A stretch of 64,000 nt of DNA, taken from Candidatus Bathyarchaeia archaeon. Lineage in GTDB: Archaea > Thermoproteota > Bathyarchaeia > Bathyarchaeales > Bathycorpusculaceae. The stretch covers positions 143,688 through 207,687 of the forward strand of contig JBEKXL010000003.1 of NCBI GenBank assembly GCA_049512075.1, given 5' to 3'. The position numbers and the translations under genes were made by a program. Within the stretch, counting starts at the first letter, position 1, and the number at the start of each line of letters is the position of its first letter. This document shows, one piece after another, positions 1 through 64,000 of this stretch. The notes beneath the pieces are model-generated. The model was not told where the DNA came from and made no database searches. It saw only the letters and a program-made list of their open reading frames with translations.

Positions 1-159
1 AAAGGCTCTCGTACTGACATGAATTTGCGAATTCGTTATATGGGCGAAGATTTTGGCACGGGCTTAGACCAAAAAACAAGCGTGCAAGCTCCAAACCACA
101 AGGAATGTGGAAAACCCATAATTCTTAAATCCCTAGGACGAAGAACTAAAGGGCGAGTA

Positions 160-1530
160 GTGCTGGAAACATTGGAAAGTGCCTTCAAACTAAGGACGCT
201 CAAACTATCGGCAGTCGCGATAACAAGCGTAGTTTTCGTTGAAGTGACCATCGGCCTAGTAGTGAACAGCCTTGCAATTGTAAGCGATGGTTTGCATGCA
301 TTGCTTGACGCTTTAACTACTCTTGTCCTTTTTTTGGCAGTGCGTGAGTCTGCAAAGCCTCCTGATGAAGAACACATGTACGGGCATGAGAAATTCGAAT
401 CGATAGGCGGTTTCGTAGGTGGGCTTGCGCTTGTAGTTGTAGCATTGCTTATCATATATGAGGCCGTCTTGAAGATATGGCGTGGACAAAGTATCAACTT
501 GGGGCTAGAGTATGTGGGCTTCATAGCTATTGGCTACACTTTCTGCATAGATTTTTTCAGAGTCGGAACACTCGTTAAGGCGCGCAAGAGTGAAAGTGCA
601 ACAATGAGAGTCGGGTTCTATCATGCTATTGCAGACTTGAGTTCAACGGTAATAGCGTTTCTGGGATTTGGATTGGCGACTTTAGGGTTCTATTACGGAG
701 ATTCCATTTCTTCGATGGCACTTGGGGTTTTGTTGACTTACCTTAGCGTGAAGCTTGTTTGGAGCAGTGGAATGGAGTTGACGGACACGATATCAAAAGA
801 GGTGGCGGACAAGGTCAGGCATGAAATAGTCGGAACACAAGGGGTGTGCAAGCTTGAAGCTTTAAAAATCAGAAAAGCAGGAGAAAAGACCTTCGTCAGA
901 GCAACTGTCCATGTGCCGGACTATCTGAATCTTGAAGAAGCTCACGAATTGACTTCCAAGATAGAGTCAAACATTAGGAGCGTGTTGGGAAACTGCGACG
1001 TTGCAATACACACTGAGCCTTGCAAGCCAGAAATCCCTACCGAAAAGCTCGTAGAGAAACTTACGCTAGGGGTTCAAGGTGTAGAACAAGTGCATGAAAT
1101 CAGCACTACGCACACGGGTGGAAAACTGTACATCACCTTGCACGCCAACGTGGATCCGAAAATCTCAGTTGAAACAGCCCATGAGATAGCTCAAGAGATC
1201 GAGAACAGAATTGAAGAAAGAATACCCGAAGTAGAAGATGTGACCGTACATATGGAACCTTTTAGTCCCAGGAGACGAAAGGGTTCGATGGTTAACGAGG
1301 AAGAAATCAGTCGTACAGTTCACAGCATAGCAGACAACTATCGGCAAGCCTTTCGAGTCAAAGGAATAGTAACTTATGTGGCCAGAAAGAAGCTGTACAT
1401 AAACATCGACTGCAGTTTCGCAAAGCAAATCTCGCTCAAAGATGCGCATGAAATGGCTTCAAAGGTTGAAGAGCAACTTAGAGAGCACTTCGCCGAAACT
1501 ATTGTCACTGTTCACATGGAACCAAGCTAG
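160..1530 (+). CDS. Cation diffusion facilitator (CDF) transporter with three C-terminal dimerisation domains
   Basis: SDGLHALLD, KPPDEEHMYGHEKFE and HAIAD CDF motifs; three repeats of AHE...V.V/IH.EP. GTG at 160 is the likelier start (ORF track opens at 19). Confidence 0.9.
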   Translation: MLETLESAFKLRTLKLSAVAITSVVFVEVTIGLVVNSLAIVSDGLHALLDALTTLVLFLAVRESAKPPDEEHMYGHEKFESIGGFVGGLALVVVALLIIYEAVLKIWRGQSINLGLEYVGFIAIGYTFCIDFFRVGTLVKARKSESATMRVGFYHAIADLSSTVIAFLGFGLATLGFYYGDSISSMALGVLLTYLSVKLVWSSGMELTDTISKEVADKVRHEIVGTQGVCKLEALKIRKAGEKTFVRATVHVPDYLNLEEAHELTSKIESNIRSVLGNCDVAIHTEPCKPEIPTEKLVEKLTLGVQGVEQVHEISTTHTGGKLYITLHANVDPKISVETAHEIAQEIENRIEERIPEVEDVTVHMEPFSPRRRKGSMVNEEEISRTVHSIADNYRQAFRVKGIVTYVARKKLYINIDCSFAKQISLKDAHEMASKVEEQLREHFAETIVTVHMEPS

Positions 1531-1587
1531 TCGCTCGTCCAGGTCATTGGGAAAGCCTATATTGGCAAGACTTACTTTTAGTTTGAA

Positions 1588-2292
1588 ATGAGTTCGTTGG
1601 CAATGGATAACGACAATGACTACATATTGAAAGTGTCGAATCTTAGTGTGAGGATTCAGAACCAGGCGATCTTGGATAATGTGAATTTCAAGGTCCAGAG
1701 GGGAACGACGTTGGCTGTTCTGGGACCTAACGGTGCGGGCAAAACAGTTTTGTTCAGGACATTGCTGAATCTGGTGCCATATGACGGGAAGGTCGAATGG
1801 AAAGGAAAAGTGAAGATAGGTTACGTGCCTCAAAACATTGCTGTTGGCGATATTCCCATTTCTGTGAAAGAGTTCTTGTCGTTCAGGGACGCGTCAGATG
1901 TTCCCAGTTGTCTTGATGCGGTCAGACTTGACGGAAAAGACGTGTCGGGCAAGAGGTTAGGTATACTGTCTGGCGGTCAGTTGCGGAGGGTGCTCATCGC
2001 GTGGGCTCTGATAGACAATCCCAACGTGTTGCTTTTCGATGAGCCAACGACTGGCGTTGATATCGGCGGTGAAGAGCCTATTCTCGTTATGCTCAACGAG
2101 CTGAAGAAGAGTAAGAATATGACGATACTCTTGATAACACATGATGTGCACATCGTCAACGAGTATTCAGACTATTTGTTAGCCCTGAACAAGTGTGTGA
2201 ATTTTTTCGGGGAATCGAAGGAAATAATGAATCCGACCGTTCAAAGAACGCTCTACGGCGAGACAGTGTGCGTTGGAGCGCCACAAAGATAG
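1588..2292 (+). CDS. Zn/Mn ABC transporter ATPase (ZnuC-like)
   Basis: GPNGAGKT, LSGGQ, FDEPTTGVD, ITHD, IGYVPQ. Confidence 0.9.
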   Translation: MSSLAMDNDNDYILKVSNLSVRIQNQAILDNVNFKVQRGTTLAVLGPNGAGKTVLFRTLLNLVPYDGKVEWKGKVKIGYVPQNIAVGDIPISVKEFLSFRDASDVPSCLDAVRLDGKDVSGKRLGILSGGQLRRVLIAWALIDNPNVLLFDEPTTGVDIGGEEPILVMLNELKKSKNMTILLITHDVHIVNEYSDYLLALNKCVNFFGESKEIMNPTVQRTLYGETVCVGAPQR

Positions 2293-2295
2293 AAG

Positions 2296-3084
2296 GTGTT
2301 GTTTGCGTTAGAGACGTTGATTCTTAGCTTATCGATAGGGGTTGCAGTGGGTGTTTCAGGCGGCTATCTGGGCTCTCTCATGGTATTGAAAAAAATGGCG
2401 CTTGTTGGCGACGCATTTTCGCATGTAGCGTTGCCTGGGCTTGCGCTGGGGCTTCTGTTCCATTTCCCCGTTTTCCTCGGGGCATTCGCTGTCCTCTTTG
2501 TCTCCGCCGTCGTCGTTTGGCAGTTGGGAAGGGTTACTAAGTTATCTTACGAATCTATAGTTGGAGCAACGTTCACGCTGGCGTTGGCAATAGGAATATT
2601 GATGGTGGTAAACGGTCAGCTTGATCTACTGGAGGCTCTCTTTGGCGACATAACAAACGTGACTCTGTTTGACGCAACAACAGCGGTAGCAATTTCCATT
2701 GTGGCTATTCTTCTCACGAAGATGATTTACAAGAAACTCGTCTTGGGAATGATTTCGGAAGAACTGGCAATCTCAAAAGGCATTAGCGTCTCTAAGACAG
2801 ATCTTTTGTATCTTCTGCTGGTCTCCCTCGTAGTGGCAACGGGCATAAAAATTGTTGGAAGCCTATTAGTCGGTTTCTTGGTCGCGGTTCCTGCAGCATC
2901 CGCGAAAAACATAAGTTCTAACCTACTCAAATACTCAGTCATGAGTTCAGCATTTGGGGCCATCAGTGCGTCCTCGGGGGTCTTGCTGTCAAACTATCTG
3001 AACCTGCAATCAGGCCCCATGGTGGTTATTTCTGGAATCACGATTTTCGCGGTAACAGTAGCGCTTAGATGGAAGGCAAAGTAG
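2296..3084 (+). CDS. Zn/Mn ABC transporter permease (ZnuB/ABC-3)
   Basis: ALVGDAFSHVALPG ABC-3 signature, LFGDI, multiple TM helices. Confidence 0.92.
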   Translation: MLFALETLILSLSIGVAVGVSGGYLGSLMVLKKMALVGDAFSHVALPGLALGLLFHFPVFLGAFAVLFVSAVVVWQLGRVTKLSYESIVGATFTLALAIGILMVVNGQLDLLEALFGDITNVTLFDATTAVAISIVAILLTKMIYKKLVLGMISEELAISKGISVSKTDLLYLLLVSLVVATGIKIVGSLLVGFLVAVPAASAKNISSNLLKYSVMSSAFGAISASSGVLLSNYLNLQSGPMVVISGITIFAVTVALRWKAK

Positions 3085-3181
3085 GCGCGCGTGAAGCTTG
3101 TGTCATGAAACCACGTCAGAGAATAATCAAAATACGAGTTCAAAGCGAGTTCCTCTAACGCGCGCGACACTGACCTAGAAC

Positions 3182-4612
3182 CTATGTGATGCTGCGGATG
3201 TTTTCCAGGACACTGCCTAGACGGGAGACGTTCTTTATCGCGGTTCTGACGCGGTAGGGACTTTTAATCAGTCTAGCCATTTGCTTTGAAACAAAAGTTG
3301 GCCGTCGGGCAAAGTGGTAGAAGCCATCATGAATCATCCACCTTATTTCGCTGTAAGGCACTGCGGTGGGATATATCTCCGAAACTGCGATTCCTGTCTC
3401 CCAGTATTCGCCTCCTTTCAGAAGCCCCTTGGCTTCGCATTCGTCCCAGATATCAGTTCCAGGATAAACCCCCAGAATATTGAACTGCGGTACATCTATC
3501 GGAATTCTGTTTGCAAACTCTATCGTGTTTCGGATTTCTTCTCTGGTCTCATTAGGCGCCCCGACGATGAAAGATCCGACTATTATGTCAGCTCCCGCTT
3601 TTCTCGCTGTTCTTACAGCAGTTCTAGATTGTTCAGGCGTTATCCGTTTGTTGTAGTAGTCCAGAATTCTTTGATTGGCGCTTTCGATGCCGAAATAGAG
3701 GACCTTGCAGCCTGCTTTGGCAGTTTCCCAGAACATTTCATAAGAGCCATTGTCGACTCTTCCTTCGCATATCCACTCCATGTCCAGCTTTTCCCTTCTC
3801 ATCTCTCTACAAAGCCTGATGACGTTCTTCGGGTTACCCGTGAAATTGTCATCCACAAAGATGAACTGCTTGTACCCCTCCGAAGCAAGAAAACGCAGTT
3901 CTTCCATAGTATTCTCGACGGATCTGGGTCTCCACCTGTTGTGAGCAAACTGTGTGCAACAACAGAATCGACATCTGTAGACGCAGCCGCGCGAAGAAAC
4001 AACGCTGGTGAACTTTCTCGGAGCTATGTTGGCTCCTGCCATTACTGAGTGGTAGTCTTCGCCGACCAGTGAACGATCTGGAAAAGGAAGGCCGTCCAAA
4101 TCCTTTATCAAAGGACTGTCAGCCGTGGAGGCCACTCCGCCCTCGTTCCTGAAGCTGATTCCGAGAACATCCTTCAACCTTCCCTTGTTCTTGAGACAAT
4201 CCACCAGGTCGACGACTGTTCGTTCTCCTTCTCCACGCACGATGATGTCGACTAAAGGATACTTTCTCAGAACCCTTTCGGGATTGAATGTGGCGTAGTA
4301 GTTTCCGAAAACCACGGTAAGGTTCGGATTTTCCTTTTTGACCTCAGCGCTTATCATCGCGGCGGTACGGCCGGAGGTTGCGAACGTTGAAAAACCAAGA
4401 ATGTCAGGGTTCTCGGCCTTCACCCATTTCGCCGTCTCTTTCACTGTGAGGCCTTTCGCTGCCTGATCGAGCACGGAGACCTCAACACCGTTTTGCTCCA
4501 GCACTGCAGCCAGATACAGGATTCCAAGAGGAGGCCAGGCGCCAAGGGATTTTTTCCTCTCGCGATCATCCAGATCTACGTTCGGACCAGCATTGACGAA
4601 AGAGAACTTCAT
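3182..4612 (-). CDS. B12-binding radical SAM protein
   Basis: PPLGILYLAA, GEGE, SRGCVYRCRFC (CxxxCxxC), FVDDNF, FGIES. Confidence 0.92.
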   Translation of the reverse strand: MKFSFVNAGPNVDLDDRERKKSLGAWPPLGILYLAAVLEQNGVEVSVLDQAAKGLTVKETAKWVKAENPDILGFSTFATSGRTAAMISAEVKKENPNLTVVFGNYYATFNPERVLRKYPLVDIIVRGEGERTVVDLVDCLKNKGRLKDVLGISFRNEGGVASTADSPLIKDLDGLPFPDRSLVGEDYHSVMAGANIAPRKFTSVVSSRGCVYRCRFCCCTQFAHNRWRPRSVENTMEELRFLASEGYKQFIFVDDNFTGNPKNVIRLCREMRREKLDMEWICEGRVDNGSYEMFWETAKAGCKVLYFGIESANQRILDYYNKRITPEQSRTAVRTARKAGADIIVGSFIVGAPNETREEIRNTIEFANRIPIDVPQFNILGVYPGTDIWDECEAKGLLKGGEYWETGIAVSEIYPTAVPYSEIRWMIHDGFYHFARRPTFVSKQMARLIKSPYRVRTAIKNVSRLGSVLENIRSIT

Positions 4613-4694
4613 ACGTCCACCGTATTCCGCCTAAATCTTGGTTCAAGAGTATTTTCATTGATTTCATGTGCGAGCTTCTTCGCAACGGGCGCTC

Positions 4695-5552
4695 CTATCT
4701 CAGACTTTCCATGAGTGCCTGCATGCCGCTTGAAGCAAGAGTCAGCAACTCTAACGTTTTGTACGCGTCTGCCATGCTTTTGGCAGTGTACTCGACTCTT
4801 AAGCCGTCAATTCTCTTGATGCTGGTCAACAGTTCGGCAGCATCCGCAAATTGGCTTGCCAAGAAGTTTATCGCCATCCTCACGGGCTTCTTGGCGACCA
4901 ACAGTCCGGCTTTGTCCTTTTTCTGAGCGGCGACTGCCTTTCTGACAGCTCTTCGCAGCTCCTTTTCAATACTGAGCATGCTCGCACTTTTTGCTGAAAG
5001 CCGGCTCATAGAGGTTTTCAGCGCAACGGTCTCAGCCCATGGCGCGGTTTTCTTGACATCATCCTCCAAGAGCTGGGCTTCACCAGCGACCAAAGCCACG
5101 GGAACGCCTAGCTCTCCGGCAACGTACGCGTTGAGGAGGAATTCACTAGCGGCTATTCCGTTTACTTCCACGCGGTTTATGCTCGCACCGCTGTAAGTGT
5201 GGTCAAACGTTGACTTTGCAGTGCCGAATTTGGCGTGGTACCCAAGAAACATCGCTGTTTTGCAACCTTCTATCCCTGAGACCATGCTTAGCGGGCGAGG
5301 AAAACCTCTCACGATCTCGACATACTCGGGCAAGTCGTCGATTAGAAGGTTAACCATAGGCCCGTGACTATCTGCAATGATGACTTTGTCAAAACCGTTT
5401 TTGCTCAGCTCATCAGCCGCAATCAACGTGATTCTGGTGGCGATTCTCCTTGCCTCTTCATACAACGGGCCCTTCAGATTCAAGTGACCCGGGATGACGA
5501 TGTAAGGCATGCCTTCGAGATCAACGGAAATGAAAGCCTTCATAGAAGCCAC
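4695..5552 (-). CDS. M55 family D-aminopeptidase (DppA-like)
   Basis: ISVDLEG, ADSHG, FLGYHAK, FDHTY motifs. Confidence 0.92.
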   Translation of the reverse strand: MASMKAFISVDLEGMPYIVIPGHLNLKGPLYEEARRIATRITLIAADELSKNGFDKVIIADSHGPMVNLLIDDLPEYVEIVRGFPRPLSMVSGIEGCKTAMFLGYHAKFGTAKSTFDHTYSGASINRVEVNGIAASEFLLNAYVAGELGVPVALVAGEAQLLEDDVKKTAPWAETVALKTSMSRLSAKSASMLSIEKELRRAVRKAVAAQKKDKAGLLVAKKPVRMAINFLASQFADAAELLTSIKRIDGLRVEYTAKSMADAYKTLELLTLASSGMQALMESLR

Positions 5553-5726
5553 TCATTACAGTTGTATAAGAATGTGATTTAAGAATTACTGTTCTCCGAC
5601 AGCTCTTGCGATTGCGGACTTTCGAACACTCAGACGGCGGAAGCAGTTTGTCAAACCTGCAAAAAGATTCTTTTTTATATAAGCAGTGTGCGTAATAAAT
5701 TCGGAGTATGCTGTGAAGGGATTTCG

Positions 5727-6155
5727 ATGGCAGGAATGTTGTCAGTTAGAGAAGTGATGACGCGCGATGTTAAGGTCGTAAGAGAAGACACGAGCATGCA
5801 AGAAGTAATTGCAACCATGATGAAGTTTGACATAAGTAGCGTGGTTGTTGTCCAGAAGGAGAGGCCTATTGGACTGATAACTCATAAGGACATATTGACC
5901 AGAGTGCTTCAGCCAGAGCTCCTTCCCGCCACTTTGACCGCGAGAAACGTGATGTCGGCTAGCCTCGTCACCATAGGAGAAGAAGCCAGTCTGGAAGAGG
6001 CAGCAAGACTTATGGTCAGAAAGGGCTTCAAGAAGCTGCTAGTAGTGCAAGACGGCAAGCTCGTCGGAATTATCACAAGCATGGATATTGCCAGAGAAGA
6101 GCCTAAACTAACAAAGCTCTTTGAGGAATTGCTGAAATACTGCCCAAAACGCTGA
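5727..6155 (+). CDS. CBS domain pair protein
   Basis: Two CBS repeats (VREVMT...IGLIT..DI; VMS...LVGIITSMDI). Confidence 0.9.
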   Translation: MAGMLSVREVMTRDVKVVREDTSMQEVIATMMKFDISSVVVVQKERPIGLITHKDILTRVLQPELLPATLTARNVMSASLVTIGEEASLEEAARLMVRKGFKKLLVVQDGKLVGIITSMDIAREEPKLTKLFEELLKYCPKR

Positions 6156-6373
6156 CAACGAAATTCAAGGTTCGGCGACAAGCAATTAACAAGAATATCG
6201 ACAGTGCGCCCTGACGGCTCGTTAGGCCAACTGGACTTGATCATCCATCCACATGCCCATCTATTTCTATAGGCTCCTGTTGTAACATAGCATTAACTGA
6301 CATTATAACGAGGAGCGGGCCACCTTTGACGGGCGCGCGCTCAACTCCATGCCCTATGAAGTTGACGCAGGCT

Positions 6374-7822
6374 TCACTCAGTTGAAAGGCCATAATGTTC
6401 TTCGATCATGTGATGGTACTGATCTACTGGCATGCTGGAGGCAACCGCTCTTTGCACAACTTCGCTTAGGGAGGGGTGAATGTGCATTCCTTCGACTATT
6501 GGCTCTGCACTCTGGGTAGGCGTGTACATGAGGTTTATTATCTCCTGGATAAGGACAGAGGCGTATGGTCCGATGATGTGTGCACCCAGGATCTTCGTTG
6601 TAGTCGACTCCATTATGACCTTGACGAAAAAGTCTTTCACACCCATGGCCAATCCCTTGGCAGTGTCTTCGTAGCGTTGGATTCCAATCAGAACGTTGCT
6701 CTTGCCATACTTTTCTATCGCTTCTGTCTCTTTGAGTCCAACGCTGGCAATTTCCGGATAGGTGAAGACGGCGTTCGGCACCGCGTGATAGTCGACTTTG
6801 ATTCGTTTCTTCTGCACAGCATTGTAGTACACGAGCAATGCTTCGTAGTTCGCCACGTGCTTGAAGAGGTATTTGCCGTCGGCATCCCCAAAGGCCCAAA
6901 CGTTTGGCTGCGACGTTTCCAAATATTCATTGACAATTATCCATCCCTTTTCGTCTGTTCTTATTCCAGCCCTTTCCGGATGAAGTATGTCCGTGTTTGG
7001 TGCCCTTCCTGAAGCGATCAATATTTCTTCAGCGGCTACCTCTGCTTCTTTCCCACTCTCTCTGTTGACAGCAACTAGTTTTTTCCTTCCAGCTGAAGTG
7101 TTCTCGACGCTGCGAACCTCATGGTTGGTCATTATCGTGATGTGCTTCTGCAGCTCTCTCTTTGCCAGTGCCGACACTTCGGGCTCTTCTTCTGGAATGA
7201 ACTGCCGATTTCTGCCGATAACAGTGACTTTCGACCCCATGGCAGAAAAGAAATGGCCGTATTCTGCTGCGATGTATCCTCCGCCGATGATTGCTATACT
7301 CTGGGGGAGGCTGTCCATTTTGAGGATGGTGTCGCTTGTATGATATTTGATGTTTTCTAGGCCTTTTATTGCTGGGATTAGCGGTTTTGATCCAGTGCAC
7401 AAAAAAATCATTTCTGACTTTATGGTTTCCTTTCCAACCTTCATAGTGTATGGTGCGACGAATTCGGCCACGCTGTTGTAGTAATCCAAGTTTTTGGTGT
7501 GGGTGAGCCCTTGCTTCATCGCGTTTATGTCTACATGAATCAGTTTTCTCATTCTCTCCATAACTGCTCGGAAATCCACGTTTTTCATGTCCACGGATAT
7601 TCCAAACTCCTTGGCCCTTTCAATTGTCCTCACCATCTCGGCGGGGTACAGCAGGATTTTGGAGGGAATACAGCCTCGCGTCAGGCATATTCCGCCAGGC
7701 TCGTCCTTGTCTATCACCGCAACCTTAAGGTCAGGGGTTTCTTGTTCCATAGCATTCACGATTTCCAGGGCAGATCCCGAGCCTATGACGATGAGATCGT
7801 ATTCCTTCACTTCAATCACCAC
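6374..7822 (-). CDS. Dihydrolipoyl dehydrogenase / mycothione reductase-like flavoprotein
   Basis: IGSGS, GGICLTRGCIPSK redox disulfide, GGGYIAAE, HPSLSE. Confidence 0.9.
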   Translation of the reverse strand: MVIEVKEYDLIVIGSGSALEIVNAMEQETPDLKVAVIDKDEPGGICLTRGCIPSKILLYPAEMVRTIERAKEFGISVDMKNVDFRAVMERMRKLIHVDINAMKQGLTHTKNLDYYNSVAEFVAPYTMKVGKETIKSEMIFLCTGSKPLIPAIKGLENIKYHTSDTILKMDSLPQSIAIIGGGYIAAEYGHFFSAMGSKVTVIGRNRQFIPEEEPEVSALAKRELQKHITIMTNHEVRSVENTSAGRKKLVAVNRESGKEAEVAAEEILIASGRAPNTDILHPERAGIRTDEKGWIIVNEYLETSQPNVWAFGDADGKYLFKHVANYEALLVYYNAVQKKRIKVDYHAVPNAVFTYPEIASVGLKETEAIEKYGKSNVLIGIQRYEDTAKGLAMGVKDFFVKVIMESTTTKILGAHIIGPYASVLIQEIINLMYTPTQSAEPIVEGMHIHPSLSEVVQRAVASSMPVDQYHHMIEEHYGLSTE

Positions 7823-8060
7823 GAGCTTGTTTGGAGATTAGGAGTGAAAAATGTAATAAATGTGATTGTTGAACGCGCAACCCGCGCTTTCATTGCGTGC
7901 TCTTTACAACCGGGACCGGAACTGGCCCTGCACCACTGATTCTCAGTATTGATTTTGACTTCATAAGCGCTTTATCAAGAAAACCAGCATTAACGCACAG
8001 GCTCTCACGCTTCGATGTGAGAGCCCAATTTGTAACAGCAACAGTCAAGAGGACATTAAA

Positions 8061-8516
8061 GTGATTGTCAAAAACAGTTCAAAATACCCTTCCGACCAGG
8101 TTGAAAACCTCGTGAAATTCGCTCTGAAGAACGTTCCACATTCCGAAGAATTGGAAGTGCATGTGAAAAATAGCAAACACGCATTCTACGGACGAATCTT
8201 CGCAAGCGCAGAGGATTGTACATGCGACTGCAACGGCCAACGCTTCCTAATTGTAGTCAGGATAGGCAGGGCGAAACACTTCCCGTACCTTTCCGTCTAT
8301 CCGGACCACAAACGGTGCCAAAAGTACGCGGTAATGTTGAACGACTGGAAGGAAGCACTCGTGAAAGTCACGGCGCATGAAGGAATGCACCTGAGACAAT
8401 GGATAGAGAAGAAACCCATGTGGGAACACCAGGCAGAAAGGCACGCAATAATGATTCTGGGCAAGTACCGAGACACTGTCGTCGCTTGTGCGCCGCTACT
8501 GAGTCCCATTGACTAG
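8061..8516 (+). CDS. Hypothetical protein with HExxH motif (zincin-like)
   Basis: VTAHEGMHLRQ followed by WEHQAE; GAGG upstream of GTG. Confidence 0.6.
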   Translation: MIVKNSSKYPSDQVENLVKFALKNVPHSEELEVHVKNSKHAFYGRIFASAEDCTCDCNGQRFLIVVRIGRAKHFPYLSVYPDHKRCQKYAVMLNDWKEALVKVTAHEGMHLRQWIEKKPMWEHQAERHAIMILGKYRDTVVACAPLLSPID

Positions 8517-8842
8517 ATAGGCGATCTTAGCGCGCATGTGTGTTCCTAGGTTCGATGTTTGAGTGTGATGAGGATGAGCAGCGTTCTTGTGTTGCGTGAT
8601 TTGTGTGCGCGCGCAACGGGTGTAGGCCCCTCTATTTGAAGTTAAATATGACTTCTCGGTTCTGGGTGTGCGGCAGTGTGGATGGGTGGTCCTAAACTGG
8701 TGTAAAACGCTTTTTGTTCTTCTCTTGCCTGTTTGCGATTGATATGGCTTGTTTGAGGGGCAAATCTTGCGCGCGCTGTTAATCCAAGTATGCTGAAACA
8801 CCTTTTGCATCATAGCCCAGCAAAGTCGCTCCCCTTTTTCAC

Positions 8843-8960
8843 TTGTAATGTCAGATGTAATGTGTACTGTTACAAACCATGGAGAAAATCAGGCTGGACT
8901 ACTGTTCAGAGTGGACTCGGCCCTTTTATTTGTAATGTCAGATGTAATTTTCAATGTAAT
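8843..8960 (+). repeat. Duplicated TTGTAATGTCAGATGTAAT with TGTAAT hexamers at 12-bp period
   Basis: 19-mer at 8843 and 8930; TGTAAT at 8844, 8856, (TGTTAC 8868), 8931, 8943, 8955. Confidence 0.85.
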
Positions 8961-9182
8961 AGACAGGGACGGTAGTGTTGCCCGCGGTACAAAGCCAGAA
9001 CGGTTAGGTCTGGCAGGCTTACTTCGCCGTTGCCGTCTATGTCGCGCGCGCTGGTCATTAAACAGAAAAATAGCGTTTGAGGCGTGTGCTCTATGCTTTG
9101 CCGATTGCCTCCTTTGTGCAAGGTTTATTACTTCAATCACGAGTAACCAATAAGCCGTTGGCGATCTGAAGGAAGGCTGCAT

Positions 9183-10475
9183 ATGCGTACGTACGTTCAC
9201 CGTCTGCCCGGCATCGTTTTAACTGGCCATGAATTCAATGTGCCCTTTGATCACAGGCAGCCCGATGGCGAGATGATAAGCATCTTTGGACGCGAAGTGG
9301 TTGCGAGTGACAAGGAAAAGAGCGATTTGCCGTGGCTTGTCTTCTTTCAAGGTGGTCCCGGTATGGAAGCGCCGCGTCCTGAAAACAGCAGTGGCTGGCT
9401 GAAAAGAGCACTGCAAGAGTATCGTGTGTTTCTGCTTGATCAACGCGGGACAGGCCGCAGCACGCCCGTCAACTATCAGACGTTGGCGCGGTTCGCCACT
9501 GCTAGAGAGCAGGCTGAATACCTGAAGAATTTTCGCGCTGATTCAATCGTGCGAGACGCTGAATTGATTCGACGCGAATTGCTCGGAGAGGGTGGCCGCT
9601 GGAGTGTGCTGGGGCAGAGCTACGGGGGCTTCTGCGTGACGCATTATCTGTCCGTCGCGCCAGATGGACTGAAGGAGGCGATTATGACTGGTGGATTACC
9701 GCCGTTGAATCGGCCGCCCGACGACGTTTATCGCGCCACTTATCAGCGCGTCATTGACAAGAACAGACTTTACTACGAACGTTACCCCGATGACATCGGA
9801 CGTGTGAGAGAAATCGTCGACTATCTAGAGTCGCATGAGGTGAACTTGCCAGGTGGCGATAGACTGTCACCGAGACGGTTTCAGCAACTCGGCATAGCGT
9901 TCGGGATGAACAACGGTTTCGAACAAGTTCACTACCTGCTCGAAAAAGCGTTCCTTCGCGACGCAGCTAATCTGCAGATAAGCTATGCTTTCCTGCGCGG
10001 CTTCGAAAACTCCCTCTCGTTTGAAACCAACCCAATCTACGCGATTCTGCACGAATCACTCTACTGCGAGGAAACCGCCTCCAACTGGTCAGCTGATCGC
10101 GTCCGACAAGAGTGCCCAGAATTTGAGATCACACGTGATCAACCTGTGTACTTCACGGGCGAGATGGTGTATCCATGGATGTTTGACGAGTACAAGTACC
10201 TGCGACCATTGAAAGAGGCGGCGGAGATTTTGGCGACGTACGACGGCTGGCCGAAGCTGTACGATAAATCGGTCTTGCAATCGAACACAGTTCCGTGCGC
10301 AGCCGCCATTTACTACAACGACATGTACGTCGAGCGAACGCTCTCAGAGGAAACCGCAAAGAACATTCGCGGCATCAAGCTATGGGTCACCAGTGAATAC
10401 TATCACAATGGCCTGCGCGCCGATGGTGAAAAAGTGCTGGGCCGCTTACTGGGCATGCTCCATGGAGAAAACTGA
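9183..10475 (+). CDS. Prolyl aminopeptidase (alpha/beta hydrolase)
   Basis: FQGGPG, LDQRGTGRS, GQSYGG nucleophile elbow, YYNDMYV, HNGLR. Confidence 0.92.
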   Translation: MRTYVHRLPGIVLTGHEFNVPFDHRQPDGEMISIFGREVVASDKEKSDLPWLVFFQGGPGMEAPRPENSSGWLKRALQEYRVFLLDQRGTGRSTPVNYQTLARFATAREQAEYLKNFRADSIVRDAELIRRELLGEGGRWSVLGQSYGGFCVTHYLSVAPDGLKEAIMTGGLPPLNRPPDDVYRATYQRVIDKNRLYYERYPDDIGRVREIVDYLESHEVNLPGGDRLSPRRFQQLGIAFGMNNGFEQVHYLLEKAFLRDAANLQISYAFLRGFENSLSFETNPIYAILHESLYCEETASNWSADRVRQECPEFEITRDQPVYFTGEMVYPWMFDEYKYLRPLKEAAEILATYDGWPKLYDKSVLQSNTVPCAAAIYYNDMYVERTLSEETAKNIRGIKLWVTSEYYHNGLRADGEKVLGRLLGMLHGEN

Positions 10476-10735
10476 TACGGCACTCAATTACATCGAAAAA
10501 TATGCAAAGCTGTATCGCGTGGTGACAGAAGCCAACAAGTCGGCCAAACATGTGTGTGAGTAGCGCTTTCAAAGATTGGGCAGACGCGTTGAATGGAGCG
10601 CTCTGACATTTGGGTTAAAGCTTGGCAAGCGCGTGGTGGCTGAATTTCAGTGTTTCAGAAAGAGATAAAATAGGCATGTTATGACGGTATAGTGTTGCCG
10701 AAGCTGTGGCTTGGGAATAAAGGCATGAGTCTGGA

Positions 10736-10996
10736 GTGAGCTGTTTGACTTCATTATTGTGCAGATTGGGGCTACACAAGTGGAAGAATTACGGAGAAGT
10801 TGTGAAGATTAGCTGGAAGGAGCCAGGGTTTGTTCCATCAACCACGGAGAAAATTGAAAAGTTTGTGCACTCGGAGAGGATGTGTTTGCGATGCGGAATA
10901 AAGGAGAGGAGAAGATTCGCTGAAAACCGAGATGGATCTCAAGCAGCAATAGGATGGGAAAGAATAAACAACGGAACACAGAATTCAACACAGTAA
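10736..10996 (+). CDS. Small Cys/His metal-binding protein (DUF1660-like)
   Basis: LLCRLGLHKW ... RMCLRCG. Confidence 0.65.
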   Translation: MSCLTSLLCRLGLHKWKNYGEVVKISWKEPGFVPSTTEKIEKFVHSERMCLRCGIKERRRFAENRDGSQAAIGWERINNGTQNSTQ

Positions 10997-11052
10997 GCGC
11001 GCCTCAAAGATGCACACGTATTCTGTACAATAGTCGTGTTTTGCTCCTCTAC

Positions 11053-11253
11053 TTACATGACAGAGTTCCATACGTTCATCGAGTGTGTGGCAGGTTCTAT
11101 GAGCGGCATGAACTCTTCTCTGAATCTTATCATCGCATTGTCTTTTCGCATTCTCGCCCTCCATTTTTCAGCTTCCGCCAGGTCCTTGAACGCCATCATT
11201 TCAACATGCACACCCGACAAGCTATCGAATGCTTGGCGATAGATTCTCCATGA
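11053..11253 (-). pseudogene. 5'-truncated small alpha/beta barrel (NIPSNAP-like) gene fragment
   Basis: SWRIYRQAFDSLSGVHVEMMAFKDLAEAEKW...SMNVWNSVM reads as a C-terminal two thirds; it begins right at the (GC)4 run 11254-11261. Confidence 0.5.
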
Positions 11254-11325
11254 GCGCGCGCTCCGTTCCAAGTCATATTAATGATTTAATCAAGTTGTAT
11301 CAATGATTTAAGCGTCCGCTATCAG

Positions 11326-12633
11326 GTGAGCGAGAAGCCAAAGAAAAGAGAGTTAAGATTCAAATACAGGAAAACCCACTTTTTTCGGCAATCGGAGAGG
11401 CTAGCGTTGTTCAACGAGTACAGAGATATGCCGAAGGAGGCAAAGTACCTGATATACTCGTCGATATTTCCCTCCCTCGCATACGGGATGTTCTACACTG
11501 ACCTATCATATTTTCTCACTACGGTTCAGGGGCTGTCCTACGAGTTGATGGGAACCGTGATAACCCTAATGGGAGTGTCTACGGTCATAGCCAGCATCCC
11601 GCTGGGAATAGCCGCCGACAAATACGGAAGAAAAAGATTCCTAGTACTGGGCAACGTGCTCGCGAGCAGCATAATCGCAGTTTTCGCTTTAACTACAAAC
11701 CCTGCGTTGCTCGTGCTCGCTGCGATCGTTGAGGGAGTTTCTGAAGCGTCTTTTTCGGCTTCAACAAATGCTCTGCTTGCGGAGAAAGCTGGAGATACAA
11801 GGAGGAACAGCGCCTTCTCCCTAGCTGGCTTCGCGCAGGGTATAGCCTTCGGCGTGGGGAGTTTCATGATACCAGTTGTTGTGATATTCTCTGCATTCGG
11901 GCTTACGAGTGGGGAAAGCCACGTTCTGCTTTACGTAATACTGGCTGCCATCAGTCTGGCTTCAACGCTCATCATGCTCAAGATCAGCGAGTCGAAAAAT
12001 CTGAAGAAAGCCCACGCAGGCGTGAGGGAACTGCTTCCTAAGAAATCGATACGGGTCTTAATGAAATATGTGTTGACCAGTGCCATAATCGCCTTTGGGG
12101 CGGGCATGGTGGTCCCGCTGATGGCCGCTTGGCTTAAGGCTCAGTACGGTATTTCAGACGCGATAAGCGGTCCTATTCTGGGAGTTTCAAACATAGTGAT
12201 TGGAGTAGCAACTTTGGCCGCGCCTCCGCTTGCCAGAAGAATCGGCATCGTCAAAGCCATCGTCGCAACCCAAGCATTCTCAACTATATTCATGTTTGCC
12301 ACGCCATTATTCCCTGATTATGTCTCAGCCAGCGTGGTCTACACTTCCAGAAGCTTCCTGATGAACATGGCAAGCCCGCTTCAGCAGTCCATGATAATGG
12401 GACTAGTGGCAGAAGACGAGCGAGGCGCAGCCTCTGGAGTAAGCGCTGCCCTGTGGAGGTTGCCCAACGCCTTAAGCAGTTTCATCGGCGCCTATCTGAT
12501 TGGCATAGGGCTATTAGCAGCGCCCTTCTTCCTGGCTGCCGTCTTGTACATTGTTTCAATCGCGCTGTTCTGGTACTACTTCCGGAACACAAGAATGCCA
12601 GAAGAGGAGACTACCAAAAACGTTGCTAATTAG
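11326..12633 (+). CDS. MFS transporter
   Basis: GIAADKYGRKR motif A, about 12 TM helices. Confidence 0.92.
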   Translation: MSEKPKKRELRFKYRKTHFFRQSERLALFNEYRDMPKEAKYLIYSSIFPSLAYGMFYTDLSYFLTTVQGLSYELMGTVITLMGVSTVIASIPLGIAADKYGRKRFLVLGNVLASSIIAVFALTTNPALLVLAAIVEGVSEASFSASTNALLAEKAGDTRRNSAFSLAGFAQGIAFGVGSFMIPVVVIFSAFGLTSGESHVLLYVILAAISLASTLIMLKISESKNLKKAHAGVRELLPKKSIRVLMKYVLTSAIIAFGAGMVVPLMAAWLKAQYGISDAISGPILGVSNIVIGVATLAAPPLARRIGIVKAIVATQAFSTIFMFATPLFPDYVSASVVYTSRSFLMNMASPLQQSMIMGLVAEDERGAASGVSAALWRLPNALSSFIGAYLIGIGLLAAPFFLAAVLYIVSIALFWYYFRNTRMPEEETTKNVAN

Positions 12634-12762
12634 CAGGTTTGAACAGCACACGCCCAAATTTCATCGGAGACGGCATCGTGGCCCACGCGAGCGTCACTAG
12701 GCGTTAAGATGGAAAGAAGAATGACAAAGCGAGTGAGTTGTGGAAAGGCAAAGCGCGAATGG

Positions 12763-14415
12763 CTAGGCTTTCATTTGTTCTAGCTTCTGGTTGAAGACTT
12801 TTCGAACCAAAGACAAGGGTAAGTAGCCGTTGGCAATCAGGGTGTCGTGGAAGAATCTCTCATTGAATTTGCTGCCCATTTTCTCTTTTATCTCACTCTT
12901 CAACTGCAGAATCAAGTGTTTTCCCAGCAAGTACGAAAGCGGGTAAGCTGGCGTCTGCGTGTACCTCCTGACTTCGGCGGTAGCACCTTCCTTTGACATG
13001 CCCGTTTCCTCGACGAGCATGCGAACAGCATCGTCAAAAGTCATCTCGCCTCTTGACAGCTTAACATCCACGACCATACGAACAGCTCTCCAGATAACGT
13101 CGTTGATTTGAATAAGCTTGGTTTCGTTATCTGTTATGAAGCCTTTTTCAGCCATCATCTCTTCACAATAGTGAGCCCATCCTTCTGTGGTTTCCACTCC
13201 GTTAGGCAATAGGCGGATTATGCTGTGTCGGTTCGAGACAGCGCCCTGCAGGAAGTGTCCTGGATAAGCCTCGTGCACAGCAGTGTTTCGCACAGACTTG
13301 TGGTTCAGGTGGTTGCCTAGGTTTGCCACGTCTTTAGGCCTTGTGACTATGTAAATTCCTATCTGGGGCTTGTCATACTTTGCAGGCATCATTAGAGCCG
13401 CGAAGGGTATGAGAGGCGCAATGAATGCTGGTGTCTCCCTCACGTACAGCTTGTCTTCAGGATAGACCGTGGCTATGCCTTTCTTCTGCACGAACTCTTT
13501 GGCCTCTTCCATGGTTTTCTCGGTGAACTTCAAAGCTTCCTCGAAGGTTTTCGGAGCGTCCGATTCAATCTTCTTAATCACGTACTCGACTGTCTTTCCA
13601 GGTGCTATTTGCTGTGCAAGCCGTTTTCTCTCAGCCTTCAGCTTCCTAAGATAATCTTCCCCCAGCCTGAGTATCTGTTCAGAGGTCATGCCTAGGTCCC
13701 GCAGTCTGATGAGCTTCTCATACTTCTCCTTGCCCAACGCCCAATTCTCAGTCGTTCTCGGCAGAAGACTGTTAAGCCACTTCAGATGTTTCTCAAGCTC
13801 AGGCATGAGTCCCTCAACCGCTCTGCTCAGCCGGCCATAGGCTTTGTCTGAGATCTGTCCCTTGGCTATCTGCAGCAGGAACTGAAAGAGACCGCCAATA
13901 CTTTGCGCTGACTCTAGGGCGACTTCGGTCCAAAGCTTCACCGGGTTGGACTTATCAAACCTGGAGCGGAACTCTTCAAGATACTTCGGAGCCCGTTCCA
14001 AGCGGGAGGCTATCGCGTCCATCCTCTTCTCCAAAGGTGCATAATCTCTAGTGAGCATCAAAAAGACCAGCCCGCCCAAAATGTCGAAGGCATCAGGGTT
14101 GAGCTCATGCAACCGATGCTCGTAGAACGAAAACCGCGAGAACTCGTGAACCCTCTCCATCACTTCCCAATCCAGTTTATGCTCATCGTTCAGCTCTCGC
14201 CTCTTAACAGTCTCCTTTAGCCGGTTCAGCCACTGTTCCTCCAGCTCAAGATTCTTCAGCAGTCTCGCTGTCGATCCATCCGGCAGCACGTAATCATAAG
14301 GGTCGTGCAACCCGAGTTCCGTGGCATAATCAGGATTGCACTCAAGAAACTTGTCAATCATTTCTTTCGTTACCTCATCAAACCTCTGATCTGCGCTCAA
14401 CAATTGCCACCTCAT
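12763..14415 (-). CDS. DUF885 family metallopeptidase-like protein
   Basis: HEAYPGHFLQ, EGWAHYCE, WRAVRMVVDV, SYLLG. Confidence 0.9.
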   Translation of the reverse strand: MRWQLLSADQRFDEVTKEMIDKFLECNPDYATELGLHDPYDYVLPDGSTARLLKNLELEEQWLNRLKETVKRRELNDEHKLDWEVMERVHEFSRFSFYEHRLHELNPDAFDILGGLVFLMLTRDYAPLEKRMDAIASRLERAPKYLEEFRSRFDKSNPVKLWTEVALESAQSIGGLFQFLLQIAKGQISDKAYGRLSRAVEGLMPELEKHLKWLNSLLPRTTENWALGKEKYEKLIRLRDLGMTSEQILRLGEDYLRKLKAERKRLAQQIAPGKTVEYVIKKIESDAPKTFEEALKFTEKTMEEAKEFVQKKGIATVYPEDKLYVRETPAFIAPLIPFAALMMPAKYDKPQIGIYIVTRPKDVANLGNHLNHKSVRNTAVHEAYPGHFLQGAVSNRHSIIRLLPNGVETTEGWAHYCEEMMAEKGFITDNETKLIQINDVIWRAVRMVVDVKLSRGEMTFDDAVRMLVEETGMSKEGATAEVRRYTQTPAYPLSYLLGKHLILQLKSEIKEKMGSKFNERFFHDTLIANGYLPLSLVRKVFNQKLEQMKA

Positions 14416-14731
14416 TCTTGGACAGAACGTGTGCAGAAGAGATAATTAAGGCTTGATAGACGACGAGTGTTAAAATAGCAATCAAGGACTTCTGATACCT
14501 GGGTTATGAAATCCCTCCAACGTGAGAACACGTCGGAAGTAGCGGGCAGCCAAGCTCTTGGAAAGTCACAATTATCTGATTAATGGTTATTGTTAGAAAC
14601 TCTAGCTAAACTGGCAAAAACCCACAACCTATGCTAGTCTCGAGCATCACGGGAAGCTGAACCTTACATCACTATTCAGGATTCACAAATCATATCAACT
14701 ATACCAAGTTATTCTTAGTTTCTGACTAAGC

Positions 14732-14881
14732 ATGTCGGAAAAGACCTTTCAAACACAGACAACAGCCGAACGAGTGAAATGTAACAAATGTGGAAAAAGG
14801 GACGCAACACACGAAGATCACTTGTGTGACAGCTGCCGTTTCATGCAAACCATGGACAACATCGCAAAGAGCAGAGAGTAA
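14732..14881 (+). CDS. 49-aa CxxC/CxxC zinc-finger microprotein (below ORF-track cutoff)
   Basis: Manual translation MSEKTFQTQTTAERVKCNKCGKRDATHEDHLCDSCRFMQTMDNIAKSRE. Confidence 0.6.
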   Translation: MSEKTFQTQTTAERVKCNKCGKRDATHEDHLCDSCRFMQTMDNIAKSRE

Positions 14882-14940
14882 GAAAATCAGACAAGAATCA
14901 CTCGAACCCAAAACTCAACACGATCGACTCAGGTAGGACT

Positions 14941-15366
14941 CTAGAGAGCTCCAAACCTTCTTCTCAGATTATCCCTAATCACATCTATGCTTGTCTTCTC
15001 TTCTTCTGAAGCCCGATTTCGCATTTCCTCTATCTGCTGCCCGCGCGCTTCTTCCTCGCGATTGTATTCATCAAGGGATGTGTTCGTCCTCTCTATGACC
15101 TGCTTAACCCAATCCAGCTTGTCCTCAAGGTCGTATTTCGTCGTCACAAGCCGAAGATTATCGCCCACCACAAAGAGCTTCCTATCCCACAGGTGTCTAC
15201 TCGACTTCCACTCACGCTCAAAAATATCCTGCCAAACATGACTGGGCACAGAATCTAGAGGAAGATCAATGACGTAAGCATCAGCAAAATAACGATCTTT
15301 GCTTATAGCAATGGAATCGACATTAATAGGCTCGGAAAGTTTCACCTTACGCAAGTAATCTCTCAT
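14941..15366 (-). CDS. Hypothetical protein with coiled-coil C-terminus
   Basis: GGAGG RBS before ATG at 15366; natural amino-acid composition. Confidence 0.65.
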   Translation of the reverse strand: MRDYLRKVKLSEPINVDSIAISKDRYFADAYVIDLPLDSVPSHVWQDIFEREWKSSRHLWDRKLFVVGDNLRLVTTKYDLEDKLDWVKQVIERTNTSLDEYNREEEARGQQIEEMRNRASEEEKTSIDVIRDNLRRRFGAL

Positions 15367-15533
15367 ACACAACCTCCAATTCAATCTTACCGCTCCTACT
15401 TTAAAAGTCCTGTGCCACATGTTCACAAATGCAAACACACGCCATCCATGTCGGCGTTCAAATTCCATTTTGAAGATATGTGACGCCTAGAACCATGGCA
15501 CGCAGAGAAAAACAGGTGCTGGTAGACGAATTT

Positions 15534-16316
15534 TCACATCTTCCCTTTAGCCTGTATCGTGCGAAGCGCAGACAGGTAAGCTACGGCGCCGATTACCGTG
15601 AAAGGCAGGCTGGCCAACAGAATGCTAAGGAGAGAAAATGGTTGCACAGGATTTCCCAAGAAGGTGTTTCGCATGGCCTGAGCTGCAAGACTGAGCGGGT
15701 TCGCCGAAACAAGGCTGGTTAAGAACGTTGGCAAGTAGTTTCGGATAATCTCAATGGGGTAATACACTGTGCTAAGAGTTAGCAGCAGTATCTGCACGAC
15801 TTGTTGATAGGCGAAGAAATATTCGCCATGAGTCGAAGCCACGGCTGCAAGAGCAGCTGAAATTCCAGCCAGCCCCATTGCTAGAAAAAAAAGAAATGGC
15901 AACAAGAGCAGAGTGTTACCTACAGTCGCCACTGGAAGAACGACCAGGGCTACGAGCAAGAGCGAAGCCGAGTAGACCATCGCAGAAAGCCCACCTGCAA
16001 GCAAGTAGGCCACAACAATGCCCGGCGTGCTTATGGGCAAAGAGAGATAGTATTGGATTACGCCTTCACGAATAGCTAGCCAGATGCGTCTCCCAGTGTC
16101 CAAAGCAGCTACGAACATCCCCATTACGACAACCGCCGGGACGAAGAATTGGAAGTAGTTAATCTTTGAAATTGGTATTATCTGCTTATACACGAGAGCT
16201 ACGACAAGCATATCTGAAAGATTCAGGCTCAGAAGAACGGCCATCAGCCATTTCGTCCTGAAAAAGTAGGAAAAGTCATTTCGAGCCAGCTGCAAAATGG
16301 CAAGAAGCTCCGTCAT
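15534..16316 (-). CDS. ABC-2 type permease
   Basis: YFQFFVP, STVYYP, NPLS motifs; in an operon with the ATPase. Confidence 0.85.
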   Translation of the reverse strand: MTELLAILQLARNDFSYFFRTKWLMAVLLSLNLSDMLVVALVYKQIIPISKINYFQFFVPAVVVMGMFVAALDTGRRIWLAIREGVIQYYLSLPISTPGIVVAYLLAGGLSAMVYSASLLLVALVVLPVATVGNTLLLLPFLFFLAMGLAGISAALAAVASTHGEYFFAYQQVVQILLLTLSTVYYPIEIIRNYLPTFLTSLVSANPLSLAAQAMRNTFLGNPVQPFSLLSILLASLPFTVIGAVAYLSALRTIQAKGKM

Positions 16317-17089
16317 CCGCTCTTCACTCCTTCCACTAAACGTCCAAGAAGAAAAACAGCCAAACCAAGAGTGCTCACCGCAAGGGCTGTCAGCGCAGCA
16401 ACCGCGATTGTCGGGTTAAGCAGCATACTCGGATCAAATCCCAGAGCGAGGTGAACAAGGTCTGCCCCATAAGTGAGGGGACTGAACTTTGCCACGAAAT
16501 CGTAGCCCGGCGAAGCACGCGCCAAGAACACGAGAGGATACAACACCGTGCTAAACCGGATGACCAGCGCGCTTAAACCCGTCGTGACAGCCACGTACAA
16601 GTCACTCGACTTGAAGGCAATGAACGACAGCCCCAACATTAACCCAGCGACCCCGAAACCCAAAAAAAACAGTGCCGCGGCCGCAGCTATCACAGAAAGA
16701 ACTGTCAGATTGCCTATAAGAGCCAGTATTATGGCAAAGGGAACCATGAGCATCAGCGCTAGCTCGAGTCCACCCTTCAAGGCTATGGACAAGAAGAGTT
16801 TCGACCTTGAAACCGGCAGGCTCAAAAGGTACGGAAGCCTTCCCTCATGCGCGGCTTCCACAAATTCCCTTCCAGCATGTGAACCAACATCAAACGTCAT
16901 CATAACCACAAAACCCACTGCATAAAACTCCTGATAGTTGGGTATCTGAGGGATGCTGACGAGCTGGGATATCAGAGCGCCGTATATGAAAATTTGTATT
17001 GTGAAAGAGAACCATTGGAGACCTATCCACACGGGCGGATAGAGCTCGTGCTTCAAGTCGAACCACACTAGGCGAAGGACATCAAGCAT
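16313..17089 (-). CDS. ABC-2 type permease
   Basis: LLSLPVSR, STVLYP, SPLTY motifs. Confidence 0.85.
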   Translation of the reverse strand: MLDVLRLVWFDLKHELYPPVWIGLQWFSFTIQIFIYGALISQLVSIPQIPNYQEFYAVGFVVMMTFDVGSHAGREFVEAAHEGRLPYLLSLPVSRSKLFLSIALKGGLELALMLMVPFAIILALIGNLTVLSVIAAAAALFFLGFGVAGLMLGLSFIAFKSSDLYVAVTTGLSALVIRFSTVLYPLVFLARASPGYDFVAKFSPLTYGADLVHLALGFDPSMLLNPTIAVAALTALAVSTLGLAVFLLGRLVEGVKSG

Positions 17090-18038
17090 TCTCGTTAGTC
17101 TCCAGCTTCTTGCCAGTGAAGCTCAAGAAAACATCGTCCAACGACGGTTCAGTCACTCTCACGGACGAAACGCGTATCTTCCTTTCATAGCACAGACTCG
17201 TCATCTTCGGAACCCAAGCTTCTGCCATTGAAACGTAGGCCTTGTATTTGTTATCTTCCAACGGTGCCAGCTTCACTGTACCTGGGATCTTGGCCAATTC
17301 CTCCTGGAACGCTGCATCGTTTTCGACGTGCTCCAGCTCAAGCTCAACGATATCGCCTCCCGTGATTTTGTCCTTCAAATTTTGAACCGTGTCGCACACG
17401 ATACTTTGCCCTTGATCTAGAATGGTCACCCTGTCAGCAAGATACTCTGCTTCGCGAACCTCGTTCGTAGCGACGATAAGCGTTACGCCTTTCTCTTTCA
17501 GTCCGAGTATCTTCCCCCAGATTGTTCTCTTTCCGCGCAGGTCAACCTGACTGCTTGGTTCGTCGAATATGGCAAACTTCGGATTCTGCACCAATACCTT
17601 GGCAACTTCCAGTCTCTTGGCTTGGCCGCCTGAAAGCTGCATGAACAACTTGTTGCGCGCGTCCCAGAGCTCCATCTCCCTCAGGACCTGCTCAATCAAA
17701 CCGTTGCGCTCGCTCTTCTTCACTCCGCACATCGCAGCGTGAAACTGCAGAATCTCCGCTGGCTTATGCCTCCAAAAACCTCTGGCCTCCTGAAACGAAA
17801 TCCCCAATATCTGACGAACTTTCGTCGGATACTTCACAACATCAAACCCCATTACTATTGCCACGCCTGAGGTGGGTTTCAAAACAGTCGCCAGAGTCAT
17901 CAGCAGCGTTGTTTTTCCAGAACCATTCGGTCCTAACAGAACCATAATCTCCTCTGGGTTTACAGTGAAATCGAGACCCTTAAGCGCGTACGTCTTGCCG
18001 TACCGTTTGACCAAGTTCTGAGTTTCAACCGCGTACAT
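17082..18038 (-). CDS. ABC exporter ATPase (DrrA-like)
   Basis: GPNGSGKTT, LSGGQ, FDEP, C-terminal PSLDDVFL..TG. Confidence 0.9.
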   Translation of the reverse strand: MYAVETQNLVKRYGKTYALKGLDFTVNPEEIMVLLGPNGSGKTTLLMTLATVLKPTSGVAIVMGFDVVKYPTKVRQILGISFQEARGFWRHKPAEILQFHAAMCGVKKSERNGLIEQVLREMELWDARNKLFMQLSGGQAKRLEVAKVLVQNPKFAIFDEPSSQVDLRGKRTIWGKILGLKEKGVTLIVATNEVREAEYLADRVTILDQGQSIVCDTVQNLKDKITGGDIVELELEHVENDAAFQEELAKIPGTVKLAPLEDNKYKAYVSMAEAWVPKMTSLCYERKIRVSSVRVTEPSLDDVFLSFTGKKLETNENA

Positions 18039-18207
18039 GAGCCAAATTCCTTGATGGTTTACGTCCACAAGAGATTGTTGAAAGATATAAGAATACTGCG
18101 CAAACTCTGTTCCTAAGGACGGGTGGTTTCTCTCGCCCGGGCTGATATCAAGTTCATTTCAATATTTTCCCATTCAAGTCACAAAAACAGTTTATTTTCA
18201 CGCACTT

Positions 18208-19086
18208 TCAGGACACGAAGACAATAGCCGCGATTATTAGGAAAGCTCCTATGCCCGAAATCAATGTTAATGTCTCGTTCAAAAAGATTGAGGAGATTGC
18301 CAAAGCAACTAGTACTTCCGCCAGAAGAATGATAGTGGAGTTCACGGCGGAGATGTATTTCAAGCCTTCCGACCATAGGTAGTAAGGAATTACCCAGCAG
18401 AATATTGCAGTGTAAGCAATGGCAAGCCACGCGTCAATCGGCAATTGGGAAGGTGAACTGGTCGAAAAAAGGAGGGACGGTATTAGGGGCAGCAGGGTAA
18501 CGAAAATCACCCAAGTTGTGGGCTGAATTACGTCTCTAACACCTGAGACCAATCGTTTGTTGTAAACCGTGAAAAACGCCCAAACGACTCCAGAGAAAAG
18601 AACCAGCAAATCGCCGACAATCGCCCCTTGGCCCAGCATTTGAAAATCGAGGTTCGTCGCTATCAAAAAAACCCCGACAATTCCGAACAAGATTCCCAAT
18701 CCTCTCCTGTTTCCCAGGCGTTCTTTCAGTATCACCCAACTCAGTATGGCAACCCATATAGCACTTAGATTAACAAGCAACGACGATTTAGAAGCCGAGG
18801 TAGAGTTCATTCCAACGTACTGGAACAAATAGGCAACTCCGTTGGCGATGCCCAAGAACCACACAACTCTCCTCCTCGCGAATTCGAATCCGTAATTCCT
18901 CCTTATCAATAGTAGAAACAACATTATGATCGAGGCAATAGAAAACCTCAAAAAAACGAACATGTAAGCGTCTACATACTTCAAGCCGATTTTTATCGCT
19001 GGAAAAGAAGTGCCCCACAAAACGCTAGCGATGCCCGTCAAGATGATCGCTCTTATCTTCCTGTCTCGTCTGCTTGATTCCTGCAA
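18208..19086 (-). CDS. DMT/EamA transporter
   Basis: LWGTSF..IK, LRF, LKERLG; two EamA repeats. Confidence 0.9.
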   Translation of the reverse strand: MQESSRRDRKIRAIILTGIASVLWGTSFPAIKIGLKYVDAYMFVFLRFSIASIIMLFLLLIRRNYGFEFARRRVVWFLGIANGVAYLFQYVGMNSTSASKSSLLVNLSAIWVAILSWVILKERLGNRRGLGILFGIVGVFLIATNLDFQMLGQGAIVGDLLVLFSGVVWAFFTVYNKRLVSGVRDVIQPTTWVIFVTLLPLIPSLLFSTSSPSQLPIDAWLAIAYTAIFCWVIPYYLWSEGLKYISAVNSTIILLAEVLVALAISSIFLNETLTLISGIGAFLIIAAIVFVS

Positions 19087-19225
19087 GTATTATTCCTTTC
19101 TTTTCCACTCATGCGCACTGGTTCAAATAAATCTACTGAAAGACTGAAAGCAAATGCAACAAGCGCGCGTTAGGTTGACGTTTAAATATGACTTGAAGGA
19201 TAAGAGATGACGGTGAACATTCGAA

Positions 19226-19507
19226 ATGGTTGGGCCTGCATTGTCTCTGCCTGCAAAGTGGGAACAGTTTCTGAAACATTTGGCCGACGATCACGAGATT
19301 GATATCAACGCCGTCGTCAGTGAACTGTGCGAATGGGCCTTATCCGATGATGAAGACAAAGAACAGTTCAAAGCTTGGCTAGATGAGGCTTATCCGCCAG
19401 AAGGAGAAGCTGAAGAAGGAGCAAGAGCCGCAGGAGAAGAAGCCGCCGAGGAAGAAGAAGAGAACGCAGAAGCATCTGAAGAGGAATCCCACGAACACCG
19501 AGACTAA
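19226..19507 (+). CDS. Small acidic hypothetical protein
   Basis: TTTAAA TATA-like box and GGTGA RBS upstream; Glu-rich tail. Confidence 0.55.
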   Translation: MVGPALSLPAKWEQFLKHLADDHEIDINAVVSELCEWALSDDEDKEQFKAWLDEAYPPEGEAEEGARAAGEEAAEEEEENAEASEEESHEHRD

Positions 19508-19650
19508 TCACAAAGCCACGCTAGGCTCATAATGCCCGCCAGATAACTCGCGCATTACATTCGCATTGAGAAGCTACCAAAAACTGGCCATTTCGAACCT
19601 GTTTTTCTAAACACTCTGCAACTTTTGCTTATTTCTTCGAAAGGAAGCTC

Positions 19651-19806
19651 GGTGGGGCCGGCCGGATTTGAACCGACGACCTTTCCCCGGGGCAGTGTTC
19701 TTAACGCTGTCCCTACGGGTTTCTCTGACCGCTCCAGAACCTCTTCATCCCTTTTGAGGTCCGCAAACCTGTTGCTACATTCTGGAGCCCGTCGTCATAC
19801 CTGTCT
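19651..19806 (-). pseudogene. 5'-truncated, divergent tRNA-Trp(CCA) copy with C/D-type intron and an additional ~32-nt insertion near position 43/44
   Basis: 29 bp identical to the intact tRNA-Trp (19775-19803 vs 21667-21695); T arm GTCGG-TTCAAAT-CCGGC; acceptor 3' strand CGGCCCC-ACC; first ~13 nt missing. Confidence 0.85.
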
Positions 19807-20276
19807 GTATCCTTACTAATGAGTTATTGTTTCTTTCTTCTCCTTTTTGGGTTTTTTGGTTTTCTTTTTGGGGGGCTAAATTTTGCTTTTCGTCTTCGTT
19901 GTCGGATTCCATATTTATCACTCAAGGGACATTCCTTTTTTCGTAGTTGACGCGACGAGGAGACAATATGCCTTTTCATGACATTTTAATGACACTCCGA
20001 ATGGAGATGAAGGGAGAAATTTATGTTTCTGAGGATTTGGTCTTTTTATGTTGACGAAGAAACAATAAATTTCTAGCTTGGGGGCGACCTTCATCGGAAT
20101 GAGGAGAAAGGCTTATGTCTCCGAGGAGATTTTTGCGTGAGCTTGATTGAGCAATTTTCTTAGTCTCTTGGGTGAGGTACACTGGGGGAGATATAAGAAA
20201 ATTGCGAAGTTCATTGGGGTGGGTTTTAACCATTTGCATTTGTTGGTACTGGTGCGTTAAGGGACACGATACCTTC

Positions 20277-21002
20277 TTAATACACAGGAGCGTCATCTAA
20301 GTCTGACCTGATTGGAATTTTGCTAATACCCTGTTTCTTCATCACCGATTCCACTGTATCTCTAAACCATTCTTGAGCAGTAGGCGACACATACACATTC
20401 TCGATTAACATGTCCAAGTTAACGTCAATGTATTCGCCTCTGTCAAATATGTCTGGGGCAGTGGGAAAATAAGCGTTAGGAAGCTTGATGATTATGGCTC
20501 TTAGTTCCTGCTCATTTTCATAATTTCTTCGCTTATGCCAAAATGGGTTGGTAACCCACTCTTCGGGAAAAGTCTCTGTGTTGTAGTCTATGTACTTGAT
20601 TTTGCTAATAAGAACATAATCATTTGCGCTTGAACTGAAGGACTGTGTTAATCGCTTGAATGTTGATTGTACTGCTATGCCCTCTGCTTCTTTAATATAT
20701 AGTTTCCAGAGTGGCGCAGAATCCTGTTCACTTAAGTTCCAGCAATTAATGATAACGAATCGTCTGAAATGTTCCAATGTCATCCCCTCAGGAAAAGGTT
20801 TGTACGTTTCAAGTCGCAGCTTGACATTTGCCTTTGAGGTCGAACCTTCAAAAGGATCGCCTAGTTTATCAGATCTACAGAAAAAAAGCGCTTTCTTGTC
20901 AAGTAGTGATACAAACTTTGCGAAGCCCATATATCGCCATATTTTTGCATTCTCATTCGTAGGTTTTTGGCATGTGGATTCGTCCGTGTACTTCGCCTGC
21001 AA
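20277..21002 (-). CDS. DUF2971-like protein in a tRNA-flanked islet
   Basis: IWRYM.F.KF.SLL...LFF...DPFEG, INCW...DSAPLWKLY, HKRRNYENEQELR; AT-rich. Confidence 0.7.
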   Translation of the reverse strand: MQAKYTDESTCQKPTNENAKIWRYMGFAKFVSLLDKKALFFCRSDKLGDPFEGSTSKANVKLRLETYKPFPEGMTLEHFRRFVIINCWNLSEQDSAPLWKLYIKEAEGIAVQSTFKRLTQSFSSSANDYVLISKIKYIDYNTETFPEEWVTNPFWHKRRNYENEQELRAIIIKLPNAYFPTAPDIFDRGEYIDVNLDMLIENVYVSPTAQEWFRDTVESVMKKQGISKIPIRSDLDDAPVY

Positions 21003-21063
21003 TTTTTAGGATTCCACCTCTCGGAAACTCAGGGTAGTTTTTGCGGCGGCTTCGATTTTTGAC

Positions 21064-21225
21064 GCGCGCTAGCGTGTTCCTAAATTCCCTTTTTTGGGCG
21101 TGACGAGTTGGTCCATGTCCTACAGACGATACTTCTCGCATCAATAGTCACACGGTCATCCTCGAACCAAGCGAGCCTGTAACAAAAACCAGCTCGCGAA
21201 TGAATTTAGGAACAGGCATGCGCGC
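21064..21225. mobile_element. MITE-like element, copy A
   Basis: Perfect 13-bp inverted repeat TGTTCCTAAATTC (21075-21087 / 21202-21214), each 5 bp inside a GCGCGC; homologous to 61250-61406. Confidence 0.7.
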
Positions 21226-21536
21226 TAGCTTGCCGAAGCCTTCCTTTTGGTAAATTGTTTTGGTGGGTTAATAGCATTTTCCAATGCCTCTTTCAGCAAT
21301 TTTTCAAAGTCTTTTAGATCTTGATCTGTAGACCCAGAAGTATCTGCACCATTACCAGCTTTGCTAGATTTGTCTTCTTGTTTACCTGATTCTTCGCCTT
21401 CACCTTTTTCTCCTAGTTCTTCTTTCCCCTCTTTCCCTTCTTCTTCTGACTCTGATTCTGTTTCTTCACCAGATTCCTCTTCTGACTCGTCGTCAGTTTC
21501 TTCTCCTTCATCTCCATCGCCTCCTTCATCTTCAGC
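21225..21536 (-). pseudogene. Start-less fragment of a highly acidic protein
   Basis: Open frame AEDEGGDGDEGEETDDESEEE...DFEKLLKEALENAINPPKQFTKRKASAS*; no start codon; GC runs at both ends. Confidence 0.65.
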
Positions 21537-21569
21537 GCGCGCGCATGCTCAGATTTATTGGAATTGTTT

Positions 21570-21711
21570 TGGTGGGGTCGCGCGGATTTGAACCGCGGAC
21601 CTACGGGTTTCTCCGTGACAGCTCCAGAACTTCGTCATTCCAGCGTTCTGGTCAGCAAACCCGTTTCTACATTCTGGAGCCCGTCGTCATACCTGCCTAG
21701 ACTACGACCCC
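21570..21711 (-). tRNA. tRNA-Trp(CCA) with 65-nt BHB intron at 37/38 (21609-21673)
   Basis: Acceptor GGGGTCG/CGACCCC plus ACCA; anticodon arm ACGGG-CTCCAG|A-CCCGT; T arm CGCGG-TTCAAAT-CCGCG; BHB CTCC/GGAG with AGA and AAA bulges. Confidence 0.97.
21609..21673 (-). ncRNA. Intron-encoded box C/D guide RNA of tRNA-Trp
   Basis: Guide AACGGGTTT followed by G and D' box CTGA (N+5 gives C39); C' ATGACGA; second guide TTCTGGAG complementary to the anticodon loop. Confidence 0.85.
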
Positions 21712-21844
21712 CGAGAATTCCTTAAGAGACTTTGGATATATGCGTTATTCCTTCATCGGCCAGATTGCGTAGATGAATAGCATCGGATATGGAGTTCAAA
21801 CGTGGGAAGCGATAAGCTTATGAGTACAAGACTGACGTGTATGT

Positions 21845-21972
21845 TGGGGTTTGCCGGTCATAGGGCGTGGGTCCCACCTGATCCCATACCGAACTCAGAA
21901 GTTAAACCACGTTCCGTTTCCGGTTGTAGTGTGGTCTTCGGCCATGTGAACCCGGGAAAGCTGGTAGCCCCA
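21845..21972 (+). rRNA. rrf: 5S rRNA (stand-alone)
   Basis: CCTGATCCCATACCGAACTCAGAAGTTAA 5S signature; helix I TGGGGTTTGCCGG / CTGGTAGCCCCA; TATA-like CTTATGA ~25 nt upstream. Confidence 0.95.
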
Positions 21973-22054
21973 TTTAATCAACCTGTTGATTTGGAGGAGA
22001 ATTAGCTAAGACTTATAACTAAGCGCTGATAGTCTTTTTCCAAAAGGTGAGTCT

Positions 22055-23194
22055 GTGAACATAATCCTGGCATTGATGGGTGCTCAGACCAAGCTTGCAC
22101 AGTTTGGAGACACGAGTATAACTTGGATTTTGAACATTCTTTTCTACGTCATTTTTATCGTTTTCATATTCTATGGGCAGAGAATTCAGATGTACGTGAT
22201 GCTCAGGGAAGTTGAAGTGTCACTGTATAAGCTCAAGTTCATAAAGGAAGAAGGACGAAAAATCGCGGTGGAAACCATAAAGGAGATTGGAAAGCCGCAG
22301 GCAGACCCCACCGACAAGGTTGACAGGTTCTTGGAGTACTTCACGATAGGGCCGCAGAACCTTGACCCCGCAGGCGTAGTTTGGAAGCTTGAACACATAC
22401 TCGACGTTAGAGACACACGTTTCAAGGATGAAGTGAAGTCGATGGCGCCAGCCTCAGATGAAATTCAAGTGAACAACCTGGAAAACACCCTTGAAGCGGC
22501 CAGCGCGCTTAACTTCATCTACAAGGTTATTCGCCACTATTACCTGCTCGGCAAGAAAACCCTGAGCCTCTACGTGATAATGCAGATACAGATGATCCTG
22601 CCGCTCGTCATGCGGGAAGCAGAAGCATACGCGAGCGCTTTAAAGGCGTTTGCGTATGGTCAGCCGATAGGCGATGGGGCGGGCGCACTTGTCGCGGCAA
22701 AACTCATGCACGGATACGAAACAAGAAAAGTGGCGAAAGACTGCGTTGTCGCCACTGTTCCATATGAAGGACGCACCGCGTTCGTAATAAAAGCTGAGGG
22801 ACCAGGAGGAAACGTGGGCAAACCTGGAGACGCGATAAAGGCGGTCATTGAAGAGAACGAAGGGAAAATTGCCACAGTGATCATGATTGACGCTGCCCTG
22901 AAACTTGAAGGGGAGGAGCTGGGAGAGGTGGCTGAAGGAGTGGGCGCAGCAATCGGCGGACCGGGCGTTGACCAGTACAAGATTGAAGACTCACTGCTGA
23001 AATATCACATTTCGATAAACGCCGTGGTGATAAAAGAGGACATCGGCGACGCAGTGTCGCCTTTGCGCAAGGAAGTGTTTGATTCGACTGACAAAGTGCT
23101 TGAAAGGGTGAAACAGGTCGTGGTGGAAAAGACGAAGGAAGGAGACAAAGTGATAATCGCCGGAATCGGAAACACCATCGGCATCGGACAATAG
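22055..23194 (+). CDS. DUF1512 family protein
   Basis: QPIGDGAG, KAEGPGGNVGKPG, IDAALKLEGE, IGNTIGIGQ. Confidence 0.85.
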   Translation: MNIILALMGAQTKLAQFGDTSITWILNILFYVIFIVFIFYGQRIQMYVMLREVEVSLYKLKFIKEEGRKIAVETIKEIGKPQADPTDKVDRFLEYFTIGPQNLDPAGVVWKLEHILDVRDTRFKDEVKSMAPASDEIQVNNLENTLEAASALNFIYKVIRHYYLLGKKTLSLYVIMQIQMILPLVMREAEAYASALKAFAYGQPIGDGAGALVAAKLMHGYETRKVAKDCVVATVPYEGRTAFVIKAEGPGGNVGKPGDAIKAVIEENEGKIATVIMIDAALKLEGEELGEVAEGVGAAIGGPGVDQYKIEDSLLKYHISINAVVIKEDIGDAVSPLRKEVFDSTDKVLERVKQVVVEKTKEGDKVIIAGIGNTIGIGQ

Positions 23195-23206
23195 GAGACG
23201 AATGAA

Positions 23207-23638
23207 ATGAGCGGAACCTCAGCTTCAACAACGACGAGCAGAATCTCGTCATTCGTGCTTCTCGTAGTGTTCATAACCCTGGCGTTGTCACTCGTGGCAC
23301 TGATTTTTGCAGCAGCCCTCGTGGTCGGATACTTCAACGTCGGAAACGATCTGACAGGCGCATATGTTCTGCTGGCCCTCGGCATTCTGGGAATAGCCAT
23401 ATCCACGTACGTGCTCGTTGAGACGAGAAGAAGACTGTCAAAACTGAAAATCGTAGTTCCTCCCGTGATGACGACTGTCGAGTGCAGAAAGTGCGGCGTT
23501 AAGAACGTCAGAGAATTCCAGCGCGGCGACTACATATTCAAGGAAACTGACCCCTGCCAGAAATGCAACGATAAAATGTTGATAACGGCAATCTATAGGG
23601 AAGTTAAAGAAAAGGAAAAGGAACGATTCCCGTTCTAG
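23207..23638 (+). CDS. Membrane protein with C-terminal zinc ribbon
   Basis: Two TM helices, CRKCG...REFQRGDYIF...CQKC. Confidence 0.75.
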   Translation: MSGTSASTTTSRISSFVLLVVFITLALSLVALIFAAALVVGYFNVGNDLTGAYVLLALGILGIAISTYVLVETRRRLSKLKIVVPPVMTTVECRKCGVKNVREFQRGDYIFKETDPCQKCNDKMLITAIYREVKEKEKERFPF

Positions 23639-24540
23639 GTCAGGACGAGACAGCCGTCCTCAACTATCATGACCGTGTGCTCCGCCTGAGCGACGGTTCT
23701 TCGGCTTGCTTCAACGAAAACAGGATAGTACATGAGAGCCTTCGAAGATAGAAGCTCATTGAACGCTTCTCTGTGATGTTCTTTGGGCACTACGCCCTGC
23801 AACCAGCGCTCCGCAAAGGGGAGAGTCCTGAAATTCTCCTCAATGAATTTCAGAAGCTGCTTAGCATACGGATCTTTTGGCGATCTCGACTTGATGAACC
23901 TGAAAATCGTAGACTCGTCCCCGTCCTCAACTCTTCCAACTGCATCCGGCATCGTCACGAATGGCTCAATTGCATAGACTCCGCCGAGCTTGAGTTTCGT
24001 AAAAGACAACTGGGAAACATTCGGTATTGAAGTGCCAGTGTGCAAGATGTACCGACCAACCTGATGCCCAGTGAGATTTGATATCGGTTTGAAACCGCGC
24101 GATTTTATCGTGTTCTCGATCAATGTGCCGAGTTTTGAGGCTGAAATCCCTGGCTTAATGTTCTCTGTGGCAACTTTCAAGGCGCGCTCCGCAGTTGCCA
24201 CGAGATCTTCGTAATCACGGTTCAAACAAACAGTCACCGCGGTGTCGGTCACGTAGCCGTCTACATGTGCGCCAATATCTACCTTAACAACCGAGTTTTC
24301 GGGAACCCGCCTCTTGTCACCCGGCGGAGACGTGTAGTGTGCCGCCACCTCGTTTATCGAAACATTGCATGGAAACGCTGGCTCTGCACCCTTTTTCTTT
24401 ATCAGATCCTCCGCCTTCTCGCAGATGTCGATTATCATAATGCCTTCACGAACATAGCTCTTAATCTCCTCACGTGCTTCCCGAAGAATCCTTCCTGACA
24501 ACTTGAACTTCTCGAAAGCTTCCTTGTCATATTCACTCAT
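23635..24540 (-). CDS. map: Methionine aminopeptidase type II
   Basis: AFPCNVSINEVAAHY, KVDIGAHVDG, NLTGH, AIEPF, AQAEHT. Confidence 0.96.
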   Translation of the reverse strand: MSEYDKEAFEKFKLSGRILREAREEIKSYVREGIMIIDICEKAEDLIKKKGAEPAFPCNVSINEVAAHYTSPPGDKRRVPENSVVKVDIGAHVDGYVTDTAVTVCLNRDYEDLVATAERALKVATENIKPGISASKLGTLIENTIKSRGFKPISNLTGHQVGRYILHTGTSIPNVSQLSFTKLKLGGVYAIEPFVTMPDAVGRVEDGDESTIFRFIKSRSPKDPYAKQLLKFIEENFRTLPFAERWLQGVVPKEHHREAFNELLSSKALMYYPVFVEASRRTVAQAEHTVMIVEDGCLVLT

Positions 24541-24669
24541 TAAACTTCCAACCTACAGGGGCAAAGCAAGACTGAAATCTATTCACAATTCCCTTTTTCT
24601 ACACACAGGTGGCTTAAATGTTTAATCGGCAACGAATTGAAGACACGAAGCTGGCGCACCCGGTCGCCC

Positions 24670-25233
24670 TTAGCCCTTGGATTCGAAGACTTTTGGCTCA
24701 AGAGTCGAGTATTTGTCTCCTCCAAGATGAAAAATCATGTGTGTTTTTCCCAGGTCATACGAGTCTCTGAAGGCTCCTTTGTCAACGTGGGCGTCAACTA
24801 TTTCGCCCAAGAATATCGTGTGGTCTCCTGCCGTGAATTGACTGTGAAGTTTACATTCTAGATGACCCACGCATTCTTCTATGAGTGGCGCTTTGACTTT
24901 CTTTCCCGGAAGCGGTGTTAAGCCTGTTTCCTTGAATTTGTCATGGTTTCTGCCGCTGGTTGTTCCGCAGAGTACAGCCTTGTCCAGCATGTCCATCGTA
25001 GGTATGTTAACTACAAACTCTTTCGTTTCTTCGATTAGCGTGTGTGAGTGTCTTCGTGGCGAGACGCTTATGGCCACGAGCGGCGGGCTTATCGAGGTAG
25101 GCATTGCCCACGCCAAGGTTATGATGTTGGGTTTTCCAGTTTTTCCCACGCTCGTGACGAGCACCGTGTGCATCGGATGAAGAAGCCTGTAGGCTGAACT
25201 AGCGTTGACTTCGACTTTTTCTTTCTTGCTCAT
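24670..25233 (-). CDS. Flavin reductase family protein
   Basis: NIITLAW, EFVVNIP, SGRNHDKF, LECK, GDHTIFLGEI. Confidence 0.9.
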   Translation of the reverse strand: MSKKEKVEVNASSAYRLLHPMHTVLVTSVGKTGKPNIITLAWAMPTSISPPLVAISVSPRRHSHTLIEETKEFVVNIPTMDMLDKAVLCGTTSGRNHDKFKETGLTPLPGKKVKAPLIEECVGHLECKLHSQFTAGDHTIFLGEIVDAHVDKGAFRDSYDLGKTHMIFHLGGDKYSTLEPKVFESKG

Positions 25234-25247
25234 GTGCCACACGCACC

Positions 25248-26378
25248 TCAACGTTTGATATGATACTTCCCTATTTTGTCTTTGGCTTTTTCCCGTCTCT
25301 TCTGGTGCTCCGCAAGAAACCGGTTGATCCGTTCGGTCAGGTCCCTTTTGCATTCACCGCACAATATTCCGCCTGTCCTGCACTTTCTCTCTCTTTCCGC
25401 GAGCCTCTTGTCATCTTCCTCGAAAAGGTAGAGAAAGTACTGGTAGACCGAGCAAACGTCCGGGTTCGCGCCTTCCTTCCTCTGCTCCGCCATCGTTCCC
25501 TTTCCACCTGTGAAAGCGTTCCAGACTTTTCTCTTCACGACATCAGGCGGGTCAACAGTGAATATCGCCGTGTCCGGTTCAGACGCGCTCATTTTTCCTC
25601 CTATTCCCAACCCCGGCAAGAAGCGATTGTGAATTTGCGCTGGTTTGTAGTAGCCTAGTTTTGGAGCGATATCGCGGGTGATTCGCCAGTAGGGGTCCTG
25701 ATCGATGGCCGCAGGGATGAGGGCGGGAACGTTTTCGCCGGTCAGCTTCTTGTGTATGAAGCAGGGAACCGCTTGCACGGCCGGCCAGAACACCCAGCCG
25801 AGGTTCGTGCTCTCCTGGAATCCGAAGGTGGCTTTGGCCGTTGAGTAGGTTATACGCTTGGCAACTTCCAGTGCAATGTCGTAGAGCAGGTCAATGTCCT
25901 GAACGTCGTAGATTATGAACGTCTTCTCCGGCTCAAAACCCAATGCAACTAAGTCAAGAGCGTTATCATAACCTGTTTCCGTGGTTTCCGCGAGTTTGCG
26001 TTCGTCGTCCACCACAAATTTCTCGTCGTCAGTCATCTGGAAATAGAGCCTAGTGTCAAATGCATCCTGCAAGTGTTTCGTGAAAATCCACGGGACAAGA
26101 TGCCCTATGTGTACAGGACCAGAGGGACCTCGGCCAGTGTATAACACGAACTTTGTTCCCTTGTCGTACAAGTCCAAGACCGTGTCCAGGTCGCGGTGAG
26201 AGAAGAACAGTTTTCTGCGCAGTTGGAGATGAAGTTCGCCCGTGGATTTTGCCAGCCTCTGCAGCAACTCGTCGGTCAGGGGTTGGGTTCCAAACTCACG
26301 TATCAAACGGTCATAGTCAACCTTGCCCCGAACTTCCCATGGGGTGACAACCATCTCATTTTTTTCCTCATCTGTCAA
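25248..26378 (-). CDS. trpS: Tryptophanyl-tRNA synthetase (archaeal type)
   Basis: VTPWEV, YTGRGPSGPVHIGH, AIDQDPYWR, KMSAS. Confidence 0.97.
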   Translation of the reverse strand: MTDEEKNEMVVTPWEVRGKVDYDRLIREFGTQPLTDELLQRLAKSTGELHLQLRRKLFFSHRDLDTVLDLYDKGTKFVLYTGRGPSGPVHIGHLVPWIFTKHLQDAFDTRLYFQMTDDEKFVVDDERKLAETTETGYDNALDLVALGFEPEKTFIIYDVQDIDLLYDIALEVAKRITYSTAKATFGFQESTNLGWVFWPAVQAVPCFIHKKLTGENVPALIPAAIDQDPYWRITRDIAPKLGYYKPAQIHNRFLPGLGIGGKMSASEPDTAIFTVDPPDVVKRKVWNAFTGGKGTMAEQRKEGANPDVCSVYQYFLYLFEEDDKRLAERERKCRTGGILCGECKRDLTERINRFLAEHQKRREKAKDKIGKYHIKR

Positions 26379-26459
26379 ATTTGACCGCCTACTACCACGG
26401 TTTCCTATACAATTCAGAGAAAACGTATTAAGTTTTGTGCGAGCATGTGCTCTTGCCTT

Positions 26460-26843
26460 TCAAAGGGGGATATAGACCAAAAGAAAGGATGAGATGATTA
26501 AGAAGATTCCCGCTATGATCAAAGTCAACCCCAATCGGATGTGACCCTTTGGCTTCCACGCGTCTCTTCGCATCATCTCAGAAGGCCCTACAGTCTCTTT
26601 GCCCAATGCATTTGCTAATGAAGCCCGCAACGCGGCGCTTGAAGTATTGTGGCTTATTCCGCCCGAACCGAGAAGAAACCCCGCACCTGCAAGAATTAAC
26701 AATATCCCATCCAAAGCTGAGATTTCTGGAGGCTGGTAAGCAAGTGAATAGAAAGGCGATGGGCCATACCAGGATGCGACCGCGTGCGCATATAACTGGA
26801 GAAGCTAAAAGCTAACGCCGTAAGTCGCAAGGGCAACTAGCAC
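26460..26843 (-). pseudogene. Small membrane protein gene, possibly interrupted by an in-frame TAG (26805-26807)
   Basis: Hydrophobic frame VLVALATYGVSF*LLQLYAH...ALDGILLILAG continues in frame with ORF 26460..26714. Confidence 0.35.
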
Positions 26844-27197
26844 GGAAGCCCGCTTAACAGTGCAGCATTACGCAGACTGTATTTGTTCACAGTTCTCAGA
26901 CATAAAGATGCAGCATGAAGGATAAAAGGCCTCCCACGCGCATGATTAAGGCTGGACTACTACATTTGGAAGGCCTTACTTGGTTCCCACAGTCTCCCCC
27001 ACTGCAGGAGTAGATGAAGCCAACAAGACCTGGATTGTGCTATCTGAAAGCCCGCACCGCAGAAATTGCAGTTTGAACAACCTTGAACTTCTAGTTGTCG
27101 TAAATCTCTACGATAATAAGGACGTTCTGGGAAAGGCCAATGCTTAAATAATGAAGTTGTCCTCTCAATAAATGCTCGAAGCAGGGAGTGAACAAAG

Positions 27198-27527
27198 TTG
27201 ACAGATGACAAAAAATGGGCGAAAGATTTAAGTATCAAGTGCGGCGTTGAGCCCAGGTTTCTAGAACTCGCACTTGAAGAACTGAAAGAAAGTTGCGGCG
27301 CCGATTCTCCTACTTCAAAAGAAATCGTCGAAGAACTCACAACAACCTGCCACTTTGATGAAAAGGAGCTCAGGGAATTCATAAAAGAAGTATCCAAGAA
27401 TTGCCCCATGGATATAAAGAAATTGAAAAAAAGCGTCGAAGACGCACACGGCGATAGGGAAACAGTCTACAATGCAATTGAAAACATATCCGGAACAGAC
27501 TTTCGCCGTCGCGAGGGCACCATTTAG
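27198..27527 (+). CDS. Hypothetical helical protein
   Basis: GGAGTG RBS, TATA-like boxes upstream, natural composition. Confidence 0.6.
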   Translation: MTDDKKWAKDLSIKCGVEPRFLELALEELKESCGADSPTSKEIVEELTTTCHFDEKELREFIKEVSKNCPMDIKKLKKSVEDAHGDRETVYNAIENISGTDFRRREGTI

Positions 27528-27796
27528 CATTTAGCCGCTCAAGCACACGACAGCAATGGCTCAGGTTCAACAAAGGATGATGCCCTGAATCTTCCAGTTT
27601 TGCCGAGTAGATTCATCCAGACAGACGTCAGGCCATGGACCTGTTCCGTTAAGGCTACCTTCAGCAGACCTCTTCGGATTTTACGACGTCATCATAACAC
27701 GTATGAACCGCACGCGTTCTGGAGTCAGGCTTTTATTAAAATGTGAACAACTACATTACGAAATCCAGTGCATCCTGCTTACGGGTGTGGAACGGC

Positions 27797-29308
27797 ATGG
27801 TTGAGTTAAGAGAACACGAACATCGGACGCTTTCGGCAATGGGCAGACTCATCGGGGAAGCGAATGTGGAGCGACTCATGAAAGAGAGCGGATTGTCAGA
27901 TGCGGCTGTAATGCGTGCCGCCATCACGCTGCAGGAAAAAGGGCTTGTGAGAATCCATGAACGCAAGGAGACTGTGTTGAAGCTTAACGCAGAAGGAAAG
28001 CTTCACGCGAGAAAAGGCCTGCCAGAACGGCGCCTCATAAACGCTTTGGAAAACCTCGGCGAAGAAGCTTCGCGCAAAAGTGCCTTTGAAAAAGCAGGCT
28101 TGGAAAAGCAATTCATACCAATCGCGCTGGGGTGGGCTCAGAAGAAGAAATGGACGACGCTGGACTCGAAAGCAGACGTGTTGCAGGCGGTCATGAAACC
28201 GGAAGTGGGTATTGATGAGAGATTGCTGCAGGTTCTGAATGAGAAGGAAAAGGTGATGGCTGAAGAGCTGGATCCTGAGCTTCAAGGGGCCGTGCAGGTT
28301 CTCAAAGGCAGGAAGCTTCTTGACGTTGAAGGAAAGACAAGACGCGTTATCGAGTTGACACCAGCCGGCAGGGAAACACTGGAGGAAGGAGCAAGTGAAG
28401 CCCCTGAAGTGACTCAGTTAACGCAGGAGCTTATTGTCGGCGGGAAATGGAAGAAGGTGAAGCTTCAAAGATACAATGTAGAGGCGCCGGTGGCTGAGAC
28501 GTGGCCCGGCAAGAAGCATCCCTACATGCAATTCCTCGAAGAAGTGAGAGACAAGCTTGTCACTTTAGGATTCAAGGAAATGGTCGGCACCGCTGTTGAA
28601 ACGTCCTTCTTCAACTTCGACGCCCTCTACACGCCTCAGGACCATCCAGCTCGCGAAGCATCAGGCATATACTTCGTCAAATCGCCAAAAGAAGGAAGCA
28701 TAGACGTTCCCAAGAAAATCCTTGACAACGTGAGACAGACTCATGAAAACGGTTGGAAAACAGGCTCCACCGGCTGGAAATACAAATATTCCACGAAAGA
28801 GGCCAAGCGCCTTATTCTGCGAGGACACGGAACATGCCTCAGTGCGAGAACGCTACTGAGCAAAGACCTGCAAGTTCCAGGCAGATACTTCTCGATTGTC
28901 CGATGCTACAGACCTGAGATAGTGGACAAGACACATCTGACAGAGTTCAATCAGGTTGAAGGCATAATCATTGACAAGGATTTGACACTGCGAGATCTGC
29001 TGGGTGTGCTAGGAAAATTTGCCACCGAAATCGCGGGGGCGGACAAGGTCAAGTTCAGGCCGGACTACTTCCCCTTCACAGAGCCGAGCGTTGAACTTGC
29101 TGCGTACAGGAAGGGTTATGGATGGATAGAGTTCGGCGGCTCAGGAATCTTCAGACCTGAAGTTACAATGCCCTTGGGCATTAAGGAGCCAGTTATTGCG
29201 TGGGGTTTAGGCATAGACCGTCTGTTCATGATGAGGGCTAGGATCGAGGAGATACGATGCATTTTCACTCAAGACTTGGACTGGGTGAGGAGGAAAGCGG
29301 TGGTCTAG
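27797..29308 (+). CDS. pheS: Phenylalanyl-tRNA synthetase alpha subunit
   Basis: NFDALYTPQDHPAR, THLTEFNQVEG, YFPFTEPS, GSGIFRPE, AWGLGIDR. Confidence 0.97.
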   Translation: MVELREHEHRTLSAMGRLIGEANVERLMKESGLSDAAVMRAAITLQEKGLVRIHERKETVLKLNAEGKLHARKGLPERRLINALENLGEEASRKSAFEKAGLEKQFIPIALGWAQKKKWTTLDSKADVLQAVMKPEVGIDERLLQVLNEKEKVMAEELDPELQGAVQVLKGRKLLDVEGKTRRVIELTPAGRETLEEGASEAPEVTQLTQELIVGGKWKKVKLQRYNVEAPVAETWPGKKHPYMQFLEEVRDKLVTLGFKEMVGTAVETSFFNFDALYTPQDHPAREASGIYFVKSPKEGSIDVPKKILDNVRQTHENGWKTGSTGWKYKYSTKEAKRLILRGHGTCLSARTLLSKDLQVPGRYFSIVRCYRPEIVDKTHLTEFNQVEGIIIDKDLTLRDLLGVLGKFATEIAGADKVKFRPDYFPFTEPSVELAAYRKGYGWIEFGGSGIFRPEVTMPLGIKEPVIAWGLGIDRLFMMRARIEEIRCIFTQDLDWVRRKAVV

Positions 29309-31006
29309 ATGCCGACAATAGACATAGACTATGCCGAGTTCGAAAGACTGCTTGGAATGGAACTGCACAAAGACTTGGACAAGATCAACGATATACTGGC
29401 TTTTGTGAAGGGAGAAGCGAAGCTGTTCGACGAGAAAGAAGGCACTATGAGCGTTGAAATAAAGGATACAAATCGGCCGGACATCTGGAACATTGAGGGC
29501 TTGGTCAGAGCTTTACGAGGGTTTCTGGGAATTGAAGAAGGCTTGAAGGGGTATGCGGTTGGCAAACAGTCAGCCGAGGTTCACGTTGATCAAAGACTAG
29601 AAAACATACGTCCTTACATCGGCTGCTCCATAGTCAAGAATCTAAGGCTGACGGACAGCGTAATTCGCGGCTTCATGCACATGCAGGACAAGCTCGATCA
29701 GACATACGGAAGAAATAGACGGCGAGCATCAATTGGGCTTTACAACCTAGACTTGATTAAACTACCATTGCAGTACACGGTCGCAAAGCCAAATGAAGTC
29801 AGCTTCGTGCCACTGGGCTTCACGGAAAAGATGAGCCTAAAAGAGATACTGGCATATCATCCAAAAGGTCTCGAGTACGGCCACATCGTACGCAAACACG
29901 AGGTCTACCCCATCCTTCTAGATGCAGAGAATAAGCCGCTCTCTTTTCCGCCCGTAATCAACTCGAACGATCTTGGAAGAGTCACAGAAGACACGAGGAA
30001 CATTCTTGTCGAGGTTACTGGAACAATGGACGAAGCCGTACTCAACACTCTAAAAATCGTCACTCTGTCCTTAATCGACCGTGGGGGTGAAGCCTACGCG
30101 GCCAAAATCCACTATCCACACAGGCGCTTGGATATCATGACACCTAGTTTCGACATTGGCCAAATGGACTTGAACGTTGAGTATACTAACAGGGTCTTGG
30201 GTTTGCAGCTGAAGGCCAAGCAGATTGCGCAAATGCTTCGCAAGGCAGGTCATGGCACTGAAGAAATTGAGAGGAATCGAGTGCATGTGCAGATTCCATG
30301 CTACAGAATCGACGTGATGCACTCCATAGACCTCGTCGAAGACGTTGCAATAGCCTACGATTACAACAACATCAAGCCGTTATGGCGCGAAATGCCCACA
30401 ACCGGCAGGGTGAGACCTGAACAGGGCATGATTGATGTTGCGAGAGAGCTGATGATTGGACTGGGATTTCAAGAAGTCCTCACATACACGCTCACAAACC
30501 CTGAGAACCTGTTCAAAAAAATGAACCGCAAGAAAGAGAGAATAGTTGAAATCTCCAACCCTAAAGTCATAACATTAACATGCCTGAGAAACTGGTTGTT
30601 ACCGAGCCTCATCGAATTTGTGAGCAACAACCTGCACGTTGAATGCCCGCAAAAACTCTTCGAGCTCGGCAAAGTCACCCTCCTGGATGAGAAGAAAGAA
30701 ACGAGAACGAGGGACGAAGACAGACTTGCCGCAATCATTTACGACGCAAACGCCAGCTTCACGGAAGCCAAGTCAACCCTGGAAGCTTTCATGGCGAACT
30801 TGGGGCTGGAATGGCAAATAAGAGAAACGGAACATCCAAGCTTCATAAACGGCAGAGCATGCAAGACAATCGTCAAAGGAGCAGAAGTTGGAATCCTGGG
30901 CGAAATTAACCCGAAAGTCCTAGAAACATGGAAACTGGAAAACCCCACGGCAGCTTTCGAGCTAGACATTGAGAAGATAATCAAGATCAAACAAAAAGAA
31001 CAGTAA
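29309..31006 (+). CDS. pheT: Phenylalanyl-tRNA synthetase beta subunit
   Basis: MPTI, NRPD, GRNRRRASIG, SFPPVINS, DLVEDVAIAY. Confidence 0.97.
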   Translation: MPTIDIDYAEFERLLGMELHKDLDKINDILAFVKGEAKLFDEKEGTMSVEIKDTNRPDIWNIEGLVRALRGFLGIEEGLKGYAVGKQSAEVHVDQRLENIRPYIGCSIVKNLRLTDSVIRGFMHMQDKLDQTYGRNRRRASIGLYNLDLIKLPLQYTVAKPNEVSFVPLGFTEKMSLKEILAYHPKGLEYGHIVRKHEVYPILLDAENKPLSFPPVINSNDLGRVTEDTRNILVEVTGTMDEAVLNTLKIVTLSLIDRGGEAYAAKIHYPHRRLDIMTPSFDIGQMDLNVEYTNRVLGLQLKAKQIAQMLRKAGHGTEEIERNRVHVQIPCYRIDVMHSIDLVEDVAIAYDYNNIKPLWREMPTTGRVRPEQGMIDVARELMIGLGFQEVLTYTLTNPENLFKKMNRKKERIVEISNPKVITLTCLRNWLLPSLIEFVSNNLHVECPQKLFELGKVTLLDEKKETRTRDEDRLAAIIYDANASFTEAKSTLEAFMANLGLEWQIRETEHPSFINGRACKTIVKGAEVGILGEINPKVLETWKLENPTAAFELDIEKIIKIKQKEQ

Positions 31007-31063
31007 GGTTGCCCTAGCCAAGCTCATTTCTTCCCAATTTATAATAATACGGTTTTAACATGT

Positions 31064-31651
31064 TCAGAGTTCGTGCCTCATGACAGGTCGAGTCTCTGAG
31101 CGGCGAATGACCTCCAAGAACCCAGCCTTACGAAATGCCGAAGCGAGACCAGTATAGACGAATGGATCAGGAGGTCTCCAATCTTTCTTAGGTTCAACCG
31201 GGTATCCTTCAACAATCTTGCCCTCTTGCCCTCTCACGTAGTCCACAGCCGCACCCAAGAGTCTCACACTCACTCCCTTGCCTCTGAATGCCTTGGCAAC
31301 AAAGAAGCACACAACTGACCACACAGGCTTATCATCAACCCGACTCAATATTCTCGATCGCTCCAGCCTTGGAAAAGCCTCTCGCGGTGCAACTGAACAC
31401 CACCCAATCGGCCGGCCTTCTGAGTACGCGAGAATCCCAGGAACCTTGCCGGAATCCACTAGGCCTTTCAAAGCCTTCCTGTTCATTTCACCTCGCTGCC
31501 GCACAAAATCTGAGCGGGCTAACCTCCAGGACATGCACCAACAACCTCCGCATGCGCCACGCTGACCGAACAACTTCTCAACATCAGCCCACTTCTCACG
31601 CGTCAACGGATGAAACTCTAGAACCGAAACATCCCTTTCCTTATTGGGCAC
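31064..31651 (-). CDS. GNAT family acetyltransferase
   Basis: CGGCWC, GWCSVAPR, FRGKGVS, VEGYP. Confidence 0.88.
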   Translation of the reverse strand: MPNKERDVSVLEFHPLTREKWADVEKLFGQRGACGGCWCMSWRLARSDFVRQRGEMNRKALKGLVDSGKVPGILAYSEGRPIGWCSVAPREAFPRLERSRILSRVDDKPVWSVVCFFVAKAFRGKGVSVRLLGAAVDYVRGQEGKIVEGYPVEPKKDWRPPDPFVYTGLASAFRKAGFLEVIRRSETRPVMRHEL

Positions 31652-31728
31652 TCAGATCCCCAATTGTCTCGTTAGATGCGTAGGCATATGAGATCATTGA
31701 AACGCACGTTCATTTATGATTTTTGCAA

Positions 31729-32040
31729 GGACCCTTGACTTAACCTGCTTGGACAAGTGGAGTGGGAGACAGTAACCCTTAACTTTTCAGCCGCTCCTTT
31801 CTTTTCTGGCGATGACAGGAAATTGAGCCCTTCATAATCCCGCCGGCAAATCCACGCAGACGGACTCAACGGAAGAGGGCAAGCTTCACGCTTGCCGGTT
31901 CTTGTGATGGCGAGTTTACCCAAGCATGGGACACGGCGGGCGCGGGCCTAAAACCCTACGACGGAGAGAGCTTAACCTAGAGGGGCGCACCGCCCTACAG
32001 TGAAGTTAAGTGTTAGGTTACGTAGGAAACAAGAGGGCCC
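31729..32040 (-). ncRNA. Putative ~310-nt structured non-coding RNA of unknown family
   Basis: Paired termini GGGCCC..TTG / CAAGGGTCC and nested helices; G-U pairs work only on the minus strand; no SRP helix 8 or RNase P CR motifs. Confidence 0.6.
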
Positions 32041-32108
32041 GCGAAAACAACTCTTAAGTTCGTCATGTGCATACAGATAGGTAAAACCTGAAGCAGGCAG
32101 AGCAGAAT

Positions 32109-33197
32109 TTGGACTTAGAAACAAAAATCGAGCTTGTGTGCAGACCGCCGACGGAAGAAGTCATAACCCCGGAAGACTTGCGGAAGCTTCTGGAGACTGA
32201 GCAGCATCCCATAGCCTACAACGGCTGGGAACCATCCGGTCTAGTTCACCTTGGAACCGGGCTGGTTTGCGCGTACAAGATGAAGGACTTCATAGAAGCT
32301 GGAATACACTACAAGGCTTATCTTTCCACGTGGCACGCTTGGCTAAACAACAAGATGGGCGGCGACATGAAACTCATAAGAAAAGCCGCAGACCTCTTCA
32401 AACACTCATGGATAGCCCTGGGCGTTCCAGAAGACAAGATCGAATTCATCTACTCAGACGAACTCTACGACGACCTGAAATACTGGGAAAAAACGGTCAT
32501 GGTGGCAAAAAACCTCTCAATAGCCAGAGTAACCCGCACACTTGAGGTCGCGGGAAGACAAGAATCTGAAGCCAAGCACGTTTCAGACTACCTGTACACG
32601 CCCATGCAGGTAGCCGACATATTCCACATGGAAGTAAAAATCTGCCAACTCGGCATAGACCAACGCAAAGCCAACGTCGTAGCCCGAGAACTGGGCGAAA
32701 AGCTCGGATGCTGGAAACCCGTGTGCGTCCACCACAGCTACCTACAAGGCCTCGCGAAACCGCCCATCTGGCCTATTCCAAAAGAGAAAGAAAGAGAAAT
32801 ACTCTCATCAATAAAAATGTCAAAAAGCAAGCCCGAAACCTGCATATTCATCTACGACCCGCCTGAAGAAATCAAACAGAAAATCTCACAAGCCTTCTGC
32901 CCCGAAAAAACCGTGGAGTACAACCCAATCCTGGAAATATGCAAATTCATAATCTTCAGAGAAAACAAAACCTTCACCATACAGAGACCGCCCAAATTCG
33001 GCGGGTCAATCACCTTCAACAACCTCAAAGGACTCCAGAAAACCTACGCAGACGGAAAACTGCACCCGCAGGATCTTAAGAACGCTGTGGCAGAAGAACT
33101 CGCAAGAATCCTTGAACCCGTCAGAAGATACTTCGAAGACAACAAAGAAGCAAGAGAATGCCTCAACGCGGTAAAAAACGCCAAAGTAACAAGGTAA
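32109..33197 (+). CDS. tyrS: Tyrosyl-tRNA synthetase (archaeal type)
   Basis: YNGWEPSGLVHLG, YTPMQVADI, GIDQRK, KMSKS, LHPQDLK. Confidence 0.95.
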   Translation: MDLETKIELVCRPPTEEVITPEDLRKLLETEQHPIAYNGWEPSGLVHLGTGLVCAYKMKDFIEAGIHYKAYLSTWHAWLNNKMGGDMKLIRKAADLFKHSWIALGVPEDKIEFIYSDELYDDLKYWEKTVMVAKNLSIARVTRTLEVAGRQESEAKHVSDYLYTPMQVADIFHMEVKICQLGIDQRKANVVARELGEKLGCWKPVCVHHSYLQGLAKPPIWPIPKEKEREILSSIKMSKSKPETCIFIYDPPEEIKQKISQAFCPEKTVEYNPILEICKFIIFRENKTFTIQRPPKFGGSITFNNLKGLQKTYADGKLHPQDLKNAVAEELARILEPVRRYFEDNKEARECLNAVKNAKVTR

Positions 33198-33202
33198 AAA
33201 CC

Positions 33203-33616
33203 TTGTCAGCACATCTCAGGGAAAGACAAGAAAAAATCCAGCAAACACTAGAATGCCTAGCAGAAGAATCAGCCAGAGGAACACCGATAATCGTTGAAGG
33301 CAAAAAAGACTTGGAAACCCTGAGAACTCTGGGCGTGCAGGGGCAGATAGTGACCGCAAAAACCGGCGGAAAATCCCGTTTAGACCTCATCTCAGAAATA
33401 GAGAAAATCGGCAACCGAGAAGTCATTCTGCTCTTGGATTTTGACAGACGAGGAAAAGAATGGACAGCAATCTTGAGACAGAACCTGGAAAAAGCAAGGA
33501 TAAAAGCCAACGTTACATTCCGGAAAGAACTCCTGAGGTTCGCGGGCAAGGAACTCAAGGACATCGAAGGCTTGGCAGCCTACTTGCAAACGTTGAGCAA
33601 AAAACTCGGCGCATGA
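33203..33616 (+). CDS. Stand-alone TOPRIM domain protein (RNase M5-like)
   Basis: IIVEGKKD and LLLDFDRRG. Confidence 0.85.
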   Translation: MSAHLRERQEKIQQTLECLAEESARGTPIIVEGKKDLETLRTLGVQGQIVTAKTGGKSRLDLISEIEKIGNREVILLLDFDRRGKEWTAILRQNLEKARIKANVTFRKELLRFAGKELKDIEGLAAYLQTLSKKLGA

Positions 33617-33815
33617 ACCCGGACTTGTTTCCAGCCCGTCCACAACGCATCCATCACCCTTACTTCTGAGCACGGTACGCACTCAAGGCTTCGCCGCAGA
33701 AACACTCAGTCGTCAAATGAAGCTTTGACAAAACCTAGAGAAAAATAAGAAAACCTTAAAGAGGATGATCAATAATTCATAAATGTAATATATAGTAGAT
33801 ATTAAGATACAATCT

Positions 33816-33847
33816 CGTGACTCGAGAACGACAATCCCCGAGTCACG
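33816..33847 (+). promoter_or_regulatory. Hairpin in the dnaG leader
   Basis: CGTGACTCG (33816-24) / CGAGTCACG (33839-47) between a TATA-like TATATA and the GGAGGTG SD. Confidence 0.55.
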
Positions 33848-33891
33848 CGATTAACGCTAACCCTTAACCCATCACTCGGAGGTGCACTAAC

Positions 33892-35052
33892 ACGGGTTCA
33901 TCCCAAACATTTACCATAAAGTATGTCATACACGCGAAATTCGAAATAGAAGGAGTAGTTGAAAAACCGGACGTGATAGGAGCAGTTTTCGGGCAGACAG
34001 AAGGCCTTTTCGGACCCGAGCTTGACCTGCGGGAACTGCAAAAATCCGGCAGAATTGGAAGAATAGAAATCGAGTTACACTCAAAAAACGACAAGACCAC
34101 AGGCACGATAACGATTCCAACAAGCTTGGATCGGGTTTCCACAGCATTGATTGCTGCGAGCATAGAAAGCATAAACAGGGTAGGCCCATGCGCTTCAAAG
34201 GTGACTCTTGAAAAGGTCGAAGACGTCAGAGAAGCCCGAAGAAAGATAATCATTGACAGAGCCAAAGACATCCTTCACAAATGGACAATCGAATTAATGC
34301 CTTCAGTGGACGAAGTGTTCAAAGAAGTTTCCGAAACACTCAAAATAGGAAAAGTTGGAAAATACGGCTCAGAAGAACTACCCGCGGGACCTGAACTTGA
34401 AACCGCAAAAGAAATAATCCTCGTTGAAGGAAGAGCAGACATCATAAACCTCATGCGTTGCGGCCTGATGAACACCGTGGCTCTGGAAGGCGCAAAGGTT
34501 CCAGAAGCGATAAAAACGCTCTGCAAGGAAAAGGAAGCAACGGCCCTCCTTGACGGAGACAGAGGCGGAGACCTAATCTTCAAAGAACTCTTACAGGTGA
34601 CCGACGTAAAGTACATCGCCAGAGCACCGAGAGGAAAAGAAGTCGAGGAACTGAACTGCAAGGAAATATTCGAAGCTCTCGACGCCAAAATTGCTATTCA
34701 AGATGCAACGAAGCCGGAAGCGCCCAAGCCGGTGAAACGGGAAAAGCTGAAAGTAGAAGTTCCAAAGGAAATCGTTGAAACAATAAAATTATTGGAAGGA
34801 ACTTTGGAAGCCGTGCTATTGAACGAAAAATCAGAACAGATGGAACGGCTGCCGGTCAGCCAGCTTGCCGAAAAGCTCCAACATGCCGAAGGCGTGGACA
34901 CAATAGTCTTCGACGGCATAATAACACAGCGAATCGTCGATGTGGCAAGCGAGAAAAACATAAAAAGAATCATAGCTTCACGAGTGTCAGACGCCGTTAA
35001 ACCTTCATTAACCGTGCAGCTCATAACTTTTGGAGAGGTCGCCGAGGGCTAA
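33892..35052 (+). CDS. dnaG: Archaeal DnaG (exosome-associated primase-like), probable ACG start
   Basis: KYVIHAKFEIEGVVEKPDVIGAVFGQTEGL, VEGRAD, DGDRGG, VFDGIITQR; conserved N-terminus lies upstream of the first canonical start (33973). Confidence 0.93.
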   Translation, partial: TGSSQTFTIKYVIHAKFEIEGVVEKPDVIGAVFGQTEGLFGPELDLRELQKSGRIGRIEIELHSKNDKTTGTITIPTSLDRVSTALIAASIESINRVGPCASKVTLEKVEDVREARRKIIIDRAKDILHKWTIELMPSVDEVFKEVSETLKIGKVGKYGSEELPAGPELETAKEIILVEGRADIINLMRCGLMNTVALEGAKVPEAIKTLCKEKEATALLDGDRGGDLIFKELLQVTDVKYIARAPRGKEVEELNCKEIFEALDAKIAIQDATKPEAPKPVKREKLKVEVPKEIVETIKLLEGTLEAVLLNEKSEQMERLPVSQLAEKLQHAEGVDTIVFDGIITQRIVDVASEKNIKRIIASRVSDAVKPSLTVQLITFGEVAEG

Positions 35053-37433
35053 CCGCCAAAGAAGTCCGTGAGCTTCCTAGTTTCTTTTCCACCAGTCTTG
35101 GACTTCAAAAGTTGCTCTTCAGTCACTCCGAAGCTCTCAAGAATTCTCGCCGCCGCAGGCACAACCTGCTTGGACACGTAGTACTCCATGTCAACATCAT
35201 CGTAAGAAGCAAGGGTGTAAGGCTTAACCCTCTCGTACAGACGGCCCTTGCCACCGACCACCACGTAGCCTATTTTATCCCCCACCGCTAGTTCCCAGCC
35301 CTTCGCCCTGAGCATCTTTGCAGCTTCAACATGAGAAGCCCTAACCTCGTACTCCTCGGCAGGCTTGCTCAAAGTTTTCCAGATGACAAGATCACGGTAG
35401 GGGACACGCTTCTGCTGAAGCTCATAGATGAACTGCTGCACAAAATCCACAGCCTTCCTGGGCGATTGCTCCTTCAAAATGATTTCCAACACTTTCTCCT
35501 GCACCTTTTTGGCTACGGTCGCCCAGTCTCCCCGCACAACCTCCATGCCCACAATGTCAAGGCGCCCGTCAGGCAGAAGCCCGGCATAGCGTTTCTTGGC
35601 TTCCGTGAAGAATATTCTCACGTAGACCTTGTCCGGCTTTATCTCCAGCCCCAACTTTTTCCCAACGTCCTTTGTAAGTTTTTCAATTCGGTCAGGCTGG
35701 TTCTCGATGAATATGCTGTCCGTGTCGCCGTAGACTACTTTCAACCCGTCCTTCTCAGCCATTTGAATCGCTGTGAGTATTGTGTGTCTCCCCCAGGCAG
35801 CCGCTGCCTCAGCCACGGGCTTCATGTACCACCTCGCACCCGTCCACCCGGCATAACCATAAGAAGCGTTGGTAATCACCTTCACGGCCTTCTGCCGCGC
35901 GTCCAAGACACGGTACTCAACGCTCTTCGGCTGAAGCTCCTTCATTTTCAGACGAATTTCATCTCGGACGCGGATGAGATAGGAAAGGACCTCTTTGTAG
36001 AAGCCAGGAGGCTCTTTGCGAAACTTGTGATTGACTTCCGGGGTCACGTACACTCCGCCTGGCGGTTCCGTTTCTTTGGGTGATACGTAAGTGTCCGGAG
36101 AGAGGTTGTAAGTGATCATTATGTTCGGGTACATGGACTTGAAGTCTAAGACAGCGATGTTTTCGTGCAATCCTGGCTTAGGCTGGAGGACGAGACCGCC
36201 CGCGTACGGCCTGTAAGGCTGCTCGACTCTCCTGGGCACGAGTTCACCGAGCTTGTGAGTTCGCTTTATAAGAAACCATTCAACCCGGAAGCCTGCTGCT
36301 GCCGTCCCGACATGGTCTAGGGGCAGACACACAAGATTGGAGAGTTGCATGGCGAAATCCAAGATTGCCTCAGTTATTCCCATGATGCAGCAAGTGTTGT
36401 CCATGGAAAACTGTTTCAGGTTCCCACGCTTCGCTTGGGCGTCCCAGTAGTCTGCGAAGTCTATGTCCTCGACTACAGTGCGGTTTTCAATCTTCATGAC
36501 GCCAAGATAATCGGCCAGATTAGCCAGAGTCTTGACTTTGACTTCTGGAAATTCTCCTGCATAATCGGCCAGATCCAGGTTTATCCTACCGTTCAATGAC
36601 ACGTGACCGTAAACACTCGCGTGCGGTTCCGTTTTCGCTCGGTCTATGCGCAAATGCAAACCAAGCTTCTTGCACCTTGCCATGAGATACTGCCAGTCCT
36701 GTCCATTCACGCCGTAGCCTACGATAACGTCGGGATCGACGCTTTCCACGTAATTCATGAAGGCCTCCAAGACCGGCTTGTCGTTCCTGCTTTCGTCTGC
36801 CAAGAACTGCTTCTGCTCGTCACGATTCGAAGTGGTTGAAATCATGATGATGGGATTTCTGTCGGGTTTAGGAGAACCCTCCGGGCTGTAGCATATTGTT
36901 GAAAAGCCCAACACTCGCAACGACGGAGCCTCTACCTTCTCAACGGGCTTCGGGAACGATTTTGCCAAGTAGACCTTGTCTACTCGAACGCCCAGCTTGT
37001 TTGCTTCCTCAATTGCTTCTATTTCGTGCCATCCACACGGAACAACATCGTTGTCGATAAGATACCGCATAGCAACACGAATGTCATCTTCGAAACAATC
37101 TTTTACACCTTCGAACTCTCGAACCTGCTTTGCACACCTTGTCAGTCCCTCAGCGTTTTTGCAGTGAACCTTCACCGCCTTCACAGGCTTTCCAAAAAGC
37201 CTGCGCTCAACAATCTCAGGCTTCGCCGCCAAAACGCAAGGGCTCGTGGCAATTCCATCAACAACCTTCGCAGGATCCGCATCATCTGCAACCACTGCAT
37301 AAAAGTACGGGACAAAACGCCTGTCGACAATCAGCACCCTCTTGCCATCGTTGGTTATGCCCCAGAGCCAGATTTCCGAGTATTCATCTTTGACCTCGTA
37401 ATTGATGTCTAGGAGCCAAAAAGTGACCTTCAT
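35049..37433 (-). CDS. polB: Family B DNA polymerase (PolB3-like)
   Basis: DFKSMYPNI, KVITNASYGY, YGDTDS, KKRY; C-terminal PIP-like LTDFF. Confidence 0.96.
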   Translation of the reverse strand: MKVTFWLLDINYEVKDEYSEIWLWGITNDGKRVLIVDRRFVPYFYAVVADDADPAKVVDGIATSPCVLAAKPEIVERRLFGKPVKAVKVHCKNAEGLTRCAKQVREFEGVKDCFEDDIRVAMRYLIDNDVVPCGWHEIEAIEEANKLGVRVDKVYLAKSFPKPVEKVEAPSLRVLGFSTICYSPEGSPKPDRNPIIMISTTSNRDEQKQFLADESRNDKPVLEAFMNYVESVDPDVIVGYGVNGQDWQYLMARCKKLGLHLRIDRAKTEPHASVYGHVSLNGRINLDLADYAGEFPEVKVKTLANLADYLGVMKIENRTVVEDIDFADYWDAQAKRGNLKQFSMDNTCCIMGITEAILDFAMQLSNLVCLPLDHVGTAAAGFRVEWFLIKRTHKLGELVPRRVEQPYRPYAGGLVLQPKPGLHENIAVLDFKSMYPNIMITYNLSPDTYVSPKETEPPGGVYVTPEVNHKFRKEPPGFYKEVLSYLIRVRDEIRLKMKELQPKSVEYRVLDARQKAVKVITNASYGYAGWTGARWYMKPVAEAAAAWGRHTILTAIQMAEKDGLKVVYGDTDSIFIENQPDRIEKLTKDVGKKLGLEIKPDKVYVRIFFTEAKKRYAGLLPDGRLDIVGMEVVRGDWATVAKKVQEKVLEIILKEQSPRKAVDFVQQFIYELQQKRVPYRDLVIWKTLSKPAEEYEVRASHVEAAKMLRAKGWELAVGDKIGYVVVGGKGRLYERVKPYTLASYDDVDMEYYVSKQVVPAAARILESFGVTEEQLLKSKTGGKETRKLTDFFGG

Positions 37434-37658
37434 GACCAGCCCTTCATTTCAAATAATCAATACTGAGCGAACGCAGCTTTTAAAAGCTTCACGCAAGGCA
37501 AACTAGAAAAAACGTACTTAGCACATAGGGGTTAGCACGCTAATAGACAAAATGGGCCTCAGGAAATCATGAGCTACGTGCCCCAACACGAAGGCTCGAA
37601 ATTCAACATGAGCCATTAGCGTTTCTCAATCAACGTTTGCGCTTCTCGAGTTTCTTCA

Positions 37659-39782
37659 TCACTGGTGTTTCTGCAGAAGGTCCACCACTTCGGGGAAGTC
37701 TATCCCCAGCGCTTTTACTTTTTGCAGAGTGGGGACTCCGTTCTTGTTCCATCCTCGTCTTGCGTAGACTGCGTCCTTCAGCTTCTCGTACTCTGCCTCG
37801 CGATATTTCCGCAGCACTGCCATTTTTTCTTCGGTGGACTTGCCAGCTGGGTCGTAGCCGATTTTTTCTTTCAGCTGTTTGTCGTAGCGTTCTGCTCGGC
37901 TTTCGTACTCCTCCTTTGTGACAGGCCCGACTGAACGGTAAGGTAATGCGTCGTACTTTCGCGTGCCGAAACCCATCCTGAGGTTGAAGATGCGTTGGAA
38001 GTTGTACACCTTTTCACTCATGAAGATCATATCTTCAACGGTGACCTTTTTGCCGGTGACAGCTGAGAAGAATCGTGCGTAATTTTCCACGTGTGCCATC
38101 ACTTTGGCGGGTTCTTTCGTGTTCTTGTTGTCGACTGGAACAACATCGTTCCATGGGAGCTTACACAATCCGTTAAGGCCGAACCACGTGCGGAACATGG
38201 GGAACCAGTGCAGGTTTTCAGCCTTCTGCTCAAAGGTCGGCATGAGGTTGTGAACCATGTCCAAAAATATCAGCCACGCCTCATCGTGTTGAGGACCTTT
38301 CAAAGCAAGCCCATAACCGCCCTGCTGCGCGAGCGATTCTTTCGTAACGTACTCAGAGAACTCCAGCCCCTTGGCCTCCATACCGATGTCCTGCAACACC
38401 CTCGGGTCAGCGCCGTATTTCTCTGCGAAAAGCTTCTTCATCCACCTTATGCCCTTGCCAACCACGGTGCCGAAGCCCTCGCCTCTTGCCATCTGGTGTA
38501 CAAGTTCCAGGGCTGCCTCTTTGTTTCCAAACCTCAGGTCTAAGCCGCCGGTTGCTTTCTCGTCTATCAAGCCCATCTCGTAACATTCCATGGCGAACGC
38601 CGTCGCCGTGCCCACCGAAATAGTGTCCAAACCGTACACGTCACAGTAGAAGTTCATCTCAATAACATGGTCAGCGTCGAAGATTCCGCAGCCGCTGCCC
38701 ACCCCAGCGATTGTTTCGTACTCCGGACCACTCACGAAGACTTTCTGCCCCCTGTACGGCCCTGTCTTAGGCTCGAAGTCTTTAACGCCGTGAGCGCACG
38801 CTAACGCACAGCCCATCCAGCAACCGTCAAAGCCCTTGTGGAACTTTTTCCTGTAAACTTCCTTGCCCAGTTCTCCAGCCTTTGGGTTGCTGCCGAACCT
38901 GAAATTGTTCACGGGCAGAAGGTCAAAGTCGTTCATTATCGTAACAAGATGCGTCGTTCCAATCGTCGCCATCTCGTTCTGTTTCGCATCGAGGCTTCGA
39001 ATCTCTTGGCTGTGAGCTGTGCCCGCCTGCCTAACCATCTCGGCGTCCACAGGACCGTTGGTCTCCACGGATATCCTGCCAGAATACTTCACCACTACAG
39101 CTTTCACTCTCTTGTTGCGCAAGACGGTACCGATTCCGCCTCTTCCCGCCTGCTTAAACCGATGAATCTTCCGCCCAGCATCAAACCATGAAAAGTTCAG
39201 GCAGCCGAAAAACGTGTGCTCAGCTCCCGGCCCTGACGAGACCACCGAGATGCACTGCCCATTTTCGGGCGCGTACTTCTTGGCCAAAAAGTCTGTGATA
39301 AGATGAGCTTCAGAAGGCAATGAAGACGCATCTTCAACTTGAACCCTGCCCTGATCACCGTCAACGAGTATAACCACTTCAGACTTCGCCCTTCCCTGAA
39401 TCTCAAGCGCGTCCCAACCGACAAACTTCAAGTACGGGCCAAAATAGCCGCCCACGTTTGAGTCAATCACGCTGTCGGTCAGCGGGGAGATTGAAACCGC
39501 GATGCTCTTTCCGCTGCCCGGGTAAACCGGAGTACCGCCCAACGGACCGCACGCGATGCACACCTCGTTCTCAGGATCGTCCCATTTGACAATGCAATCC
39601 TCTGGCAATGCGTTCCAAAGCAGCCAAAGGTTGAAGCCGCGGCCACCCGTGAACGTTTCTCTCATCTCTTTGCTGACCGGTTTGCTGGCAACACGCATGT
39701 TCGAAAGATCTATGTACAATGTTCTGTTGTTGTAGCCCCTCTCAACCTTGCCCAGCTCGTATTTGAACTCGACAATCACCAA
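37659..39782 (-). CDS. Tungsten aldehyde:ferredoxin oxidoreductase family protein
   Basis: AGRGGIG, GCWMGCALAC, GPEYET, CDVYGLDTIS, YARRGW; start uncertain (ORF opens at 39863). Confidence 0.92.
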   Translation of the reverse strand: MVIVEFKYELGKVERGYNNRTLYIDLSNMRVASKPVSKEMRETFTGGRGFNLWLLWNALPEDCIVKWDDPENEVCIACGPLGGTPVYPGSGKSIAVSISPLTDSVIDSNVGGYFGPYLKFVGWDALEIQGRAKSEVVILVDGDQGRVQVEDASSLPSEAHLITDFLAKKYAPENGQCISVVSSGPGAEHTFFGCLNFSWFDAGRKIHRFKQAGRGGIGTVLRNKRVKAVVVKYSGRISVETNGPVDAEMVRQAGTAHSQEIRSLDAKQNEMATIGTTHLVTIMNDFDLLPVNNFRFGSNPKAGELGKEVYRKKFHKGFDGCWMGCALACAHGVKDFEPKTGPYRGQKVFVSGPEYETIAGVGSGCGIFDADHVIEMNFYCDVYGLDTISVGTATAFAMECYEMGLIDEKATGGLDLRFGNKEAALELVHQMARGEGFGTVVGKGIRWMKKLFAEKYGADPRVLQDIGMEAKGLEFSEYVTKESLAQQGGYGLALKGPQHDEAWLIFLDMVHNLMPTFEQKAENLHWFPMFRTWFGLNGLCKLPWNDVVPVDNKNTKEPAKVMAHVENYARFFSAVTGKKVTVEDMIFMSEKVYNFQRIFNLRMGFGTRKYDALPYRSVGPVTKEEYESRAERYDKQLKEKIGYDPAGKSTEEKMAVLRKYREAEYEKLKDAVYARRGWNKNGVPTLQKVKALGIDFPEVVDLLQKHQ

Positions 39783-40004
39783 TGTTGACACCCACGCGAA
39801 TTCAGAACCAGAAGCTACACAGGACACATTGATAGGTTTTTCGACAGTTTCGGGGAAAACCAAAACATTATAGAAAGCAATTCACGCTTAGAATACCATT
39901 TGATTGGCGGGGAACACAATTGATTCGCGGGTGATGAATCTATGATTTTAATATCAGAGGCAGACTATGGAATGTCAACTATCTAATGTGCGAGGTCAAG
40001 AGTT

Positions 40005-41081
40005 TTGAAGATTCTGGAGATAAACGTAAAGAAAGGTTTTGCGAAGGTTGTTCCTGAAACGATTGATGATTTTTGGCATTTGTACAACGTTATTTACAGA
40101 AACGACAAGGTCTACGCTGGTACGACGAGGGAAGTCAAGGTTGATGAGAAGTACGGCAGACCCAAACGGGGGGAAAGAGTTCCTGTTTTTCTCGGAGTCA
40201 ACGTGGAAGATGTGGGTTGGGACAAGTTTTTGGGCAGGCTCAGAGTTCACGGCACCATATGCGAGGCGCCGGAAACTGTGCCCACTGGTGCGCATCATAC
40301 GCTAAACGTCACGTTGAACACGCCGATTACCATCGTCAAGAAATCTTGGACAAGGCATGAGGTTGAGAGGCTGAAGAGAGCCAGCAGAACCTCCGAAAAA
40401 CCCATCATCGTGGTCTCCATAGACGATGAATGCTACCTCATCGCGACGACTGCCCAGTACGGAATCGAAGAAAGAGTTGAGGAGAGAATAAAGCTTCCGG
40501 GAAAACATGAAGCGGAGAAGAGAAGCGAAGCCACAAGCGCGTATTTCAGAAAGGTGCTGAACAGTCTGCGTCATGTGTGGACGCCCGTTCACAGTCCTAT
40601 AGCAATCATAGGCGTGGGCTTCGTCAAGAATGATTTTGCGAGGTTTGTGGAAACCGAAGCGCCCGACGTTGCAGCTTCAGTGGCGGACGTGAAAAGCGTC
40701 AACAACGGAGGCATGGCAGGAATACATGAAGCGCTTCGTTCTGGCGTGCTATTGAAAACCGTGAGAAAGCTGCGAGTCGCCGAAGAAACAGAGCTTGTCG
40801 AGGAGATTTTGAAGAGGCTTGGAAAGAACGAGGCAACAGTGGCCTACGGGTTTGAAGAAGTCAAGCGGGCAGCGGGGCTCGGCGCAGTTGAAAAGGTCGT
40901 CTTGACAGACAAGATGCTCCGCGAGTCTGATGACGAGAAGCGTCTGCTGATAGAAGAAGTCATGGAAACGGCTGAGCAGAAAGGCGGCACAATAACCGTC
41001 GTCAGCACGGAGCACGAGGCTGGAACTCAGCTCAGTGGACTCGGCGGCATAGCTGCACTCCTGCGCTTCCCACTGCATTAA
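40005..41081 (+). CDS. pelA: Pelota (Dom34) ribosome rescue factor
   Basis: PETIDDFWHLYN, RLRVHG, GAHHTL, LGGIAALLRF. Confidence 0.95.
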   Translation: MKILEINVKKGFAKVVPETIDDFWHLYNVIYRNDKVYAGTTREVKVDEKYGRPKRGERVPVFLGVNVEDVGWDKFLGRLRVHGTICEAPETVPTGAHHTLNVTLNTPITIVKKSWTRHEVERLKRASRTSEKPIIVVSIDDECYLIATTAQYGIEERVEERIKLPGKHEAEKRSEATSAYFRKVLNSLRHVWTPVHSPIAIIGVGFVKNDFARFVETEAPDVAASVADVKSVNNGGMAGIHEALRSGVLLKTVRKLRVAEETELVEEILKRLGKNEATVAYGFEEVKRAAGLGAVEKVVLTDKMLRESDDEKRLLIEEVMETAEQKGGTITVVSTEHEAGTQLSGLGGIAALLRFPLH

Positions 41082-41235
41082 GACTCAGGCTGACTATGGT
41101 TCAGTTGTCTGCTGGAAAGGCGAAAAAAACGCCGTTTGGAATCAAAACTGTATTATATTAGGACGTAGGCAAATCAAAACATTAACAGCAATGCCTATAT
41201 CGTCCGAGCGACATTGTATTCTTGAGGAATGAAAA

Positions 41236-42453
41236 ATGAACATGACAGAAAGCAACATCATTGAGCAGTGGGCAAGCAAATATCCTGAAGTCGTCTCGTG
41301 GCTTGCTAAACTCCAAGTCAAGGAGTTGAACGCGCTGAGCCTTTACCACTTCTGTCAGTGGGCAAACAAAAACCCAACTGAACTGCTAGCGTTGAAAAGC
41401 AATCCTGCCAGCCTAGAGATTGAAAAGCTATTAGACGCTTATGTCGCTGCCAAGCTGTCAGACACTAACGCACTCAGGTTCTGGCGGGTCAATGCGGTCA
41501 AGAGTTTTTTCAAATACTCCTACGTCAGCATAGCAAAAGCAGCGGGCAACATCCAGCTTGTGAAAACTAAAGACTACAACCGATTGTCTAAAGAAGGCTT
41601 AAAGCGTCTGTGGGACAACACCTACAACTTGCGCGATCGTGCGCTAATCACGTTTGTCTGCTCAACTGCCATTGCTAAGGAAACGCTTGGAAGCATCTGT
41701 TGGAAGCATTTACAAGACGACTGGGAAACCGTTGAGCTGCCTTCTATCAATCTCCCACCTGAGATATTGAAAGGTCACGGCAGAGGCAAATATGCTGGCG
41801 TCCGACAAATCACGTTTTTGACGCCTGAGAGCAAACGCGACCTGGTCAACTATAAGGTGTGGCTTGAGCAGAAGATTGGTCGCAAGGTCACGGCTGACGA
41901 TCACATCTGGCTAGAAACCATGCGCCCTTATCGCCCAGTAAGTTATGATGCTTTAGGTTTTGCAATCTGGCAGTTGTCAAAGCGCACAGGTGTCCCCTTC
42001 AGCCTGCATGATGGCAGACGCTGGGTCACAACCGCGCTAGAGCAGGTTGCCATAAGCCAGAACTGGGCGCGCGTCCTCAGAGGTCGCAAGGTAGCAGGTG
42101 CAGAAAGTCCCTATTCTCGACCAAACATTGAAGCGTTAAGAGCCAAGTTCAAGGAGGCCGTTGGGTTGTTGGAGTTTACAACTGTGACTGCCACACCGAC
42201 AGTTCCTAAAGAAGTCGCCGACAAGTTGGCAGCGTTGGAGCAGGAGCAGACCGAGTTGAAAAGGCGATACGGCATAATGCGCGAGAGGACTAAGGGTTGG
42301 AAACAGGTTGCCAAAAATCGCAATGTTTGCAAGGACAGCAAAAACTGCCAACGGATTGTCAGCGAGGACGAGTTGCCTACGTTGTTGAGTGGTGGATGGC
42401 GCGTCGTTACTTGTCTGTCGTCTGGTAAAGTCGTTGTAAGCAACGAAACATGA
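41236..42453 (+). CDS. Tyrosine recombinase/integrase
   Basis: LRDRALI, SLHDGRR (HxxR), ESPYSRP (Tyr); first catalytic Arg position reads STAIAKE. Confidence 0.85.
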   Translation: MNMTESNIIEQWASKYPEVVSWLAKLQVKELNALSLYHFCQWANKNPTELLALKSNPASLEIEKLLDAYVAAKLSDTNALRFWRVNAVKSFFKYSYVSIAKAAGNIQLVKTKDYNRLSKEGLKRLWDNTYNLRDRALITFVCSTAIAKETLGSICWKHLQDDWETVELPSINLPPEILKGHGRGKYAGVRQITFLTPESKRDLVNYKVWLEQKIGRKVTADDHIWLETMRPYRPVSYDALGFAIWQLSKRTGVPFSLHDGRRWVTTALEQVAISQNWARVLRGRKVAGAESPYSRPNIEALRAKFKEAVGLLEFTTVTATPTVPKEVADKLAALEQEQTELKRRYGIMRERTKGWKQVAKNRNVCKDSKNCQRIVSEDELPTLLSGGWRVVTCLSSGKVVVSNET

Positions 42454-42467
42454 TCTCCTTTTTTTGT

Positions 42468-42932
42468 TTAGATTTCAAAGATTTCAGAAGTCGGATGGAA
42501 AGGCTTCTTTTCTCTCTCTTCCTTCTTAGATGTTGTTTGTGGTTTTCGTTTTCTTGCTTTTTTTGTATATCCCCATTGAGCAATAGAGGTTTTCTTGTCG
42601 ATGTGAAAGACTCTGAGAACATCTGTTTCAACAGCTTGTGGTTGCTTGCCTCTGACCACTAAAAACTTCTCAGTGTATTCATAGACCTCTCTCATACTGT
42701 TTTTCTCGTTGATTATGATTTTGCGCTTTACTACTCCTTGACTAACCAATTCTCTGAGATGTTTGCTTAAAGCACCCGAAGACAATTTGGTAAGCGATTT
42801 GAGTTCCGACCAACTTCTATGTTTCTTTTCATTTTCGTCATAAAATGCACGTATGATCTTTTCCTTTGTCCTCAGTGCCTGCTGTTGTTTTTCCGTGAGT
42901 TTGCCTTCACATTCGGTACCGATTAAAGGCAT
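42468..42932 (-). CDS. Winged-helix transcriptional regulator
   Basis: SWSELKSLTKLSSGALSKHLRELVSQGVV. Confidence 0.75.
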   Translation of the reverse strand: MPLIGTECEGKLTEKQQQALRTKEKIIRAFYDENEKKHRSWSELKSLTKLSSGALSKHLRELVSQGVVKRKIIINEKNSMREVYEYTEKFLVVRGKQPQAVETDVLRVFHIDKKTSIAQWGYTKKARKRKPQTTSKKEEREKKPFHPTSEIFEI

Positions 42933-43013
42933 TGTTGACCGTCCCGTGATAATTTGTTCACGATTGCCTTATGTATAATCATATTCACGTTGTTATTCAT
43001 AAACATTGCGTGC

Positions 43014-43178
43014 GTGAGCAACGTGAAGGACAGCACAACAATAACAGTGAAGAAAAAAACTCTTCTTCGTCTCATACTACACTGCCGCAAAAACCAGAGC
43101 TATGATAATCTCATCAACGTTTTGCTAGACAATGAAGAGGCCGTTGAAAAGGCAGCTAAAGAGGTGCGACAGCAATGA
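43014..43178 (+). CDS. Small RHH/antitoxin-like DNA-binding protein
   Basis: STTITVKKKTLLRL...SYDNLINVLLD; divergent from the wHTH gene. Confidence 0.65.
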   Translation: MSNVKDSTTITVKKKTLLRLILHCRKNQSYDNLINVLLDNEEAVEKAAKEVRQQ

Positions 43179-43492
43179 GCATGGAAAAATGGTTCAGCGG
43201 CTTTCCATATACAGAGAAAACGAAGCATTTGTACCGCGAGTACATGGCGATGTTCTGCGACATCCTCAAGACCACACCGGACGACCTTGCCATCAAAACA
43301 CCTGAACAGGTCGTAGAAATCCAAGCAACACTTGCAAACGCTATGAAGAAAATGGGTTTGTCGGAATACACTGTGCATTTGCGGATCCACGCTTTGCGTT
43401 CGTTCTGGCGATACAATGGCGTAGAGTTGCCCGAAGATATTTTCAACTACAAAGATTGTGTGTGGCTCAAACGGGAGAGGAAACAACAATGA
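43175..43492 (+). CDS. Stand-alone integrase N-terminal (core-binding/SAM-like) domain protein
   Basis: TEKTKHLY...F...TPDDL...LSEYTVHLRIHALRSFWRYN. Confidence 0.7.
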   Translation: MSMEKWFSGFPYTEKTKHLYREYMAMFCDILKTTPDDLAIKTPEQVVEIQATLANAMKKMGLSEYTVHLRIHALRSFWRYNGVELPEDIFNYKDCVWLKRERKQQ

Positions 43493-43830
43493 GCGACAAC
43501 TCAGAGTTTTCAACAGAAAAAAGGTCACGTCGAGCCAAGATAGGCCTCCCAGGAACTGTAGAACTGGACGAACAGAAACCTACTGAAACCGATGCCGGCA
43601 AAGCAGCACTTAGGGAACTCATCAGGCAAGCAGCAGAGGACGGAGTAAACGCAGCACGCGCACGCATTACAGAACAACTTCCAACTGCTAAACCGTTAGC
43701 CCCTAAACCTGAAGTCATCGTTGAGCATGGCAGTGAAGTTCTCAAAAACCCTCCAGACACGGCACCTCCAGTCGAGAAGAAGGAAGAGACGCCGTTACAT
43801 CAATGGATACGGAAAAAGCGAGGTGATTGA
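43489..43830 (+). CDS. Hypothetical protein (Pro/Glu-rich)
   Basis: ATGA overlap with the upstream gene; GGAG RBS. Confidence 0.6.
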   Translation: MSDNSEFSTEKRSRRAKIGLPGTVELDEQKPTETDAGKAALRELIRQAAEDGVNAARARITEQLPTAKPLAPKPEVIVEHGSEVLKNPPDTAPPVEKKEETPLHQWIRKKRGD

Positions 43831-44720
43831 GAATGGATAAGGAAACTATCAAGGACCTCTTAGAAGGGAAGTTAGTACGAGTAACAATGGTACCAGACAA
43901 GTTGACTGACCCGATTGACAACTCAATCTTTACACTCAAGGACGTTTTGGAACATGGATATGTGAGTACAGGTGTGCCACTCGCAGTTGAAATAGCAAAA
44001 GAAATCGAGAAGCTCGCGGAATGGCAGACGACATTGCAGCAGAGATTTGATGCTGGCAAAATAGGTATCGACGTTGGCATCTGTCAAAACAAGAGAGTTA
44101 ACGACCGCTACGACGAGTTAGATCGCAATATCCACCACACGACACACACCGCTGAAATCCAAAACGAGAAAACAGGCAAGTTCTTGAAAGCGGAAATCAC
44201 CATCAGCATTTTACCAACTCTACCTGGCTTCTCATATAGCCCTGAGCAGGTTAGGCGATCATTGTCAAAACTGTTGCCATACACCGTAAAGCAGTTGCTG
44301 GACAACGGCGAGTTCAGCCTGTCAGACAAGGATTATTTGGAATACACCCAAGCAGAAGACAGGACAAAATGGCTCGCAGACCACGAGATAAAAGGAGGAC
44401 AGTTTAATCTCTTCTGGATGAAGGACGCTGCTCAAGAACTGCCAAACGTTGAACCTGTATTTGCCGACGCAGTTGGCAGATTGCGGATGCTAGCCGTCCC
44501 AGAACAGGTTATCAACGACTTCAAAACTGTGACCTCATTGCTAACGGACGACCTGAAGCAAAACTACTGGCGACATTACAACTCACTGATGCTCGCCATA
44601 TCTCGCATAGCACTGGCCGAGGCAAGGAGAAATCCACTTGACCTCTCAGGCAACAGAGATTTGGCAGCAGAAGCGGACAAAACACTCGGCAAGATGGTCG
44701 AGAACCCAAGAGGTGAGTAA
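43827..44720 (+). CDS. Hypothetical protein of the element
   Basis: 297-aa ORF, GAGGTGA RBS, operonic overlap. Confidence 0.7.
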   Translation: MRMDKETIKDLLEGKLVRVTMVPDKLTDPIDNSIFTLKDVLEHGYVSTGVPLAVEIAKEIEKLAEWQTTLQQRFDAGKIGIDVGICQNKRVNDRYDELDRNIHHTTHTAEIQNEKTGKFLKAEITISILPTLPGFSYSPEQVRRSLSKLLPYTVKQLLDNGEFSLSDKDYLEYTQAEDRTKWLADHEIKGGQFNLFWMKDAAQELPNVEPVFADAVGRLRMLAVPEQVINDFKTVTSLLTDDLKQNYWRHYNSLMLAISRIALAEARRNPLDLSGNRDLAAEADKTLGKMVENPRGE

Positions 44721-45020
44721 ATGGCAATAGCGGATTTAAGAGTGTATCTGAGAAGCCTACCGTTCTTTTATCCCAAAACCATGGGATGCAGCGGCATTAA
44801 CCAAAGCGGTCAGATAATGAATGCTGGTTCAGATGAAGTAGACGAAACCGTCTTTGTTGAACTACCTTCAGTTCCTGCTCAAGCTGGTCAAGTGCAAGCT
44901 GACTTTGAAAACCTAAGCGGATCGCCAACTGCAGAAACCGTGAAGAAGTGGCTCAGCAAACATACGCCTCCAATGACAGAAGCGCAACGGACGGCAGCGA
45001 TAGCAGCGTTCAACGTGTAA
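44721..45020 (+). CDS. Hypothetical protein; stop codon abuts the hammerhead fold
   Basis: GAGGTGA RBS; immediately follows the previous stop. Confidence 0.65.
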   Translation: MAIADLRVYLRSLPFFYPKTMGCSGINQSGQIMNAGSDEVDETVFVELPSVPAQAGQVQADFENLSGSPTAETVKKWLSKHTPPMTEAQRTAAIAAFNV

Positions 45021-45092
45021 GCTCCCCGATGAGTTGGTGAAAATCCAACGAAACCTGCCGTTATGCACCCAACGGTAGGTCGGAGCGTGCGT
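45012..45092 (+). ncRNA. Type I hammerhead ribozyme (CCGAUGA core variant)
   Basis: Stem I GCTCC/GGAGC; core CCGATGA; stem II GTTGG/CCAAC; GAAA; stem III CCTGCCGTT/AACGGTAGG; GUC cleavage triplet ending at 45081. Confidence 0.85.
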
Positions 45093-45283
45093 GTAAATCG
45101 TCCGCGCATAAGCTCCCAGCTTCGACCAATGGGAGGCTTGCAGGGTAAACGGCTTCCCCTTGCAAGCTTCCAACTCACAGTTGCCTTATGATTGGGGGCA
45201 ACGACCGTCGCTTAAGTGGGACGGCCTACCGGGACCTTGACGCGCCGCGCGCCAGACCCCTCCTAATAACGAGATGATGTAAG

Positions 45284-45457
45284 ATGCCTAAACCTCCACG
45301 CAACGATAAGGTTTTGTATTGGGACAGCGAGCGACACGAATACGTCCTGCTGCCGGCACCGCTTAAGGCACATTGGGGATTGAAGCGGAAACGAATAGCC
45401 CTGGTGCGCGGCAGGGAAAGAGCAGGAATGTGGAAAGATGTCAGAAAAGAAGCCTGA
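45284..45457 (+). CDS. 57-aa basic hypothetical protein (below ORF-track cutoff)
   Basis: Manual translation MPKPPRNDKVLYWDSERHEYVLLPAPLKAHWGLKRKRIALVRGRERAGMWKDVRKEA. Confidence 0.4.
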   Translation: MPKPPRNDKVLYWDSERHEYVLLPAPLKAHWGLKRKRIALVRGRERAGMWKDVRKEA

Positions 45458-45530
45458 TTGGAAGCCTAAGTCACCATCAAGAAAGAAGTGGATGGAAAAC
45501 GGGAAAGACTAAAACGGAGGCGAATGTAAA

Positions 45531-45935
45531 ATGAAGAATGAGGAAACGTTGCTACCTAGAGCCTGTCCATTGTATCTTGAACTGTGTCCTTACGACCTGA
45601 AAAGACTAGGCGAACCAAGACTGGAACAAGGCAGATGCCCAGTGCCAAGCTTGATCACCAAGAACATTGTTGAAGCAGGAGCAAAGGAAGACCCTAAACA
45701 AATGGTTTATGTTACTTGCCCCGAAGTTTATCGACAAAACAAAAACGCTATTGACGACCCAACTCAAGGAATAGGAGGCGTTGTGTGTTATCGTCCTTCC
45801 GATCTTACAACCGACTTCCGCGATTGCCAATTTTACAGCGAGTGGTTTTGCAAGTACAGGGGCAAGAAACCGAAACCGTACAAAGCACCACCTAAGAAAC
45901 AAGAGTTGGTTCATAAGAGCAGGTTAGAGAAATGA
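45531..45935 (+). CDS. Cys-rich hypothetical protein coupled to the ATPase gene
   Basis: GGAGG RBS; seven Cys; stop overlaps the next ATG. Confidence 0.6.
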   Translation: MKNEETLLPRACPLYLELCPYDLKRLGEPRLEQGRCPVPSLITKNIVEAGAKEDPKQMVYVTCPEVYRQNKNAIDDPTQGIGGVVCYRPSDLTTDFRDCQFYSEWFCKYRGKKPKPYKAPPKKQELVHKSRLEK

Positions 45936-47290
45936 AGCGTTTTACTGATAAAGACTTCGCGCGCGCCATAGTAGTTTATCGAGAAGTCGCTATGGCAAAG
46001 AAGAGAGTCAAACGAACGCCAGGCGAGCTGATTAACAAAACCCTTTTTGAACAGGTCGAAGACGGCAAATATCTAGGCGTTGACCTCTCCGAGTTACAGT
46101 TTATCACAGGCAAGGAAGGGCCGCTAACCAAGTGGGAGACTGATGACCTTGACTACCTTCCCCTCCCGCGCCTTCCATGGCGAAGGCTTCACCCACTCTG
46201 CATAACGGAAGAAAGTGCGGAACAACTCTACACAGATGTTAGGCGTTTCATCTACGACCACATCGACTTCTCCAAAGACGTTGAATACGACCTCTGCGCT
46301 TCATGGGTTCTGCACACTTGGAGATTGGAAAACTGGAACGTCACACCCTACCTGTCCTTCTTTGGCCCACCAGCAAGCGGCAAGACGTGGGCGATGGAAG
46401 TGTTAGCGGCGTTGTCGTTTAGGTCGCTGTTAGCCGCTATGTCGCCAGCCTCACTCTACTACGCCACGCAAGAATGGCATCCCACCTGCTTCCTTGACGA
46501 GACAGAGATGTATTTGAGAGGGGAAGAGAAGGCCGACATCCTCAACTATCTGAACATGGGCTACCGGCGCGGGCAAGTGGTAATAAGGACAACAGAGGAT
46601 AAGGACGGCTCACGCTCACCTGTAATGTTTGACGTTTTCGGGCCTAAGTGCCTTGCTGGAACCAAAGAACTATTCGACACCTTGAAGTCTCGCAGCTTCA
46701 CTTTTACCATGAGCAGGAAGACGCGCGAGATTAAGATGACAATCGATGAGGACGCCATTCTCCAACTTAGAAACAGGTTGTTCTCGTACAGGGTCAGGCA
46801 GCTAGCGGCAAACAGAAATCTCATTCTGTCCGCTGACACTTTCCTAAACCAAATCAGAGACGGCAGACTACGAGAGTTGTTTCACCCGCTAATCTCCTGC
46901 TGCCCTCAATCTGTTATTCCCCTGCTTGTCGAATATGCCGTACAACTAGACACCGAGAAAGAGCAGGAGGAAGCTCTAAGTTTGGAAGCGAGGGTTTTCA
47001 ATGCTGTTCTAAAGGCTCGGCAACTCAACGAAGACTTTATTCCGCTAAAGGCCGTTGCTGAAATTGTGAACGAGAACCTCCCACTGAAGGAAGGTTTTAG
47101 CAATCGCGCCATAGGCACATACGTTGCAAAACTAGGCTTCAAGAAACAAATCCATAAGAACCGTGCGCACGTTGTCTGGGACGAGAAACTCATCACTCGC
47201 CTTGCCAAACGCTATCCAATCGACAAAGCAGATGATAGCCCTCCTGAACCTGAACCGTACGACCATTACGCTCACCCTCCTCAGACGTGA
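45932..47290 (+). CDS. P-loop ATPase, putative replicative helicase/Rep (DUF3631-associated type) with C-terminal wHTH
   Basis: WVLHTW, TPYL, GPPASGKT Walker A, CFLDETE Walker B, LNMGYRRG, FGPKCLAG, SR finger. Confidence 0.75.
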   Translation: MKRFTDKDFARAIVVYREVAMAKKRVKRTPGELINKTLFEQVEDGKYLGVDLSELQFITGKEGPLTKWETDDLDYLPLPRLPWRRLHPLCITEESAEQLYTDVRRFIYDHIDFSKDVEYDLCASWVLHTWRLENWNVTPYLSFFGPPASGKTWAMEVLAALSFRSLLAAMSPASLYYATQEWHPTCFLDETEMYLRGEEKADILNYLNMGYRRGQVVIRTTEDKDGSRSPVMFDVFGPKCLAGTKELFDTLKSRSFTFTMSRKTREIKMTIDEDAILQLRNRLFSYRVRQLAANRNLILSADTFLNQIRDGRLRELFHPLISCCPQSVIPLLVEYAVQLDTEKEQEEALSLEARVFNAVLKARQLNEDFIPLKAVAEIVNENLPLKEGFSNRAIGTYVAKLGFKKQIHKNRAHVVWDEKLITRLAKRYPIDKADDSPPEPEPYDHYAHPPQT

Positions 47291-47492
47291 AGACGTGATA
47301 GACGTGGTAGCAGGAACCATACCCCCCTTGCAATACGCGAATACGTGATCATCAAGTGAGTGAGTTTTATAAGATTTTTATTTATCTCTTCAAATCATCC
47401 TTCTTTTGCTGACAGAACAACGGCACAGCAGCAGGGTATATGGTCTCCTGTTCCCCGTCTTTCACGTCTTCGCGTCTCACTAGCGACCAACA

Positions 47493-48182
47493 GCGAACTT
47501 GCCATGCGGGAGTATCCGAAACGTCGAACCTGCAATCTGCCCGATTTCTACCTGCTTTGACAAGTTGATGATGAGTTCGAAGCGAACTGCCAACATCGAA
47601 CTTGGAGTATCCAATGGGCGGCTTTCGAACTTCAATCTGCCCAAAACATCCCTGCTTTACTGCCAATCTCCTCAAATCATCCTTGTTATCTGCCCATTTT
47701 ATCCTTACCGAAGTGTAGGTGTGCTGAACAACAGGAGATGCCCATTTCATCCTTGCATTGGCGTTTGTGGGACGTTTCAGGCAGCAGGATTGAGCGTCGA
47801 ACTGGGACGAATAATGTAAAATACGCCCAAATCGTCCTTGTTTTCGGAAATCGGGCGTGTCAAGCGACTGTAAAAATCTTGGAAGTCGAACCTCAAAACT
47901 CAACCTAACCGCGGTAGGTCGCCGCTGCTTTGTACTTATTGTGCTTTTCCGAAATCCAGTCGAAAAATACACCATCATTTCCCATGCAAGCGTCTAGGCG
48001 TCGAACTGTAGCGGAAAGGGTCGAACTGGGGAGATTTCGAAGCGAACTGGGCGAACTAGGAAAGAATCTGGGAGATTGCTTTTTCATTGTTTCCTGCTGT
48101 CTCCCATGCCATCATCGGATACTCACCTAAAACTCGTCTATCCTCCCCTGCTTGCAGATTTGACTCTCGAACTGGGGAGATT
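47493..48182 (+). repeat. Iteron-like array of CGAAC(T/C) repeats, putative origin
   Basis: 12 co-oriented copies counted; TCGAACTGGGGAGATT identical at 48021 and 48167; TTCGAAGCGAACTG at 47576 and 48036. Confidence 0.7.
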
Positions 48183-48238
48183 AAGGTGTTCAGCAGCGAG
48201 ACATTCACTTTTCCATCAAAATTCCTGCACCTTGCGTT

Positions 48239-48291
48239 CTTTAAATGGTGTCTCCCCTGCTGAAGGTCGAGATCGCTGTTGAACTGTCAAC
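48239..48291 (+). repeat. 53-bp direct repeat, copy 1
   Basis: CTTTAAATGGYGTCTCCCMTGCTGAAGGTCGAGATCGCTGTTGAAYTGTCAAC; three mismatches vs 49358-49410. Confidence 0.9.
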
Positions 48292-48398
48292 TGCTAAAGC
48301 GTCGCCATGCTAGAACGCCATCGACAGTACACCTATCTATGTGCGCGCACTAGGTGCTTTTCAGGTCACAGGCAGCGAGTTCTCAGACGCGTTTCGTA

Positions 48399-49097
48399 TC
48401 AGACTGTTTCTTTGCTTGCCGAAAGACGGAAGTCTATTAATCTCGGAGCAAGTAGGCGAAAGACGTGATAGTCATCTAAATTCTGCTCATGGAAGTTTCT
48501 GGTAATGAAGGTGAATTTTATGAAACCGAATACGAGGTCATTATACCTTTCTCTAAAAGCACTATATGTTTGGTCCAGATATTCGGTCTGTGCACGCGAG
48601 CCAGGAGTTTGAGCAATCGGTTCAATCTTCTTGGTCTTCTCCTTCACAAGCATCGCAAAGTCAGTAACCATTGTCGAATACCTGCCAAACAAGCGCAACA
48701 GTCGAATGAAGACGGGTTTAAATTCGGTTATAGTGTTCTTCTTTTCAAAGAGTTCAAGACTCTTCCGCAATTCTGCATAGTCTTCTTGAACGGTTCTGAA
48801 ATTCTCACGGAACTGAGTTGTCTCGCGTGGCGTGACATCTATGTGAAAATCATTATGCATGTATGCAATTGAATACATGTAGTTATCTCCCATAAACTGT
48901 CCCAATGATTCCACATAGTACCAGAACTCCTTGAGCACATTTTCTGGAACCTCATTCTTCACGGCGGTCTCAGAAACCCGACCCTCCATGTAGTTTATGA
49001 TGCCTTGCCGTGCTATCTCACTCCAATTCACTTCACCAAAATGCTTCATCTTCTCATCCAGTTCGTCGGTTATGTAAAGTGTAATGTTTCTTGCCAT
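48399..49097 (-). CDS. Protein with N-terminal RHH/antitoxin-like domain and helical C-terminus
   Basis: MARNITLYITDELDEKMKHFGEVNWSEIARQGI. Confidence 0.7.
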   Translation of the reverse strand: MARNITLYITDELDEKMKHFGEVNWSEIARQGIINYMEGRVSETAVKNEVPENVLKEFWYYVESLGQFMGDNYMYSIAYMHNDFHIDVTPRETTQFRENFRTVQEDYAELRKSLELFEKKNTITEFKPVFIRLLRLFGRYSTMVTDFAMLVKEKTKKIEPIAQTPGSRAQTEYLDQTYSAFRERYNDLVFGFIKFTFITRNFHEQNLDDYHVFRLLAPRLIDFRLSASKETV

Positions 49098-49224
49098 TGC
49101 TAATCACTGTAAAGAAAGTAAACCCAAATGGTCTTATAAGTGTTGCTGTGGATTATGTGGGTTCTGCAGCTATTAACAGTGGATAAAAGCAAACATATAA
49201 TAGGACGATCAACCCACTGCTACT

Positions 49225-49340
49225 AGGCGCGCACAAATCGGGCTTCAACGGCGACCAGGGTCGTGTTGGCCGCACGGTGTGAGGTCGCTGTTGAGGCAAG
49301 CGATTTGTCTGAGAATAGGTCAACGTGTTATTTTAGTTTT
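49225..49340 (+). ncRNA. Putative hairpin small RNA
   Basis: BRE/TATA-like AAAAGCAAACATATAA at 49185-49200; stems ACAAATCG/CGATTTGT and GCTTCAACGGCGACC/GGTCGCTGTTGAGGC; T-rich tract at about 49328-49341. Confidence 0.5.
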
Positions 49341-49357
49341 TCCTTGCACTCTCACGC

Positions 49358-49410
49358 CTTTAAATGGCGTCTCCCATGCTGAAGGTCGAGATCGCTGTTG
49401 AATTGTCAAC
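49358..49410 (+). repeat. 53-bp direct repeat, copy 2
   Basis: Matches 48239-48291. Confidence 0.9.
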
Positions 49411-49438
49411 AACTCACCGACGTTGCCAACTGCCTGGT

Positions 49439-50395
49439 TCATCTTCTATTGAGAACGTAAGCGAGATACACCGCAATCAGAGGGCCGAAAACTGTTGAAA
49501 ACGCTATGAGGGCAGCGTCTGCGTTGATTTCGCCAGAGTAGAGCAAAAAGACAGGGGCGACGAGGCTGACGGCCGAAATGATGCCGACGACTACCACGTG
49601 TTTGTGAATATCATGCCTTTTGAGGGTTTCAAATATGGGATACTTAAGACTTGGCTTGTCGGTGAAAAGCAGGGTTCCCCGCTTTTGGAAATCTTCAATG
49701 TCACCGTTCATTTGGACTAGTCGGCTCTTGGTCGGCTCGATCAGAAATTGTCCAAACTCCGTGAGCACGAAGAACACCGTGTCCCCCTGCTCCTTCTTGG
49801 TCCTATGTTCAAGAGTATAGATCAGGCGGCTCTCAAACGCCTTCCTGAACTTGTTTAGTTCGCCGCCTATTTCTTCCATCACGACCTTCACGTCACCCAT
49901 CTTCCAATATTCATTCAGGAGCACGTATGTCTCGCGCAGGTATCTGAGACATTGATGCCTCGCTGGCTCCAATCCCTCGTGCACGTACGACGCGAGACTT
50001 GTCCACGCATCGTACACTTTCAGAAATATCTTCTCGTCTGAAGAAAGGTAAAGCTCGTAGAACACTGGAACTCCTTTTGACAATATCATGCGCCGCCCCA
50101 AAAACGAGATGCCAATAGCCCCGAGGAAAAGAAGAATAGTTACGCTGCCCCCAAGTATGGAATTTTTCGAGACGTAAAACACGAAAAACATGGCTGCCAT
50201 GCCGCCGAGCACCAATAAGATCCCCAAATTCTGAACCCTTCTACCCGATCTTGATAGGTCGTTGTAAGTTCTTATGCGTGTTTCAAGTACATCCTTGTGG
50301 TTTTTGAAATAATCCTCCATGGAACGCTCGGGCATCTGCATGTTTAACCATTGTCGGAAACTGCAGATATAATTCTTTTCCTCATAGCGCTTCAC
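49439..50395 (-). CDS. Hypothetical membrane protein (two TM pairs around a helical domain); start uncertain
   Basis: 318-aa ORF with N- and C-terminal hydrophobic hairpins. Confidence 0.65.
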   Translation of the reverse strand: MKRYEEKNYICSFRQWLNMQMPERSMEDYFKNHKDVLETRIRTYNDLSRSGRRVQNLGILLVLGGMAAMFFVFYVSKNSILGGSVTILLFLGAIGISFLGRRMILSKGVPVFYELYLSSDEKIFLKVYDAWTSLASYVHEGLEPARHQCLRYLRETYVLLNEYWKMGDVKVVMEEIGGELNKFRKAFESRLIYTLEHRTKKEQGDTVFFVLTEFGQFLIEPTKSRLVQMNGDIEDFQKRGTLLFTDKPSLKYPIFETLKRHDIHKHVVVVGIISAVSLVAPVFLLYSGEINADAALIAFSTVFGPLIAVYLAYVLNRR

Positions 50396-50519
50396 TGGGC
50401 TGGGTGCATAGAGAAGCGGTCAAACGATATTTTAACTGAGTAAAATGCCGCATACTGGTTTGGTTTGGCACAAGGGTATTATATAAAGCCATAACATATC
50501 CCTAGGGTATAAGTTTGAG

Positions 50520-51113
50520 ATGAATGAAATGAGCAAGAGAAAACCGTCCATACACCTCCAGAACATAGTTGCTTCAGCGACGGTCAATCAGAGGATTAGC
50601 TTGAAAACGATTGTTGAAAAGTTTCCGCACGCCGAGTACAGTCCAAAAGTGTTTCCTGGGCTTGTTTTCCGGTTGAAGAAGCCCAAGACGGCTACGTTGA
50701 TATTTGAAACGGGCAAGATGGTTTGCACGGGGGCGAAGTCGGAGAAGGAAGCGATTCAGGCGGTTAATAAGGTGACGAAGGAGCTGAAAAGCCATGGAAT
50801 ACCAATCACCAACAAACCGGTTATCACCATACAGAACATCGTTGCTTCGGCGGAGTTAAACGGGGAAATAGACTTGGAGAACGTCGTTTACAAGCTCAAG
50901 AGAGTGATGTATGAACCTGAACAGTTTCCAGGAGCGGTCTACAGAATGGAGCAACCGAAGGTCGTGTTTCTCATATTCTCAGCGGGAAAGCTGGTGTGCG
51001 TGGGCGCTAAGAAAGAACAAGACGTCTATGAAGCGGTTGGCAAGCTTCAGGCATTACTGGAAGAACAAGAGCTCATTTTCTACCCAGAAGAGAAGGCTGC
51101 GAGCACTGGGTAG
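50520..51113 (+). CDS. tbp: TATA-box-binding protein
   Basis: Two repeats QNIVASA...Y.P..FPG...LIF..GK.VC.GAK. Confidence 0.98.
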   Translation: MNEMSKRKPSIHLQNIVASATVNQRISLKTIVEKFPHAEYSPKVFPGLVFRLKKPKTATLIFETGKMVCTGAKSEKEAIQAVNKVTKELKSHGIPITNKPVITIQNIVASAELNGEIDLENVVYKLKRVMYEPEQFPGAVYRMEQPKVVFLIFSAGKLVCVGAKKEQDVYEAVGKLQALLEEQELIFYPEEKAASTG

Positions 51114-51262
51114 TCCATGTTGAAATTCGAACTCTTGGTTTTGATTGCTTAATCCGCGATTTTTCTGAGGCTCAATTCGTTTATGCGGTTCGTGCGTAAT
51201 GAACAAAATGTACTTTAGTTTTGTTGTGTTTTAGTGGTTTCGATAGATAGGTTAGGGAATGA

Positions 51263-52213
51263 GTGGCGTTGAGCGTTAACACTGCCGTTTGCAACGTGTG
51301 TAATCGAAGGGAAGCATTTTTCTTCAGATCCTACTCTGGGATGGGTCTCTGCAAGAGGTGTTTTACCCAGTCCATTGAGGAAAAGACGAGGGCAACGATT
51401 GCGAAGTATCAGATGTTCAGGTTCGACGACAGGATAGCTGTGGCTGTTTCAGGAGGGAAAGACAGCGTTAGCCTGCTGCACGTTTTGGCGAAGATAGAAC
51501 TGAGACATCCGAAGGCTCGGCTTGTCGCCGTCACGGTTGACGAAGGAATCATGGGCTACCGAGACGAAGCATTGAAGATAGCCGCAGAAAATTGTGAAAA
51601 GCTTGGCGTGGAACATTGCGTGGTTTCTTTCAAAGAACTTTTCGGCTGCACCTTCGACCAGATGGTGAGGCGCTTGAAGGGCAAGGACGATGTGAAGCTT
51701 ACGCCGTGCGCGTATTGTGGTGTCCTGCGGAGAAAAGCTTTGAACACAGCGGCGAGGAAAATCGGCGCCGACAAGCTTGCAACGGCCCATACTCTCGATG
51801 ACGAGACGCAGACGATTCTTCTGAACATTCTCCACGGAGACGTCTTGCGAATAGCAAGGGAAAAGCCGGTTACAGACGAAGTGCACCCGAAGCTCGTGCC
51901 CAGAATAAAGCCCTTCTGCGAGATTCCTGAGAGAGAAACCGCGCTGTACGCATACGTCAAGGGAATAAGATTCCAGAGCACTCCGTGTCCCTACGCTTCA
52001 GAGGCTTTGAGGAACGACGCACGCATGATGCTTAATAGGATGGAAGAAAAGCACCCTGGGATAAAATTCACCATTTTCAAGTCGATAGAGAAGATTAGGC
52101 CTGCAATTGAGGAAACCGCAAAGAAGGAAGGGCTGGGCGAGTGCATCGAATGCGGAGAACCGACAACGGATAAGATTTGCAGGACGTGCCAGCTGCTGAA
52201 GCTTATGAAGTGA
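51263..52213 (+). CDS. tRNA 2-thiolation protein (Ncs6/TtuA family)
   Basis: N- and C-terminal CxxC zinc fingers, PP-loop SGGKDS, PCAYCGVLRR, PCPY. Confidence 0.9.
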   Translation: MALSVNTAVCNVCNRREAFFFRSYSGMGLCKRCFTQSIEEKTRATIAKYQMFRFDDRIAVAVSGGKDSVSLLHVLAKIELRHPKARLVAVTVDEGIMGYRDEALKIAAENCEKLGVEHCVVSFKELFGCTFDQMVRRLKGKDDVKLTPCAYCGVLRRKALNTAARKIGADKLATAHTLDDETQTILLNILHGDVLRIAREKPVTDEVHPKLVPRIKPFCEIPERETALYAYVKGIRFQSTPCPYASEALRNDARMMLNRMEEKHPGIKFTIFKSIEKIRPAIEETAKKEGLGECIECGEPTTDKICRTCQLLKLMK

Positions 52214-52231
52214 TGTGAACCATGGCTTGCA

Positions 52232-52459
52232 CTAAGACGTTTGAAGACCTCTCTCCTTCGCGGCGGCATCGGTTTTCATTTTGCGCAGCATGACCGACGC
52301 CTCGTTGGCCGTGCTAGCTGAGGCCAGTTTCTTTGCCTTCTGAAGGAAGATTGTGAAGCCACAGTGCGGGCACGTTCTTGTCTTCTGGTCAGCTTTGGCG
52401 AGCAGAAGGCCGCCGCATCTGCTGCAAACAACTATCAGTGTTGGAGCCATTGCCTTCAC
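52232..52459 (-). CDS. Zinc-ribbon protein (DUF1922-like)
   Basis: CSRCGG...KTRTCPHCG. Confidence 0.7.
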   Translation of the reverse strand: MKAMAPTLIVVCSRCGGLLLAKADQKTRTCPHCGFTIFLQKAKKLASASTANEASVMLRKMKTDAAAKERGLQTS

Positions 52460-52519
52460 CTATCGAAAGCCTTTTCCACATCCAACTAGATAACGCTTAG
52501 TGCTGAGAGGAATGGGTGC

Positions 52520-52888
52520 ATGAGCAACGATCAAGAAGGCAAACCAAAATCAGCGTCGAGTCTGGTTCAGGCGGCAGTGCACTATTTCAAGAAAGAGGGT
52601 TATAAGGTTGAGCAGAACGCTACGACGCTTGAAGGTTTCAGCGGGGTTTCGAGAGGTTTTGATTTGATAGTTCAGAAGGGACGCGTTGAGCAGGGCGTCT
52701 GGGTTAGAGATTGGAACAGGACCATAGGAGTCAACGTGATAATAAATATGGACAAGGCCTCTGAGGATGTGGGGCTGTCTGGCCCCATTATAGTGGGTGA
52801 AAAATTCAGCGATCACGCAAAATCCTACGCAAACCGAAGAAAAATCACGCTGCTCACAAAAAGACAAATAACCTTAAGCCTAAGGTAA
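52520..52888 (+). CDS. Mrr/PD-(D/E)xK endonuclease-like protein
   Basis: YFKKEGYKV, GFSGVSRGFDLIV, FSDHAKSYA. Confidence 0.65.
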   Translation: MSNDQEGKPKSASSLVQAAVHYFKKEGYKVEQNATTLEGFSGVSRGFDLIVQKGRVEQGVWVRDWNRTIGVNVIINMDKASEDVGLSGPIIVGEKFSDHAKSYANRRKITLLTKRQITLSLR

Positions 52889-52893
52889 ACACG

Positions 52894-53481
52894 CTAGATC
52901 TTTAAGAACTCATCGAGCAGGCCTTCATTCTCCAGTTTGCCCAGCCAATCCACAACGCCCACACAGCACTTGCTGGAATCAGCCATCACTTCCAGCATTG
53001 CGCCGACGATTTCTTCTGCACTCTTCCCTGTGACGTCCAATTCGCAGGTTCTTCCTTCCCCTCCCGCGTTCAAGGCGTCCACCAAGCACACATCCAATAT
53101 TTCAGAGGCCAGGTTCTCCATCATCTTGGGTTCAGAAAAGCCGCACCGTTTCATGAACTCCCGCAGCTCAACAGGATCACGCCTCAACACGAACACGAAC
53201 GTCACAAGTTTCGGTGGAACAACGCTGACGGCGTAATGCCCATCAATTACAACTTCCTCCTTGTCTGTTTTCTCGACTAGCTCACGAATTCTCTTTCTCA
53301 TCCTTGATTCGTCGACTATAATCGTATCTCGCCTCTCATCTTTTCCTGAGGTAAGATGATCTCTCAGGGCCAAGTCGGTCAAGTTGATGTACAAAGCGTC
53401 AAGCTTGGCTGTAAGCAAACGTGCTACTGAAGTTTTTCCAACGCAAGGCGTTCCAGTTACCAAGATGACGCGTTTAGGCAT
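52894..53481 (-). CDS. Adenylate kinase AK6/Fap7 family
   Basis: GTPCVGKTS, IDGH, ENLASEILD. Confidence 0.9.
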   Translation of the reverse strand: MPKRVILVTGTPCVGKTSVARLLTAKLDALYINLTDLALRDHLTSGKDERRDTIIVDESRMRKRIRELVEKTDKEEVVIDGHYAVSVVPPKLVTFVFVLRRDPVELREFMKRCGFSEPKMMENLASEILDVCLVDALNAGGEGRTCELDVTGKSAEEIVGAMLEVMADSSKCCVGVVDWLGKLENEGLLDEFLKI

Positions 53482-53568
53482 GGGTAAGCAAACCTTACTG
53501 GTTCTAGTTAGGCGCGTGGCAAAATAAGGTTTCCAAAATTCTTATTGCACACCTGTGTGCACTCTATC

Positions 53569-53891
53569 TTGGGCTGGCGAGTCGGTGTGTGGCTTTCGAG
53601 CCTCATATTGGAAGGCTTGAGGAAACTCCGCCCACGCGTAGAATTGCAACGCTCGAAAGGGCGTAAGGTGAGAACCTTGGCTACGGAGCAGAAACGAAAC
53701 GTCCGCCCGGCAAATGCCTATGACACATGCTAAGTTGTCGAGAATGCCGGGTGTGAAACGGTGAAACGGCCGTCCTGCAAGTGGAAAGGGCAAACAGACG
53801 CCGATGAAGAATCTACCTGAAGCGCGGGTAGCCCGATTAGCCGAATGCCACAAAAAACAAAAGGCGGGTTACGGCCAACACACCAGCCCAA
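53569..53891 (+). ncRNA. rnpB: RNase P RNA
   Basis: CR-I GAGGAAACTCCGCC, GCAGAAAC, TGAAACGG, CR-V ACAAAAGGCGGGTTAC; P1 TTGGGCTGG/CCAGCCCAA; TATA-like CTTATT upstream. Confidence 0.95.
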
Positions 53892-54778
53892 TTTTACTGC
53901 ACACCGCCGAAATTCTAAACGTACTAATCCAAATGAAGAACGACAACAAAAGCGACTACACCATAAAATTCACAAACAAAGCACTAACATTCTTGAGCCA
54001 ACACACCAGCTTAAACGAACCAGAAGCAGTTAAAGCACTAATAGCCAAACTGCAAACCCGAAACGGATACAAACGAAACCTCTGCATAGCCTACAACAAA
54101 TACTGCAAGCACTACCAAATAGAATGGAAAATGCCCCACTACGAACCCGAAGCCCAAAACATCAAACTACCAACCAAAGAAAGACTGAACATGCTCATAG
54201 CAAACGCAAGCCAACCACTCGCACTAAAACTAACTCTCAGCATGGAAACAGGACTCAGACCCGTGGAACTATGCAGATTAAAAGTCAAAGACGTAGACAC
54301 CGACCACAAAGTAATCAACCCGATAACAGCCAAACACGGAGCACCAAGAACCCTGAAAATATCTAACAACCTAAACGAAAGAATACAAGAACACATACTG
54401 AAAAACAACCTCACCGCAAACGACAACCTATTCAAAGGCACATCCGACGACTACGGAAAACACTACCGAGCCATGAGAAACGCACTAGCACAGAAACTCA
54501 AAGACCCAAACATACACAGCATAAGACTATACGACTTCCGACACTACTTCTGCACGACAACTCTACACAGAACCAAAGACCCATTCTACACCATGACCCA
54601 AATGGGACACAAGAAACTAACAACGACACAGAAGTACATGCATTTACTAGACCTTAATGATGATGAATGGACAGTCAAGACAGCCACCAACATCAAAGAA
54701 GCCACAGAATTCCTAGAAGCGGGATTCGAATACATTCAAGAAATAGACGGAATCAGACTATACCGAAAACGCAAATAA
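53804..54778 (+). CDS. Tyrosine recombinase/integrase whose 5' end overlaps rnpB
   Basis: ETGLRPVEL (R), TAKHG (K), YDFRH (xxR), MGHK (H), TQKY (Y). Confidence 0.9.
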   Translation: MKNLPEARVARLAECHKKQKAGYGQHTSPILLHTAEILNVLIQMKNDNKSDYTIKFTNKALTFLSQHTSLNEPEAVKALIAKLQTRNGYKRNLCIAYNKYCKHYQIEWKMPHYEPEAQNIKLPTKERLNMLIANASQPLALKLTLSMETGLRPVELCRLKVKDVDTDHKVINPITAKHGAPRTLKISNNLNERIQEHILKNNLTANDNLFKGTSDDYGKHYRAMRNALAQKLKDPNIHSIRLYDFRHYFCTTTLHRTKDPFYTMTQMGHKKLTTTQKYMHLLDLNDDEWTVKTATNIKEATEFLEAGFEYIQEIDGIRLYRKRK

Positions 54779-54931
54779 AACACAAACAACCCTTCTTTTT
54801 TCTATTCAATGTCATGCTTAACCAATATGTCGCGCTCAGCTTCGCTTCGCGCTCCAACCGCGCGCGCTAGGTTCGCCTAAAGTTTTAAATTTTGATGGTT
54901 CATAGATTTGTGAATTGGAGGAAACATCATT

Positions 54932-55555
54932 TTGTCATGGGAAGGTTCAATATTGCTTGAAAAGGGCGAAAAGATAGTGACTTCTTGGCGAGGAAACCGA
55001 GAAATGACGCAGAAGGTTGCAGTAAGAGGTCAATATGGACGACAGAGAATAGAGGACGCAAAAGAACGCAAGAATGGTTTTCTTGTACTGACAAATCAAA
55101 GGCTGTTGTTTCTAGAAGAGCATGGAGTATTTAGCAAATCATATCACCAAGTGCTTGCAATACCCTTAGGAAAAGTCAGTGGAATATCGATGGGCGGCAT
55201 GCTCTCTCCTTTTGTCTCAATAGCAGACGATGTCGGAGCGTGCATGTTCCATTTGTGGGGCATTGGAAAAAGTCAATTTGAGCCTTTCCGACAGCAGATT
55301 ATAGATGAATGCCGAAAAAGAAGGGAAGAAATTGAGACAGAGAAAAAGAAAGAGAGGGTTCAAGTGGTTCTAGATTTTTCAGCACTTAAGGACTACATGG
55401 AAAAAGGCGGGCTAATACTTCAAAAAATGAAATGCCCAGAATGTGGAGCACCGTTGACGCTTCCAACTGTGGGAAATCAAACCAAGTGTGATCACTGCGG
55501 GAGCATGATCTATGCGCAAGATATTTTCGAGAAAGTAAAATCACTAATTGGGTAA
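54932..55555 (+). CDS. PH-like domain plus zinc ribbon protein
   Basis: GFLVLTNQRLLF, CPECGAPL...CDHCG. Confidence 0.75.
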   Translation: MSWEGSILLEKGEKIVTSWRGNREMTQKVAVRGQYGRQRIEDAKERKNGFLVLTNQRLLFLEEHGVFSKSYHQVLAIPLGKVSGISMGGMLSPFVSIADDVGACMFHLWGIGKSQFEPFRQQIIDECRKRREEIETEKKKERVQVVLDFSALKDYMEKGGLILQKMKCPECGAPLTLPTVGNQTKCDHCGSMIYAQDIFEKVKSLIG

Positions 55556-55589
55556 GCTTACAATCCCATGGTAAAGTCAGAGTGATGCG

Positions 55590-55790
55590 ATGTTTAATGA
55601 AAAAGGGCGGAAAGACAAGTGCTACGAATGTGGAGGTTCTCTTGAGCTTTTTGAGATTGACATGGAGAATGGAACACGAATAATGAAATGCCAAGTTTGT
55701 GCGCTCTATCATTTCTACAAAAAGGATTTTCTAGCCAAATGGAAACTCAGCAAAGTCAGTAAGGAAGTTCACTCTGGTACTGAACAATAA
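55590..55790 (+). CDS. Small zinc-ribbon protein
   Basis: CYECGG...CQVCAL. Confidence 0.6.
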   Translation: MFNEKGRKDKCYECGGSLELFEIDMENGTRIMKCQVCALYHFYKKDFLAKWKLSKVSKEVHSGTEQ

Positions 55791-55910
55791 ATCGACAGCC
55801 CGCGCGTTCACTCGCACGTTCCAGACGATACGTCACAAACAGCCGAGCGCGCGCTAGAAAAAACTCTTTTATAATGAGATACCACTTTAGTCCATGGAAG
55901 TTGTCTACCG

Positions 55911-56336
55911 ATGAAGGGTAATCCTCTATTCGGAGCATGGAGGCTGAAATCGCTTGAAACAAAGGCATCTGACGGATCTGTCTCCTATCCGTGGGGGAAA
56001 GAAACTCTTGGTTACGTCGTCATCAGCCCAGAAGGCTACTTTTGCGTCGCAATAATGAGCGCTAATCGCAGAAGATTCTCCTCACAAGATATGAAGGGAG
56101 GTAGCGCGGAAGAAAGAGCGAACGCTGCAGATTCATACATATCGTACTCCGGACCGTGTGAAATCGAGAAAGACAAGTTTCGAGTAAAGGTAGAAGTCAG
56201 CCTGTTCCCAAATTGGGTAGGCGGAATCCAAGAACGCAACTACAAGATCGAGGGAAAAACGCTCTCTGTATCGACTACTCCAACTCTTGTAAACGGAAAA
56301 GAACAGGTAGGCTACTTGATTTTCGAACGCGTCTGA
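55911..56336 (+). CDS. Lipocalin-like domain protein
   Basis: LFGAWRLKS, YISYSG, SLFPNWVG, final FERV. Confidence 0.85.
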   Translation: MKGNPLFGAWRLKSLETKASDGSVSYPWGKETLGYVVISPEGYFCVAIMSANRRRFSSQDMKGGSAEERANAADSYISYSGPCEIEKDKFRVKVEVSLFPNWVGGIQERNYKIEGKTLSVSTTPTLVNGKEQVGYLIFERV

Positions 56337-56467
56337 AACTGATCGCGCGCGCATGATCAAGCCGAAGTTTTGAAGCCCCAAGATCCAAAAGCTGTAAGCC
56401 GAGCCTCTTCTAGACTTCGAAAATTATTAAAGCACTATTACGCATATCATACCTTCTGGGAACATAA

Positions 56468-56560
56468 ATGCCGAAAAAAGAAAAACCGTTAACTAAGAAA
56501 GAGCGAGACGAGAAAAGGAAGAAACATAAGGAAAAGCAAAGCAAAACACAGGCTTCTTAA
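56468..56560 (+). CDS. 30-aa Lys-rich microprotein
   Basis: MPKKEKPLTKKERDEKRKKHKEKQSKTQAS; TTATTAAA box upstream, T-tract downstream. Confidence 0.45.
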   Translation: MPKKEKPLTKKERDEKRKKHKEKQSKTQAS

Positions 56561-57064
56561 GCCCCAAGAAAGAGCTTTGCAAAACTCTTTTTCTCTTTTT
56601 ACCATAAAGTTGGCTTCTTTGATGAAATGAAAGAAAGACGCGTCAGTTTTGGATATTATTGGCTTCCTCCATTAATGCGAAAGAAATATGTTTTAGCTTG
56701 TTTATTTATCGTTAATTTGTAGCTGAGATTTATGCCGAGTGTAATGAAACGTAAACAAAAGAATACTCAAATCGCACAACAGAAAAAGACAGAACGGGAT
56801 AAAGAAGCGAAAAAGAAACAGTTGAGACAGCAACTTCCTGCCAAGGGCAAGAAACGTTAAAGCCACTAAAGGAGCTATGGTAACCATCTAAAAGCTTATA
56901 CCTAGAAGACAACAATACAGCGCGCGCTGTTCTGGAAAGACCGAATGAACCAAACTGGCGAAATCTTCATTGCAGTTGAGGTATATAGTGGATACATTCA
57001 AAGAAGAACTTGGGCGACAGATTTGCCCGCCTTAGTCGTCTAGAGTGCGATTTGGGTTTACGCC

Positions 57065-57601
57065 CTATTCTTCTTTTTCTTTCATGTCCAGCAGCATATG
57101 TTTGGCAAGGGTTGAGAAGGTTAAGTATCGATAGTGCACTTTGTCATCAAGGTCTATTATGAAACTGTGAAGTTCATACTTGCTTAAGTGAGCAAACTGT
57201 TTTAGCCATCGTTGGAACTGCATGTAGCCAGAATAGCTTTCATGAAGGGAAATCACAACACCGTTGGCGCCTTCGCCTAGGCCTCTTTCGATCATCACGG
57301 CTTGAGGTATTTCCGCCAATCTTTTTCCATATTCCTCGATGAGCTTCCTCATGGCTTGCAGGTCAGTTGGTGTTTCGAAATTCGCAAAAGTCAACGCGCA
57401 TAAGTGATATCCGAGTTTGTTGAAATCCGGGATAACAGTGTATTCTCTGAGAACATCATCCTTCTCTAACTTCGCAATCGTTCTGCTCACGGTAGGTTGA
57501 GAGACTCCAATTGCTTTCGCAAGCTCTCTGTCGCTTCTCCGACTGTTCTTCATAAGTTCAGAAATCAGACGGCGCTCAACAGGTTTCATATGCAACAACA
57601 T
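57065..57601 (-). CDS. Lrp/AsnC family regulator
   Basis: LMKNSRRSDRELAKAIGVSQPTVSR...YTVIPDFNKLGY. Confidence 0.9.
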   Translation of the reverse strand: MLLHMKPVERRLISELMKNSRRSDRELAKAIGVSQPTVSRTIAKLEKDDVLREYTVIPDFNKLGYHLCALTFANFETPTDLQAMRKLIEEYGKRLAEIPQAVMIERGLGEGANGVVISLHESYSGYMQFQRWLKQFAHLSKYELHSFIIDLDDKVHYRYLTFSTLAKHMLLDMKEKEE

Positions 57602-57644
57602 GACACTATTCCGAATGCTGGGCAGTTAAGTTTTTTGTTTCAAT

Positions 57645-58013
57645 CTATTCAAGTGCGCATGCAGAAATATCCTGACTTTGCCACTTCTTTCCACGGATAA
57701 ATCCTCCATACTTGCAGAATAACATCAGGCCTATTGCTACTACAGTTACAGGATAAATGAAGAGAATAACAGTCATGGTGGTAGAATTTATCCAAACTGA
57801 AGGACCATGTTGCAAGACTAACACTAATCTATAAAGCATAGGAAAAGGGTTGAAAACAAAGAAAACATAACTCCAGACAGAAACTACAGCATCAATTGTA
57901 ACGTACAGAATCCCGTCATTCACCAGTATCGTCAAGAGTAAGCTTACTATTCCATAGACTAAAAGAAAATAGACTAGCGCGCACGCTAATTTGCTCATGG
58001 CTCCACTTCCCAT
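57645..58013 (-). CDS. Hypothetical membrane protein
   Basis: Three hydrophobic segments; AT-rich. Confidence 0.5.
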   Translation of the reverse strand: MGSGAMSKLACALVYFLLVYGIVSLLLTILVNDGILYVTIDAVVSVWSYVFFVFNPFPMLYRLVLVLQHGPSVWINSTTMTVILFIYPVTVVAIGLMLFCKYGGFIRGKKWQSQDISACALE

Positions 58014-58362
58014 TGCGAATCAAATACAACTGCGATGTAAAATATGCTTTTGGTTTGGACAAGACTATACCCCAACCTTAATCTGAACACTGTTCACAAG
58101 TAATGCCGATGCAGAACAGAGAACCCGATGTATCTTCGGAGTGGCTCATGAAAAATGCCGGGCCAGTTACCAGATATCACACCGCCGTGAGCTTCTTACC
58201 GAAGAAGGAAGAGCTCCAGCTCTAAAAAAGACCTTATGACCAACCAACGTGTAACACTTATTCCCAGAATATTCTGGGCAGACCCGATGTGCCTTCGGGA
58301 TAACTTGACTTTTTTTTACTTGCGCGTTCGCACATGGAAAGAAAGAGAGGAAAATGCTGAAG

Positions 58363-58758
58363 TTATGGATGCATTGGCTGCAGTATGGCGAATTGGTTGC
58401 CTTCAGGATCAACGGCTATTGCTGTCCAGCCTACTTGCGGAACTTCTTGCTTCGCAACAATGATCTTTCCACCGAGCTTCTTGATTTTTTCGATGTATTC
58501 ATCAGCGGACTCGACTGAAATGTAGATGACGGGCTTCATCTCCTTATTGGTCTTCTTGTACAAGCCTCCATTAACGCCTGGTCGCATAGGTCTCATCTGC
58601 TTGTCCACTGGTACCGTGCCGAGAAGCCAGTATTCCATGGGTCCACTCATGTCTTCGCTGCCTTTCTCGATCTTCCATCCGAAGACTCCAGAATAGAATT
58701 TCTTCAGTTTCTCGGTGTCGTTTGCCGGGATTTCGAAATGAACAACTGTGTGGTCCAT
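58363..58758 (-). CDS. VOC/glyoxalase family protein
   Basis: VVHFEIPA, FYSGVFGW, INGG-like VNGG, DPEGN. Confidence 0.92.
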   Translation of the reverse strand: MDHTVVHFEIPANDTEKLKKFYSGVFGWKIEKGSEDMSGPMEYWLLGTVPVDKQMRPMRPGVNGGLYKKTNKEMKPVIYISVESADEYIEKIKKLGGKIIVAKQEVPQVGWTAIAVDPEGNQFAILQPMHP

Positions 58759-58900
58759 TATTTCCACCTCTATTTTCGTCAACACAATGTCTTCGAGCTA
58801 ATTAAATGTATGTTGCTCATGGCCACTGCATCAACGCACCTTAGGTTTTCGGGTTCTGATTCGACAGGTCCGCCCCAGCGCCCATACGTGTTCCGCGCGC

Positions 58901-59070
58901 GCTGAGCGCCGTGAACAAGGCTACAGTTCCCGCAATAATCATCGAAACGATAACAGCGGGCCCTGCATAGCCCACAGCAATCCCCAGCACAACGAAAATT
59001 CCCGCACCAATTATCGCTCCAACCCGATTGCCGAAGCGTCCAGAAGATTGAGGGTTCTTTTCAGCTCCAC
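58901..59070 (-). pseudogene. N-terminal fragment of an APC amino-acid permease (frameshifted, truncated)
   Basis: MELKRTLNLLDASAIG/VGAIIGAGIFVVLG...AGPAVIVSMIIAG.VALFTALS, then ends in a (GC)4 run. Confidence 0.85.
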
Positions 59071-59177
59071 TATTTTCCCCTTGACAAATCTGAAAACGTA
59101 GCGCGCGCTAGCATTTTCATCTGTCTTTTGTCAAGTTCGTCTGTCGCGTATACTTAGGGGCAAGCATGAACCGATAA

Positions 59178-60146
59178 TTAGCGCGCGCCAGATGCGAGTT
59201 TCGTTGGCAAGACATCATCACGAGAGTCTGGCGATTTTCGTGTTGTTTCACTCTTGGTTGAGGGTTTTGGTGGTTCTATTCTCACTTTTATTTCCGTCAC
59301 CTCATCGAATTCTTTCTTCACTTGTTCCTCTATCTTTGTCGCTATCTGATCAGCTTCTCTCACCGACATGTCGCCGTCAACTACAACATGCATGTCACCT
59401 ACCAAGTATGGTCCCAGCTTTCGCATACGAATGTCATGCACTTCTCTAACATTCTTGACATCCTTTGCAATGTTTTCTATATCCAACAGTATGTCTGAGC
59501 ATTGACACGCGTCCATTAGGATCAGTGACGATTCTTTTATCACTGAGTATGCCACGGTGAAGACGAAGAAGGCGATTATTATTCCAGCAATGGAATCTGT
59601 CACTCTGATGTTCAAGTATTTGCTCAAGGCTATGCCGACAAAGGCTGTTAAAGAAGTGAGCACATCTTTGGTCGAGTTGAACGCATCTGCCTTGAGCGCT
59701 AAGGAATCATATCTTCTTGCAGCGCGAGCTTTAAAAAATAATATTACCCCTGCTACAGCGGTTGCTAAGAGTGCGGTTGCCATGGCTATCTCTGCGTTGA
59801 CTATCTCTCTGGGAAAAAGCAACCCCTGGTAAGACTCATAAAGGACCAGTCCGCCCGAAACAGTCAAGACGAAAGCGGCGATTATGCTGCTGAAATTCTC
59901 AACTCTGTAATAGCCAAAATGAAATTTGCCATCTGGGGCTTTTCCCGATAATCGCAAACCAACCCAGACGATCAACGAAACAGCGGCATCGGCGAAGGAT
60001 TGGACACCATCAGCGATTAACGCAAGACTCAAGGAGAATATTCCAACGAACACTTCGGCTATGCCCACCAGTACCAGAACCGCAAAAGATTTTTCCGCAA
60101 CTGCTCCGCCTTTGGCAAGTCTGGTTGACTGCAATCTACTAGTCAC
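59178..60146 (-). CDS. CDF family transporter
   Basis: SLALIADGVQSFAD, PDGKFHFGYYRVE, LKADA, RIEP. Confidence 0.9.
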   Translation of the reverse strand: MTSRLQSTRLAKGGAVAEKSFAVLVLVGIAEVFVGIFSLSLALIADGVQSFADAAVSLIVWVGLRLSGKAPDGKFHFGYYRVENFSSIIAAFVLTVSGGLVLYESYQGLLFPREIVNAEIAMATALLATAVAGVILFFKARAARRYDSLALKADAFNSTKDVLTSLTAFVGIALSKYLNIRVTDSIAGIIIAFFVFTVAYSVIKESSLILMDACQCSDILLDIENIAKDVKNVREVHDIRMRKLGPYLVGDMHVVVDGDMSVREADQIATKIEEQVKKEFDEVTEIKVRIEPPKPSTKSETTRKSPDSRDDVLPTKLASGAR

Positions 60147-60230
60147 GTTCCCAAGCTAGTCCTTGATATGGATTATAGCACGCGCTTATAGGGTGTCGGT
60201 ACTGCCGGTTGTCTGGGGCGCGCTAGTTAC

Positions 60231-61157
60231 CTACACCGGAGTTAACCATTCTTTGTGTTTCTCCGCTTTTCCAGCTACCAAGTCCGTGTAGTATTCAGCT
60301 GTACGCTTCGTTACGGGTCCAGGATACTCTTTGCCCAGGGGCAAGTCATCTATGCTGGTTATCGGAGTGATCTCCCCACCAGTTCCACACAAGAAAACCT
60401 CATCAGACCCATAAAGCTCAACGCGCGCGATGTCCCTCACCTCAACTGGAACGTCTAAATCTTCTGGTATTATTTTGAGAAGCGTTTCTCTCGTGACACT
60501 CTCGAGAATTGACGCGGTCACTGGCGGAGTTACCACTTTTCCATTTCTCACTACCATTATGCAGGCGCCGGTTCCTTCACTGATAAAACCCCGGTTATCC
60601 AAGAATATTGCGCCATCACGACCCAACCTCACGGCTTCTCGCAGCGCTAAGGCAGAATTGCCGTAATTAGCCCAAGTCTTCGCCTGTGGAGGAAGCGCAT
60701 CGGAAGCGATACGTCGCCAACTGCTAATCATGAACCTGCGATTCTTAGAAAACTGCGGGTTGTCCCTGCCCAGAACGGTCTCGAAGGTCCATGCTGGAAT
60801 GACGATATGAACGTCTTGTGGTGCTCCGGCCTTTGGCCAGATTCTGGGTTGAATGTAAACGTTCGTGTCGAAACCATTAGTCTCAATAGTCTTTCTTGTG
60901 GCCTCAAGAAGCTCCTCGTTGGTGTAAGGTATCTTCATTCCACAGACTGCTGCAGACCGGTGGAGACGTTCAACGTGAGGCGTCCATCGAAAAATGTTCA
61001 ATTTCCCTCTGCTCTTGACATCATTCTCTACGTAAGCCTTTATTCCCTCGAAAATGCCGAGATGTATAGGTTCCATGGCAGAGACAAGCGCCTTTTCAGT
61101 CTCGATGATCTCACCGTTCATCCAACAGAACTCTGCACCGTGAAATGCAACAGACAT
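60231..61157 (-). CDS. ilvE: Branched-chain amino acid aminotransferase (class IV PLP)
   Basis: FEGIKAY, HVERL, AK..ANY, ISEGTG, ILESVTR, FLCGTGGEITP. Confidence 0.88.
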   Translation of the reverse strand: MSVAFHGAEFCWMNGEIIETEKALVSAMEPIHLGIFEGIKAYVENDVKSRGKLNIFRWTPHVERLHRSAAVCGMKIPYTNEELLEATRKTIETNGFDTNVYIQPRIWPKAGAPQDVHIVIPAWTFETVLGRDNPQFSKNRRFMISSWRRIASDALPPQAKTWANYGNSALALREAVRLGRDGAIFLDNRGFISEGTGACIMVVRNGKVVTPPVTASILESVTRETLLKIIPEDLDVPVEVRDIARVELYGSDEVFLCGTGGEITPITSIDDLPLGKEYPGPVTKRTAEYYTDLVAGKAEKHKEWLTPV

Positions 61158-61249
61158 AAACGGACAGCACCCCCGAACAAAACCTAAGCTCGCAACGCCC
61201 CATATTTATGAGTTTTGATGCAAACCATGGTTGATCTCGCTATAAGCGT

Positions 61250-61406
61250 TAGCCTATGCCTGATCCTAAATTCGTCTGCGAGGCGGCTTTTGCTTCCGGT
61301 TTTCATTCGTTCATGGATCGTGGTGTGCATTTGGATACTAAAAGCGTCATTTAGAAGGCGAAACTTAAGCGTCATTTAGCCAAAATTTAGGAACATACGT
61401 GCGTAC
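61250..61406. mobile_element. MITE-like element, copy B
   Basis: Ends ATGCC-TGATCCTAAATTC (61256-73) and AATTTAGGAACA (61384-95); interior aligns without gaps to the reverse complement of copy A. Confidence 0.65.
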
Positions 61407-61484
61407 AATGGTTAGCACATGGTTACAGCAAAATCTAAGTAAGTGCGCAGCTCCTCACGCTTCGGGGGGCATTACACGACGCGT

Positions 61485-62288
61485 ATGACCCATGCTTCTT
61501 CTCCAGAAACTCCTCCCGCAACAGGCCAGCCGCCGTCAGTAAGCACGAGGTCAAGGAAGAGGTTCTATGCCGTGCTAGGGATTATTGCGGTTGCTGCTGT
61601 TGCTCTAACCCTCGTACTGGTTTTGACACCTCCAAGTGTGGGCGCAACCATACCTTTGACGTACAAATACACTCCAGGAGAGGAAATGACCTACAACGCG
61701 ACCACCATAGCGATGCCGGAGGTTGGAGCGAACATAACAGAACCGGACACAGTCGGAATGGACATCATCAGTTTCGACGGAGAAAACTGCACGATCAACG
61801 AGACAGGGTCAGCTCCAGCGCTTGGTTACTATCAAGCCTACTTCATTTTCACCAGGAACAGCACCGGCTATATAACGTCTGTTAACGGCGTGCCCTGAAG
61901 CGGGTTGTCTTCCGCGTACAGCCATCTTCAGTTTTTCTTTCCGAAAGAAGAGGCAAGGGTGAACGACACCTGGCAAGTTCCGGTGAACTCGAACAATTCG
62001 TTGATTGGTTACAACGGAGTTTTCACCTACAAGTTCGGTAGCGTTAAGAAAATCACGGTACCCGCGGGCACGTACAAGGTCTTCAAGATAGACGTTTCAA
62101 GCAGCAACCTAACGAGCTCGGTTACCGAAAACCTTGTGTTCACATTCGATGTTCAAGCGTACCTTGAGTACGGGACCTGCTGCATGATTGATGCCAACAT
62201 TCAAAGCAGCTTAGGCATTGCAGGGGGCCAGACTGTTGAGAACTCCACAACAACAACACAGGTGACGCTCATAAAGCGCACATTGTAG
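61485..62288 (+). pseudogene. Membrane-anchored beta-rich exported protein split by an in-frame TGA (61896-61898)
   Basis: ORFs 61443..61898 and 61905..62288 share a frame; N-terminal TM, ITVPAGTY motif. Confidence 0.7.
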
Positions 62289-62608
62289 CATATAGAACGC
62301 CTTGGAACATGAGAAGCATCGCTCAGAGGGGCATTCTTAACTCGATCAAGCTTGGAAGAATGAATTCAGGAACAAGCATGCACGCACTTTCGGCAGTGCA
62401 ATCAAATCCTCATTAGAATGCGGAGTAATATCTCCTTTTGCAGTGGATGGAGGTAGAGAAAGGGGCTTTGCGGGAGATGCCTCCACTGCTGGGGTGTGGG
62501 AAGCACCACTTCTGTCTCTGGGAATAACGCGTTATACTGAAGCTGTCATAATTCCAGACTGGTAAAGAGTTCTTTCTGCAACCTAGTGGGGCTGTCGCTT
62601 GTTTTCTT

Positions 62609-63337
62609 CTAGACGGGCTTGTTGTAGTTTAGGAGGCCAATCCAACCGCAGATTACGCGGGTTTTCGCCTTCTCATCGTCTAACGTTACCTCTATCGGCG
62701 GGCGCCCTTCAGGTGCTTGTTTAAACAGGTACTTCTCGAAGCGTCTTGCCCAATCCACTTTGAACAGTGCAATTGCAAACGCTATCCCGACACCTGTGCT
62801 TATCACCAAGGACATTAGGTCGCTTCCTACGCCAAATATGTCCCTGATGATGCCTATTGAAAATCTACTGCCGTAAGCCACAGCTAGGCTCAAGAGTAAT
62901 TTCCCAGTTAGGGCAGGCGCGAAAGCTTTGATTGGATTGTAACGGGAAGCGCCGAGCGGAATGAAAACCAAGTCATCGGGCAGGGGTGTCAAGGCAAAGG
63001 CAAATATCGCGATGGCACCGAACTTGTTGAAGACCTTGACCAGAAAATCCACGTTCTTCTTGTATTTTCCAGTTATGACTTTCTTACTGCTGAGGCCGAG
63101 TAAATACCCAGAGAGTTCTCCGATTGCTCCGCCGAGTGTTGCAGCTAAGGCAATCAGCAGAGGCGCAAAGACCCAACCGCCGCCAATCTTGAGGCCGGCA
63201 AGAGTGAAGACAACAATCGTATCCGGAACTGGTACAATGATGGACATGGCACCAGCCAGGCTCATGACAAATACTCCCAAATATCCGTACTGCATGCAGA
63301 GATTGTACATCCAAGTGAAAATGCCTTGGAACTGCAA
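62609..63337 (-). CDS. VTT/DedA (SNARE-associated) membrane protein
   Basis: GAIGELSGYLLG, FALTPLPDD, GK. Confidence 0.88.
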   Translation of the reverse strand: MQFQGIFTWMYNLCMQYGYLGVFVMSLAGAMSIIVPVPDTIVVFTLAGLKIGGGWVFAPLLIALAATLGGAIGELSGYLLGLSSKKVITGKYKKNVDFLVKVFNKFGAIAIFAFALTPLPDDLVFIPLGASRYNPIKAFAPALTGKLLLSLAVAYGSRFSIGIIRDIFGVGSDLMSLVISTGVGIAFAIALFKVDWARRFEKYLFKQAPEGRPPIEVTLDDEKAKTRVICGWIGLLNYNKPV

Positions 63338-63454
63338 CGTGATTCCTCCAGGTGTCTACAGCGCTAATCCGACATCCTTTGCATTATTAACTGTTATTCA
63401 GAATTAGACACGATTTTGTTCACAATCTGATCATACGCTTTGCGCACGCAACAG

Positions 63455-63990
63455 TAGTTTCCCCCGGAGCAAGCTCCGGGGCTCTATGGTGTTGCTTCTT
63501 CTTGTTCTTCTCGTATGTATTTTCTGACGGCGTCGAGGTTTAGTCCGCCTACTGTGTTAACGCAGTATCCGCCTGCCCAGAGCCTTCCTTCCCAGAGGTG
63601 CCTCTTTAGGTCTGGAAACTCTTGGAAGAGCGTCCTGGCGGTTATGCTTTTCAGGGTTCTCACAACGTCGGGTATGGCCTGTTTGGGTTGTAGTTTGAGT
63701 AGGACGTGTATGTGGTCGGGGGAGACTTTCAGCTCATCCAGAGTGTAGCCGTACTCATCAGCGACTCGACGGATAACCTGTTCAGCCCTTTCACCCACCT
63801 TGCCCCGCAGTATGTTCCGCCGGTACTTTGGAACCCAGACGACGTGGTAGTAAAGGTTGTGTACTGTGTGCGCCCCGGCCTCCATCTCCAAGGTTATCTC
63901 CACATTTTCGTAACACACGCTCAGTATAAAGGCTTAAGTGGGGGAATTCACCGCCCGGGGCAAGCCCCGGGGTTCTCTTCCCCCACACCC
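63455..63990 (-). mobile_element. IS200/IS605-family element, tnpA only
   Basis: Sub-terminal hairpins CCCCGGAGCAAGCTCCGGGG (63462-81) and CCCGGGGCAAGCCCCGGG (63954-71) bracket tnpA. Confidence 0.88.
63484..63918 (-). CDS. tnpA: Y1 HUH transposase
   Basis: YHVVWVPKYRR, DHIH (HUH), LKSITAR, LWAGGY, KYI. Confidence 0.95.
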   Translation of the reverse strand: MCYENVEITLEMEAGAHTVHNLYYHVVWVPKYRRNILRGKVGERAEQVIRRVADEYGYTLDELKVSPDHIHVLLKLQPKQAIPDVVRTLKSITARTLFQEFPDLKRHLWEGRLWAGGYCVNTVGGLNLDAVRKYIREEQEEATP

Positions 63991-64000
63991 TTGAAATAGA

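Follow-up and report, generated by a model that had tools for sequence, protein, structure and literature searches.

Short GC runs at genomic joints of a peat archaeon as probable products of a primase-polymerase copying its own RNA

Described systems that add bases at DNA ends

Telomerase consists of TERT and an RNA, and it also adds repeats de novo at internal breaks. The candidate system considered here, a primase-like protein with its own pseudoknotted RNA, would resemble telomerase in carrying a short single-stranded template, in priming from a DNA 3' end by a few base pairs and in adding repeats by realignment. It differs in that the protein is an archaeo-eukaryotic primase (AEP) rather than a reverse transcriptase, in that the enzyme gene and the RNA share sequence at the gene's 3' end, and in its predicted product, a palindrome that would glue two ends together instead of capping one; primer-dependent repeat addition, known for telomerase, would here account for the sequence footprint at joints.

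The defence systems DRT10 (bioRxiv 10.1101/2025.10.16.682844) and DRT2 likewise have a neighbouring structured non-coding RNA whose template loop varies among homologues and sets the repeat. They differ in having a reverse transcriptase fold, a protein-primed free cDNA and an anti-phage role, whereas the candidate, which does not qualify as a UG/DRT-type reverse transcriptase, is an AEP whose product would end in the chromosome at joints. Within the AEPs, PriSL of Saccharolobus anneals GC microhomologies in break repair, combining terminal transfer with annealing over 2-4 GC pairs; it is a replicative heterodimer that leaves 1-2 bp indels, with no RNA template and no fixed word (PMC12019639). 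The PriS-like domain of PolpTN2, a plasmid replication enzyme, is an AEP that acts both as a reverse transcriptase and as a terminal transferase when the PriL-like part is absent, with no cognate RNA described (PMC3973330). In LigD/Ku non-homologous end joining, for which the peat archaeon has an operon, an AEP-fold polymerase also adds bases at breaks, but it writes no fixed word and its presence does not track the runs described below. As a motif, the closest parallel is cyanobacterial HIP1, an 8-nt GC-rich palindrome overrepresented more than 20-fold, which is tied to methyltransferases and a point-mutation model (PMC4390886); the GC runs, in contrast, enter by insertion at joints and lie mostly outside genes, and we found no cognate methyltransferase (C5 family searched). 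Within the openly accessible literature, no published description of the scar or of a primase-RNA system was found.

GC runs as new sequence at joints

We analysed a window of 64,000 nucleotides from the genome of a peat archaeon (G000), together with a sister genome that is 95% identical (G002). The original prediction had placed 14 GCGCGCGC sites and 12 further hexamers in this window; all were found there, at most 1 nt off, and two extra 8-mers, at 3159 and 60422, have the CGCGCGCG form. The claim that fewer than one GCGCGCGC site is expected holds (0.8 under a first-order Markov model, with a maximum of 4 across 200 simulations), as does the absence of any run of at least 8 nt from the core blocks at 22-41 kb and 50.5-53.5 kb. 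Genome-wide, 646 sites were counted where about 30 would be expected, and GCGCGCGC ranks first among 8-mers under Markov orders 1-4. By our own gene calls, under which 21% of the genome is intergenic, 505 of the 581 runs of at least 8 nt lie between genes; only 6/581 exceed 10 nt. Across window positions 6000-12000, where other sequencing runs were compared, contigs from all four sequencing runs, each from a different study and none flagged as a possible source, bridge the run at 11254, which is therefore no assembly artefact at this site.

Many runs are new sequence, held by neither parent, at the joints of deletions, insertions and rearrangements. The proposal that they are scars of end joining with GC addition is supported by dozens of cases in which G002 lacks the run at both breakpoints. 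Both flanks were colinear with G002 for 98 of the 579 runs tested, and at 25 of these 98 the sister genome is more than 30 bp longer, against 0/200 colinear controls shifted by 300 bp; a single flank was colinear for 124 runs and 47 controls. The fillers stand in place of 0-6.6 kb of sister-genome DNA, clean inserts with no loss or only a few bases lost are also seen, and one filler sits within a transposase gene. Most derived joints have a GC word at neither ancestral breakpoint, and because Z-DNA-prone tracts did not exist before the break, breakage at such tracts, an option of the original prediction, falls away as the origin. The flanks of the runs show no inverted symmetry, and no target duplication of fixed size was found in them. 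The joint ends keep a register that spells TAGCGC, a rule assessed on 155 of 204 ends once the 49 with mismatched flanks were set apart (T->A 22/38, A->G 24/36, G->C 25/30, C->G 34/51); its non-circular parts give 15/21 (p = 4.5e-5) and 21/24 (p = 2.6e-7).

Within the window, reading frames break at 11254, 21535 and 58895, as had been claimed and as translation confirms. The GCGCGCGC filler at 11254..11261 replaces 146 bp present in G002 and leaves a small minus-strand ORF without its N-terminal part, while an acidic ORF fragment next to a tRNA gene begins at the 10-nt run of 21535..21544. At 58894..58902 the left flank runs on without the run in G002, and the right flank is, by inspection, a truncated permease-like fragment, closed by the run at 59101..59108; the run at 59181..59188 lies within the final codons of an ORF for cation efflux. 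The left flanks of 54859..54867, downstream of an integrase, and of 56344..56352, directly after a stop codon, are found without the run in a further genome (G004). An accessory gene is bordered by 55847..55854, and 45958..45966 lies within a 9.3-kb block missing at the corresponding place in G002. The run at 56920..56927 is common to G002 and G004, with different right-hand DNA in each, and is by this comparison an old scar used again as a breakpoint. A dispersed non-coding repeat of about 285 bp (8769..9051) has runs at both ends (8769-8776 and 9043-9051) and 39 matches in G000, and a joint that skips it occurs in sequencing run X7 at a depth of 3.6.

Some of these sites call for qualification: those at 3085, 3159, 10997 and 19163 are common to G002, the run at 60422 sits within a conserved gene, and those at 8530, 21063 and 21220 are IS/MITE ends. 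The first of these ends, of IS/MITE type, is followed by another run (8607-8614) in the segment 8530..8614; the other two delimit a 162-bp MITE of an IS5/IS1182-like family (21063..21225), with GCGCGC at both ends and a secondary user of runs. At 6333..6340, an end of this family lies inside the same run in G002. The idea of a transposase target therefore survives in a secondary sense, with the family inserting into existing runs, and fails as an account of their origin. To call the process lineage-specific was too narrow, since the signal turns up here and there in several families of the class and has a patchy spread inside one of them.

A primase gene with a predicted pseudoknotted RNA

The candidate enzyme belongs to an extra primase family that is PriS-like by profile (E 1.2e-10, with PDB profile matches to PriS), its match to PF01896 being weak and under the cut-off. 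Its invariant DxD, SGxxGFH, DP and His/Cys residues include motifs I-III of the AEP superfamily (DxD, SGxxGFH, D), in which it belongs by these motifs and its similarity to PriS. The family is patchy, and at the 8 loci inspected its gene stands alone between GC runs; it is not a single conserved gene with a PriL partner, and G000 has separate replicative PriS and PriL genes. The whole cassette comprises about 270 aa and about 120 nt. No intact copy of the gene was found in G000, G002 or G004. G000 holds only broken pieces of it, including a fragment at C1:19464-19784, and two RNA copies, at C1:20813-20926 and C14:1839-1964, all outside the window, where no RNA copy was detected (best E 0.67). 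A search of viral contigs gave one relative only, at 25%, and a search of genome contigs with one protein as query matched that protein alone; the AlphaFold model, with a mean pLDDT of 50, was not used as evidence. G000 also encodes another small primase, 25% alike (C2:173538-174290), for which no RNA match was found.

The 3' end of the primase gene is a strongly covarying double-pseudoknot element: in an alignment of 43 sequences its 21 pairs are 96% paired (slid controls 37-51%), and 17/21 show two-sided compensatory change (0/500 shuffles). No Rfam match overlaps it at E<=1 at 10 loci. Its loop word, GCGCUA, is the complement of the joint word, so that by sequence the element appears to be a cognate pseudoknot RNA with a single-stranded template for the added word, although it could work as single-stranded DNA. 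A 7-nt template, entertained as the reason for the 10-nt limit on runs, was dropped because intact copies showed a 6-nt core; a 6-nt template gives no explanation for that limit.

Where the loop word changes, the flank of nearby runs changes with it. Of 80 metagenome loci, 58 had a loop word that could be assigned to a class and were compared: nearby runs are flanked by A or T in a ratio of 76:21 at GCGCUA loci and 1:18 at YGCAUA loci (21:1 and 0:11 when tallied per locus), and AGCGCGC occurs 104 times against 12.8 expected at the former and 3 times against 2.8 at the latter; at two GCGUA loci, A-then-C is found at 11/19 ends. Loop words are distributed along the protein tree (a quick tree of 62 rows, each with 200 or more aligned residues), so that the contrast is worth about three independent ones rather than the nominal p = 1.7e-9. 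T at -3, the base that the RNA predicts beyond the core, is enriched (100/231 against 0.30, p = 1.3e-5; in G002 61/166, p = 0.04), and the C predicted at -4 is inconsistent. In a prospective test in G133, whose loop reads GGCCGUA, TACGGCC was not in excess (59/58 against 69/52 for the control); a 10-mer chosen post hoc has 3 sites in G133, two of them on the primase contig, 9 in a genus mate and 0-2 elsewhere.

Among 151 genomes, 15 of which were classed by eye as run-rich, family-specific primase matches occur in 8/15 run-rich and 5/136 other genomes, and RNA matches in 7/15 run-rich genomes, with 4 weak matches in the 136 others. Neither gene nor RNA was found in G001, G003, G018, G058, G068, G083, G102, G153 or G168, of which G068 is a single contig with 282 sites, 86% complete.

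Origin and meaning of the runs

We consider it likely, with a probability of roughly two in three, that the runs are fillers written by this stand-alone PriS-like primase-polymerase copying the loop word GCGCUA of its own gene's 3' RNA. A broken 3' end would pair with the RNA loop by 1-3 bases, the enzyme would copy toward TAGCGC, and a slip of two bases would add further GC; two such self-complementary tails could then pair or be joined to give A(GC)3-5T, with filling and ligation by host enzymes. The joining would accept any two ends and so could seal deletions and stitch in foreign DNA or the cassette of primase and RNA, the IS family inserting into the scars afterwards. Because the gene is broken in G000, the scars there would trace back to a copy that has been lost or was not assembled.

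That a host enzyme (a variant of replicative PriSL, PolB or a ligase-associated activity) adds GC by base-dictated addition, with the cassette as a passenger or in another role, seems unlikely to us. PriSL does have terminal transferase activity and a preference for GC pairing (PMC12019639), PriS and PolB are present in all five genomes tested, and there are run-rich genomes without gene or RNA, above all the single-contig G068; yet the exact complementarity of loop and joint word and the switch of flank between A, T and AC with the loop word would go unexplained, and the patchy spread inside one family counts against it. In searches of five genomes each, PolB, NTP_transf_2 and C5 methylase do not track the runs, DinB, missing from G068, does not either, and RVT_1, without a match in any of its five, G000 included, fares no better. 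We hold it to be quite improbable that the RNA is a bridge-RNA-like guide or donor for cutting and joining at existing GC words rather than a template: some runs are breakpoints common to more than one genome but differ in the DNA to one side, and run-bounded repeats move as units, both of which would fit, but most derived joints had no ancestral GC word to cut and the partner protein is a polymerase-type AEP.

A shade less probable still is an origin of the runs by excision of IS5/IS1182-like elements, each run being a footprint left behind; GCGCGC flanks the ends of this family. Ends with the same (T)A flank number 146 in G000 and 85 in G002, and the empty site of one MITE is a 10-nt run. 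Against this, the IS family was not found in 5/5 run-rich genomes of one archaeal family (f32) and present in 23/35 genomes of another (f24) that has no AGCGCGCGC excess, its GC..GC ends sit in GCGC words in run-poor genomes too, and neither the lack of a fixed target duplication nor the filler inside a transposase gene suits a footprint; G068 largely refutes excision, and neither the family's profile nor its ends track the runs. Ku/LigD end joining is scarcely credible as the writer of the patch: G000 does encode PolDom-Ku-Lig/PE, which may still seal joints there, but the Ku profile does not track the runs, occurring in 37/151 genomes, of which 34 are run-poor, and in just 3/15 run-rich ones. 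Equally hard to credit is a HIP1-like motif made by methyl-directed point mutation, a set of Z-DNA breakage sites or an assembly artefact; the runs are a highly iterated GC palindrome, as HIP1 is, but they arise by insertion at joints and avoid genes, no C5 methylase was found in G000 or G068 (C5 family searched in 5 genomes), and the runs recur in independent studies.

As for the wider form of the primase-RNA reading, we give somewhat better than even odds to the presence in Bathyarchaeia of a selfish, telomerase-like primase RNP that copies a programmable RNA loop by reverse transcription at any broken end and makes such ends self-compatible; deletions, gene capture and the spread of the RNP itself would follow. 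If this is true, no earlier RNA-templated end-joining system would be known, the telomerase principle would have been invented independently on the AEP fold, and a change of six RNA letters would suffice to reprogram the word written. Repeat addition guided by a template RNA would then also have an origin outside reverse transcriptases. Such a system would also offer a compact programmable tool for tagging or joining DNA ends. Even if the enzyme is set aside, every past joint in these genomes can be dated and counted from its scar. For a very abundant group of sediment archaea, the primase-RNA pair would add a hitherto undescribed route of double-strand-break repair and genome shuffling.

GC runs at DNA joints

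The window spans C3:143688-207687 of the genome under study (G000), which is archaeal by its genes for TBP, PolB and archaeal RNase P, with peat metagenomes as the main holders. All the window sites of short alternating G-C runs (8 nt or more) listed in the original prediction were found, against an expectation of 0.8, and G000 as a whole holds 646 GCGCGCGC sites against ~30 expected. Maximal runs measure 8 nt (n=284), 9 nt (n=186) or 10 nt (n=105), with only 6 longer, and 505 of 581 are intergenic. Four congeners carry 168-460 GCGCGCGC sites each and genome G018 carries 227, with 0-30 in most other genera of the family; ~15 of 151 class genomes, spread over five families, are run-rich.

We compared the G000 runs with nearly all of the sister genome G002 (2.33 Mb, ~95% identical). 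Mappable flanks numbered none for 345 of 579 runs, one for 124, both but apart for 12 and both colinear for 98. At the colinear runs, G002 was the same length in 53 cases, longer by >30 bp in 25, slightly longer in 5 and shorter in 15; after a 300-bp shift, controls showed equal length in 195 cases, a shorter G002 in 5 and a G002 longer by >30 bp in 0, with one flank mappable in 47/573. The reverse comparison agreed. Fillers, that is, runs new at a joint, replace 0 to 6.6 kb of DNA, and neither of the corresponding breakpoints in the other genome carries a GC word. At window position 11254, 146 bases have been swapped for eight and a gene is cut; contigs of four independent studies bridge this run. 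A smaller class comprises old runs common to both genomes, with different DNA on one side. Given fillers without an ancestral GC word on the one hand and shared runs on the other, most runs were made at the joint and some were reused later. The runs are very probably new fillers at joints.

Integration and repeats in the window

At 53577-54778 an archaeal RNase P RNA gene is directly followed by a tyrosine integrase, whose family has 15 members in G000; the corresponding place in G002 is taken up by 19 kb of different DNA, which suggests that rnpB serves as an integration site. An intron-containing tRNA gene (21573-21711; found by Rfam, missed by ARAGORN) has a partial duplicate 2 kb apart (19651-19774), a pattern typical of an integration site, and 5S rRNA lies at 21850-21969. 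A 9.3-kb block of unannotated genes (41157-50475), bounded by a 7-bp direct repeat, is missing at this place in G002. The non-coding repeat at 8769-9051, with ACATTACA-type internal repeats, has 39 matches in G000, many with differing cut points and bordered by GC runs. An IS200-type element with TnpA only (63484-63918; 11-13 copies) breaks many contigs.

A PriS-like primase and its putative RNA element

A relaxed PF01896 search recovered an extra PriS-like family (194 homologues, catalytic motifs invariant) whose closest solved relatives are PriS. The gene is intact in genomes G105 and G099. G000 retains its N-terminal third (C1:19464-19784), G002 a C-terminal piece starting at a GC run and the congener G004 fragments; no intact copy was found in this genus. 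In the 8 loci inspected it stands solitary among runs, without integrase or partner. Another small stand-alone primase (L200:1198-1950, on contig C2 of G000) lies, by inspection, between HD-domain-like and RNase HII-like genes, and two neighbouring Toprim-domain genes adjoin PolB at window 33158-35052.

The 3' end of the PriS-like gene forms a conserved element of ~95-155 nt (80 metagenome loci), in which a 3-bp hairpin has its loop paired to a 5' strand; the other parts are a variable hairpin, a word left single-stranded and a second pseudoknot. Pairing held in 96% of cells, with compensatory change in 17/21 pairs (0/500 shuffles), although the structure was drawn from the alignment used for scoring, which biases it favourably over slid controls. 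Since the C-termini encoded here differ between proteins in both reading frame and length, the constraint is not coding. No Rfam family matched; a CUGA/GAUGA motif may resemble a kink-turn. One G000 copy (C14:1839-1964) has the word AGCGCUA and a GC run ahead of it; another (C1:20813-20926) is decayed, 1 kb behind the primase fragment; the window has none. Most copies read in G090, G073, G086 and G099 have GCGCUA.

Across the 155 joint ends that could be used, the step from the last conserved base to the new base beside it follows T->A, A->G, G->C and C->G; the last two steps are partly circular, and the non-circular first two held in 15/21 and 21/24 cases. Such a rule is the trace expected if a DNA end pairs through a single base with a fixed template whose complement reads TAGCGC. 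The clade nearest G000 has (U/A)GCGCUAAG as its loop word, which is complementary to TTAGCGC; the predicted T at -3 before runs is enriched in both G000 and G002, and the predicted C at -4 is inconsistent. The base before the run is A 76:T 21 at GCGCUA loci and A 1:T 18 at YGCAUA loci, where ATGC repeats also appear, and at GCGUA loci C follows the A; these word classes are clades, giving about three contrasts. In G133 the predicted scar word failed at the 7-mer level, with post-hoc support only.

Weighing the sources of the runs

End joining by Ku was considered as a source of the runs, and G000 (C16:5124-8919) has a complete NHEJ operon, PolDom-Ku-ligase/phosphoesterase-DUF72-like, in an archaeal host. 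Ku occurs in 37/151 class genomes, comprising 3/15 run-rich and 34 run-poor ones, and we rejected it, as we did reverse transcriptase (none in the five genomes searched, G000 included) and C5 methylase (none in G000 or G068). An IS5/IS1182-like family and its MITEs share (T)AGCGCGC ends with the runs. Because a clean empty site free of runs was seen for none of the 59 paired elements, the sister site of several holds a run, GCGC words are occupied in run-poor genomes too, and no match was found in 5/5 genomes of family f32, this family targets existing scars and was rejected as their source. In G105 (L167, L173-L184) such an element, with GC..GC ends, inserts into TAGCGCTA-like words, a preference that exploits scars.

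Primase gene remnants occur in 8/15 run-rich versus 5/136 other genomes, and RNA copies in 7/15 versus 4 weak matches in 136. No primase gene or RNA was found in nine run-rich genomes, including the single-contig G068, and the 10-nt run cap counts against writing by primase and RNA. Judged from sequence, the fillers were probably written by the candidate primase from its RNA, at odds of roughly two to one. The proposed system would work like telomerase and DRT10, yet belongs to neither, and we found no description of it in the open-access literature. RNA variants at five loci (L271, L287, L293, L266 and L274) carry other loop words (CAUAGCUA, UAUAGCUAGCUA, GGCCGUA and tandem UGCGC), which predict other scar words.

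Follow-up and report, generated by a model that had tools for sequence, protein, structure and literature searches.

The locus at positions 19651-21711 of the window (the whole analysed stretch of 64,000 nt from a Candidatus Bathyarchaeia archaeon, genome G000) most probably preserves the traces of a site-specific integration event, whose target was the single tRNA-Trp gene of this genome. Whatever the route, an integrative element very probably swapped the tRNA-Trp allele of the host, and the net change in the functional gene is the loss of the intron between nucleotides 43 and 44 (43/44) and the exchange of the intron allele at 37/38. The main proposal of the original prediction, that an element targeting tRNA genes exchanged the 3' portion of the host gene for its own and altered the introns, is supported by empty sites in relatives, by the identity to foreign alleles when set against the relatedness of the hosts, by integrases fused to the same core, and by the layout of a related metagenome contig (L124).

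The intact tRNA-Trp gene

The intact hybrid tRNA-Trp(CCA) gene is located at 21570-21711 (-). Rfam matched a tRNA at 21573-21711 (-) with 50 bits (gathering score 29) and a 69-nt insertion in the anticodon loop, and ARAGORN reported a tRNA-Trp(cca) with a 65-nt intron when introns were allowed; with default settings, it reported no tRNA in the whole 64-kb window. The gene comprises a 5' exon (21711-21674), a C/D-box-like 37/38 intron of 65 nt (21673-21609), a 3' exon (21608-21573) and an encoded CCA (21572-21570). As read from the sequence, the 37/38 junction has a canonical BHB, in which a 4-bp helix (CUCC/GGAG) lies between two 3-nt bulges, AG|A and AA|A. Together with the cloverleaf and the CCA anticodon, this is the make-up of archaeal intron-containing tRNA genes. 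A blastn search with both copies over all 86 contigs revealed no further tRNA-Trp copy; that the gene is single is based on this search together with the ARAGORN calls listed up to contig C54 of 86.

In the 37/38 introns of the tRNA-Trp copies, box-like elements and two putative guides of 8-9 nt were read by eye. One guide is complementary to the tRNA's own anticodon loop (GCUCCAGAA) and the other to the anticodon stem, on its 3' strand (AAACCCGU). The tRNA-Trp of Haloferax volcanii reportedly carries an archaeal intron of the C/D-box guide type. The introns studied here may resemble it in the 37/38 position, the box-like elements and the two guides complementary to the tRNA itself, whose function is putative; they differ from it in that their C/D-like boxes are degenerate (AUGUAGA, CUGA or CGGA, AUGACGA) and no Rfam snoRNA match was obtained at E up to 10.

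Next to the gene, a divergently oriented 5S rRNA gene (21850-21969, +; Rfam 71.9 bits) is a conserved neighbor, which is found in the same neighborhood in the relatives G002, G005, G021 and G115. It anchors the host side of the tRNA-Trp locus.

The displaced native 3' part

About 1.9 kb from the intact gene, a 5'-truncated partial copy is present at 19651-19803 (-), which was assigned as the displaced native 3' part of tRNA-Trp and the attR-side relic on the basis of alignment, identity to congeners and colinearity with G035. It lacks tRNA nt 1-16 and consists of exon nt 17-37 (19803-19782), a 37/38 intron of 61 nt (19781-19721), the hexamer ACCCGT (19720-19715), a second, 43/44 intron of 32 nt (19714-19683) and the remaining 3' exon (19682-19653, then CC). 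Rfam gave no tRNA match on this copy; the sole match was to tmRNA with 13.9 bits. As the original prediction had described, the two copies differ in the T stem by compensated changes (GTCGG/CCGGC in the partial copy vs CGCGG/CCGCG in the intact gene), in the 3' strand of the acceptor (CGGCCCC vs CGACCCC), and in the 37/38 intron, which shows many substitutions besides its different length. Each feature described in the original prediction was confirmed at its given position.

The partial copy is the resident 3' part of the host gene and is still joined to its native downstream flank. Over its final 32 nt, it agrees completely (100%) with the intact genes of the congeners G003 and G004, and G035 has an intact gene that is colinear with the copy and 83 nt of its flank. 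The other side of the G035 gene is colinear with the 5S/DUF1512 side of the locus, so that G035 represents an empty site. In G003 and G004, intact tRNA-Trp genes likewise adjoin 5S/DUF1512, and G003 shows the order DUF1512-5S-tRNA...ORF93-EamA. Both flanks are thus adjacent in relatives, and the islet between the two copies is absent from G035, G003 and G004. Among the matches listed, at least 23 of 60 relatives matched the partial copy over nearly its full length. It had been proposed that the truncated copy was an allele from another source; this polarity has to be reversed, since the truncated copy is the resident one and the 3' three-quarters of the intact gene are the foreign part.

The 32-nt insertion at 19714-19683 falls between CCCGT and AGGTC and is a genuine second intron with a non-canonical BHB at 43/44, as predicted from sequence and covariation. 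The same insertion was seen in 11 intact genes, which belong to 10 genomes outside this genus, and it is conserved in at least 10 other genera. Its predicted fold is a relaxed HBh' BHB, which combines a 9-bp hairpin with an ACCC/GGG(G or U) helix and the bulges GU|A and AA|A. In 18 distinct sequences of this intron, 88.4% of the cells pair, in comparison to 29-51% when the partners are slid; six of the nine hairpin pairs change on both sides, and the covariation score was reached by none of 500 shuffles. In 11 of the 18 sequences, the outer pair of the helix, A38-G, is not formed. The insertion-free alleles of G003 and G004 read CCCGT|AGGTC, which, like the covariation, bears out the earlier view of a relaxed BHB whose predicted splicing restores exactly this sequence.

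Foreign origin of the 3' part of the intact gene

As sequence identity shows, the intact gene is foreign over its 3' three-quarters. This part is identical to the alleles G002_b, G115_b and G005 at 118/123, 117/120 and 115/123 positions, respectively; the alleles of G002, a congener, and G115, a member of another genus, thereby reach 96-98%. The native genes of the congeners G004 and G003 show only 70.5% and 75.6% identity to this part, and the tRNA of G002 is 98.3% identical to that of the window over nt 20-139. The neighboring DUF1512 protein ranks these relatives in the opposite way, with 93.7% (G004) and 86.9% (G003) vs 77% for G115 and G005. The gene is accordingly composed of nt 1-16 from the host, a segment common to the partial copy (21695-21667) and, 3' of it, a foreign "I-type" allele.

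The direct repeat and the att core

An exact repeat of 29 nt (CAGG...TGTAG), the shared core noted earlier, was detected by repeat search and alignment at 19775-19803 (-), with the second copy at 21667-21695. It appears as 29 consecutive identical columns in the alignment of both copies, and a repeat search returned the same similarity (families D2, D5, D8 and D17). By sequence comparison, this repeat and about 120 nt of collinear similarity are far beyond chance. The insert is thus bounded by a repeat of part of the tRNA, one copy of which lies inside the intact gene. The first 13 nt of the repeat fall within a 16-nt core (tRNA nt 14-29), which was defined from the junctions in G002 and at which related elements recombine; the remainder represents conserved exon and the start of the intron.

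Six more partial copies, found in G002, G161 and four of nine metagenome matches, begin at nt 14 behind a common end motif, and the copy in the window begins within 3 nt of them. Adjoining the latter, the putative element end at 19807-19830 (-), ATTAGTAAGG, weakly matches the AATTACTAAG-type motif that occupies the equivalent place in G002, G161 and the four metagenome contigs.

These six loci also bear on the alternative of a split (trans-spliced) tRNA-Trp, in which the truncated copy would serve as the 3' half and another locus would encode the 5' half. Split tRNAs occur in other archaea, and the partial copy retains all 3' features and two introns that are predicted to be spliceable. However, like copies stand behind the same element-end motif elsewhere, and an intact tRNA-Trp is already present. 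GGGGYCGTAGTCTAG was found with up to 2 mismatches at 14 places of the genome, none of which except the intact gene has an acceptor strand that pairs with CGGCCCC, and no genome match longer than 10 nt was obtained for the complement of the 40 nt on the upstream side of this copy. With neither a matching 5' half nor a leader-complementary trailer in the genome, this alternative was rejected, and its probability is practically negligible.

The original prediction had also named a chimeric assembly, in which the tRNA-Trp alleles of two strains are joined in one contig. The genome G000 was assembled from a metagenome and has 86 contigs and 4.19% contamination, and variant contigs of the second-intron region occurred in two runs. 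In contrast, Logan contigs, which are short pieces meeting at repeats, bridged both 19806/19807 and 21572/21573 with zero differences in four runs from four samples and studies, one of which may be the source sample. The depth was even over flank, islet and gene (37.7, 39, 34 and 32.3 in X1), and the same kind of junction exists in G002, G161 and the four metagenome contigs. The assembly is sound, and an artefact, rejected chiefly on the four-run bridging contigs, is hardly credible. The 24 runs listed for the locus include no RNA run.

Integrases at related loci

The relatives G002, G115 and G142 each carry a 29-nt 5' fragment of tRNA-Trp, 100% identical to that of the window, within which a PF00589 integrase (68 bits) begins. 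Such a fusion of an integrase to the tRNA-Trp core was found in 3 of 332 genomes of the family, and the integrases at the related loci are XerA-like. In G002, which belongs to the same genus and has the closest comparable locus, the fragment and the integrase are followed by a whole tRNA bearing a D-loop insertion and then by the cargo and the partial copy, which is not the layout of the window; the start codon of the integrase lies inside the att core, and the D-loop insertion comprises 29 nt. In the relatives, the insertion of 29-30 nt is located inside the 16-nt att core of the reconstituted gene (AGGCAG|GTATGACGAC), and it is absent from the gene of the window. A BHB is not claimed for it: RNAalifold on five sequences yielded one covarying pair, and a hand-drawn relaxed BHB, which restores the insertion-free D loop, contains one mismatch and leaves a change in G021 uncompensated.

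A different layout was found in the metagenome contig L124, in which an integrase remnant (the last 25 aa, E 9e-10) directly follows the intact, reconstituted gene, and a displaced partial copy follows after 4.3 kb with cargo. A complete one-step element with an intact integrase was not recovered from L124, which holds the remnant, or from G303, whose contig stops 36 nt past its tRNA. Searches with exact patterns for a free or circular attP form gave integrated junctions alone in the metagenome scan (4 relevant of 9 matches) and were empty in two scans of viral contigs.

The integrases fused to exactly the same core argue against a local tandem duplication followed by divergence or gene conversion. 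No mobile element would be involved in such a duplication, and the MITE and the defence gene would be later acquisitions of an islet of ordinary intergenic DNA. The absence of an integrase from the islet agrees with this. Nevertheless, it is a highly improbable explanation, because the 3' part of the intact gene is far closer to alleles of another genus (96-98%) than to those of congeners (70-76%), because the partial copy shares its start with six others to within 3 nt, and because the GC content of the islet is low.

The islet

The islet (1.77 kb, 19807-21569) most probably represents the decayed cargo of the integrated element, as its GC content (0.42 vs 0.475 genome-wide) and its absence from empty sites suggest. 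tblastn searches of 19807-21572 with the G002 integrase and with 11 integrases (E up to 50) gave nothing credible; the best matches of about 1e-3 were rejected as integrase remnants, since they hit the non-catalytic upstream sequence of one query. The identity of the islet as an element therefore rests on its context, and it was filed as a decayed remnant and not as an active element, because no integrase lies inside and integrases act at the same core in relatives. It has no cargo in common with the G002 element.

First, a 241-aa ORF (20277-21002, -) is a candidate anti-virus defence gene of the PADLOC family PDC-S31. It matched PDLC04993 with E 2e-19 and 67.8 bits, residues 14-238 aligning to positions 10-236 of the 245-position profile. 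PDC-S31 is a family of defence candidates, so that the function of the ORF is putative in spite of the nearly full-length match. Neither Pfam (to E 10) nor NCBIfam matched the ORF, and an assignment to DUF2971 was dropped for lack of a Pfam match even at E up to 10.

Second, a MITE-like repeat of 164 nt (21064-21227; inverted repeat I3) is short and non-coding and possesses terminal inverted repeats of about 24 nt with arms that are 88% complementary. G000 contains six full-length copies with 97.5-100% identity, and copies also exist in G002, G004 and G021. High depth and loose contig ends were observed at both borders in four runs. On account of loose ends and a "skips 123" joint, both seen in four runs, region 19954-20133 was considered as a second repeat; it is single-copy in G000, and the variants therefore probably derive from other strains.

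Furthermore, an acid-rich reading frame lacking a start codon (21228-21548, -) is probably a gene fragment. It is bounded by a 15-nt exact repeat (D16; 21253-21267 and 21562-21576), which corresponds to the tRNA 3' end plus 8 nt of flank. Inserts of about 300 nt past the tRNA 3' ends in G000 and G002 proved not to be homologous. The 40 nt past the intact gene were compared with a promoter-like motif behind the tRNAs of G303 and L124; the similarity, ACAATTC and scattered bases, was too weak.

The route of the allele swap

We infer the exact route as well as the time and manner of integrase loss from these comparisons. An element with a tyrosine integrase would have recombined within tRNA nt 14-29, that is, in the D loop, the 3' strand of the D stem and the start of the anticodon stem, and the tRNA-Trp sequence on its attP would have begun at about nt 14 and run to the 3' end. 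Three products would result: a working hybrid gene made of host nt 1-16, the shared core and the 3' part of the element; the integrated element itself; and the displaced native 3' part with both introns on its native downstream flank. The 3' part of the element would have brought a different C/D-box-like 37/38 intron, no 43/44 intron, the compensated T stem and A68, by which the native U5-G68 wobble becomes U5-A68. Later, the element would have decayed to 1.77 kb and lost its integrase, leaving the PDC-S31-like gene, the MITE and the ORF fragment. This one-step route, in which attP carries the 3' part of the tRNA, is the somewhat favored one.

A two-step route is rather unlikely, though by no means negligible; as a variant of the same allele swap it would not contradict it. 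A G002-like element would first split the native gene at the 16-nt core, and a deletion between two GTATGACGAC repeats, by integrase or microhomology, would then excise the D-loop insertion along with the integrase and the 5' part of the element's own tRNA, so that host nt 1-29 would be fused to the 3' part of the element. G002 has the required layout, the same kind of partial copy and the 98.3% identical tRNA, and the required repeat is present in both of its copies. In addition, the deletion would account for the integrase-free islet in a single step, and the cargo of both G000 and G002 is devoid of an integrase of its own. On the other hand, a precise deletion on a 10-nt repeat is required, and it would have been needed independently in L124 and G303, neither of which has the D-loop insertion; moreover, the integrase remnant of L124 lies downstream and not upstream of the tRNA. 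The parts of the related loci are also discordant: G002 and G115 share 73% identity in the D-loop insertion, 66% (aa) in the integrase and 97% in the 3' part, and G002 and G142 share 86% in the insertion and 70% in the 3' part. The host flank of G142 resumes 640 nt past the tRNA, and the D-loop insertion was found with at least four different 3' parts, which fits an integrase module that replaces the 5' part alone.

For the original claim of an attP-borne tRNA, this means that the replacement of the allele by an element holds; the islet itself contains no integrase, and both the one-step and the two-step route could have led to the swap.

Comparison with known systems

In the literature searched, one other worked example of attP as an intron vector was found, the locus of Caldiarchaeum from 2012. 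The window and its relatives form a second, independent system with more sampled states. The locus shows nucleotide by nucleotide how one intron was lost and another exchanged through integration, with the displaced native piece preserved, and it can be compared with empty, integrase-occupied and three-intron states. It is also evident here that part of an essential single-copy tRNA can come from a foreign source.

A wider reading is offered tentatively and is, taken as a whole, doubtful. The tRNA-Trp locus of this Bathyarchaeia family might be a live arena in which integrase modules move introns both ways: elements with a 3' part might, as in the window, remove the 43/44 intron and exchange the one of the C/D-box type, and integrase modules with a 5' part might deliver a D-loop intron into their own 16-nt att core. 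This D-loop intron might shield the reconstituted gene from further hits, and a displaced 5' fragment with an intact core could act as a landing site at which integration does no harm. Should this hold, it would constitute direct natural evidence for two ideas, namely that tRNA introns are gained and lost through mobile elements and that they guard tRNA genes against integration. In the portion of a 2026 preprint on Asgard tRNA introns that was available (10.64898/2026.10.13.758758), mobile elements and other routes are tested without a general arrival route being found, and the route by which introns arrive is described as still open.

The mechanism as such is already published, and the window is a new and richer example that includes intron loss; the attP route for introns suggested in the original prediction is thus a new case of an existing model. 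As far as the available text of Sugahara et al. 2012 (PMC3293823) goes, an integrative element recombines inside the tRNA-Thr(GGU) gene of Caldiarchaeum subterraneum, a tRNA fragment remains as a direct repeat, the reconstituted gene is the version of the element with a different intron content, and attP is put forward by the authors as a vehicle for tRNA introns; the locus was sampled in three fosmid types. Recombination within the tRNA, the fragment repeat, the element-version gene and the changed introns are common to both systems, and the loci of G002, G115 and G142, with a 5' fragment, a recombinase and a tRNA with an extra intron at the junction, almost match the layout in Caldiarchaeum. 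In the window, however, the 3' part was replaced instead of the 5' part, and the gene lost the 43/44 intron and exchanged the 37/38 intron, whereas that of Caldiarchaeum gained one. Here, the target is tRNA-Trp in a host of the Bathyarchaeia, the integrase is gone, and empty, occupied, decayed and three-intron states are sampled over many genomes.

Compared with the classical pNOB8-type and the SSV-type archaeal integration into tRNA genes, as outlined in the available parts of PMC3293823 and PMC8371274, the tyrosine integrase, an attB in a tRNA gene, the reconstituted gene and the partial repeat at the far end are alike. The position of the integrase, beside the reconstituted gene (L124) or with its coding start in the att core (G002), is shared as well. 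The crossover is situated here in the D arm and not in the usual 3' half. Since the repeat must span an intron, the attP-borne part of the tRNA would comprise about 125 nt, unlike in these types. According to the same portion of PMC8371274, integrases of the PF16795 type belong to the "suicidal" class, from which the integrases found here differ as members of PF00589; integration in G002 would probably cut off merely an N-terminal extension of the integrase reading frame. Finally, Randau and Soll (2008, as cited in the available text of PMC3293823) hypothesized that tRNA introns protect genes from integration. With regard to this idea, the insertion of 29-30 nt splits the att core in the relatives, whereas the gene of the window is without it.

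The two tRNA-Trp copies

The intact gene, tRNA-Trp(CCA) at 21711-21573 on the minus strand, was detected by Rfam with 50 bits (gathering score 29); its CCA is genomically encoded, and a 5S rRNA (21850-21969, Rfam) is its divergent neighbour. Alignment with this gene revealed a partial copy on the same strand (19803-19651), from which tRNA nt 1-16 are missing. Both copies share an exact 29-nt repeat (19775-19803 in the partial copy, 21667-21695 in the intact gene), past which they remain collinear yet divergent. The T stem is GTCGG/CCGGC in the partial copy and CGCGG/CCGCG in the intact gene, the acceptor strand CGGCCCC versus CGACCCC, and the 37/38 intron comprises 61 nt versus 65 nt. Only the partial copy has an extra 32 nt (19714-19683) between CCCGT and AGGTC. 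Alignment and repeat search therefore confirmed the two divergent copies with all differences originally described.

In the intact gene, the Rfam alignment placed an insertion of 69 nt into the anticodon loop; ARAGORN gave an intron of 65 nt when introns were allowed and, at default settings, found no tRNA in the whole window. Read from the sequence, the 37/38 intron forms a canonical bulge-helix-bulge (BHB) motif with two 3-nt bulges (AG|A and AA|A) and a helix between nt 32-35 (CUCC) and GGAG, the latter located at the 3' end of the intron. The C/D-box intron of archaeal tRNA-Trp possesses box elements and two guides against its own tRNA. Box-like elements and two guides were recognized by eye in the 37/38 intron, the first guide being the complement of GCUCCAGAA and the second the complement of AAACCCGU in tRNA-Trp itself. 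No snoRNA family of Rfam matched in the intron, which is putatively assigned by eye to the C/D-box type.

The 32-nt insertion is predicted to be a second tRNA-Trp intron at position 43/44, as it also occurs in 11 intact tRNA-Trp genes distributed over 10 genomes of other genera. A38-C41 would pair with GGG(G or U) in the geometry of the canonical intron of this locus, with bulges GU|A and AA|A followed by a 9-bp hairpin. Excision joins U43 to A44, and the alleles of the congeners G003 and G004, which lack the insertion, read exactly so. Among 18 distinct sequences, the pairing is retained in 88.4% of cells versus 29-51% with slid 3' partners; six of the nine hairpin pairs changed on both sides, and none of 500 shuffles reached the observed covariation score. 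In 11 of the 18 sequences the outermost pair of the helix does not form, so the motif is of the relaxed BHB type. Geometry, conservation and covariation thus support the fold proposed in the original prediction.

Origin of the two copies

The partial copy might represent the 3' half of a split tRNA. Apart from the intact gene, none of 14 places in the genome was compatible as a 5' half; no complement of the leader of the partial copy longer than 10 nt was found in the genome, and blastn detected no further copies of either tRNA-Trp sequence. The search for a matching 5' half, which had been named as decisive for this alternative, thus gave no partner. A chimeric assembly of two alleles had likewise been considered. 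Both junctions are present without differences in Logan contigs of four runs from four samples and studies, these contigs being short and meeting at repeats and one run possibly being the source sample. Furthermore, depth is even over flank, islet and gene, which argues against a chimera.

The region 19200-22060 was compared with 60 relatives. Among the matches listed, the partial copy was matched over about its full length at 75-86% in at least 23 of these relatives. G003 and G004 carry intact tRNA-Trp genes adjoining 5S; these begin with 37-41 nt that equal the start of the intact gene of the window, and over their final 32 nt they agree with the partial copy at 100%. The intact gene of a further relative (G035) is colinear with the partial copy and 83 nt of its downstream flank, and on its other side with the 5S/DUF1512 side; this locus is an empty site. 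In G003 the order DUF1512-5S-tRNA...ORF93-EamA is retained. The native acceptor pairing is therefore U5-G68, and that of the hybrid gene is U5-A68. The truncated copy had been regarded as an allele from another source; congener identity and the empty site instead mark it as native.

It is the 3' part of the intact gene which is foreign. From nt 20 on, it is identical to a gene of G002 (same genus) at 118/123 positions, to one of G115 (another genus) at 117/120 and to that of G005 at 115/123, versus 70.5% and 75.6% to the genes of the congeners G004 and G003. For the neighbouring DUF1512 protein, the ranking is the reverse (G002 98.6%, G004 93.7%, G003 86.9%, G115 and G005 77%).

The displaced tRNA part is closely followed on its downstream side by an ORF of 93 aa (19226-19507) that has an acid-rich tail. 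Extra copies occur elsewhere in G004, G003 and G002 (80-89% DNA identity), and therefore this ORF may be mobile or multi-copy.

The islet between the copies

The 1.77-kb islet has a GC content of 0.42 (genome 0.475; flanks 0.48-0.495). It contains a 241-aa ORF with a full-length match to the PADLOC candidate defence family PDC-S31 (E 2e-19) and no match in Pfam or NCBIfam. A MITE-like repeat of 164 nt with 24-nt inverted ends (21064-21227) occurs six times at full length across the genome (contigs C2, C3, C4, C8, C9 and C12), with copies in G002, G004 and G021 as well. An acid-rich ORF fragment of 294 nt without start codon is bracketed by an exact 15-nt repeat (21253-21267 and 21562-21576), which is made up of the terminal 7 nt of the tRNA (with CCA) and 8 nt of flank. 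This arrangement may go back to a second integration at the 3' end of the tRNA. Neither an integrase nor a remnant was found in the islet. Contigs of four metagenome runs jump over 123 nt of the islet (19978 to 20102), with 23 other letters in between, and have loose ends at 19954 and about 20130. As the stretch 19954-20133 is single-copy in the genome, the probable cause is variation between strains within the islet.

Integrase elements at tRNA genes

The tRNA-Trp locus of G002 (L029) comprises, in this order, 5S rRNA, a 29-nt tRNA-Trp 5' fragment, an integrase, a complete tRNA-Trp, 5.4 kb of cargo, a native-type partial copy from nt 14, and the host flank. The tyrosine-type integrase (318 aa; PF00589, 68 bits; XerA-like in NCBIfam, below cutoff) has its ATG inside the fragment. 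The complete gene is of the I-type, i.e. a foreign allele without the 43/44 intron, and has a 29-nt D-loop insertion. A stretch of 16 nt (tRNA nt 14-29) is common to fragment and partial copy and constitutes the att core. The junction of fragment and integrase also occurs in G115 and G142 (with G002, 3 of 332 family genomes), and the integrase family is common, being matched at E ≤ 1e-40 in 100 of 151 genomes. Partial copies from nt 14 behind an AATTACT-type end motif were found in G161 and in four of nine metagenome hits; the partial copy of the window starts at nt 17, and the resemblance to the end motif is weak.

Additionally, a 316-nt insert follows the displaced partial copy of L029 (G002:C6, 9235-9550), flanked by a CGGCCCCACC repeat and carrying on the opposite strand a sequence that resembles the T arm and the acceptor terminus of a different tRNA. 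Apparently, L029 is a hotspot of integration and has more than one att site. A reading frame at the right end of the element (8937-9302) reads across the att core in frame (…KAGMTT…), at which the integrase (2411-3367) starts with MTT; therefore, its ORF would be about 36 aa longer in the circular form. Integration might cut off this N-terminal extension, a mildly 'suicidal' layout.

The genome under study has 18 integrase-family stretches, five of which have a tRNA no more than 400 nt away, and at other tRNAs it displays both kinds of event discussed below. These loci lie on contigs C1 and C10, outside the window. tRNA-His directly follows an integrase, and its 14-nt 5' fragment lies 7.4 kb upstream, ahead of a 7.4-kb element. 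At tRNA-Glu, a 5' partial copy lies 3 kb upstream and a 3' partial copy of 19 nt lies 2 kb downstream; a remnant of an integrase is also present. In the tRNA-Gln region, two integrases and a duplicated 5' end were observed. Within the window, the archaeal RNase P RNA gene (53577-53883) is followed after about 50 nt by a homologue of this integrase family (region 53577-54775). An element may have integrated at the 3' end of this gene; blastn detected no partial RNase P RNA copy elsewhere in the window.

Route of the replacement

By either route, site-specific recombination at the att core brought about the swap. In a one-step route, the attP would carry the tRNA from nt 14 through its 3' end, and the integrase would lie downstream of it. 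This route is favoured for the state of the window because of the layout of a metagenome contig (L124) and a motif shared with G303. In L124, an intact tRNA-Trp gene without D-loop insertion is directly followed by a promoter-like motif and the last 25 integrase codons (E 9e-10), and farther on by 4.3 kb and a native-type partial copy. The motif also follows the I-type gene of G303 at a contig end, and it precedes the RNase P-adjacent integrase of the window.

Alternatively, a G002-like element might have integrated first, followed by deletion between two GTATGACGAC repeats, which we consider rather unlikely. As a general route, it conflicts with the histories of the D-loop insertion and the integrase, which disagree with that of the 3' part. 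Further points against it are that the insertion is joined with at least four different 3' parts, including the native two-intron type, and that in G142 the host flank begins again 640 nt beyond the tRNA (75.6% over 1,894 nt to the G012 flank). The report of this insertion across the family is likewise set against it: an exact pattern, which missed a variant in G146, found the insertion in 7 of 332 genomes and 6 of 70 genera. Three-intron genes with D-loop insertion, 37/38 and 43/44 introns occur in G146 (L120) and G297 (L121); in both, the insertion lies inside the 16-nt att core. Of the original prediction that an attP with an intron-bearing tRNA replaced the host 3' part, the foreign 3' part and recombination at the att core stand, and the one-step route shares its fit with the two-step route.

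Comparison with known cases

According to the portions consulted of Sugahara et al. 2012 (PMC3293823), a Caldiarchaeum locus shows a tRNA-Thr 5' fragment, a 1.8-kb insert with a recombinase, and a tRNA with an extra junction-adjacent intron, and intron transfer by an intron-bearing attP was proposed. The consulted portions of a review of archaeal tyrosine recombinases restate this transfer, likewise as a proposal (PMC8371274). Judged on titles and abstracts, no such case was found in the literature for Bathyarchaeia or tRNA-Trp. The locus of the window is a further case of the Caldiarchaeum-type event. It differs from the tRNA-Thr case in that the 3' part was replaced, that the working gene lost an intron, and that many intermediate states are sampled for tRNA-Trp.

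What the first reader, a model, noticed from the sequence alone, without database searches (positions are those of the whole stretch)
31729..32040. Unassigned ~310-nt structured RNA in the aaRS gene cluster
Seen on the minus strand: termini GGGCCC(UC)UUG/CAAGGGUCC; GUAACC+CUUAACUU/AAGUUAAG+GGUUAC; GCUCU/GGAGC; UAGGG..GGCCC/GGGCU..UCCUG; CCCGCCG/CGGCGGG closing three hairpins (CCCA/UGGG, GGCAAGC/GCUUGCC, AGUCCG/UGGAUU); 3' hairpin ACUUGU/GCAGGU. Several helices need G-U pairs that become A-C on the plus strand, which argues for selection on RNA. Alternative pairings exist (GGCGGUG/CAUCGCC, UAACCUA/UAGGUUA), suggesting a pseudoknot or switch. It has SRP size but no helix 8 (CAGG..GNRA..AGCA), and RNase P RNA is at 53.6 kb. 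Inference: an undescribed housekeeping-type ncRNA or large leader. I found no clear TATA box at the expected distance.
Basis: partly seen in the sequence, partly recalled or inferred. Interest (0 to 1): 0.8.

Follow-up and report, generated by a model that had tools for sequence, protein, structure and literature searches.

The report
Two-hairpin H/ACA guide RNA gene
A real, conserved small RNA gene lies here, but on the strand opposite to the one proposed; it is most likely a known kind of guide RNA that directs pseudouridine formation at two functional centres of the large ribosomal RNA, and it appears to be trimmed and closed into a ring.

Summary
The RNA lies on the + strand at about 31808-32046, after a BRE/TATA-like box and between pheT/GNAT and tyrS. 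It matches no Rfam family. The true SRP RNA is on another contig.

Across 26 homologues, 46 pairs in 7 helices are 94.9% paired. Twenty pairs show two-sided changes, and 0 of 500 shuffles reach this. G.U versus A.C is 111:21 on +.

The anatomy is two archaeal box H/ACA hairpins:
- lower stem, internal-loop pocket and upper stem;
- a K-turn, canonical in hairpin 1 and atypical in hairpin 2;
- ACA after each lower stem in 26 of 26.

The invariant pocket strands match one place each in 16S+23S: the peptidyl-transferase loop (UGGGU/UUAGA/CCGUC) and helix 69 (UAAC/UCUGA/CUCUCUC). Haloferax sR-h45 has the same two targets in the same 5'-to-3' order (PMC7075261). Cbf5, Nop10, Gar1 and L7Ae are encoded.

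Contigs from RNA libraries join 32044 back to 31839, a 206-nt circle. This is a known kind of RNA with an unusual architecture.

The parts
31770..31787 (+). BRE/TATA-like promoter box (CAGTAAC c CTTAACTTTT). It is followed by an unconserved spacer of about 20 nt before the conserved block starts.
   Evidence: Conserved as CAGYAA-nnnn-TTTAAYTT in alignment A2 and in the upstream strings. Coordinates. That it works as a promoter is inferred from the archaeal TATA-to-start spacing (my knowledge), not shown.
31808..31838 (+). 5' leader, absent from the circular form. GGC|GAU|GA..loop..GA|GCC (31808-29) reads as a small K-turn-type hairpin. Conserved AAU (31836-8) lies just before the cut.
   Evidence: GGCGAUGA ... 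GAGC is present in about 19 of the 25 leaders printed; the most distant ones have a plain hairpin instead. Contigs X2 (31816-32034) and X4 record 6 (from 31817) include part of it. The K-turn reading is by motif only.
31839..31940 (+). Hairpin 1 (HP1). Closing helix H1 31839-45/31934-40. Lower stem P1 31851-56/31925-30. Pocket strands 31857-63 (..GACGG) and 31918-24 (ACCCAAG). Upper stem 31862-67/31912-17. K-turn, CnGA at 31870-73 and GUGAuG at 31904-09. Variable apical stem 31874-31902. ACA 31931-33.
   Evidence: Covariation in H1, H2 and H3. ACA in 26 of 26, UGA in 26 of 26 and nGA in 24 of 26 sequences; 13 nt between upper stem and ACA in 26 of 26. Coordinates.
31941..32043 (+). Hairpin 2 (HP2). 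Closing helix H4 31941-48/32036-43. Lower stem 31955-60/32021-26. Pocket strands 31961-70 (..GAGAGAG) and 32011-20 (UGUUAGGUUA). Upper stem 31971-76/32005-10. K-turn-like loop (AG at 31980-81, UGA at 32001-03). Apical hairpin 31982-96. ACA 32029-31.
   Evidence: Covariation in H4-H7. ACA in 26 of 26 and UGA in 26 of 26. Coordinates, except the upper-stem 5' strand, which I placed by hand after the pocket strand.
31839..32044 (+). 206-nt circular form. A32044 is joined to C31839. In the circle, H1 and H4 stack into one 15-bp helix with one bulged A, and a guide hairpin sits on each end.
   Evidence: Joint '32044 -> 31839, goes back 206' in contigs of runs X3 and X4, from two studies. X3 record 3 is 236 nt, which equals 206 + 30, as a closed cycle of 31-letter words would print. 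The k-1 reading is my inference.
32045..32060 (+). 3' trailer. AA, then AACTCTTAAGTT (32049-60; AACTTTTAAGT in most relatives). It is either the T-rich end of the primary transcript, the TATA box of tyrS, or both.
   Evidence: trailers. Contig X1 reaches 32060. The function is inferred.
32109..33197 (+). Context: tyrS, the next gene downstream on the same strand.
   Evidence: Pfam tRNA-synt_1b, 1e-36. It lies downstream on the RNA's strand in 21 of 28 loci.

Best explanation
The element is a gene on the + strand for a two-hairpin box H/ACA guide sRNA.

Transcription and processing. Transcription starts near 31808, about 21 nt after a BRE/TATA-like box, and ends near 32046-32060. A 31-nt leader and the trailer are removed. 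The ends C31839 and A32044, held side by side by the stacked helices H1 and H4, are ligated into a 206-nt circle. A linear form also exists.

Hairpin anatomy. Each hairpin has the archaeal H/ACA layout: a 6-bp lower stem followed by ACA, a two-stranded pocket, an upper stem, a K-turn or K-turn-like loop for L7Ae, and an apical stem.

Proposed function. With Cbf5, Nop10, Gar1 and L7Ae, hairpin 1 would pair its pocket (ACCCA + GACGG) with 23S UGGGU/CCGUC in the peptidyl-transferase loop and present U2585/U2586 (E. coli numbers). Hairpin 2 would pair GUUA or GGUUA plus GAGAGAG with helix 69 UAAC(U)/CUCUCUC and present U1915 and U1917 in an unpaired UCUG. It would then be the Bathyarchaeia counterpart of Haloferax volcanii sR-h45.

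Shown: conservation, covarying helices, motifs, unique complementarity, presence of the protein genes, the back-joint in RNA-library contigs.
Inferred: strand, start site, L7Ae/Cbf5 binding, pseudouridylation, and that the circle is the working form.
For: Conservation and structure:
- The gap is found in 32 of 41 relatives.
- The covariance model finds it in 131 of 151 genomes of the class and in 39 of the 131 genomes of other classes in the phylum sample.
- On 26 sequences, 46 pairs in 7 helices are 94.9% paired, and 20 pairs change on both sides. 0 of 500 shuffles reach this; slid controls give 2-7 such pairs.

Strand:
- G.U versus A.C is 111:21 on +.
- RNAalifold gives -54.67 (covariation -4.08) on + against -50.51 (-2.66) on -.
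- A conserved BRE/TATA-like box precedes a fixed, unconserved spacer.
- The + strand RNA folds with z -2.28.

H/ACA features:
- ACA directly after the lower stem of hairpin 1 in 26 of 26, and 2 nt after that of hairpin 2 in 26 of 26.
- Hairpin 1 K-turn: UGA in 26 of 26 and nGA in 24 of 26, with a 3-nt bulge and a variable C-stem.
- 13 nt from upper stem to ACA in 26 of 26. This puts U2585/U2586 at n+14/n+15, inside the 15+/-1 rule quoted in PMC7075261.
- With the two weak G.U pairs counted as pocket, the distal G:A lies 10 positions from the base of the upper stem; the rule is 9-10.

Targets:
- In all 5 of 5 relatives with complete rRNAs, UGGGU(0-9)CCGUC and UAAC(0-9)CUCUCUC each occur once in 16S+23S, at the peptidyl-transferase loop and at helix 69.
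- Shuffled arms match anywhere in 5.2% and 1.4% of 5000 trials.
- The genome's own partial 23S carries the helix 69 site.
- PMC7075261 (abstract, sections 3, 6, 7, 8): the sR-h45 5' stem-loop makes Psi2605 in a UUUA context, and the 3' stem-loop makes Psi1940 and Psi1942 from an unpaired UVUN in helix 69. That is the same two sites in the same order, and UCUG here fits UVUN.

Proteins in G000: Cbf5 (TruB_N + TruB_C_2 + PUA), Nop10, Gar1 and two L7Ae-family genes.

RNA data: contigs of 4 RNA-library runs from 4 studies lie on 31816-32060, and two of them carry the back-joint 32044->31839. A circular H/ACA RNA (sR109) has been reported in Sulfolobus solfataricus (PMC3326292, passages).
Against: - With the textbook geometry (only UN unpaired), neither pocket has a target above shuffled guides. 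This holds in 16S/23S of 5 genomes and in 42 RNAs of G000 (38 tRNAs, 5S, RNase P, SRP, partial 23S).
- The matches I rely on leave 5 target bases unpaired. They were found after sliding the arm limits over 25 combinations per hairpin, and alone they are only modestly unlikely (0.05 and 0.014).
- The hairpin 2 K-turn is not canonical. The position that should be the conserved A next to the apical stem is A in only 17 of 26, and the polarity that fits the invariant bases is the reverse of hairpin 1.
- The ACA of hairpin 2 sits 2 nt off the stem. In one register the spacing to U1915 is 17-18, not 15+/-1.
- 9 of 26 sequences (UGAUAGG) lose one pair of the GUUA register.
- Both ACA boxes lie in internal loops closed by H1 and H4, which I have not seen described for H/ACA RNAs and which might hinder the Cbf5 PUA domain.
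- The strand is not shown by any RNA data, because contigs carry no strand. RNA libraries can hold DNA, and no DNA run or silent control stretch was laid.
- No pseudouridine mapping exists.
- The 23S of G000 stops before the peptidyl-transferase site.
- E. coli numbers are from my memory.
Confidence: 0.76

Rival explanations
1. It is an H/ACA-like L7Ae RNP RNA on the + strand, but not a guide for these two rRNA sites. It would be an orphan guide for another RNA, or an rRNA-folding or assembly chaperone that only base-pairs with helix 69 and the peptidyl-transferase loop.
For: No target fits the canonical two-base-unpaired geometry. Five target bases are left unpaired at both proposed sites. 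The ACA boxes are enclosed by extra helices, and the second K-turn is atypical.
Against: [quoted passage not shown] The pocket strands are invariant across 26 sequences. The spacing to ACA fits n+14/15 for hairpin 1. PMC7075261 cites work showing that pockets can hold more than two unpaired bases.
Confidence: 0.13
2. It is a cis-acting 5' leader of tyrS on the + strand (T-box-like, or an operator for an aminoacyl-tRNA synthetase) that controls tyrS expression.
For: The RNA lies directly upstream of tyrS on the same strand in 21 of 28 loci, and directly downstream of pheT in 16 of 28. T-box leaders also carry a K-turn (my knowledge).
Against: In 7 of 28 loci no tyrS was found within about 1.5 kb downstream (some of these loci are cut by contig ends). 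In G021 about 6 kb of inserted DNA separates most of the RNA from tyrS. A Tyr codon UAC in GGUUACG is not conserved. A TATA-like box lies between the RNA and tyrS. Contigs close the RNA on itself at 32044. Matches in other classes are short single hairpins.
Confidence: 0.04
3. One reading: an undescribed housekeeping RNA of about 310 nt on the minus strand.
For: The helices are the same on both strands, and some pairs favour the minus strand: A1 columns 158/234 have UG in 4 sequences, and 74/85 have GU in 3. The RNA-library contigs carry no strand.
Against: G.U versus A.C would be 21:111 on the minus strand. No promoter box lies at the right distance upstream on that strand; the nearest box sits only about 8 nt before the first covarying helix. 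The K-turn, the ACA boxes and the complementarity to rRNA exist only on +.
Confidence: 0.03
4. It is not an RNA gene at all, but a conserved DNA site such as an attachment site for integrative elements or a shared regulatory region of pheT, GNAT and tyrS.
For: Integrase-bearing insertions sit inside it in G013 and G021, with partial duplications.
Against: Compensatory changes in 20 of 46 pairs need selection on a folded strand. Contigs of RNA libraries hold it with a back-joint. Integrases typically use stable-RNA genes as targets (my knowledge), so the insertions fit an RNA gene.
Confidence: 0.02

Closest known systems
[quoted passage not shown]
   Same: Both have two H/ACA stem-loops in one RNA of about 200 nt. 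The 5' one is aimed at the UUUA stretch between helices 90 and 93 of 23S (Psi2605). The 3' one is aimed at two alternate U's of the helix 69 loop, left unpaired as UVUN (Psi1940/1942). Both have K-turns with sheared G:A pairs and ACA boxes, and both have atypical spacing on the second stem-loop.
   Different: No sequence relationship was tested, because I did not hold the sR-h45 sequence. Rfam gives no match. sR-h45 has a 56-nt linker with an H box, whereas here the two hairpins abut. Here each ACA is enclosed by an extra GC-rich helix, U2585 faces a U instead of pairing with an A, about 5 target bases are unpaired, a leader K-turn hairpin is present, and a circular form is seen.
Circular form of the single-hairpin H/ACA RNA sR109 of Sulfolobus solfataricus (PMC3326292; passages found by search)
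   Same: An archaeal H/ACA guide RNA was detected as a covalently closed circle.
   Different: sR109 is one hairpin with a circle of about 70 nt, supported by few reads. Here there are two hairpins in a 206-nt circle, and the ligated ends complete a 15-bp helix.
Circular box C/D sRNAs of Thermococcales and their ATP-dependent RNA ligase (PMC9014305, abstract from the search listing and a term search; Starostina 2004 seen only in reference lists)
   Same: A guide sRNA whose 5' and 3' ends are brought together by a terminal helix and then ligated.
   Different: It is a different guide class (2'-O-methylation). In G000 the RNA_ligase family PF09414 gives only sub-threshold matches in frames of 583 and 608 aa, so the ligase is not identified.
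   Same: Similar size, and an abundant structured archaeal RNA.
   Different: No match even at E<=10. The genome's SRP RNA is on contig C20.

Membership tests
Archaeal box H/ACA guide sRNA | A hairpin with a lower stem, a two-sided internal loop (pocket) and an upper stem | tested here: met
   Both hairpins. The helices H2/H3 and H5/H6 covary: 94.9% of cells are paired, and 0 of 500 shuffles reach the observed covariation.
Archaeal box H/ACA guide sRNA | ACA (ANA) box just 3' of the lower stem | tested here: met
   ACA in 26 of 26 after the lower stem of hairpin 1. ACA in 26 of 26 for hairpin 2, two nt after the stem. Unusually, both lie in internal loops closed by H1 and H4.
Archaeal box H/ACA guide sRNA | K-turn or K-loop with tandem sheared G:A in the upper stem, 9-10 positions above the pocket (rule quoted in PMC7075261) | tested here: inconclusive
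   Hairpin 1 is canonical by motif (UGA 26 of 26, nGA 24 of 26, 3-nt bulge). The distance is 10 if the two G.U pairs are counted as pocket, and 12 if not. Hairpin 2 has invariant AG and UGA, but the expected A next to the apical stem is A in only 17 of 26, and the polarity is unclear. No binding test was possible.
Archaeal box H/ACA guide sRNA | Target U lies 15+/-1 nt from ACA | tested here: inconclusive
   Hairpin 1: 13 nt from the last paired pocket base to ACA, so U2585 is at n+14 and U2586 at n+15 (26 of 26). Hairpin 2: 13 nt including a 2-nt spacer in the GGUUA register, so U1917 is at n+15; but 17-18 to U1915 in the GUUA register.
Archaeal box H/ACA guide sRNA | Bipartite complementarity of the two pocket strands to a target, leaving U-N unpaired | tested here: inconclusive
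   The strict form is not met. The relaxed form gives unique matches of 5+5 and 4+7 bp at the peptidyl-transferase loop and helix 69 in 5 of 5 genomes, with 5 unpaired bases. Chance is 0.052 and 0.014. The sites equal those of sR-h45.
Archaeal box H/ACA guide sRNA | Partner proteins Cbf5, Nop10, Gar1 and L7Ae are encoded | tested here: met
   Cbf5 has TruB_N, TruB_C_2 and PUA domains.
Archaeal box H/ACA guide sRNA | Guide-dependent pseudouridine at the predicted site | not testable with these tools
   This needs pseudouridine mapping or reconstitution.
Archaea_SRP (RF01857) | Match to the covariance model | tested here: not met
   No match at E<=10 on 31500-32300. The genome's SRP RNA is at C20:30495-30808.
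T-box-type tRNA-sensing leader of tyrS | A conserved specifier codon, and continuity with the regulated gene | tested here: not met
   UAC in GGUUACG varies (GGUCAAG, GUUGCG, GGUGCCG ...). In 7 of 28 loci no tyrS was found within about 1.5 kb downstream. There is a back-joint at 32044.

The most novel reading that the evidence does not exclude
The working form is an obligately circular, rod-like 'dumbbell' H/ACA RNA. Ligation of the processed ends completes a 15-bp central helix (H1+H4, with one bulged A). That helix carries one Cbf5-Nop10-Gar1-L7Ae guide module on each end, so both ACA boxes sit in internal loops. A disposable 5' leader with its own K-turn would recruit L7Ae to seed assembly or processing. 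This architecture would be shared across Bathyarchaeia. The gene would also serve as a chromosomal attachment site for integrase-bearing elements, as tRNA genes do.
Probability: 0.4. Interest if true: 0.6.

Novelty: new variant of a known kind. Interest (0 to 1): 0.42.

Why it matters
The report gives an uncultured, globally common archaeal class a named function for one of its most conserved unannotated RNAs. It also predicts which 23S uridines are modified: the helix 69 loop and the peptidyl-transferase loop.

Two features go beyond a routine annotation.
- Each ACA box is enclosed by an extra helix, and contigs from RNA libraries show the RNA closed into a 206-nt ring whose ligation completes a central helix. 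If the ring is the active guide, it changes how the Cbf5 PUA domain must meet the ACA box. It would also be a compact natural scaffold holding two guide modules.
- The covariance model built here would let annotation pipelines find the family. Rfam 15 has no model that detects it.

If the ring is only a by-product, this is an ordinary new member of the H/ACA family.

Tried and rejected
- Rfam at gathering level over the whole window, and at E<=10 on 31500-32300: nothing at the locus.
- Canonical H/ACA target scans with only UN unpaired. I scanned 16S/23S of five relatives with 0 or 1 mismatch per arm, and 42 RNAs of G000 (38 tRNAs with flanks and introns, 5S, RNase P, SRP, partial 23S). The best scores lie inside the shuffled-guide range.
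- A guide for tRNA-Tyr U35, suggested by the tyrS neighbour: no tRNA-Tyr site is among the best hits.
- A T-box-like tyrS leader: rejected (see the rivals).
- A bulge-helix-bulge motif as the route to the circle: by eye only. The first four bases of the circle (CCCG) have no complement just after the 3' cut (AAAC), and I saw no conserved leader-trailer pairing in 25 loci. No program was run for this.
- The ligase: PF09414 gives only sub-threshold matches. RtcB was not searched.
- Read laying: the stretches 31600-31809 and 32062-32200 have no contig cover in the four runs. I draw no conclusion on abundance or habitat from depths or run labels.
- Literature: searches for Bathyarchae* together with 'H ACA' found one paper, unrelated by its title (listing only). 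One search listed nothing relevant. PMC12918454 (passages found by search) treats circular rRNA in Bathyarchaeia and has 0 occurrences of 'sRNA' or 'small RNA'. PMC9014305 has no H/ACA passage. I therefore found no description of this RNA in the searchable library.
- Not done: structure prediction, complex prediction, protein homology searches.
Full report
**What is at the locus.** On one side is a GNAT acetyltransferase gene (31064-31651, minus strand). On the other is tyrS (32109-33197, +). pheS and pheT lie further upstream on +. Rfam finds RNase P RNA, 5S rRNA and one tRNA in the window and nothing in the gap. A permissive search of 31500-32300 gives only a chance-level ROSE_3 hit inside tyrS. 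The genome's SRP RNA is on another contig.

**Conservation.**
- blastn of the gap matches 32 of 41 related genomes (G000 counted) from 12 families of the order. Identity is 67-97% and is confined to window about 31769-32059.
- A covariance model built from 26 homologues matches 131 of 151 genomes sampled from the class (85 of 95 high-quality ones).
- In the phylum sample, the model matches 39 of the 131 genomes from other classes. There the two halves often appear as separate hairpins of 75-100 nt next to each other.
- An exact consensus pattern occurs in 105 stretches of the species-representative genome set. Of the 80 listed, 79 are titled Candidatus Bathyarchaeota, Bathyarchaeia, Bathyarchaeales or Bathyarchaeum, and one is titled Thermoproteota.

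**Structure and strand.** On alignment A3, seven helices (46 pairs) are 94.9% paired. Twenty pairs change on both sides (73 cells). 0 of 500 column shuffles reach these values, and slid controls give 2-7 such pairs. The helices are the same on either strand, so the strand has to be settled otherwise. Four arguments favour +:
1. Non-Watson-Crick cells are 111 G.U against 21 A.C on +. Fifty of these G.U cells come from two nearly invariant pairs.
2. RNAalifold scores + better, at -54.67 against -50.51, with a larger covariation term.
3. A conserved CAGYAA-n4-TTTAAYTT box (31770-31787) is followed by about 20 unconserved bases and then the sharp start of conservation at GGCGAUGA (31808). This is the layout of an archaeal BRE/TATA promoter (the spacing rule is from my knowledge). 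On the minus strand the only A/T box lies about 8 nt before the first covarying helix, and it fits better as the terminator of the RNA or the promoter of tyrS.
4. The motifs described next exist only on +.

With the new bounds, the + strand RNA folds with z -2.28 (3 of 200 shuffles as good). The minimum-energy fold recovers H1 and H4-H7. No RNA data show the strand directly.

**Anatomy** (coordinates).
- After a 31-nt leader come two long hairpins that abut.
- Hairpin 1 is made of closing helix H1 (CCCGCCG/CGGCGGG), a 6-bp lower stem, a pocket (..GACGG / ACCCAAG) and a 6-bp upper stem. Above these are a K-turn (C-n-G-A on the 5' strand; 3-nt bulge and G-A-n-G on the 3' strand) and a variable apical stem.
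- ACA follows the lower stem directly.
- Hairpin 2 repeats the plan: closing helix H4, lower stem CCYACG/CGURGG, pocket ..GAGAGAG / UGWUAGGUUA, upper stem CUUAAC/GUUAAG, an AG/UGA internal loop and an apical hairpin. ACA lies two bases after the lower stem.
- ACA is present in 26 of 26 sequences for both hairpins. For the hairpin 1 K-turn, UGA is present in 26 of 26 and nGA in 24 of 26.
- This is the archaeal box H/ACA motif as summarised in PMC7075261: P1, pocket, P2 with a K-turn, ACA, n+15 spacing, and 9-10 positions from the pocket to the distal G:A.
- Hairpin 1 meets the spacing rules: 13 nt from upper stem to ACA, and 10 positions to the distal G:A if the two G.U pairs at the pocket edge are open.
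- The K-turn of hairpin 2 is atypical. The base that should be the conserved A is A in 17 of 26.

**Targets.** With the textbook geometry I found no target above shuffled guides in rRNAs, tRNAs, 5S, RNase P or SRP RNA. When the arm limits were allowed to slide, one site per hairpin recurred at the homologous place in all five relatives with complete rRNAs.
- For hairpin 1 the site is 23S ..C-UGGGU-UUAGA-CCGUC.., which pairs with the invariant ACCCA and GACGG.
- For hairpin 2 the site is the helix 69 sequence UAAC-UCUGA-CUCUCUC, which pairs with GUUA and the invariant GAGAGAG. A second register, GGUUA with UAACU, is also possible.
- Each bipartite string occurs exactly once in 16S+23S of each genome. 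Shuffled arms match anywhere in 5.2% and 1.4% of 5000 trials.
- The partial 23S of G000 carries the helix 69 site; its contig ends before the other site.
- The same 23S sequences occur in other classes of the phylum.

These are the sites of the one well-studied double-hairpin archaeal guide. In Haloferax volcanii sR-h45, the 5' stem-loop makes Psi2605 in a UUUA stretch between helices 90 and 93. The 3' stem-loop makes Psi1940 and Psi1942 from an unpaired UVUN in helix 69, under atypical spacing that needs the ACA box (PMC7075261). Here the order is the same, and the unpaired UCUG fits UVUN. The E. coli numbers I give (U2585/2586, U1915/1917) are from memory, anchored on the paper's m3U2603 and U1936 landmarks.

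**Partner proteins.** G000 encodes Cbf5 (TruB_N, TruB_C_2, PUA), Nop10, Gar1 and two L7Ae-family proteins.

**RNA-library data.** One search found 18 runs that hold part of the stretch, and I laid four of them, all kept as contigs.
- Their contigs lie on 31816-32060.
- Two runs from two studies carry a joint from 32044 back to 31839.
- In X3 the contig is 236 nt, which is 206 plus 30. That is what a closed cycle of 31-letter words gives.
- The joint links the A just after H4 to the first C of H1. In the circle, H1 and H4 become one 15-bp helix with a bulged A, and the two guide hairpins sit at its ends.
- Other contigs include part of the leader (from 31816/31817), and one reaches 32060, so longer linear forms exist too.
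- Caveats: contigs have no strand, RNA libraries can contain DNA, and I could not lay a DNA run. A tandem DNA copy or a template switch by reverse transcriptase is therefore not excluded. The exact fit of the joint to the helix ends speaks for ligation of a processed RNA.
- A circular H/ACA RNA (sR109) and circular C/D sRNAs are on record in other archaea.
- I saw no bulge-helix-bulge motif at the cuts (by eye), and I could not name the ligase.

**Leader.** Its first 22 nt read GGC|GAU|GA-loop-GA|GCC, a K-turn-type hairpin. It is present in about 19 of 25 leaders and replaced by a plain hairpin in the most distant ones. Its role is unknown. Seeding of L7Ae binding or of processing is a guess.

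**Gene context.** pheT, the RNA and tyrS lie on one strand. tyrS follows the RNA in 21 of 28 loci, and pheT precedes it in 16 of 28 (the loci span only about 1.5 kb on each side, and some are cut by contig ends). I read this as conserved synteny rather than regulation, for three reasons:
- in 7 of 28 loci no tyrS was found within that span;
- a TATA-like box lies between the RNA and tyrS;
- the RNA is processed out.

**Verdict.** It is not a new class of RNA. It is a box H/ACA pseudouridylation guide, functionally matching sR-h45, with an unusual build: closing helices around both ACA boxes, no linker, a leader K-turn and a circular form. Confidence in the H/ACA guide reading is about 0.76. 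Confidence that the circle is the working form is about 0.4.

Noticed in passing
L032 (G021:C2) 2150-8385 and L033 (G013:C84) 244-5317; corresponds to window 31908-31923: In two relatives from different genera the RNA gene is interrupted at the same place, the 3' side of the K-turn, upper stem and pocket of hairpin 1. The inserted DNA is about 5-6 kb. It starts with a tyrosine integrase gene (Pfam Phage_integrase, 1e-19 and 1e-14) on the RNA's strand. Next comes a diverged second copy of the RNA's 3' two-thirds (69-73% identity). The original 3' part is displaced to the far end. The gene seems to serve as an integration site, as tRNA genes do. The exact att core, and whether a working guide remains, were not worked out.
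   Followed up: partly
window 21570-21711 (-): A tRNA-Trp(CCA) gene has a 65-69-nt intron (Rfam tRNA and ARAGORN). The intron holds AAUGUAGA, CUGA and AAUGACGA, which look like degenerate box C, D' and C' motifs. It may be the intron-encoded C/D guide known from tRNA-Trp of other archaea (my knowledge). A lone 5S rRNA gene lies 140 nt away at 21850-21969 (+).
   Followed up: no
window 31808-31829 (+): The discarded 5' leader of the RNA folds by motif into its own K-turn-type hairpin (GGC|GAU|GA..GA|GCC). It is conserved in about 19 of 25 relatives. That makes a third putative L7Ae site, on a part that is not in the circle.
   Followed up: partly
window 32011-32020 (+) and the same element in relatives: The 3' pocket strand of hairpin 2 carries the helix 69-complementary element twice (GUUA-G-GUUA; GUUAGUUA in some genomes). 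This allows two pairing registers, which might serve to present U1915 and U1917 in turn.
   Followed up: no
G000 contig C32:17518-20076; whole genome: The genome's 23S rRNA gene is cut by the contig end at model position about 2536 of 2987. No 16S rRNA gene was found in this 99.8%-complete assembly. 16S and 23S lie on different contigs or far apart in several relatives.
   Followed up: no
window 33158-33616 and 33973-35052 (+): Two separate ORFs with Toprim domains (152 and 359 aa) lie just downstream of tyrS.
   Followed up: no
G000 contig C1:295944-298381: ARAGORN calls a tRNA-Leu(TAG) with a 2338-nt 'intron'. This is either an artefact or a tRNA gene interrupted by a large insertion.
   Followed up: no

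What the first reader, a model, noticed from the sequence alone, without database searches (positions are those of the whole stretch)
45012..45092. Hammerhead ribozyme fused to a stop codon inside an archaeal integrated element
Seen: right after the TAA of ORF 44721..45020 the sequence reads GCUCC-CCGAUGA-GUUGG(UGAAAAU)CCAAC-GAAA-CCUGCCGUU(AUGCACCC)AACGGUAGG-UC-GGAGC. Established: this is the full type I hammerhead topology (stem I, CUGANGA, stem II, GAAA, stem III, UH), and all three stems pair. Deviation: position 4 is C (CCGAUGA). Stem I extends through an AA bulge made from the stop codon (ACGUGU/GUGCGU), which could dock loop II. Inference: cleavage after C45081 would split the operon between the upstream genes and the replication module (45.3-47.3 kb). 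I do not know of ribozyme-controlled expression in such archaeal elements.
Basis: partly seen in the sequence, partly recalled or inferred. Interest (0 to 1): 0.9.

Follow-up and report, generated by a model that had tools for sequence, protein, structure and literature searches.

The report
Hammerhead ribozyme in archaeal integrated element
A 66-base self-cleaving hammerhead RNA motif sits directly after a stop codon inside a 9.3-kb mobile element in an archaeal chromosome; it belongs to a large family of virus-borne hammerheads, so it is a real but not unprecedented kind of feature.

Summary
Window 45021-45086 (+) has the full type I hammerhead topology with C instead of U at core position 4, starting right after the TAA of ORF 44721-45020. 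It is not a chance look-alike. A covariance model built only from 18 hammerheads of viral contigs, without this sequence, hits exactly these 66 bases at 57.5 bits, E 6e-17. Placement flush with the upstream stop codon is also typical of the family (32 of 49). The host region is a true insertion, 41159-50475, flanked by 9-bp direct repeats and absent from three of four congeners. It carries an integrase-like gene and a DUF3631-like replication gene.

Self-cleavage and the splitting of the operon are inferred, not shown. No independent copy of this element could be read and no RNA data were listed. Rfam's hammerhead models miss the motif, but they also miss the viral family members. Precedents exist: prophage hammerheads, and the halovirus HF1/HF2 hammerhead upstream of a helicase gene (PMC3088659). 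Verdict: new member of a known kind, moderate interest.

The parts
45018..45020 (+). TAA stop codon of ORF99 (44721-45020), flush with stem I
   Evidence: The same flush placement occurs in 32 of 49 family members that have an upstream ORF.
45021..45025 (+). Stem I, 5' strand (GCUCC)
45026..45032 (+). Core C3-C4-G5-A6-U7-G8-A9 (CCGAUGA), with C instead of U at position 4
   Evidence: C4 is recurrent in the family.
45033..45049 (+). Stem-loop II: GUUGG, loop UGAAAAU, CCAAC
   Evidence: UGAAA-type loop II is typical of the family.
45050..45052 (+). Core G12-A13-A14
45053..45080 (+). Stem-loop III: 10 bp from A15.1 (45053) to U16.1 (45080), loop AUGCACCC
45081..45081 (+). C17; the predicted cleavage is between 45081 and 45082
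   Evidence: Position in the hammerhead consensus. Cleavage was not tested.
45082..45086 (+). Stem I, 3' strand (GGAGC); it would be the 5' end of the downstream product
45013..45016 (+). Possible distal extension of stem I (ACGU, pairing with GCGU at 45089-45092) across internal loop GUAA/GU
   Evidence: MFE only; no comparative support.
45082..45116 (+). Alternative hairpin that takes up the 3' strand of stem I. 45082-93 pairs with 45103-09 and 45112-16. The second copy of the 9-nt repeat UAAGCUCCC lies at 45109-17.
   Evidence: The 3' product alone folds at -16.5 kcal/mol. A similar 5' hairpin appears in 42 of 91 family members against 26% of shuffles.
45087..45283 (+). Rest of the GC-rich, hairpin-rich spacer before ORF57. 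The whole gap 45021-45283 has 57% GC, against 47% for the element.
43175..45020 (+). Upstream gene block: ORF105, ORF124, ORF297, ORF99, overlapping or abutting
   Evidence: No Pfam family. ORF297 has one relative among 5.8 billion proteins.
45284..47290 (+). Downstream gene block: ORF57, ORF134, ORF452 (DUF3631-like putative replication protein)
41236..42453 (+). Tyrosine-recombinase-like integrase (405 aa)
   Evidence: Weak HMM hits. The atlas gives archaeal integrase clusters at 0.97-0.99.
42468..42932 (-). Winged-helix regulator, divergent from the + strand operon
   Evidence: all matches lie below the curated cut-offs
41150..41158 (.). Left copy of the 9-bp direct repeat GTATTATAT (attachment or target-site repeat)
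50476..50484 (.). Right copy of the 9-bp direct repeat GTATTATAT
41159..50475 (.). Integrated element (9.3 kb) between the eRF1-like gene and the TBP gene
   Evidence: Empty site in congeners G248, G308 and G275.

Best explanation
Window 45021-45086 encodes a genuine type I hammerhead ribozyme. It belongs to a large family carried mostly by viral contigs, with a 5-bp stem II, a UGAAA-type loop II, and U or C at core position 4. It lies in a 9.3-kb integrated element of an archaeon, between two co-directional gene blocks. The upstream block is four genes of unknown function. The downstream block is ORF57-ORF134-ORF452, a putative replication module. Inferred mechanism: both blocks are transcribed as one RNA. 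As soon as base 45086 leaves the polymerase, the ribozyme folds and cuts after C45081. The upstream mRNA then ends 61 nt after its stop codon in the compact stem II/III fold, with a 2',3'-cyclic phosphate. The downstream mRNA starts with a 5'-OH at GGAGC, which refolds with the GCUCC at 45112-16 into a terminal hairpin. The two halves can then have different stabilities and translation. Shown: motif, family membership, covariation in the family, insertion borders. Inferred: transcription across the gap, cleavage, and its consequences.
For: Motif and fold. It is unique in the genome under a descriptor scan and exceeds 12 random genomes. Model R2 was built from 18 viral-contig hammerheads without this sequence. 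It hits 45021-45086 at 57.5 bits, E 6.1e-17; the next hit in the window is 8.9 bits and in the genome 17.1 bits. In that family 98.3% of cells pair, 17 of 20 pairs show compensatory change, and 0 of 500 shuffles reach this; slid controls pair at 30-48%. With this copy and two archaeal copies added the figures are 96.8% and 14 of 16. One C4 copy (L172) lies among RAGATH-14/-6/-7/-9 RNAs and three hatchet ribozymes. Family members sit like this one. The upstream stop codon ends within 3 nt of stem I in 32 of the 49 that have an upstream ORF, out of 79 examined. An ORF starts within 300 nt downstream in 70 of 79. Two more strong family hits lie in other archaea of the same order (G039, 48.2 bits) and phylum (G382, 54.2 bits), both between co-directional ORFs. 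There is no T5 run between 42900 and 46043 and no TATA consensus in the gap. Print: hammerheads flank genes in prophage polycistronic RNAs and cleave them in vitro; the HF1/HF2 hammerhead lies 13 nt upstream of a helicase gene; a viroid U4C variant keeps in vivo function (PMC3088659).
Against: No cleavage data exist. No independent copy of this particular ribozyme was found. The only other hit (L112) is 100% identical over 12,390 bases and is the same assembly. No hammerhead was found in 22 loci around ORF452 homologues. With the single-sequence model R1, none was found in 150 genomes of the family. Rfam does not recognise it: no gathering hit; only a permuted 14.9-bit RF00008 match at E 2.7; RF00163 does not report it at E up to 10. 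U4C lowers activity in vitro according to PMC3088659. Once 45087-45125 is present, a fold without stem I is 2 kcal/mol more stable (-41.4 against -39.4), and stem I has probability 0.02 at equilibrium. The next long ORF starts 202 nt after the cut, further than the family median of 38.5 nt. The archaeal promoter and terminator check was a simple motif search only.
Confidence: 0.6

Rival explanations
1. It is a hammerhead by descent but no longer active or useful: a relic carried in with a gene cassette, weakened by C4 and trapped by the downstream alternative hairpin.
For: It is a singleton: no second lineage of this element could be read. U4C lowers in vitro activity (PMC3088659). The alternative fold is 2 kcal/mol more stable in the 121-nt context.
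Against: All 20 stem pairs and all other core positions are intact, which decay would not preserve. C4 copies in viral contigs keep covarying stems in 27 of 34 matches, so C4 is under selection there. Alternative 5' hairpins of the 3' product are themselves enriched in the family, 42/91 against 26% of shuffles.
Confidence: 0.22
2. The ribozyme is active, but its job is tied to translation of the upstream gene rather than to splitting the operon. Because stem I starts at the stop codon, a terminating ribosome would unwind it, so cleavage or religation would depend on ribosome traffic. Alternatively, the hammerhead mainly serves as a protective 3' end for the upstream mRNA.
For: The flush stop-codon placement is a family trait: 32 of 49, 15 of them at exactly 0 nt. 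In G039 the 3' strand of stem I (GGAGG) is the ribosome-binding site 5 nt before the next ATG.
Against: There is no experimental or comparative test of ribosome dependence. Compact viral genomes could give flush placement without any function. Here the next long ORF is 202 nt away.
Confidence: 0.12
3. It is a chance look-alike, or a DNA-level element such as inverted repeats of a replication origin upstream of the replication genes, and no ribozyme at all.
For: The relaxed core was needed to find it. The gap holds several other hairpins. Rfam models do not report it. The minus strand also folds, more weakly: z -2.28, 5 of 200 shuffles.
Against: The family model gives E 6e-17. Loop II matches the family's UGAAA-type loop. 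The strand matches the flanking genes. The Rfam gathering scan also reported no hammerhead in 12 viral loci that each carry a well-formed one, two with a canonical core, so Rfam's silence says little.
Confidence: 0.03

Closest known systems
Hammerhead ribozymes of bacteriophages and prophages (Perreault et al. 2011, PMC3088659; passages and section 8 read)
   Same: Intergenic position between co-directional genes of a mobile element that also carries an integrase. Same core, three stems and cleavage-site context. The print shows such ribozymes cutting polycistronic RNAs in vitro.
   Different: The host is an archaeon. There is one ribozyme rather than several flanking a gene. The core has C4. 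It is type I, whereas that paper stresses type II in bacteria.
HHphage of haloarchaeal viruses HF1/HF2 (PMC3088659, Discussion passages)
   Same: A hammerhead in an archaeal virus-like genome, upstream of a helicase or replication operon. A mapped 5' end near the cleavage site suggests activity in vivo.
   Different: HHphage has a two-nucleotide insertion near C3 and lies 13 nt before the start codon. Here the change is U4C and the next long ORF is 202 nt away. The host here is not shown to be a halophile.
Viral-contig type I hammerheads with 5-bp stem II and UGAAAAUU loop
   Same: Same topology, same core including C4 in 27 copies, near-identical loop II, flush stop-codon placement. Model R2 built from them scores this copy at 57.5 bits.
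   Different: Loop II here has 7 nt (UGAAAAU, as in 2 of 84 unique U4 copies) instead of 8. Stem III is longer. The hosts of those contigs are unknown to me.
Viroid hammerhead with natural U4C change (Ambros and Flores 1998, known to me only through its citation in PMC3088659; the paper itself was not held)
   Same: The same core substitution, reported to cut poorly in vitro yet to suffice in vivo.
   Different: That one is a circular RNA replicon of plants, type III context, not a DNA element's mRNA.
Rfam Hammerhead_1 (RF00163) and Hammerhead_3 (RF00008)
   Same: Same ribozyme class.
   Different: This copy does not reach either model's gathering score. Neither do the viral family members tested.

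Membership tests
Hammerhead ribozyme (class) | Three helices meeting at a junction, in the order stem I / CUGANGA / stem II / GAAA / stem III / UH / stem I (type I) | tested here: met
   stems of 5, 5 and 10 bp with no mismatch
Hammerhead ribozyme (class) | Conserved core C3, G5, A6, G8, A9, G12, A13, A14 | tested here: met
   all eight are present
Hammerhead ribozyme (class) | U at position 4 | tested here: not met
   C4. However, C4 copies form 27 of 34 well-formed hammerheads in viral contigs, against 0 of 6 for A4 and 0 of 2 for G4. A U4C viroid variant works in vivo (PMC3088659). The strict consensus fails, but a pyrimidine at position 4 fits natural variation.
Hammerhead ribozyme (class) | G10.1-C11.1 and A15.1-U16.1 closing pairs, and H (not G) at position 17 | tested here: met
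   G45033-C45049, A45053-U45080, C45081
Hammerhead ribozyme (class) | Site-specific self-cleavage giving a 2',3'-cyclic phosphate and a 5'-OH | not testable with these tools
   No RNA run was listed.
Hammerhead ribozyme (class) | Tertiary contact between stem I and loop II | tested here: inconclusive
   An internal loop GUAA/GU in an extended stem I is predicted, but it is not conserved in the relatives I read.
Rfam RF00163 / RF00008 / RF02276 | Score at or above the curated gathering score | tested here: not met
   As a control, 12 viral loci with well-formed hammerheads also gave no hammerhead hit at gathering.
   57.5 bits, E 6.1e-17 in the window and 2.6e-15 in the genome. The training sequences themselves score 42-75 bits.
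   0 nt here; 32 of 49 within 3 nt in the family.
Integrated mobile element with tyrosine recombinase | Insertion absent from close relatives, flanked by direct repeats, with an integrase gene at one end | tested here: met
   Empty site in 3 of 4 congeners. 9-bp repeats. Integrase-like ORF405: weak HMM hits, atlas 0.97-0.99.

The most novel reading that the evidence does not exclude
This hammerhead represents a family of mobile-element type I hammerheads for which my searches found no description as a subfamily. The family has a 5-bp stem II, a UGAAAAU(U) loop, and a pyrimidine rather than strictly U at core position 4. Its stem I begins at the very stop codon of the upstream gene. A terminating ribosome would therefore melt stem I, so that cutting (or re-joining) of the operon RNA is gated by translation of the upstream gene. 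A downstream 'clamp' hairpin then captures the new 5' end. In this archaeal element, that would couple the fate of the replication-module mRNA to expression of the upstream block.
Probability: 0.15. Interest if true: 0.75.

Novelty: new member of a known kind. Interest (0 to 1): 0.42.

Why it matters
Hammerheads are known in all domains of life, but Perreault et al. (2011) counted only 'at least three' archaeal examples, and the role of prokaryotic hammerheads is still called an open question (PMC6155905, passages read). This copy and the two others found here (G039, G382) add archaeal chromosomal and mobile-element cases with clear gene context. The comparison also yields three testable regularities for the wider family. 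First, C is accepted at core position 4 while purines are not. Second, stem I is flush with the upstream stop codon. Third, the 3' product often forms a 5' hairpin. If confirmed at the bench, these would refine search descriptors, which now miss such copies because Rfam models do not report them. They would also point to how ribozyme cleavage is integrated with translation in compact operons.

Tried and rejected
Rfam: the gathering scan of the window, the E-value scan of 44900-45300 and RF00163 over the genome gave no usable hammerhead hit. I do not count this as evidence against, because the same library missed the viral family members.

A loose pattern over the genome gave thousands of matches and was useless. 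I replaced it with a descriptor script.

Relatives of the element were sought in several ways.
- ORF297, ORF452 and ORF99 in viral contigs gave no relatives.
- ORF297 in 200 other genomes of the order gave none.
- ORF297 against 5.8 billion proteins gave only itself and P0002 (75% identity, on a 9,733-bp contig).
- ORF452 homologues occur in 29 of 201 genomes, G000 included. Neither R1 nor R2 found a hammerhead in 22 loci around them.
- R1 over 150 genomes of the family gave 7 weak hits, none with a hammerhead core.
- L112 from the metagenome scan is the same assembly.

RNA evidence: no RNA holder was listed, and read laying was therefore not used.

A pseudoknot between loop II and flanking sequence was looked for by eye only, and I found nothing convincing. 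The weak R1 hits in the paralogous locus L039 lack GAAA and stem III.

Papers: the search 'hammerhead' plus 'U4C' found only PMC3088659. 'CCGAUGA' anywhere found 106 papers, and the 15 listed are unrelated. The search surfaced a natural A6C variant (PMC7151607, outline only) but no C4 family. I therefore found no print on a C4 subfamily. However, the alignments in the supplements of PMC3088659 (Dataset S1) could hold such copies and were not available.

Full report
WHAT IS THERE. The TAA of ORF 44721-45020 (45018-20) abuts stem I. Folded alone, 45012-45092 adopts this three-way junction: -30.1 kcal/mol, z -3.59, 0 of 200 shuffles as stable. It adds a 4-bp distal extension ACGU/GCGU across an internal loop. 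The opposite strand folds less well: z -2.28, with 5 of 200 shuffles as stable. Every hammerhead core position is canonical except position 4, which is C.

IS IT MORE THAN CHANCE? A descriptor scan of the whole genome (2,725,246 bases, both strands) asked for stems of at least 4 bp. With the strict core CUGANGA it gave 0 hits. With CNGANGA it gave 1 hit, this one. In 12 first-order Markov genomes of the same size, a looser descriptor (stems of at least 3 bp) gave on average 5 hits. None of them had more than 15 summed stem pairs, whereas the real motif has 20. A scan of very many windows could still meet such a motif by chance, so I looked for independent evidence of descent.

FAMILY. A pattern made of the core plus this copy's stem II found hammerheads with canonical cores in viral contigs, genomes and metagenomes. 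Many of them share not only stem II but a UGAAA-type loop II. I then searched viral contigs for C-N4-GAUGAG, a UGAAA loop and CGAAAC, varying only position 4.
- C4: 34 stretches; 27 of 34 are well-formed (20 type I, 7 type III; 21 unique).
- A4: 6 stretches; 0 of 6.
- G4: 2 stretches; 0 of 2.
C at position 4 is therefore a recurrent state of a real family, and purines are not.

The single-sequence model R1 found 18 type I copies in 18 viral loci, 16 with C4 and 2 with U4. On their alignment 98.3% of cells pair, 17 of 20 pairs show compensatory changes, no shuffle of 500 reaches this, and slid controls pair at 30-48%. That alignment was fitted to the structure, and the sequences had passed a stem filter, so the figures lean high. 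The pattern that collected the sequences, however, said nothing about stems I and III.

Model R2 was built from those 18 sequences only. It hits the window at exactly 45021-45086 with 57.5 bits, E 6.1e-17; the next hit is 8.9 bits. Over the genome the E-value is 2.6e-15 and the next hit is 17.1 bits. This is the main membership test, and it is met.

Rfam's hammerhead models do not report the motif. They also report none of the hammerheads in 12 viral loci, including two with canonical cores. That negative result therefore reflects the models, not the sequence. In one of those loci (L172) a C4 hammerhead lies between RAGATH-14 and RAGATH-6, near RAGATH-7, RAGATH-9 and three hatchet ribozymes. 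That is the classical ribozyme-rich phage context.

CONTEXT. The window is archaeal. It holds archaeal RNase P RNA, TBP, family B DNA polymerase and eRF1 domains. In three of four congeners (G248, G308, G275) the eRF1-like gene and the TBP gene lie about 110 bp apart. Here they are 9.4 kb apart. Homology to G248 breaks at 41156 and resumes at 50476. The insertion 41159-50475 is flanked by the 9-bp direct repeat GTATTATAT, which is present once (as GTATTATGT) in the empty site.

The element starts with a 405-aa protein that gives weak integrase hits (phrog_1 E 0.0023, XerA E 0.003). That protein sits next to archaeal tyrosine-recombinase clusters in the protein atlas (0.97-0.99). A divergent winged-helix gene follows, with all matches below the curated cut-offs. 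Then comes a tight + strand block ORF105-ORF124-ORF297-ORF99, the hammerhead, a 197-nt GC-rich hairpin-rich spacer, and ORF57-ORF134-ORF452. ORF452 has no Pfam family. Its atlas model aligns with DUF3631 proteins and Toprim-primase-associated proteins of viruses and archaea (TM 0.6-0.84), which is a lead towards a replication role. Between 42900 and 46043 there is no run of five T on the + strand, and the first such run after ORF452 is at 47375. No TATA consensus lies in the gap. One transcript across both blocks is therefore plausible but not shown.

FAMILY HABITS THAT THIS COPY SHARES. I examined 79 unique type I family members with enough flanking sequence. Of these, 49 have a same-strand ORF of at least 60 codons ending within 60 nt upstream of the core. 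In 32 of those 49 the stop codon ends within 3 nt of stem I, and in 15 the distance is exactly 0, as here. In 70 of the 79 an ORF starts within 300 nt downstream, at a median of 38.5 nt. Here that distance is 202 nt.

The 3' product of this copy begins with GGAGC and folds into a 5'-terminal hairpin with the GCUCC at 45112-16 (-16.5 kcal/mol). That partner is part of a second copy of the 9-nt string UAAGCUCCC (45018-26 and 45109-17). A comparable 5' hairpin is predicted in 42 of 91 family members, against 26% after shuffling the downstream sequence. For this GC-rich copy alone the shuffled rate is 58%, so here the feature is only suggestive. Once these downstream bases are present, a fold without stem I is 2 kcal/mol more stable than the active fold, and stem I has probability 0.02. 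If the ribozyme works, it most likely works during transcription, before the competitor emerges. The competitor could also hold back a fraction of molecules.

OTHER ARCHAEA. R2 found two more strong hits, one among 150 other genomes drawn from the order and one among 150 drawn from the phylum; the two samples share some genomes. They are G039 (same order, 48.2 bits) and G382 (same phylum, 54.2 bits). Both are type I with canonical U4 and UGAAA-type loops, and both lie between co-directional ORFs. Three weaker hits of about 20.5-20.7 bits (G111, G394, G322) were not judged. In G039 the ribozyme starts one base after a TAA. Its 3' stem I strand GGAGG lies 5 nt before the next ATG, so cleavage would free a ribosome-binding site.

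WHAT IS KNOWN. Perreault et al. 2011 (PMC3088659; abstract, section 8 and passages read) reported at least three archaeal hammerheads and hundreds of bacterial ones near integrases and prophages. They described ribozymes flanking genes in polycistronic RNAs that cleave in vitro. They also described a variant in the haloarchaeal viruses HF1/HF2 lying 13 nt upstream of a helicase gene, with a mapped 5' end within three nucleotides of the cleavage site. The same paper notes that a viroid U4C variant cuts poorly in vitro yet supports infectivity. A review calls the role of prokaryotic hammerheads an open question and stresses their link with phages (PMC6155905, passages). The kind of feature is therefore known. 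What is new here is the host lineage and element, and the side observations on the family.

WEAKNESSES. There is no RNA or cleavage evidence. This lineage of the element is represented only by itself. L112 is the same assembly. The one protein relative of ORF297 lies on a contig I could not fetch. Loci with homologues of the replication protein carry no hammerhead. The hosts of the viral contigs are unknown to me. Supplements of the cited papers were closed and may already list C4 copies.

VERDICT. Its function as an operon-splitting self-cleaver is the best inference, at about 0.6. It is a new member of a known kind, of moderate interest. The family-level regularities (pyrimidine at position 4, stop-codon fusion, 5' clamp hairpin) are the most promising leads.

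Noticed in passing
I found no print on a C4 subfamily; supplements were not seen.
   Followed up: yes
Viral-contig loci L171-L323: Stem I of type I family members starts within 3 nt of the stop codon of a co-directional upstream ORF in 32 of 49 cases (79 examined). The 3' product forms a 5'-terminal hairpin in 42 of 91, against 26% of shuffles.
   Followed up: partly
L331 8701-8770 and 9784-10845 (G039:C22): An archaeal type I hammerhead starts 1 nt after a TAA. Its 3' stem I strand GGAGG lies 5 nt before the next ATG. About 1 kb downstream on the same strand is an RNA 3'-terminal phosphate cyclase (RtcA) gene, an enzyme whose product is a 2',3'-cyclic phosphate RNA end, the same kind of end that hammerhead cleavage leaves. 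This may be coincidence.
   Followed up: partly
L332 9564-9618 (G382:C9): Another archaeal type I hammerhead (54.2 bits, canonical core) lies between two co-directional ORFs of unknown function.
   Followed up: partly
L172 683-1515 and 2425-4844: A C4 type III hammerhead (core match at 922-951) sits between RAGATH-14 and RAGATH-6, next to RAGATH-7, RAGATH-9 and three hatchet ribozymes on one viral contig.
   Followed up: no
L051 2569-2620 and 3356-3409: Two hammerhead hits lie about 740 nt apart on the same strand of one viral contig, as if flanking a gene.
   Followed up: no
window 45087-45191: A GTG at 45087, one base after stem I's GGAGC, opens a 35-codon frame that ends at 45191. It is in frame with listed ORF 45063-45191. 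After cleavage it would lie 5 nt from the new 5' end. There is no evidence that it is coding.
   Followed up: no
window 48239-48291 and 49358-49410: A 53-nt direct repeat (94% identical) lies inside the integrated element, flanking ORF 48399-49097 on the minus strand.
   Followed up: no
window 21573-21711: Rfam reports a tRNA gene with a 69-nt intron (50 bits), which ARAGORN did not report.
   Followed up: no
G293:C1:1342976-1345585 (L162, L167): The fourth congener has about 2.6 kb between the same eRF1-like and TBP genes, so this site may be a recurrent insertion spot. R2 found no hammerhead in the parts held.
   Followed up: partly
G000, several contigs: The genome gives 8 matches to the TBP protein at about 62-66% identity besides the window's copy, so there are many TBP paralogues, some with internal stops.
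   Followed up: no
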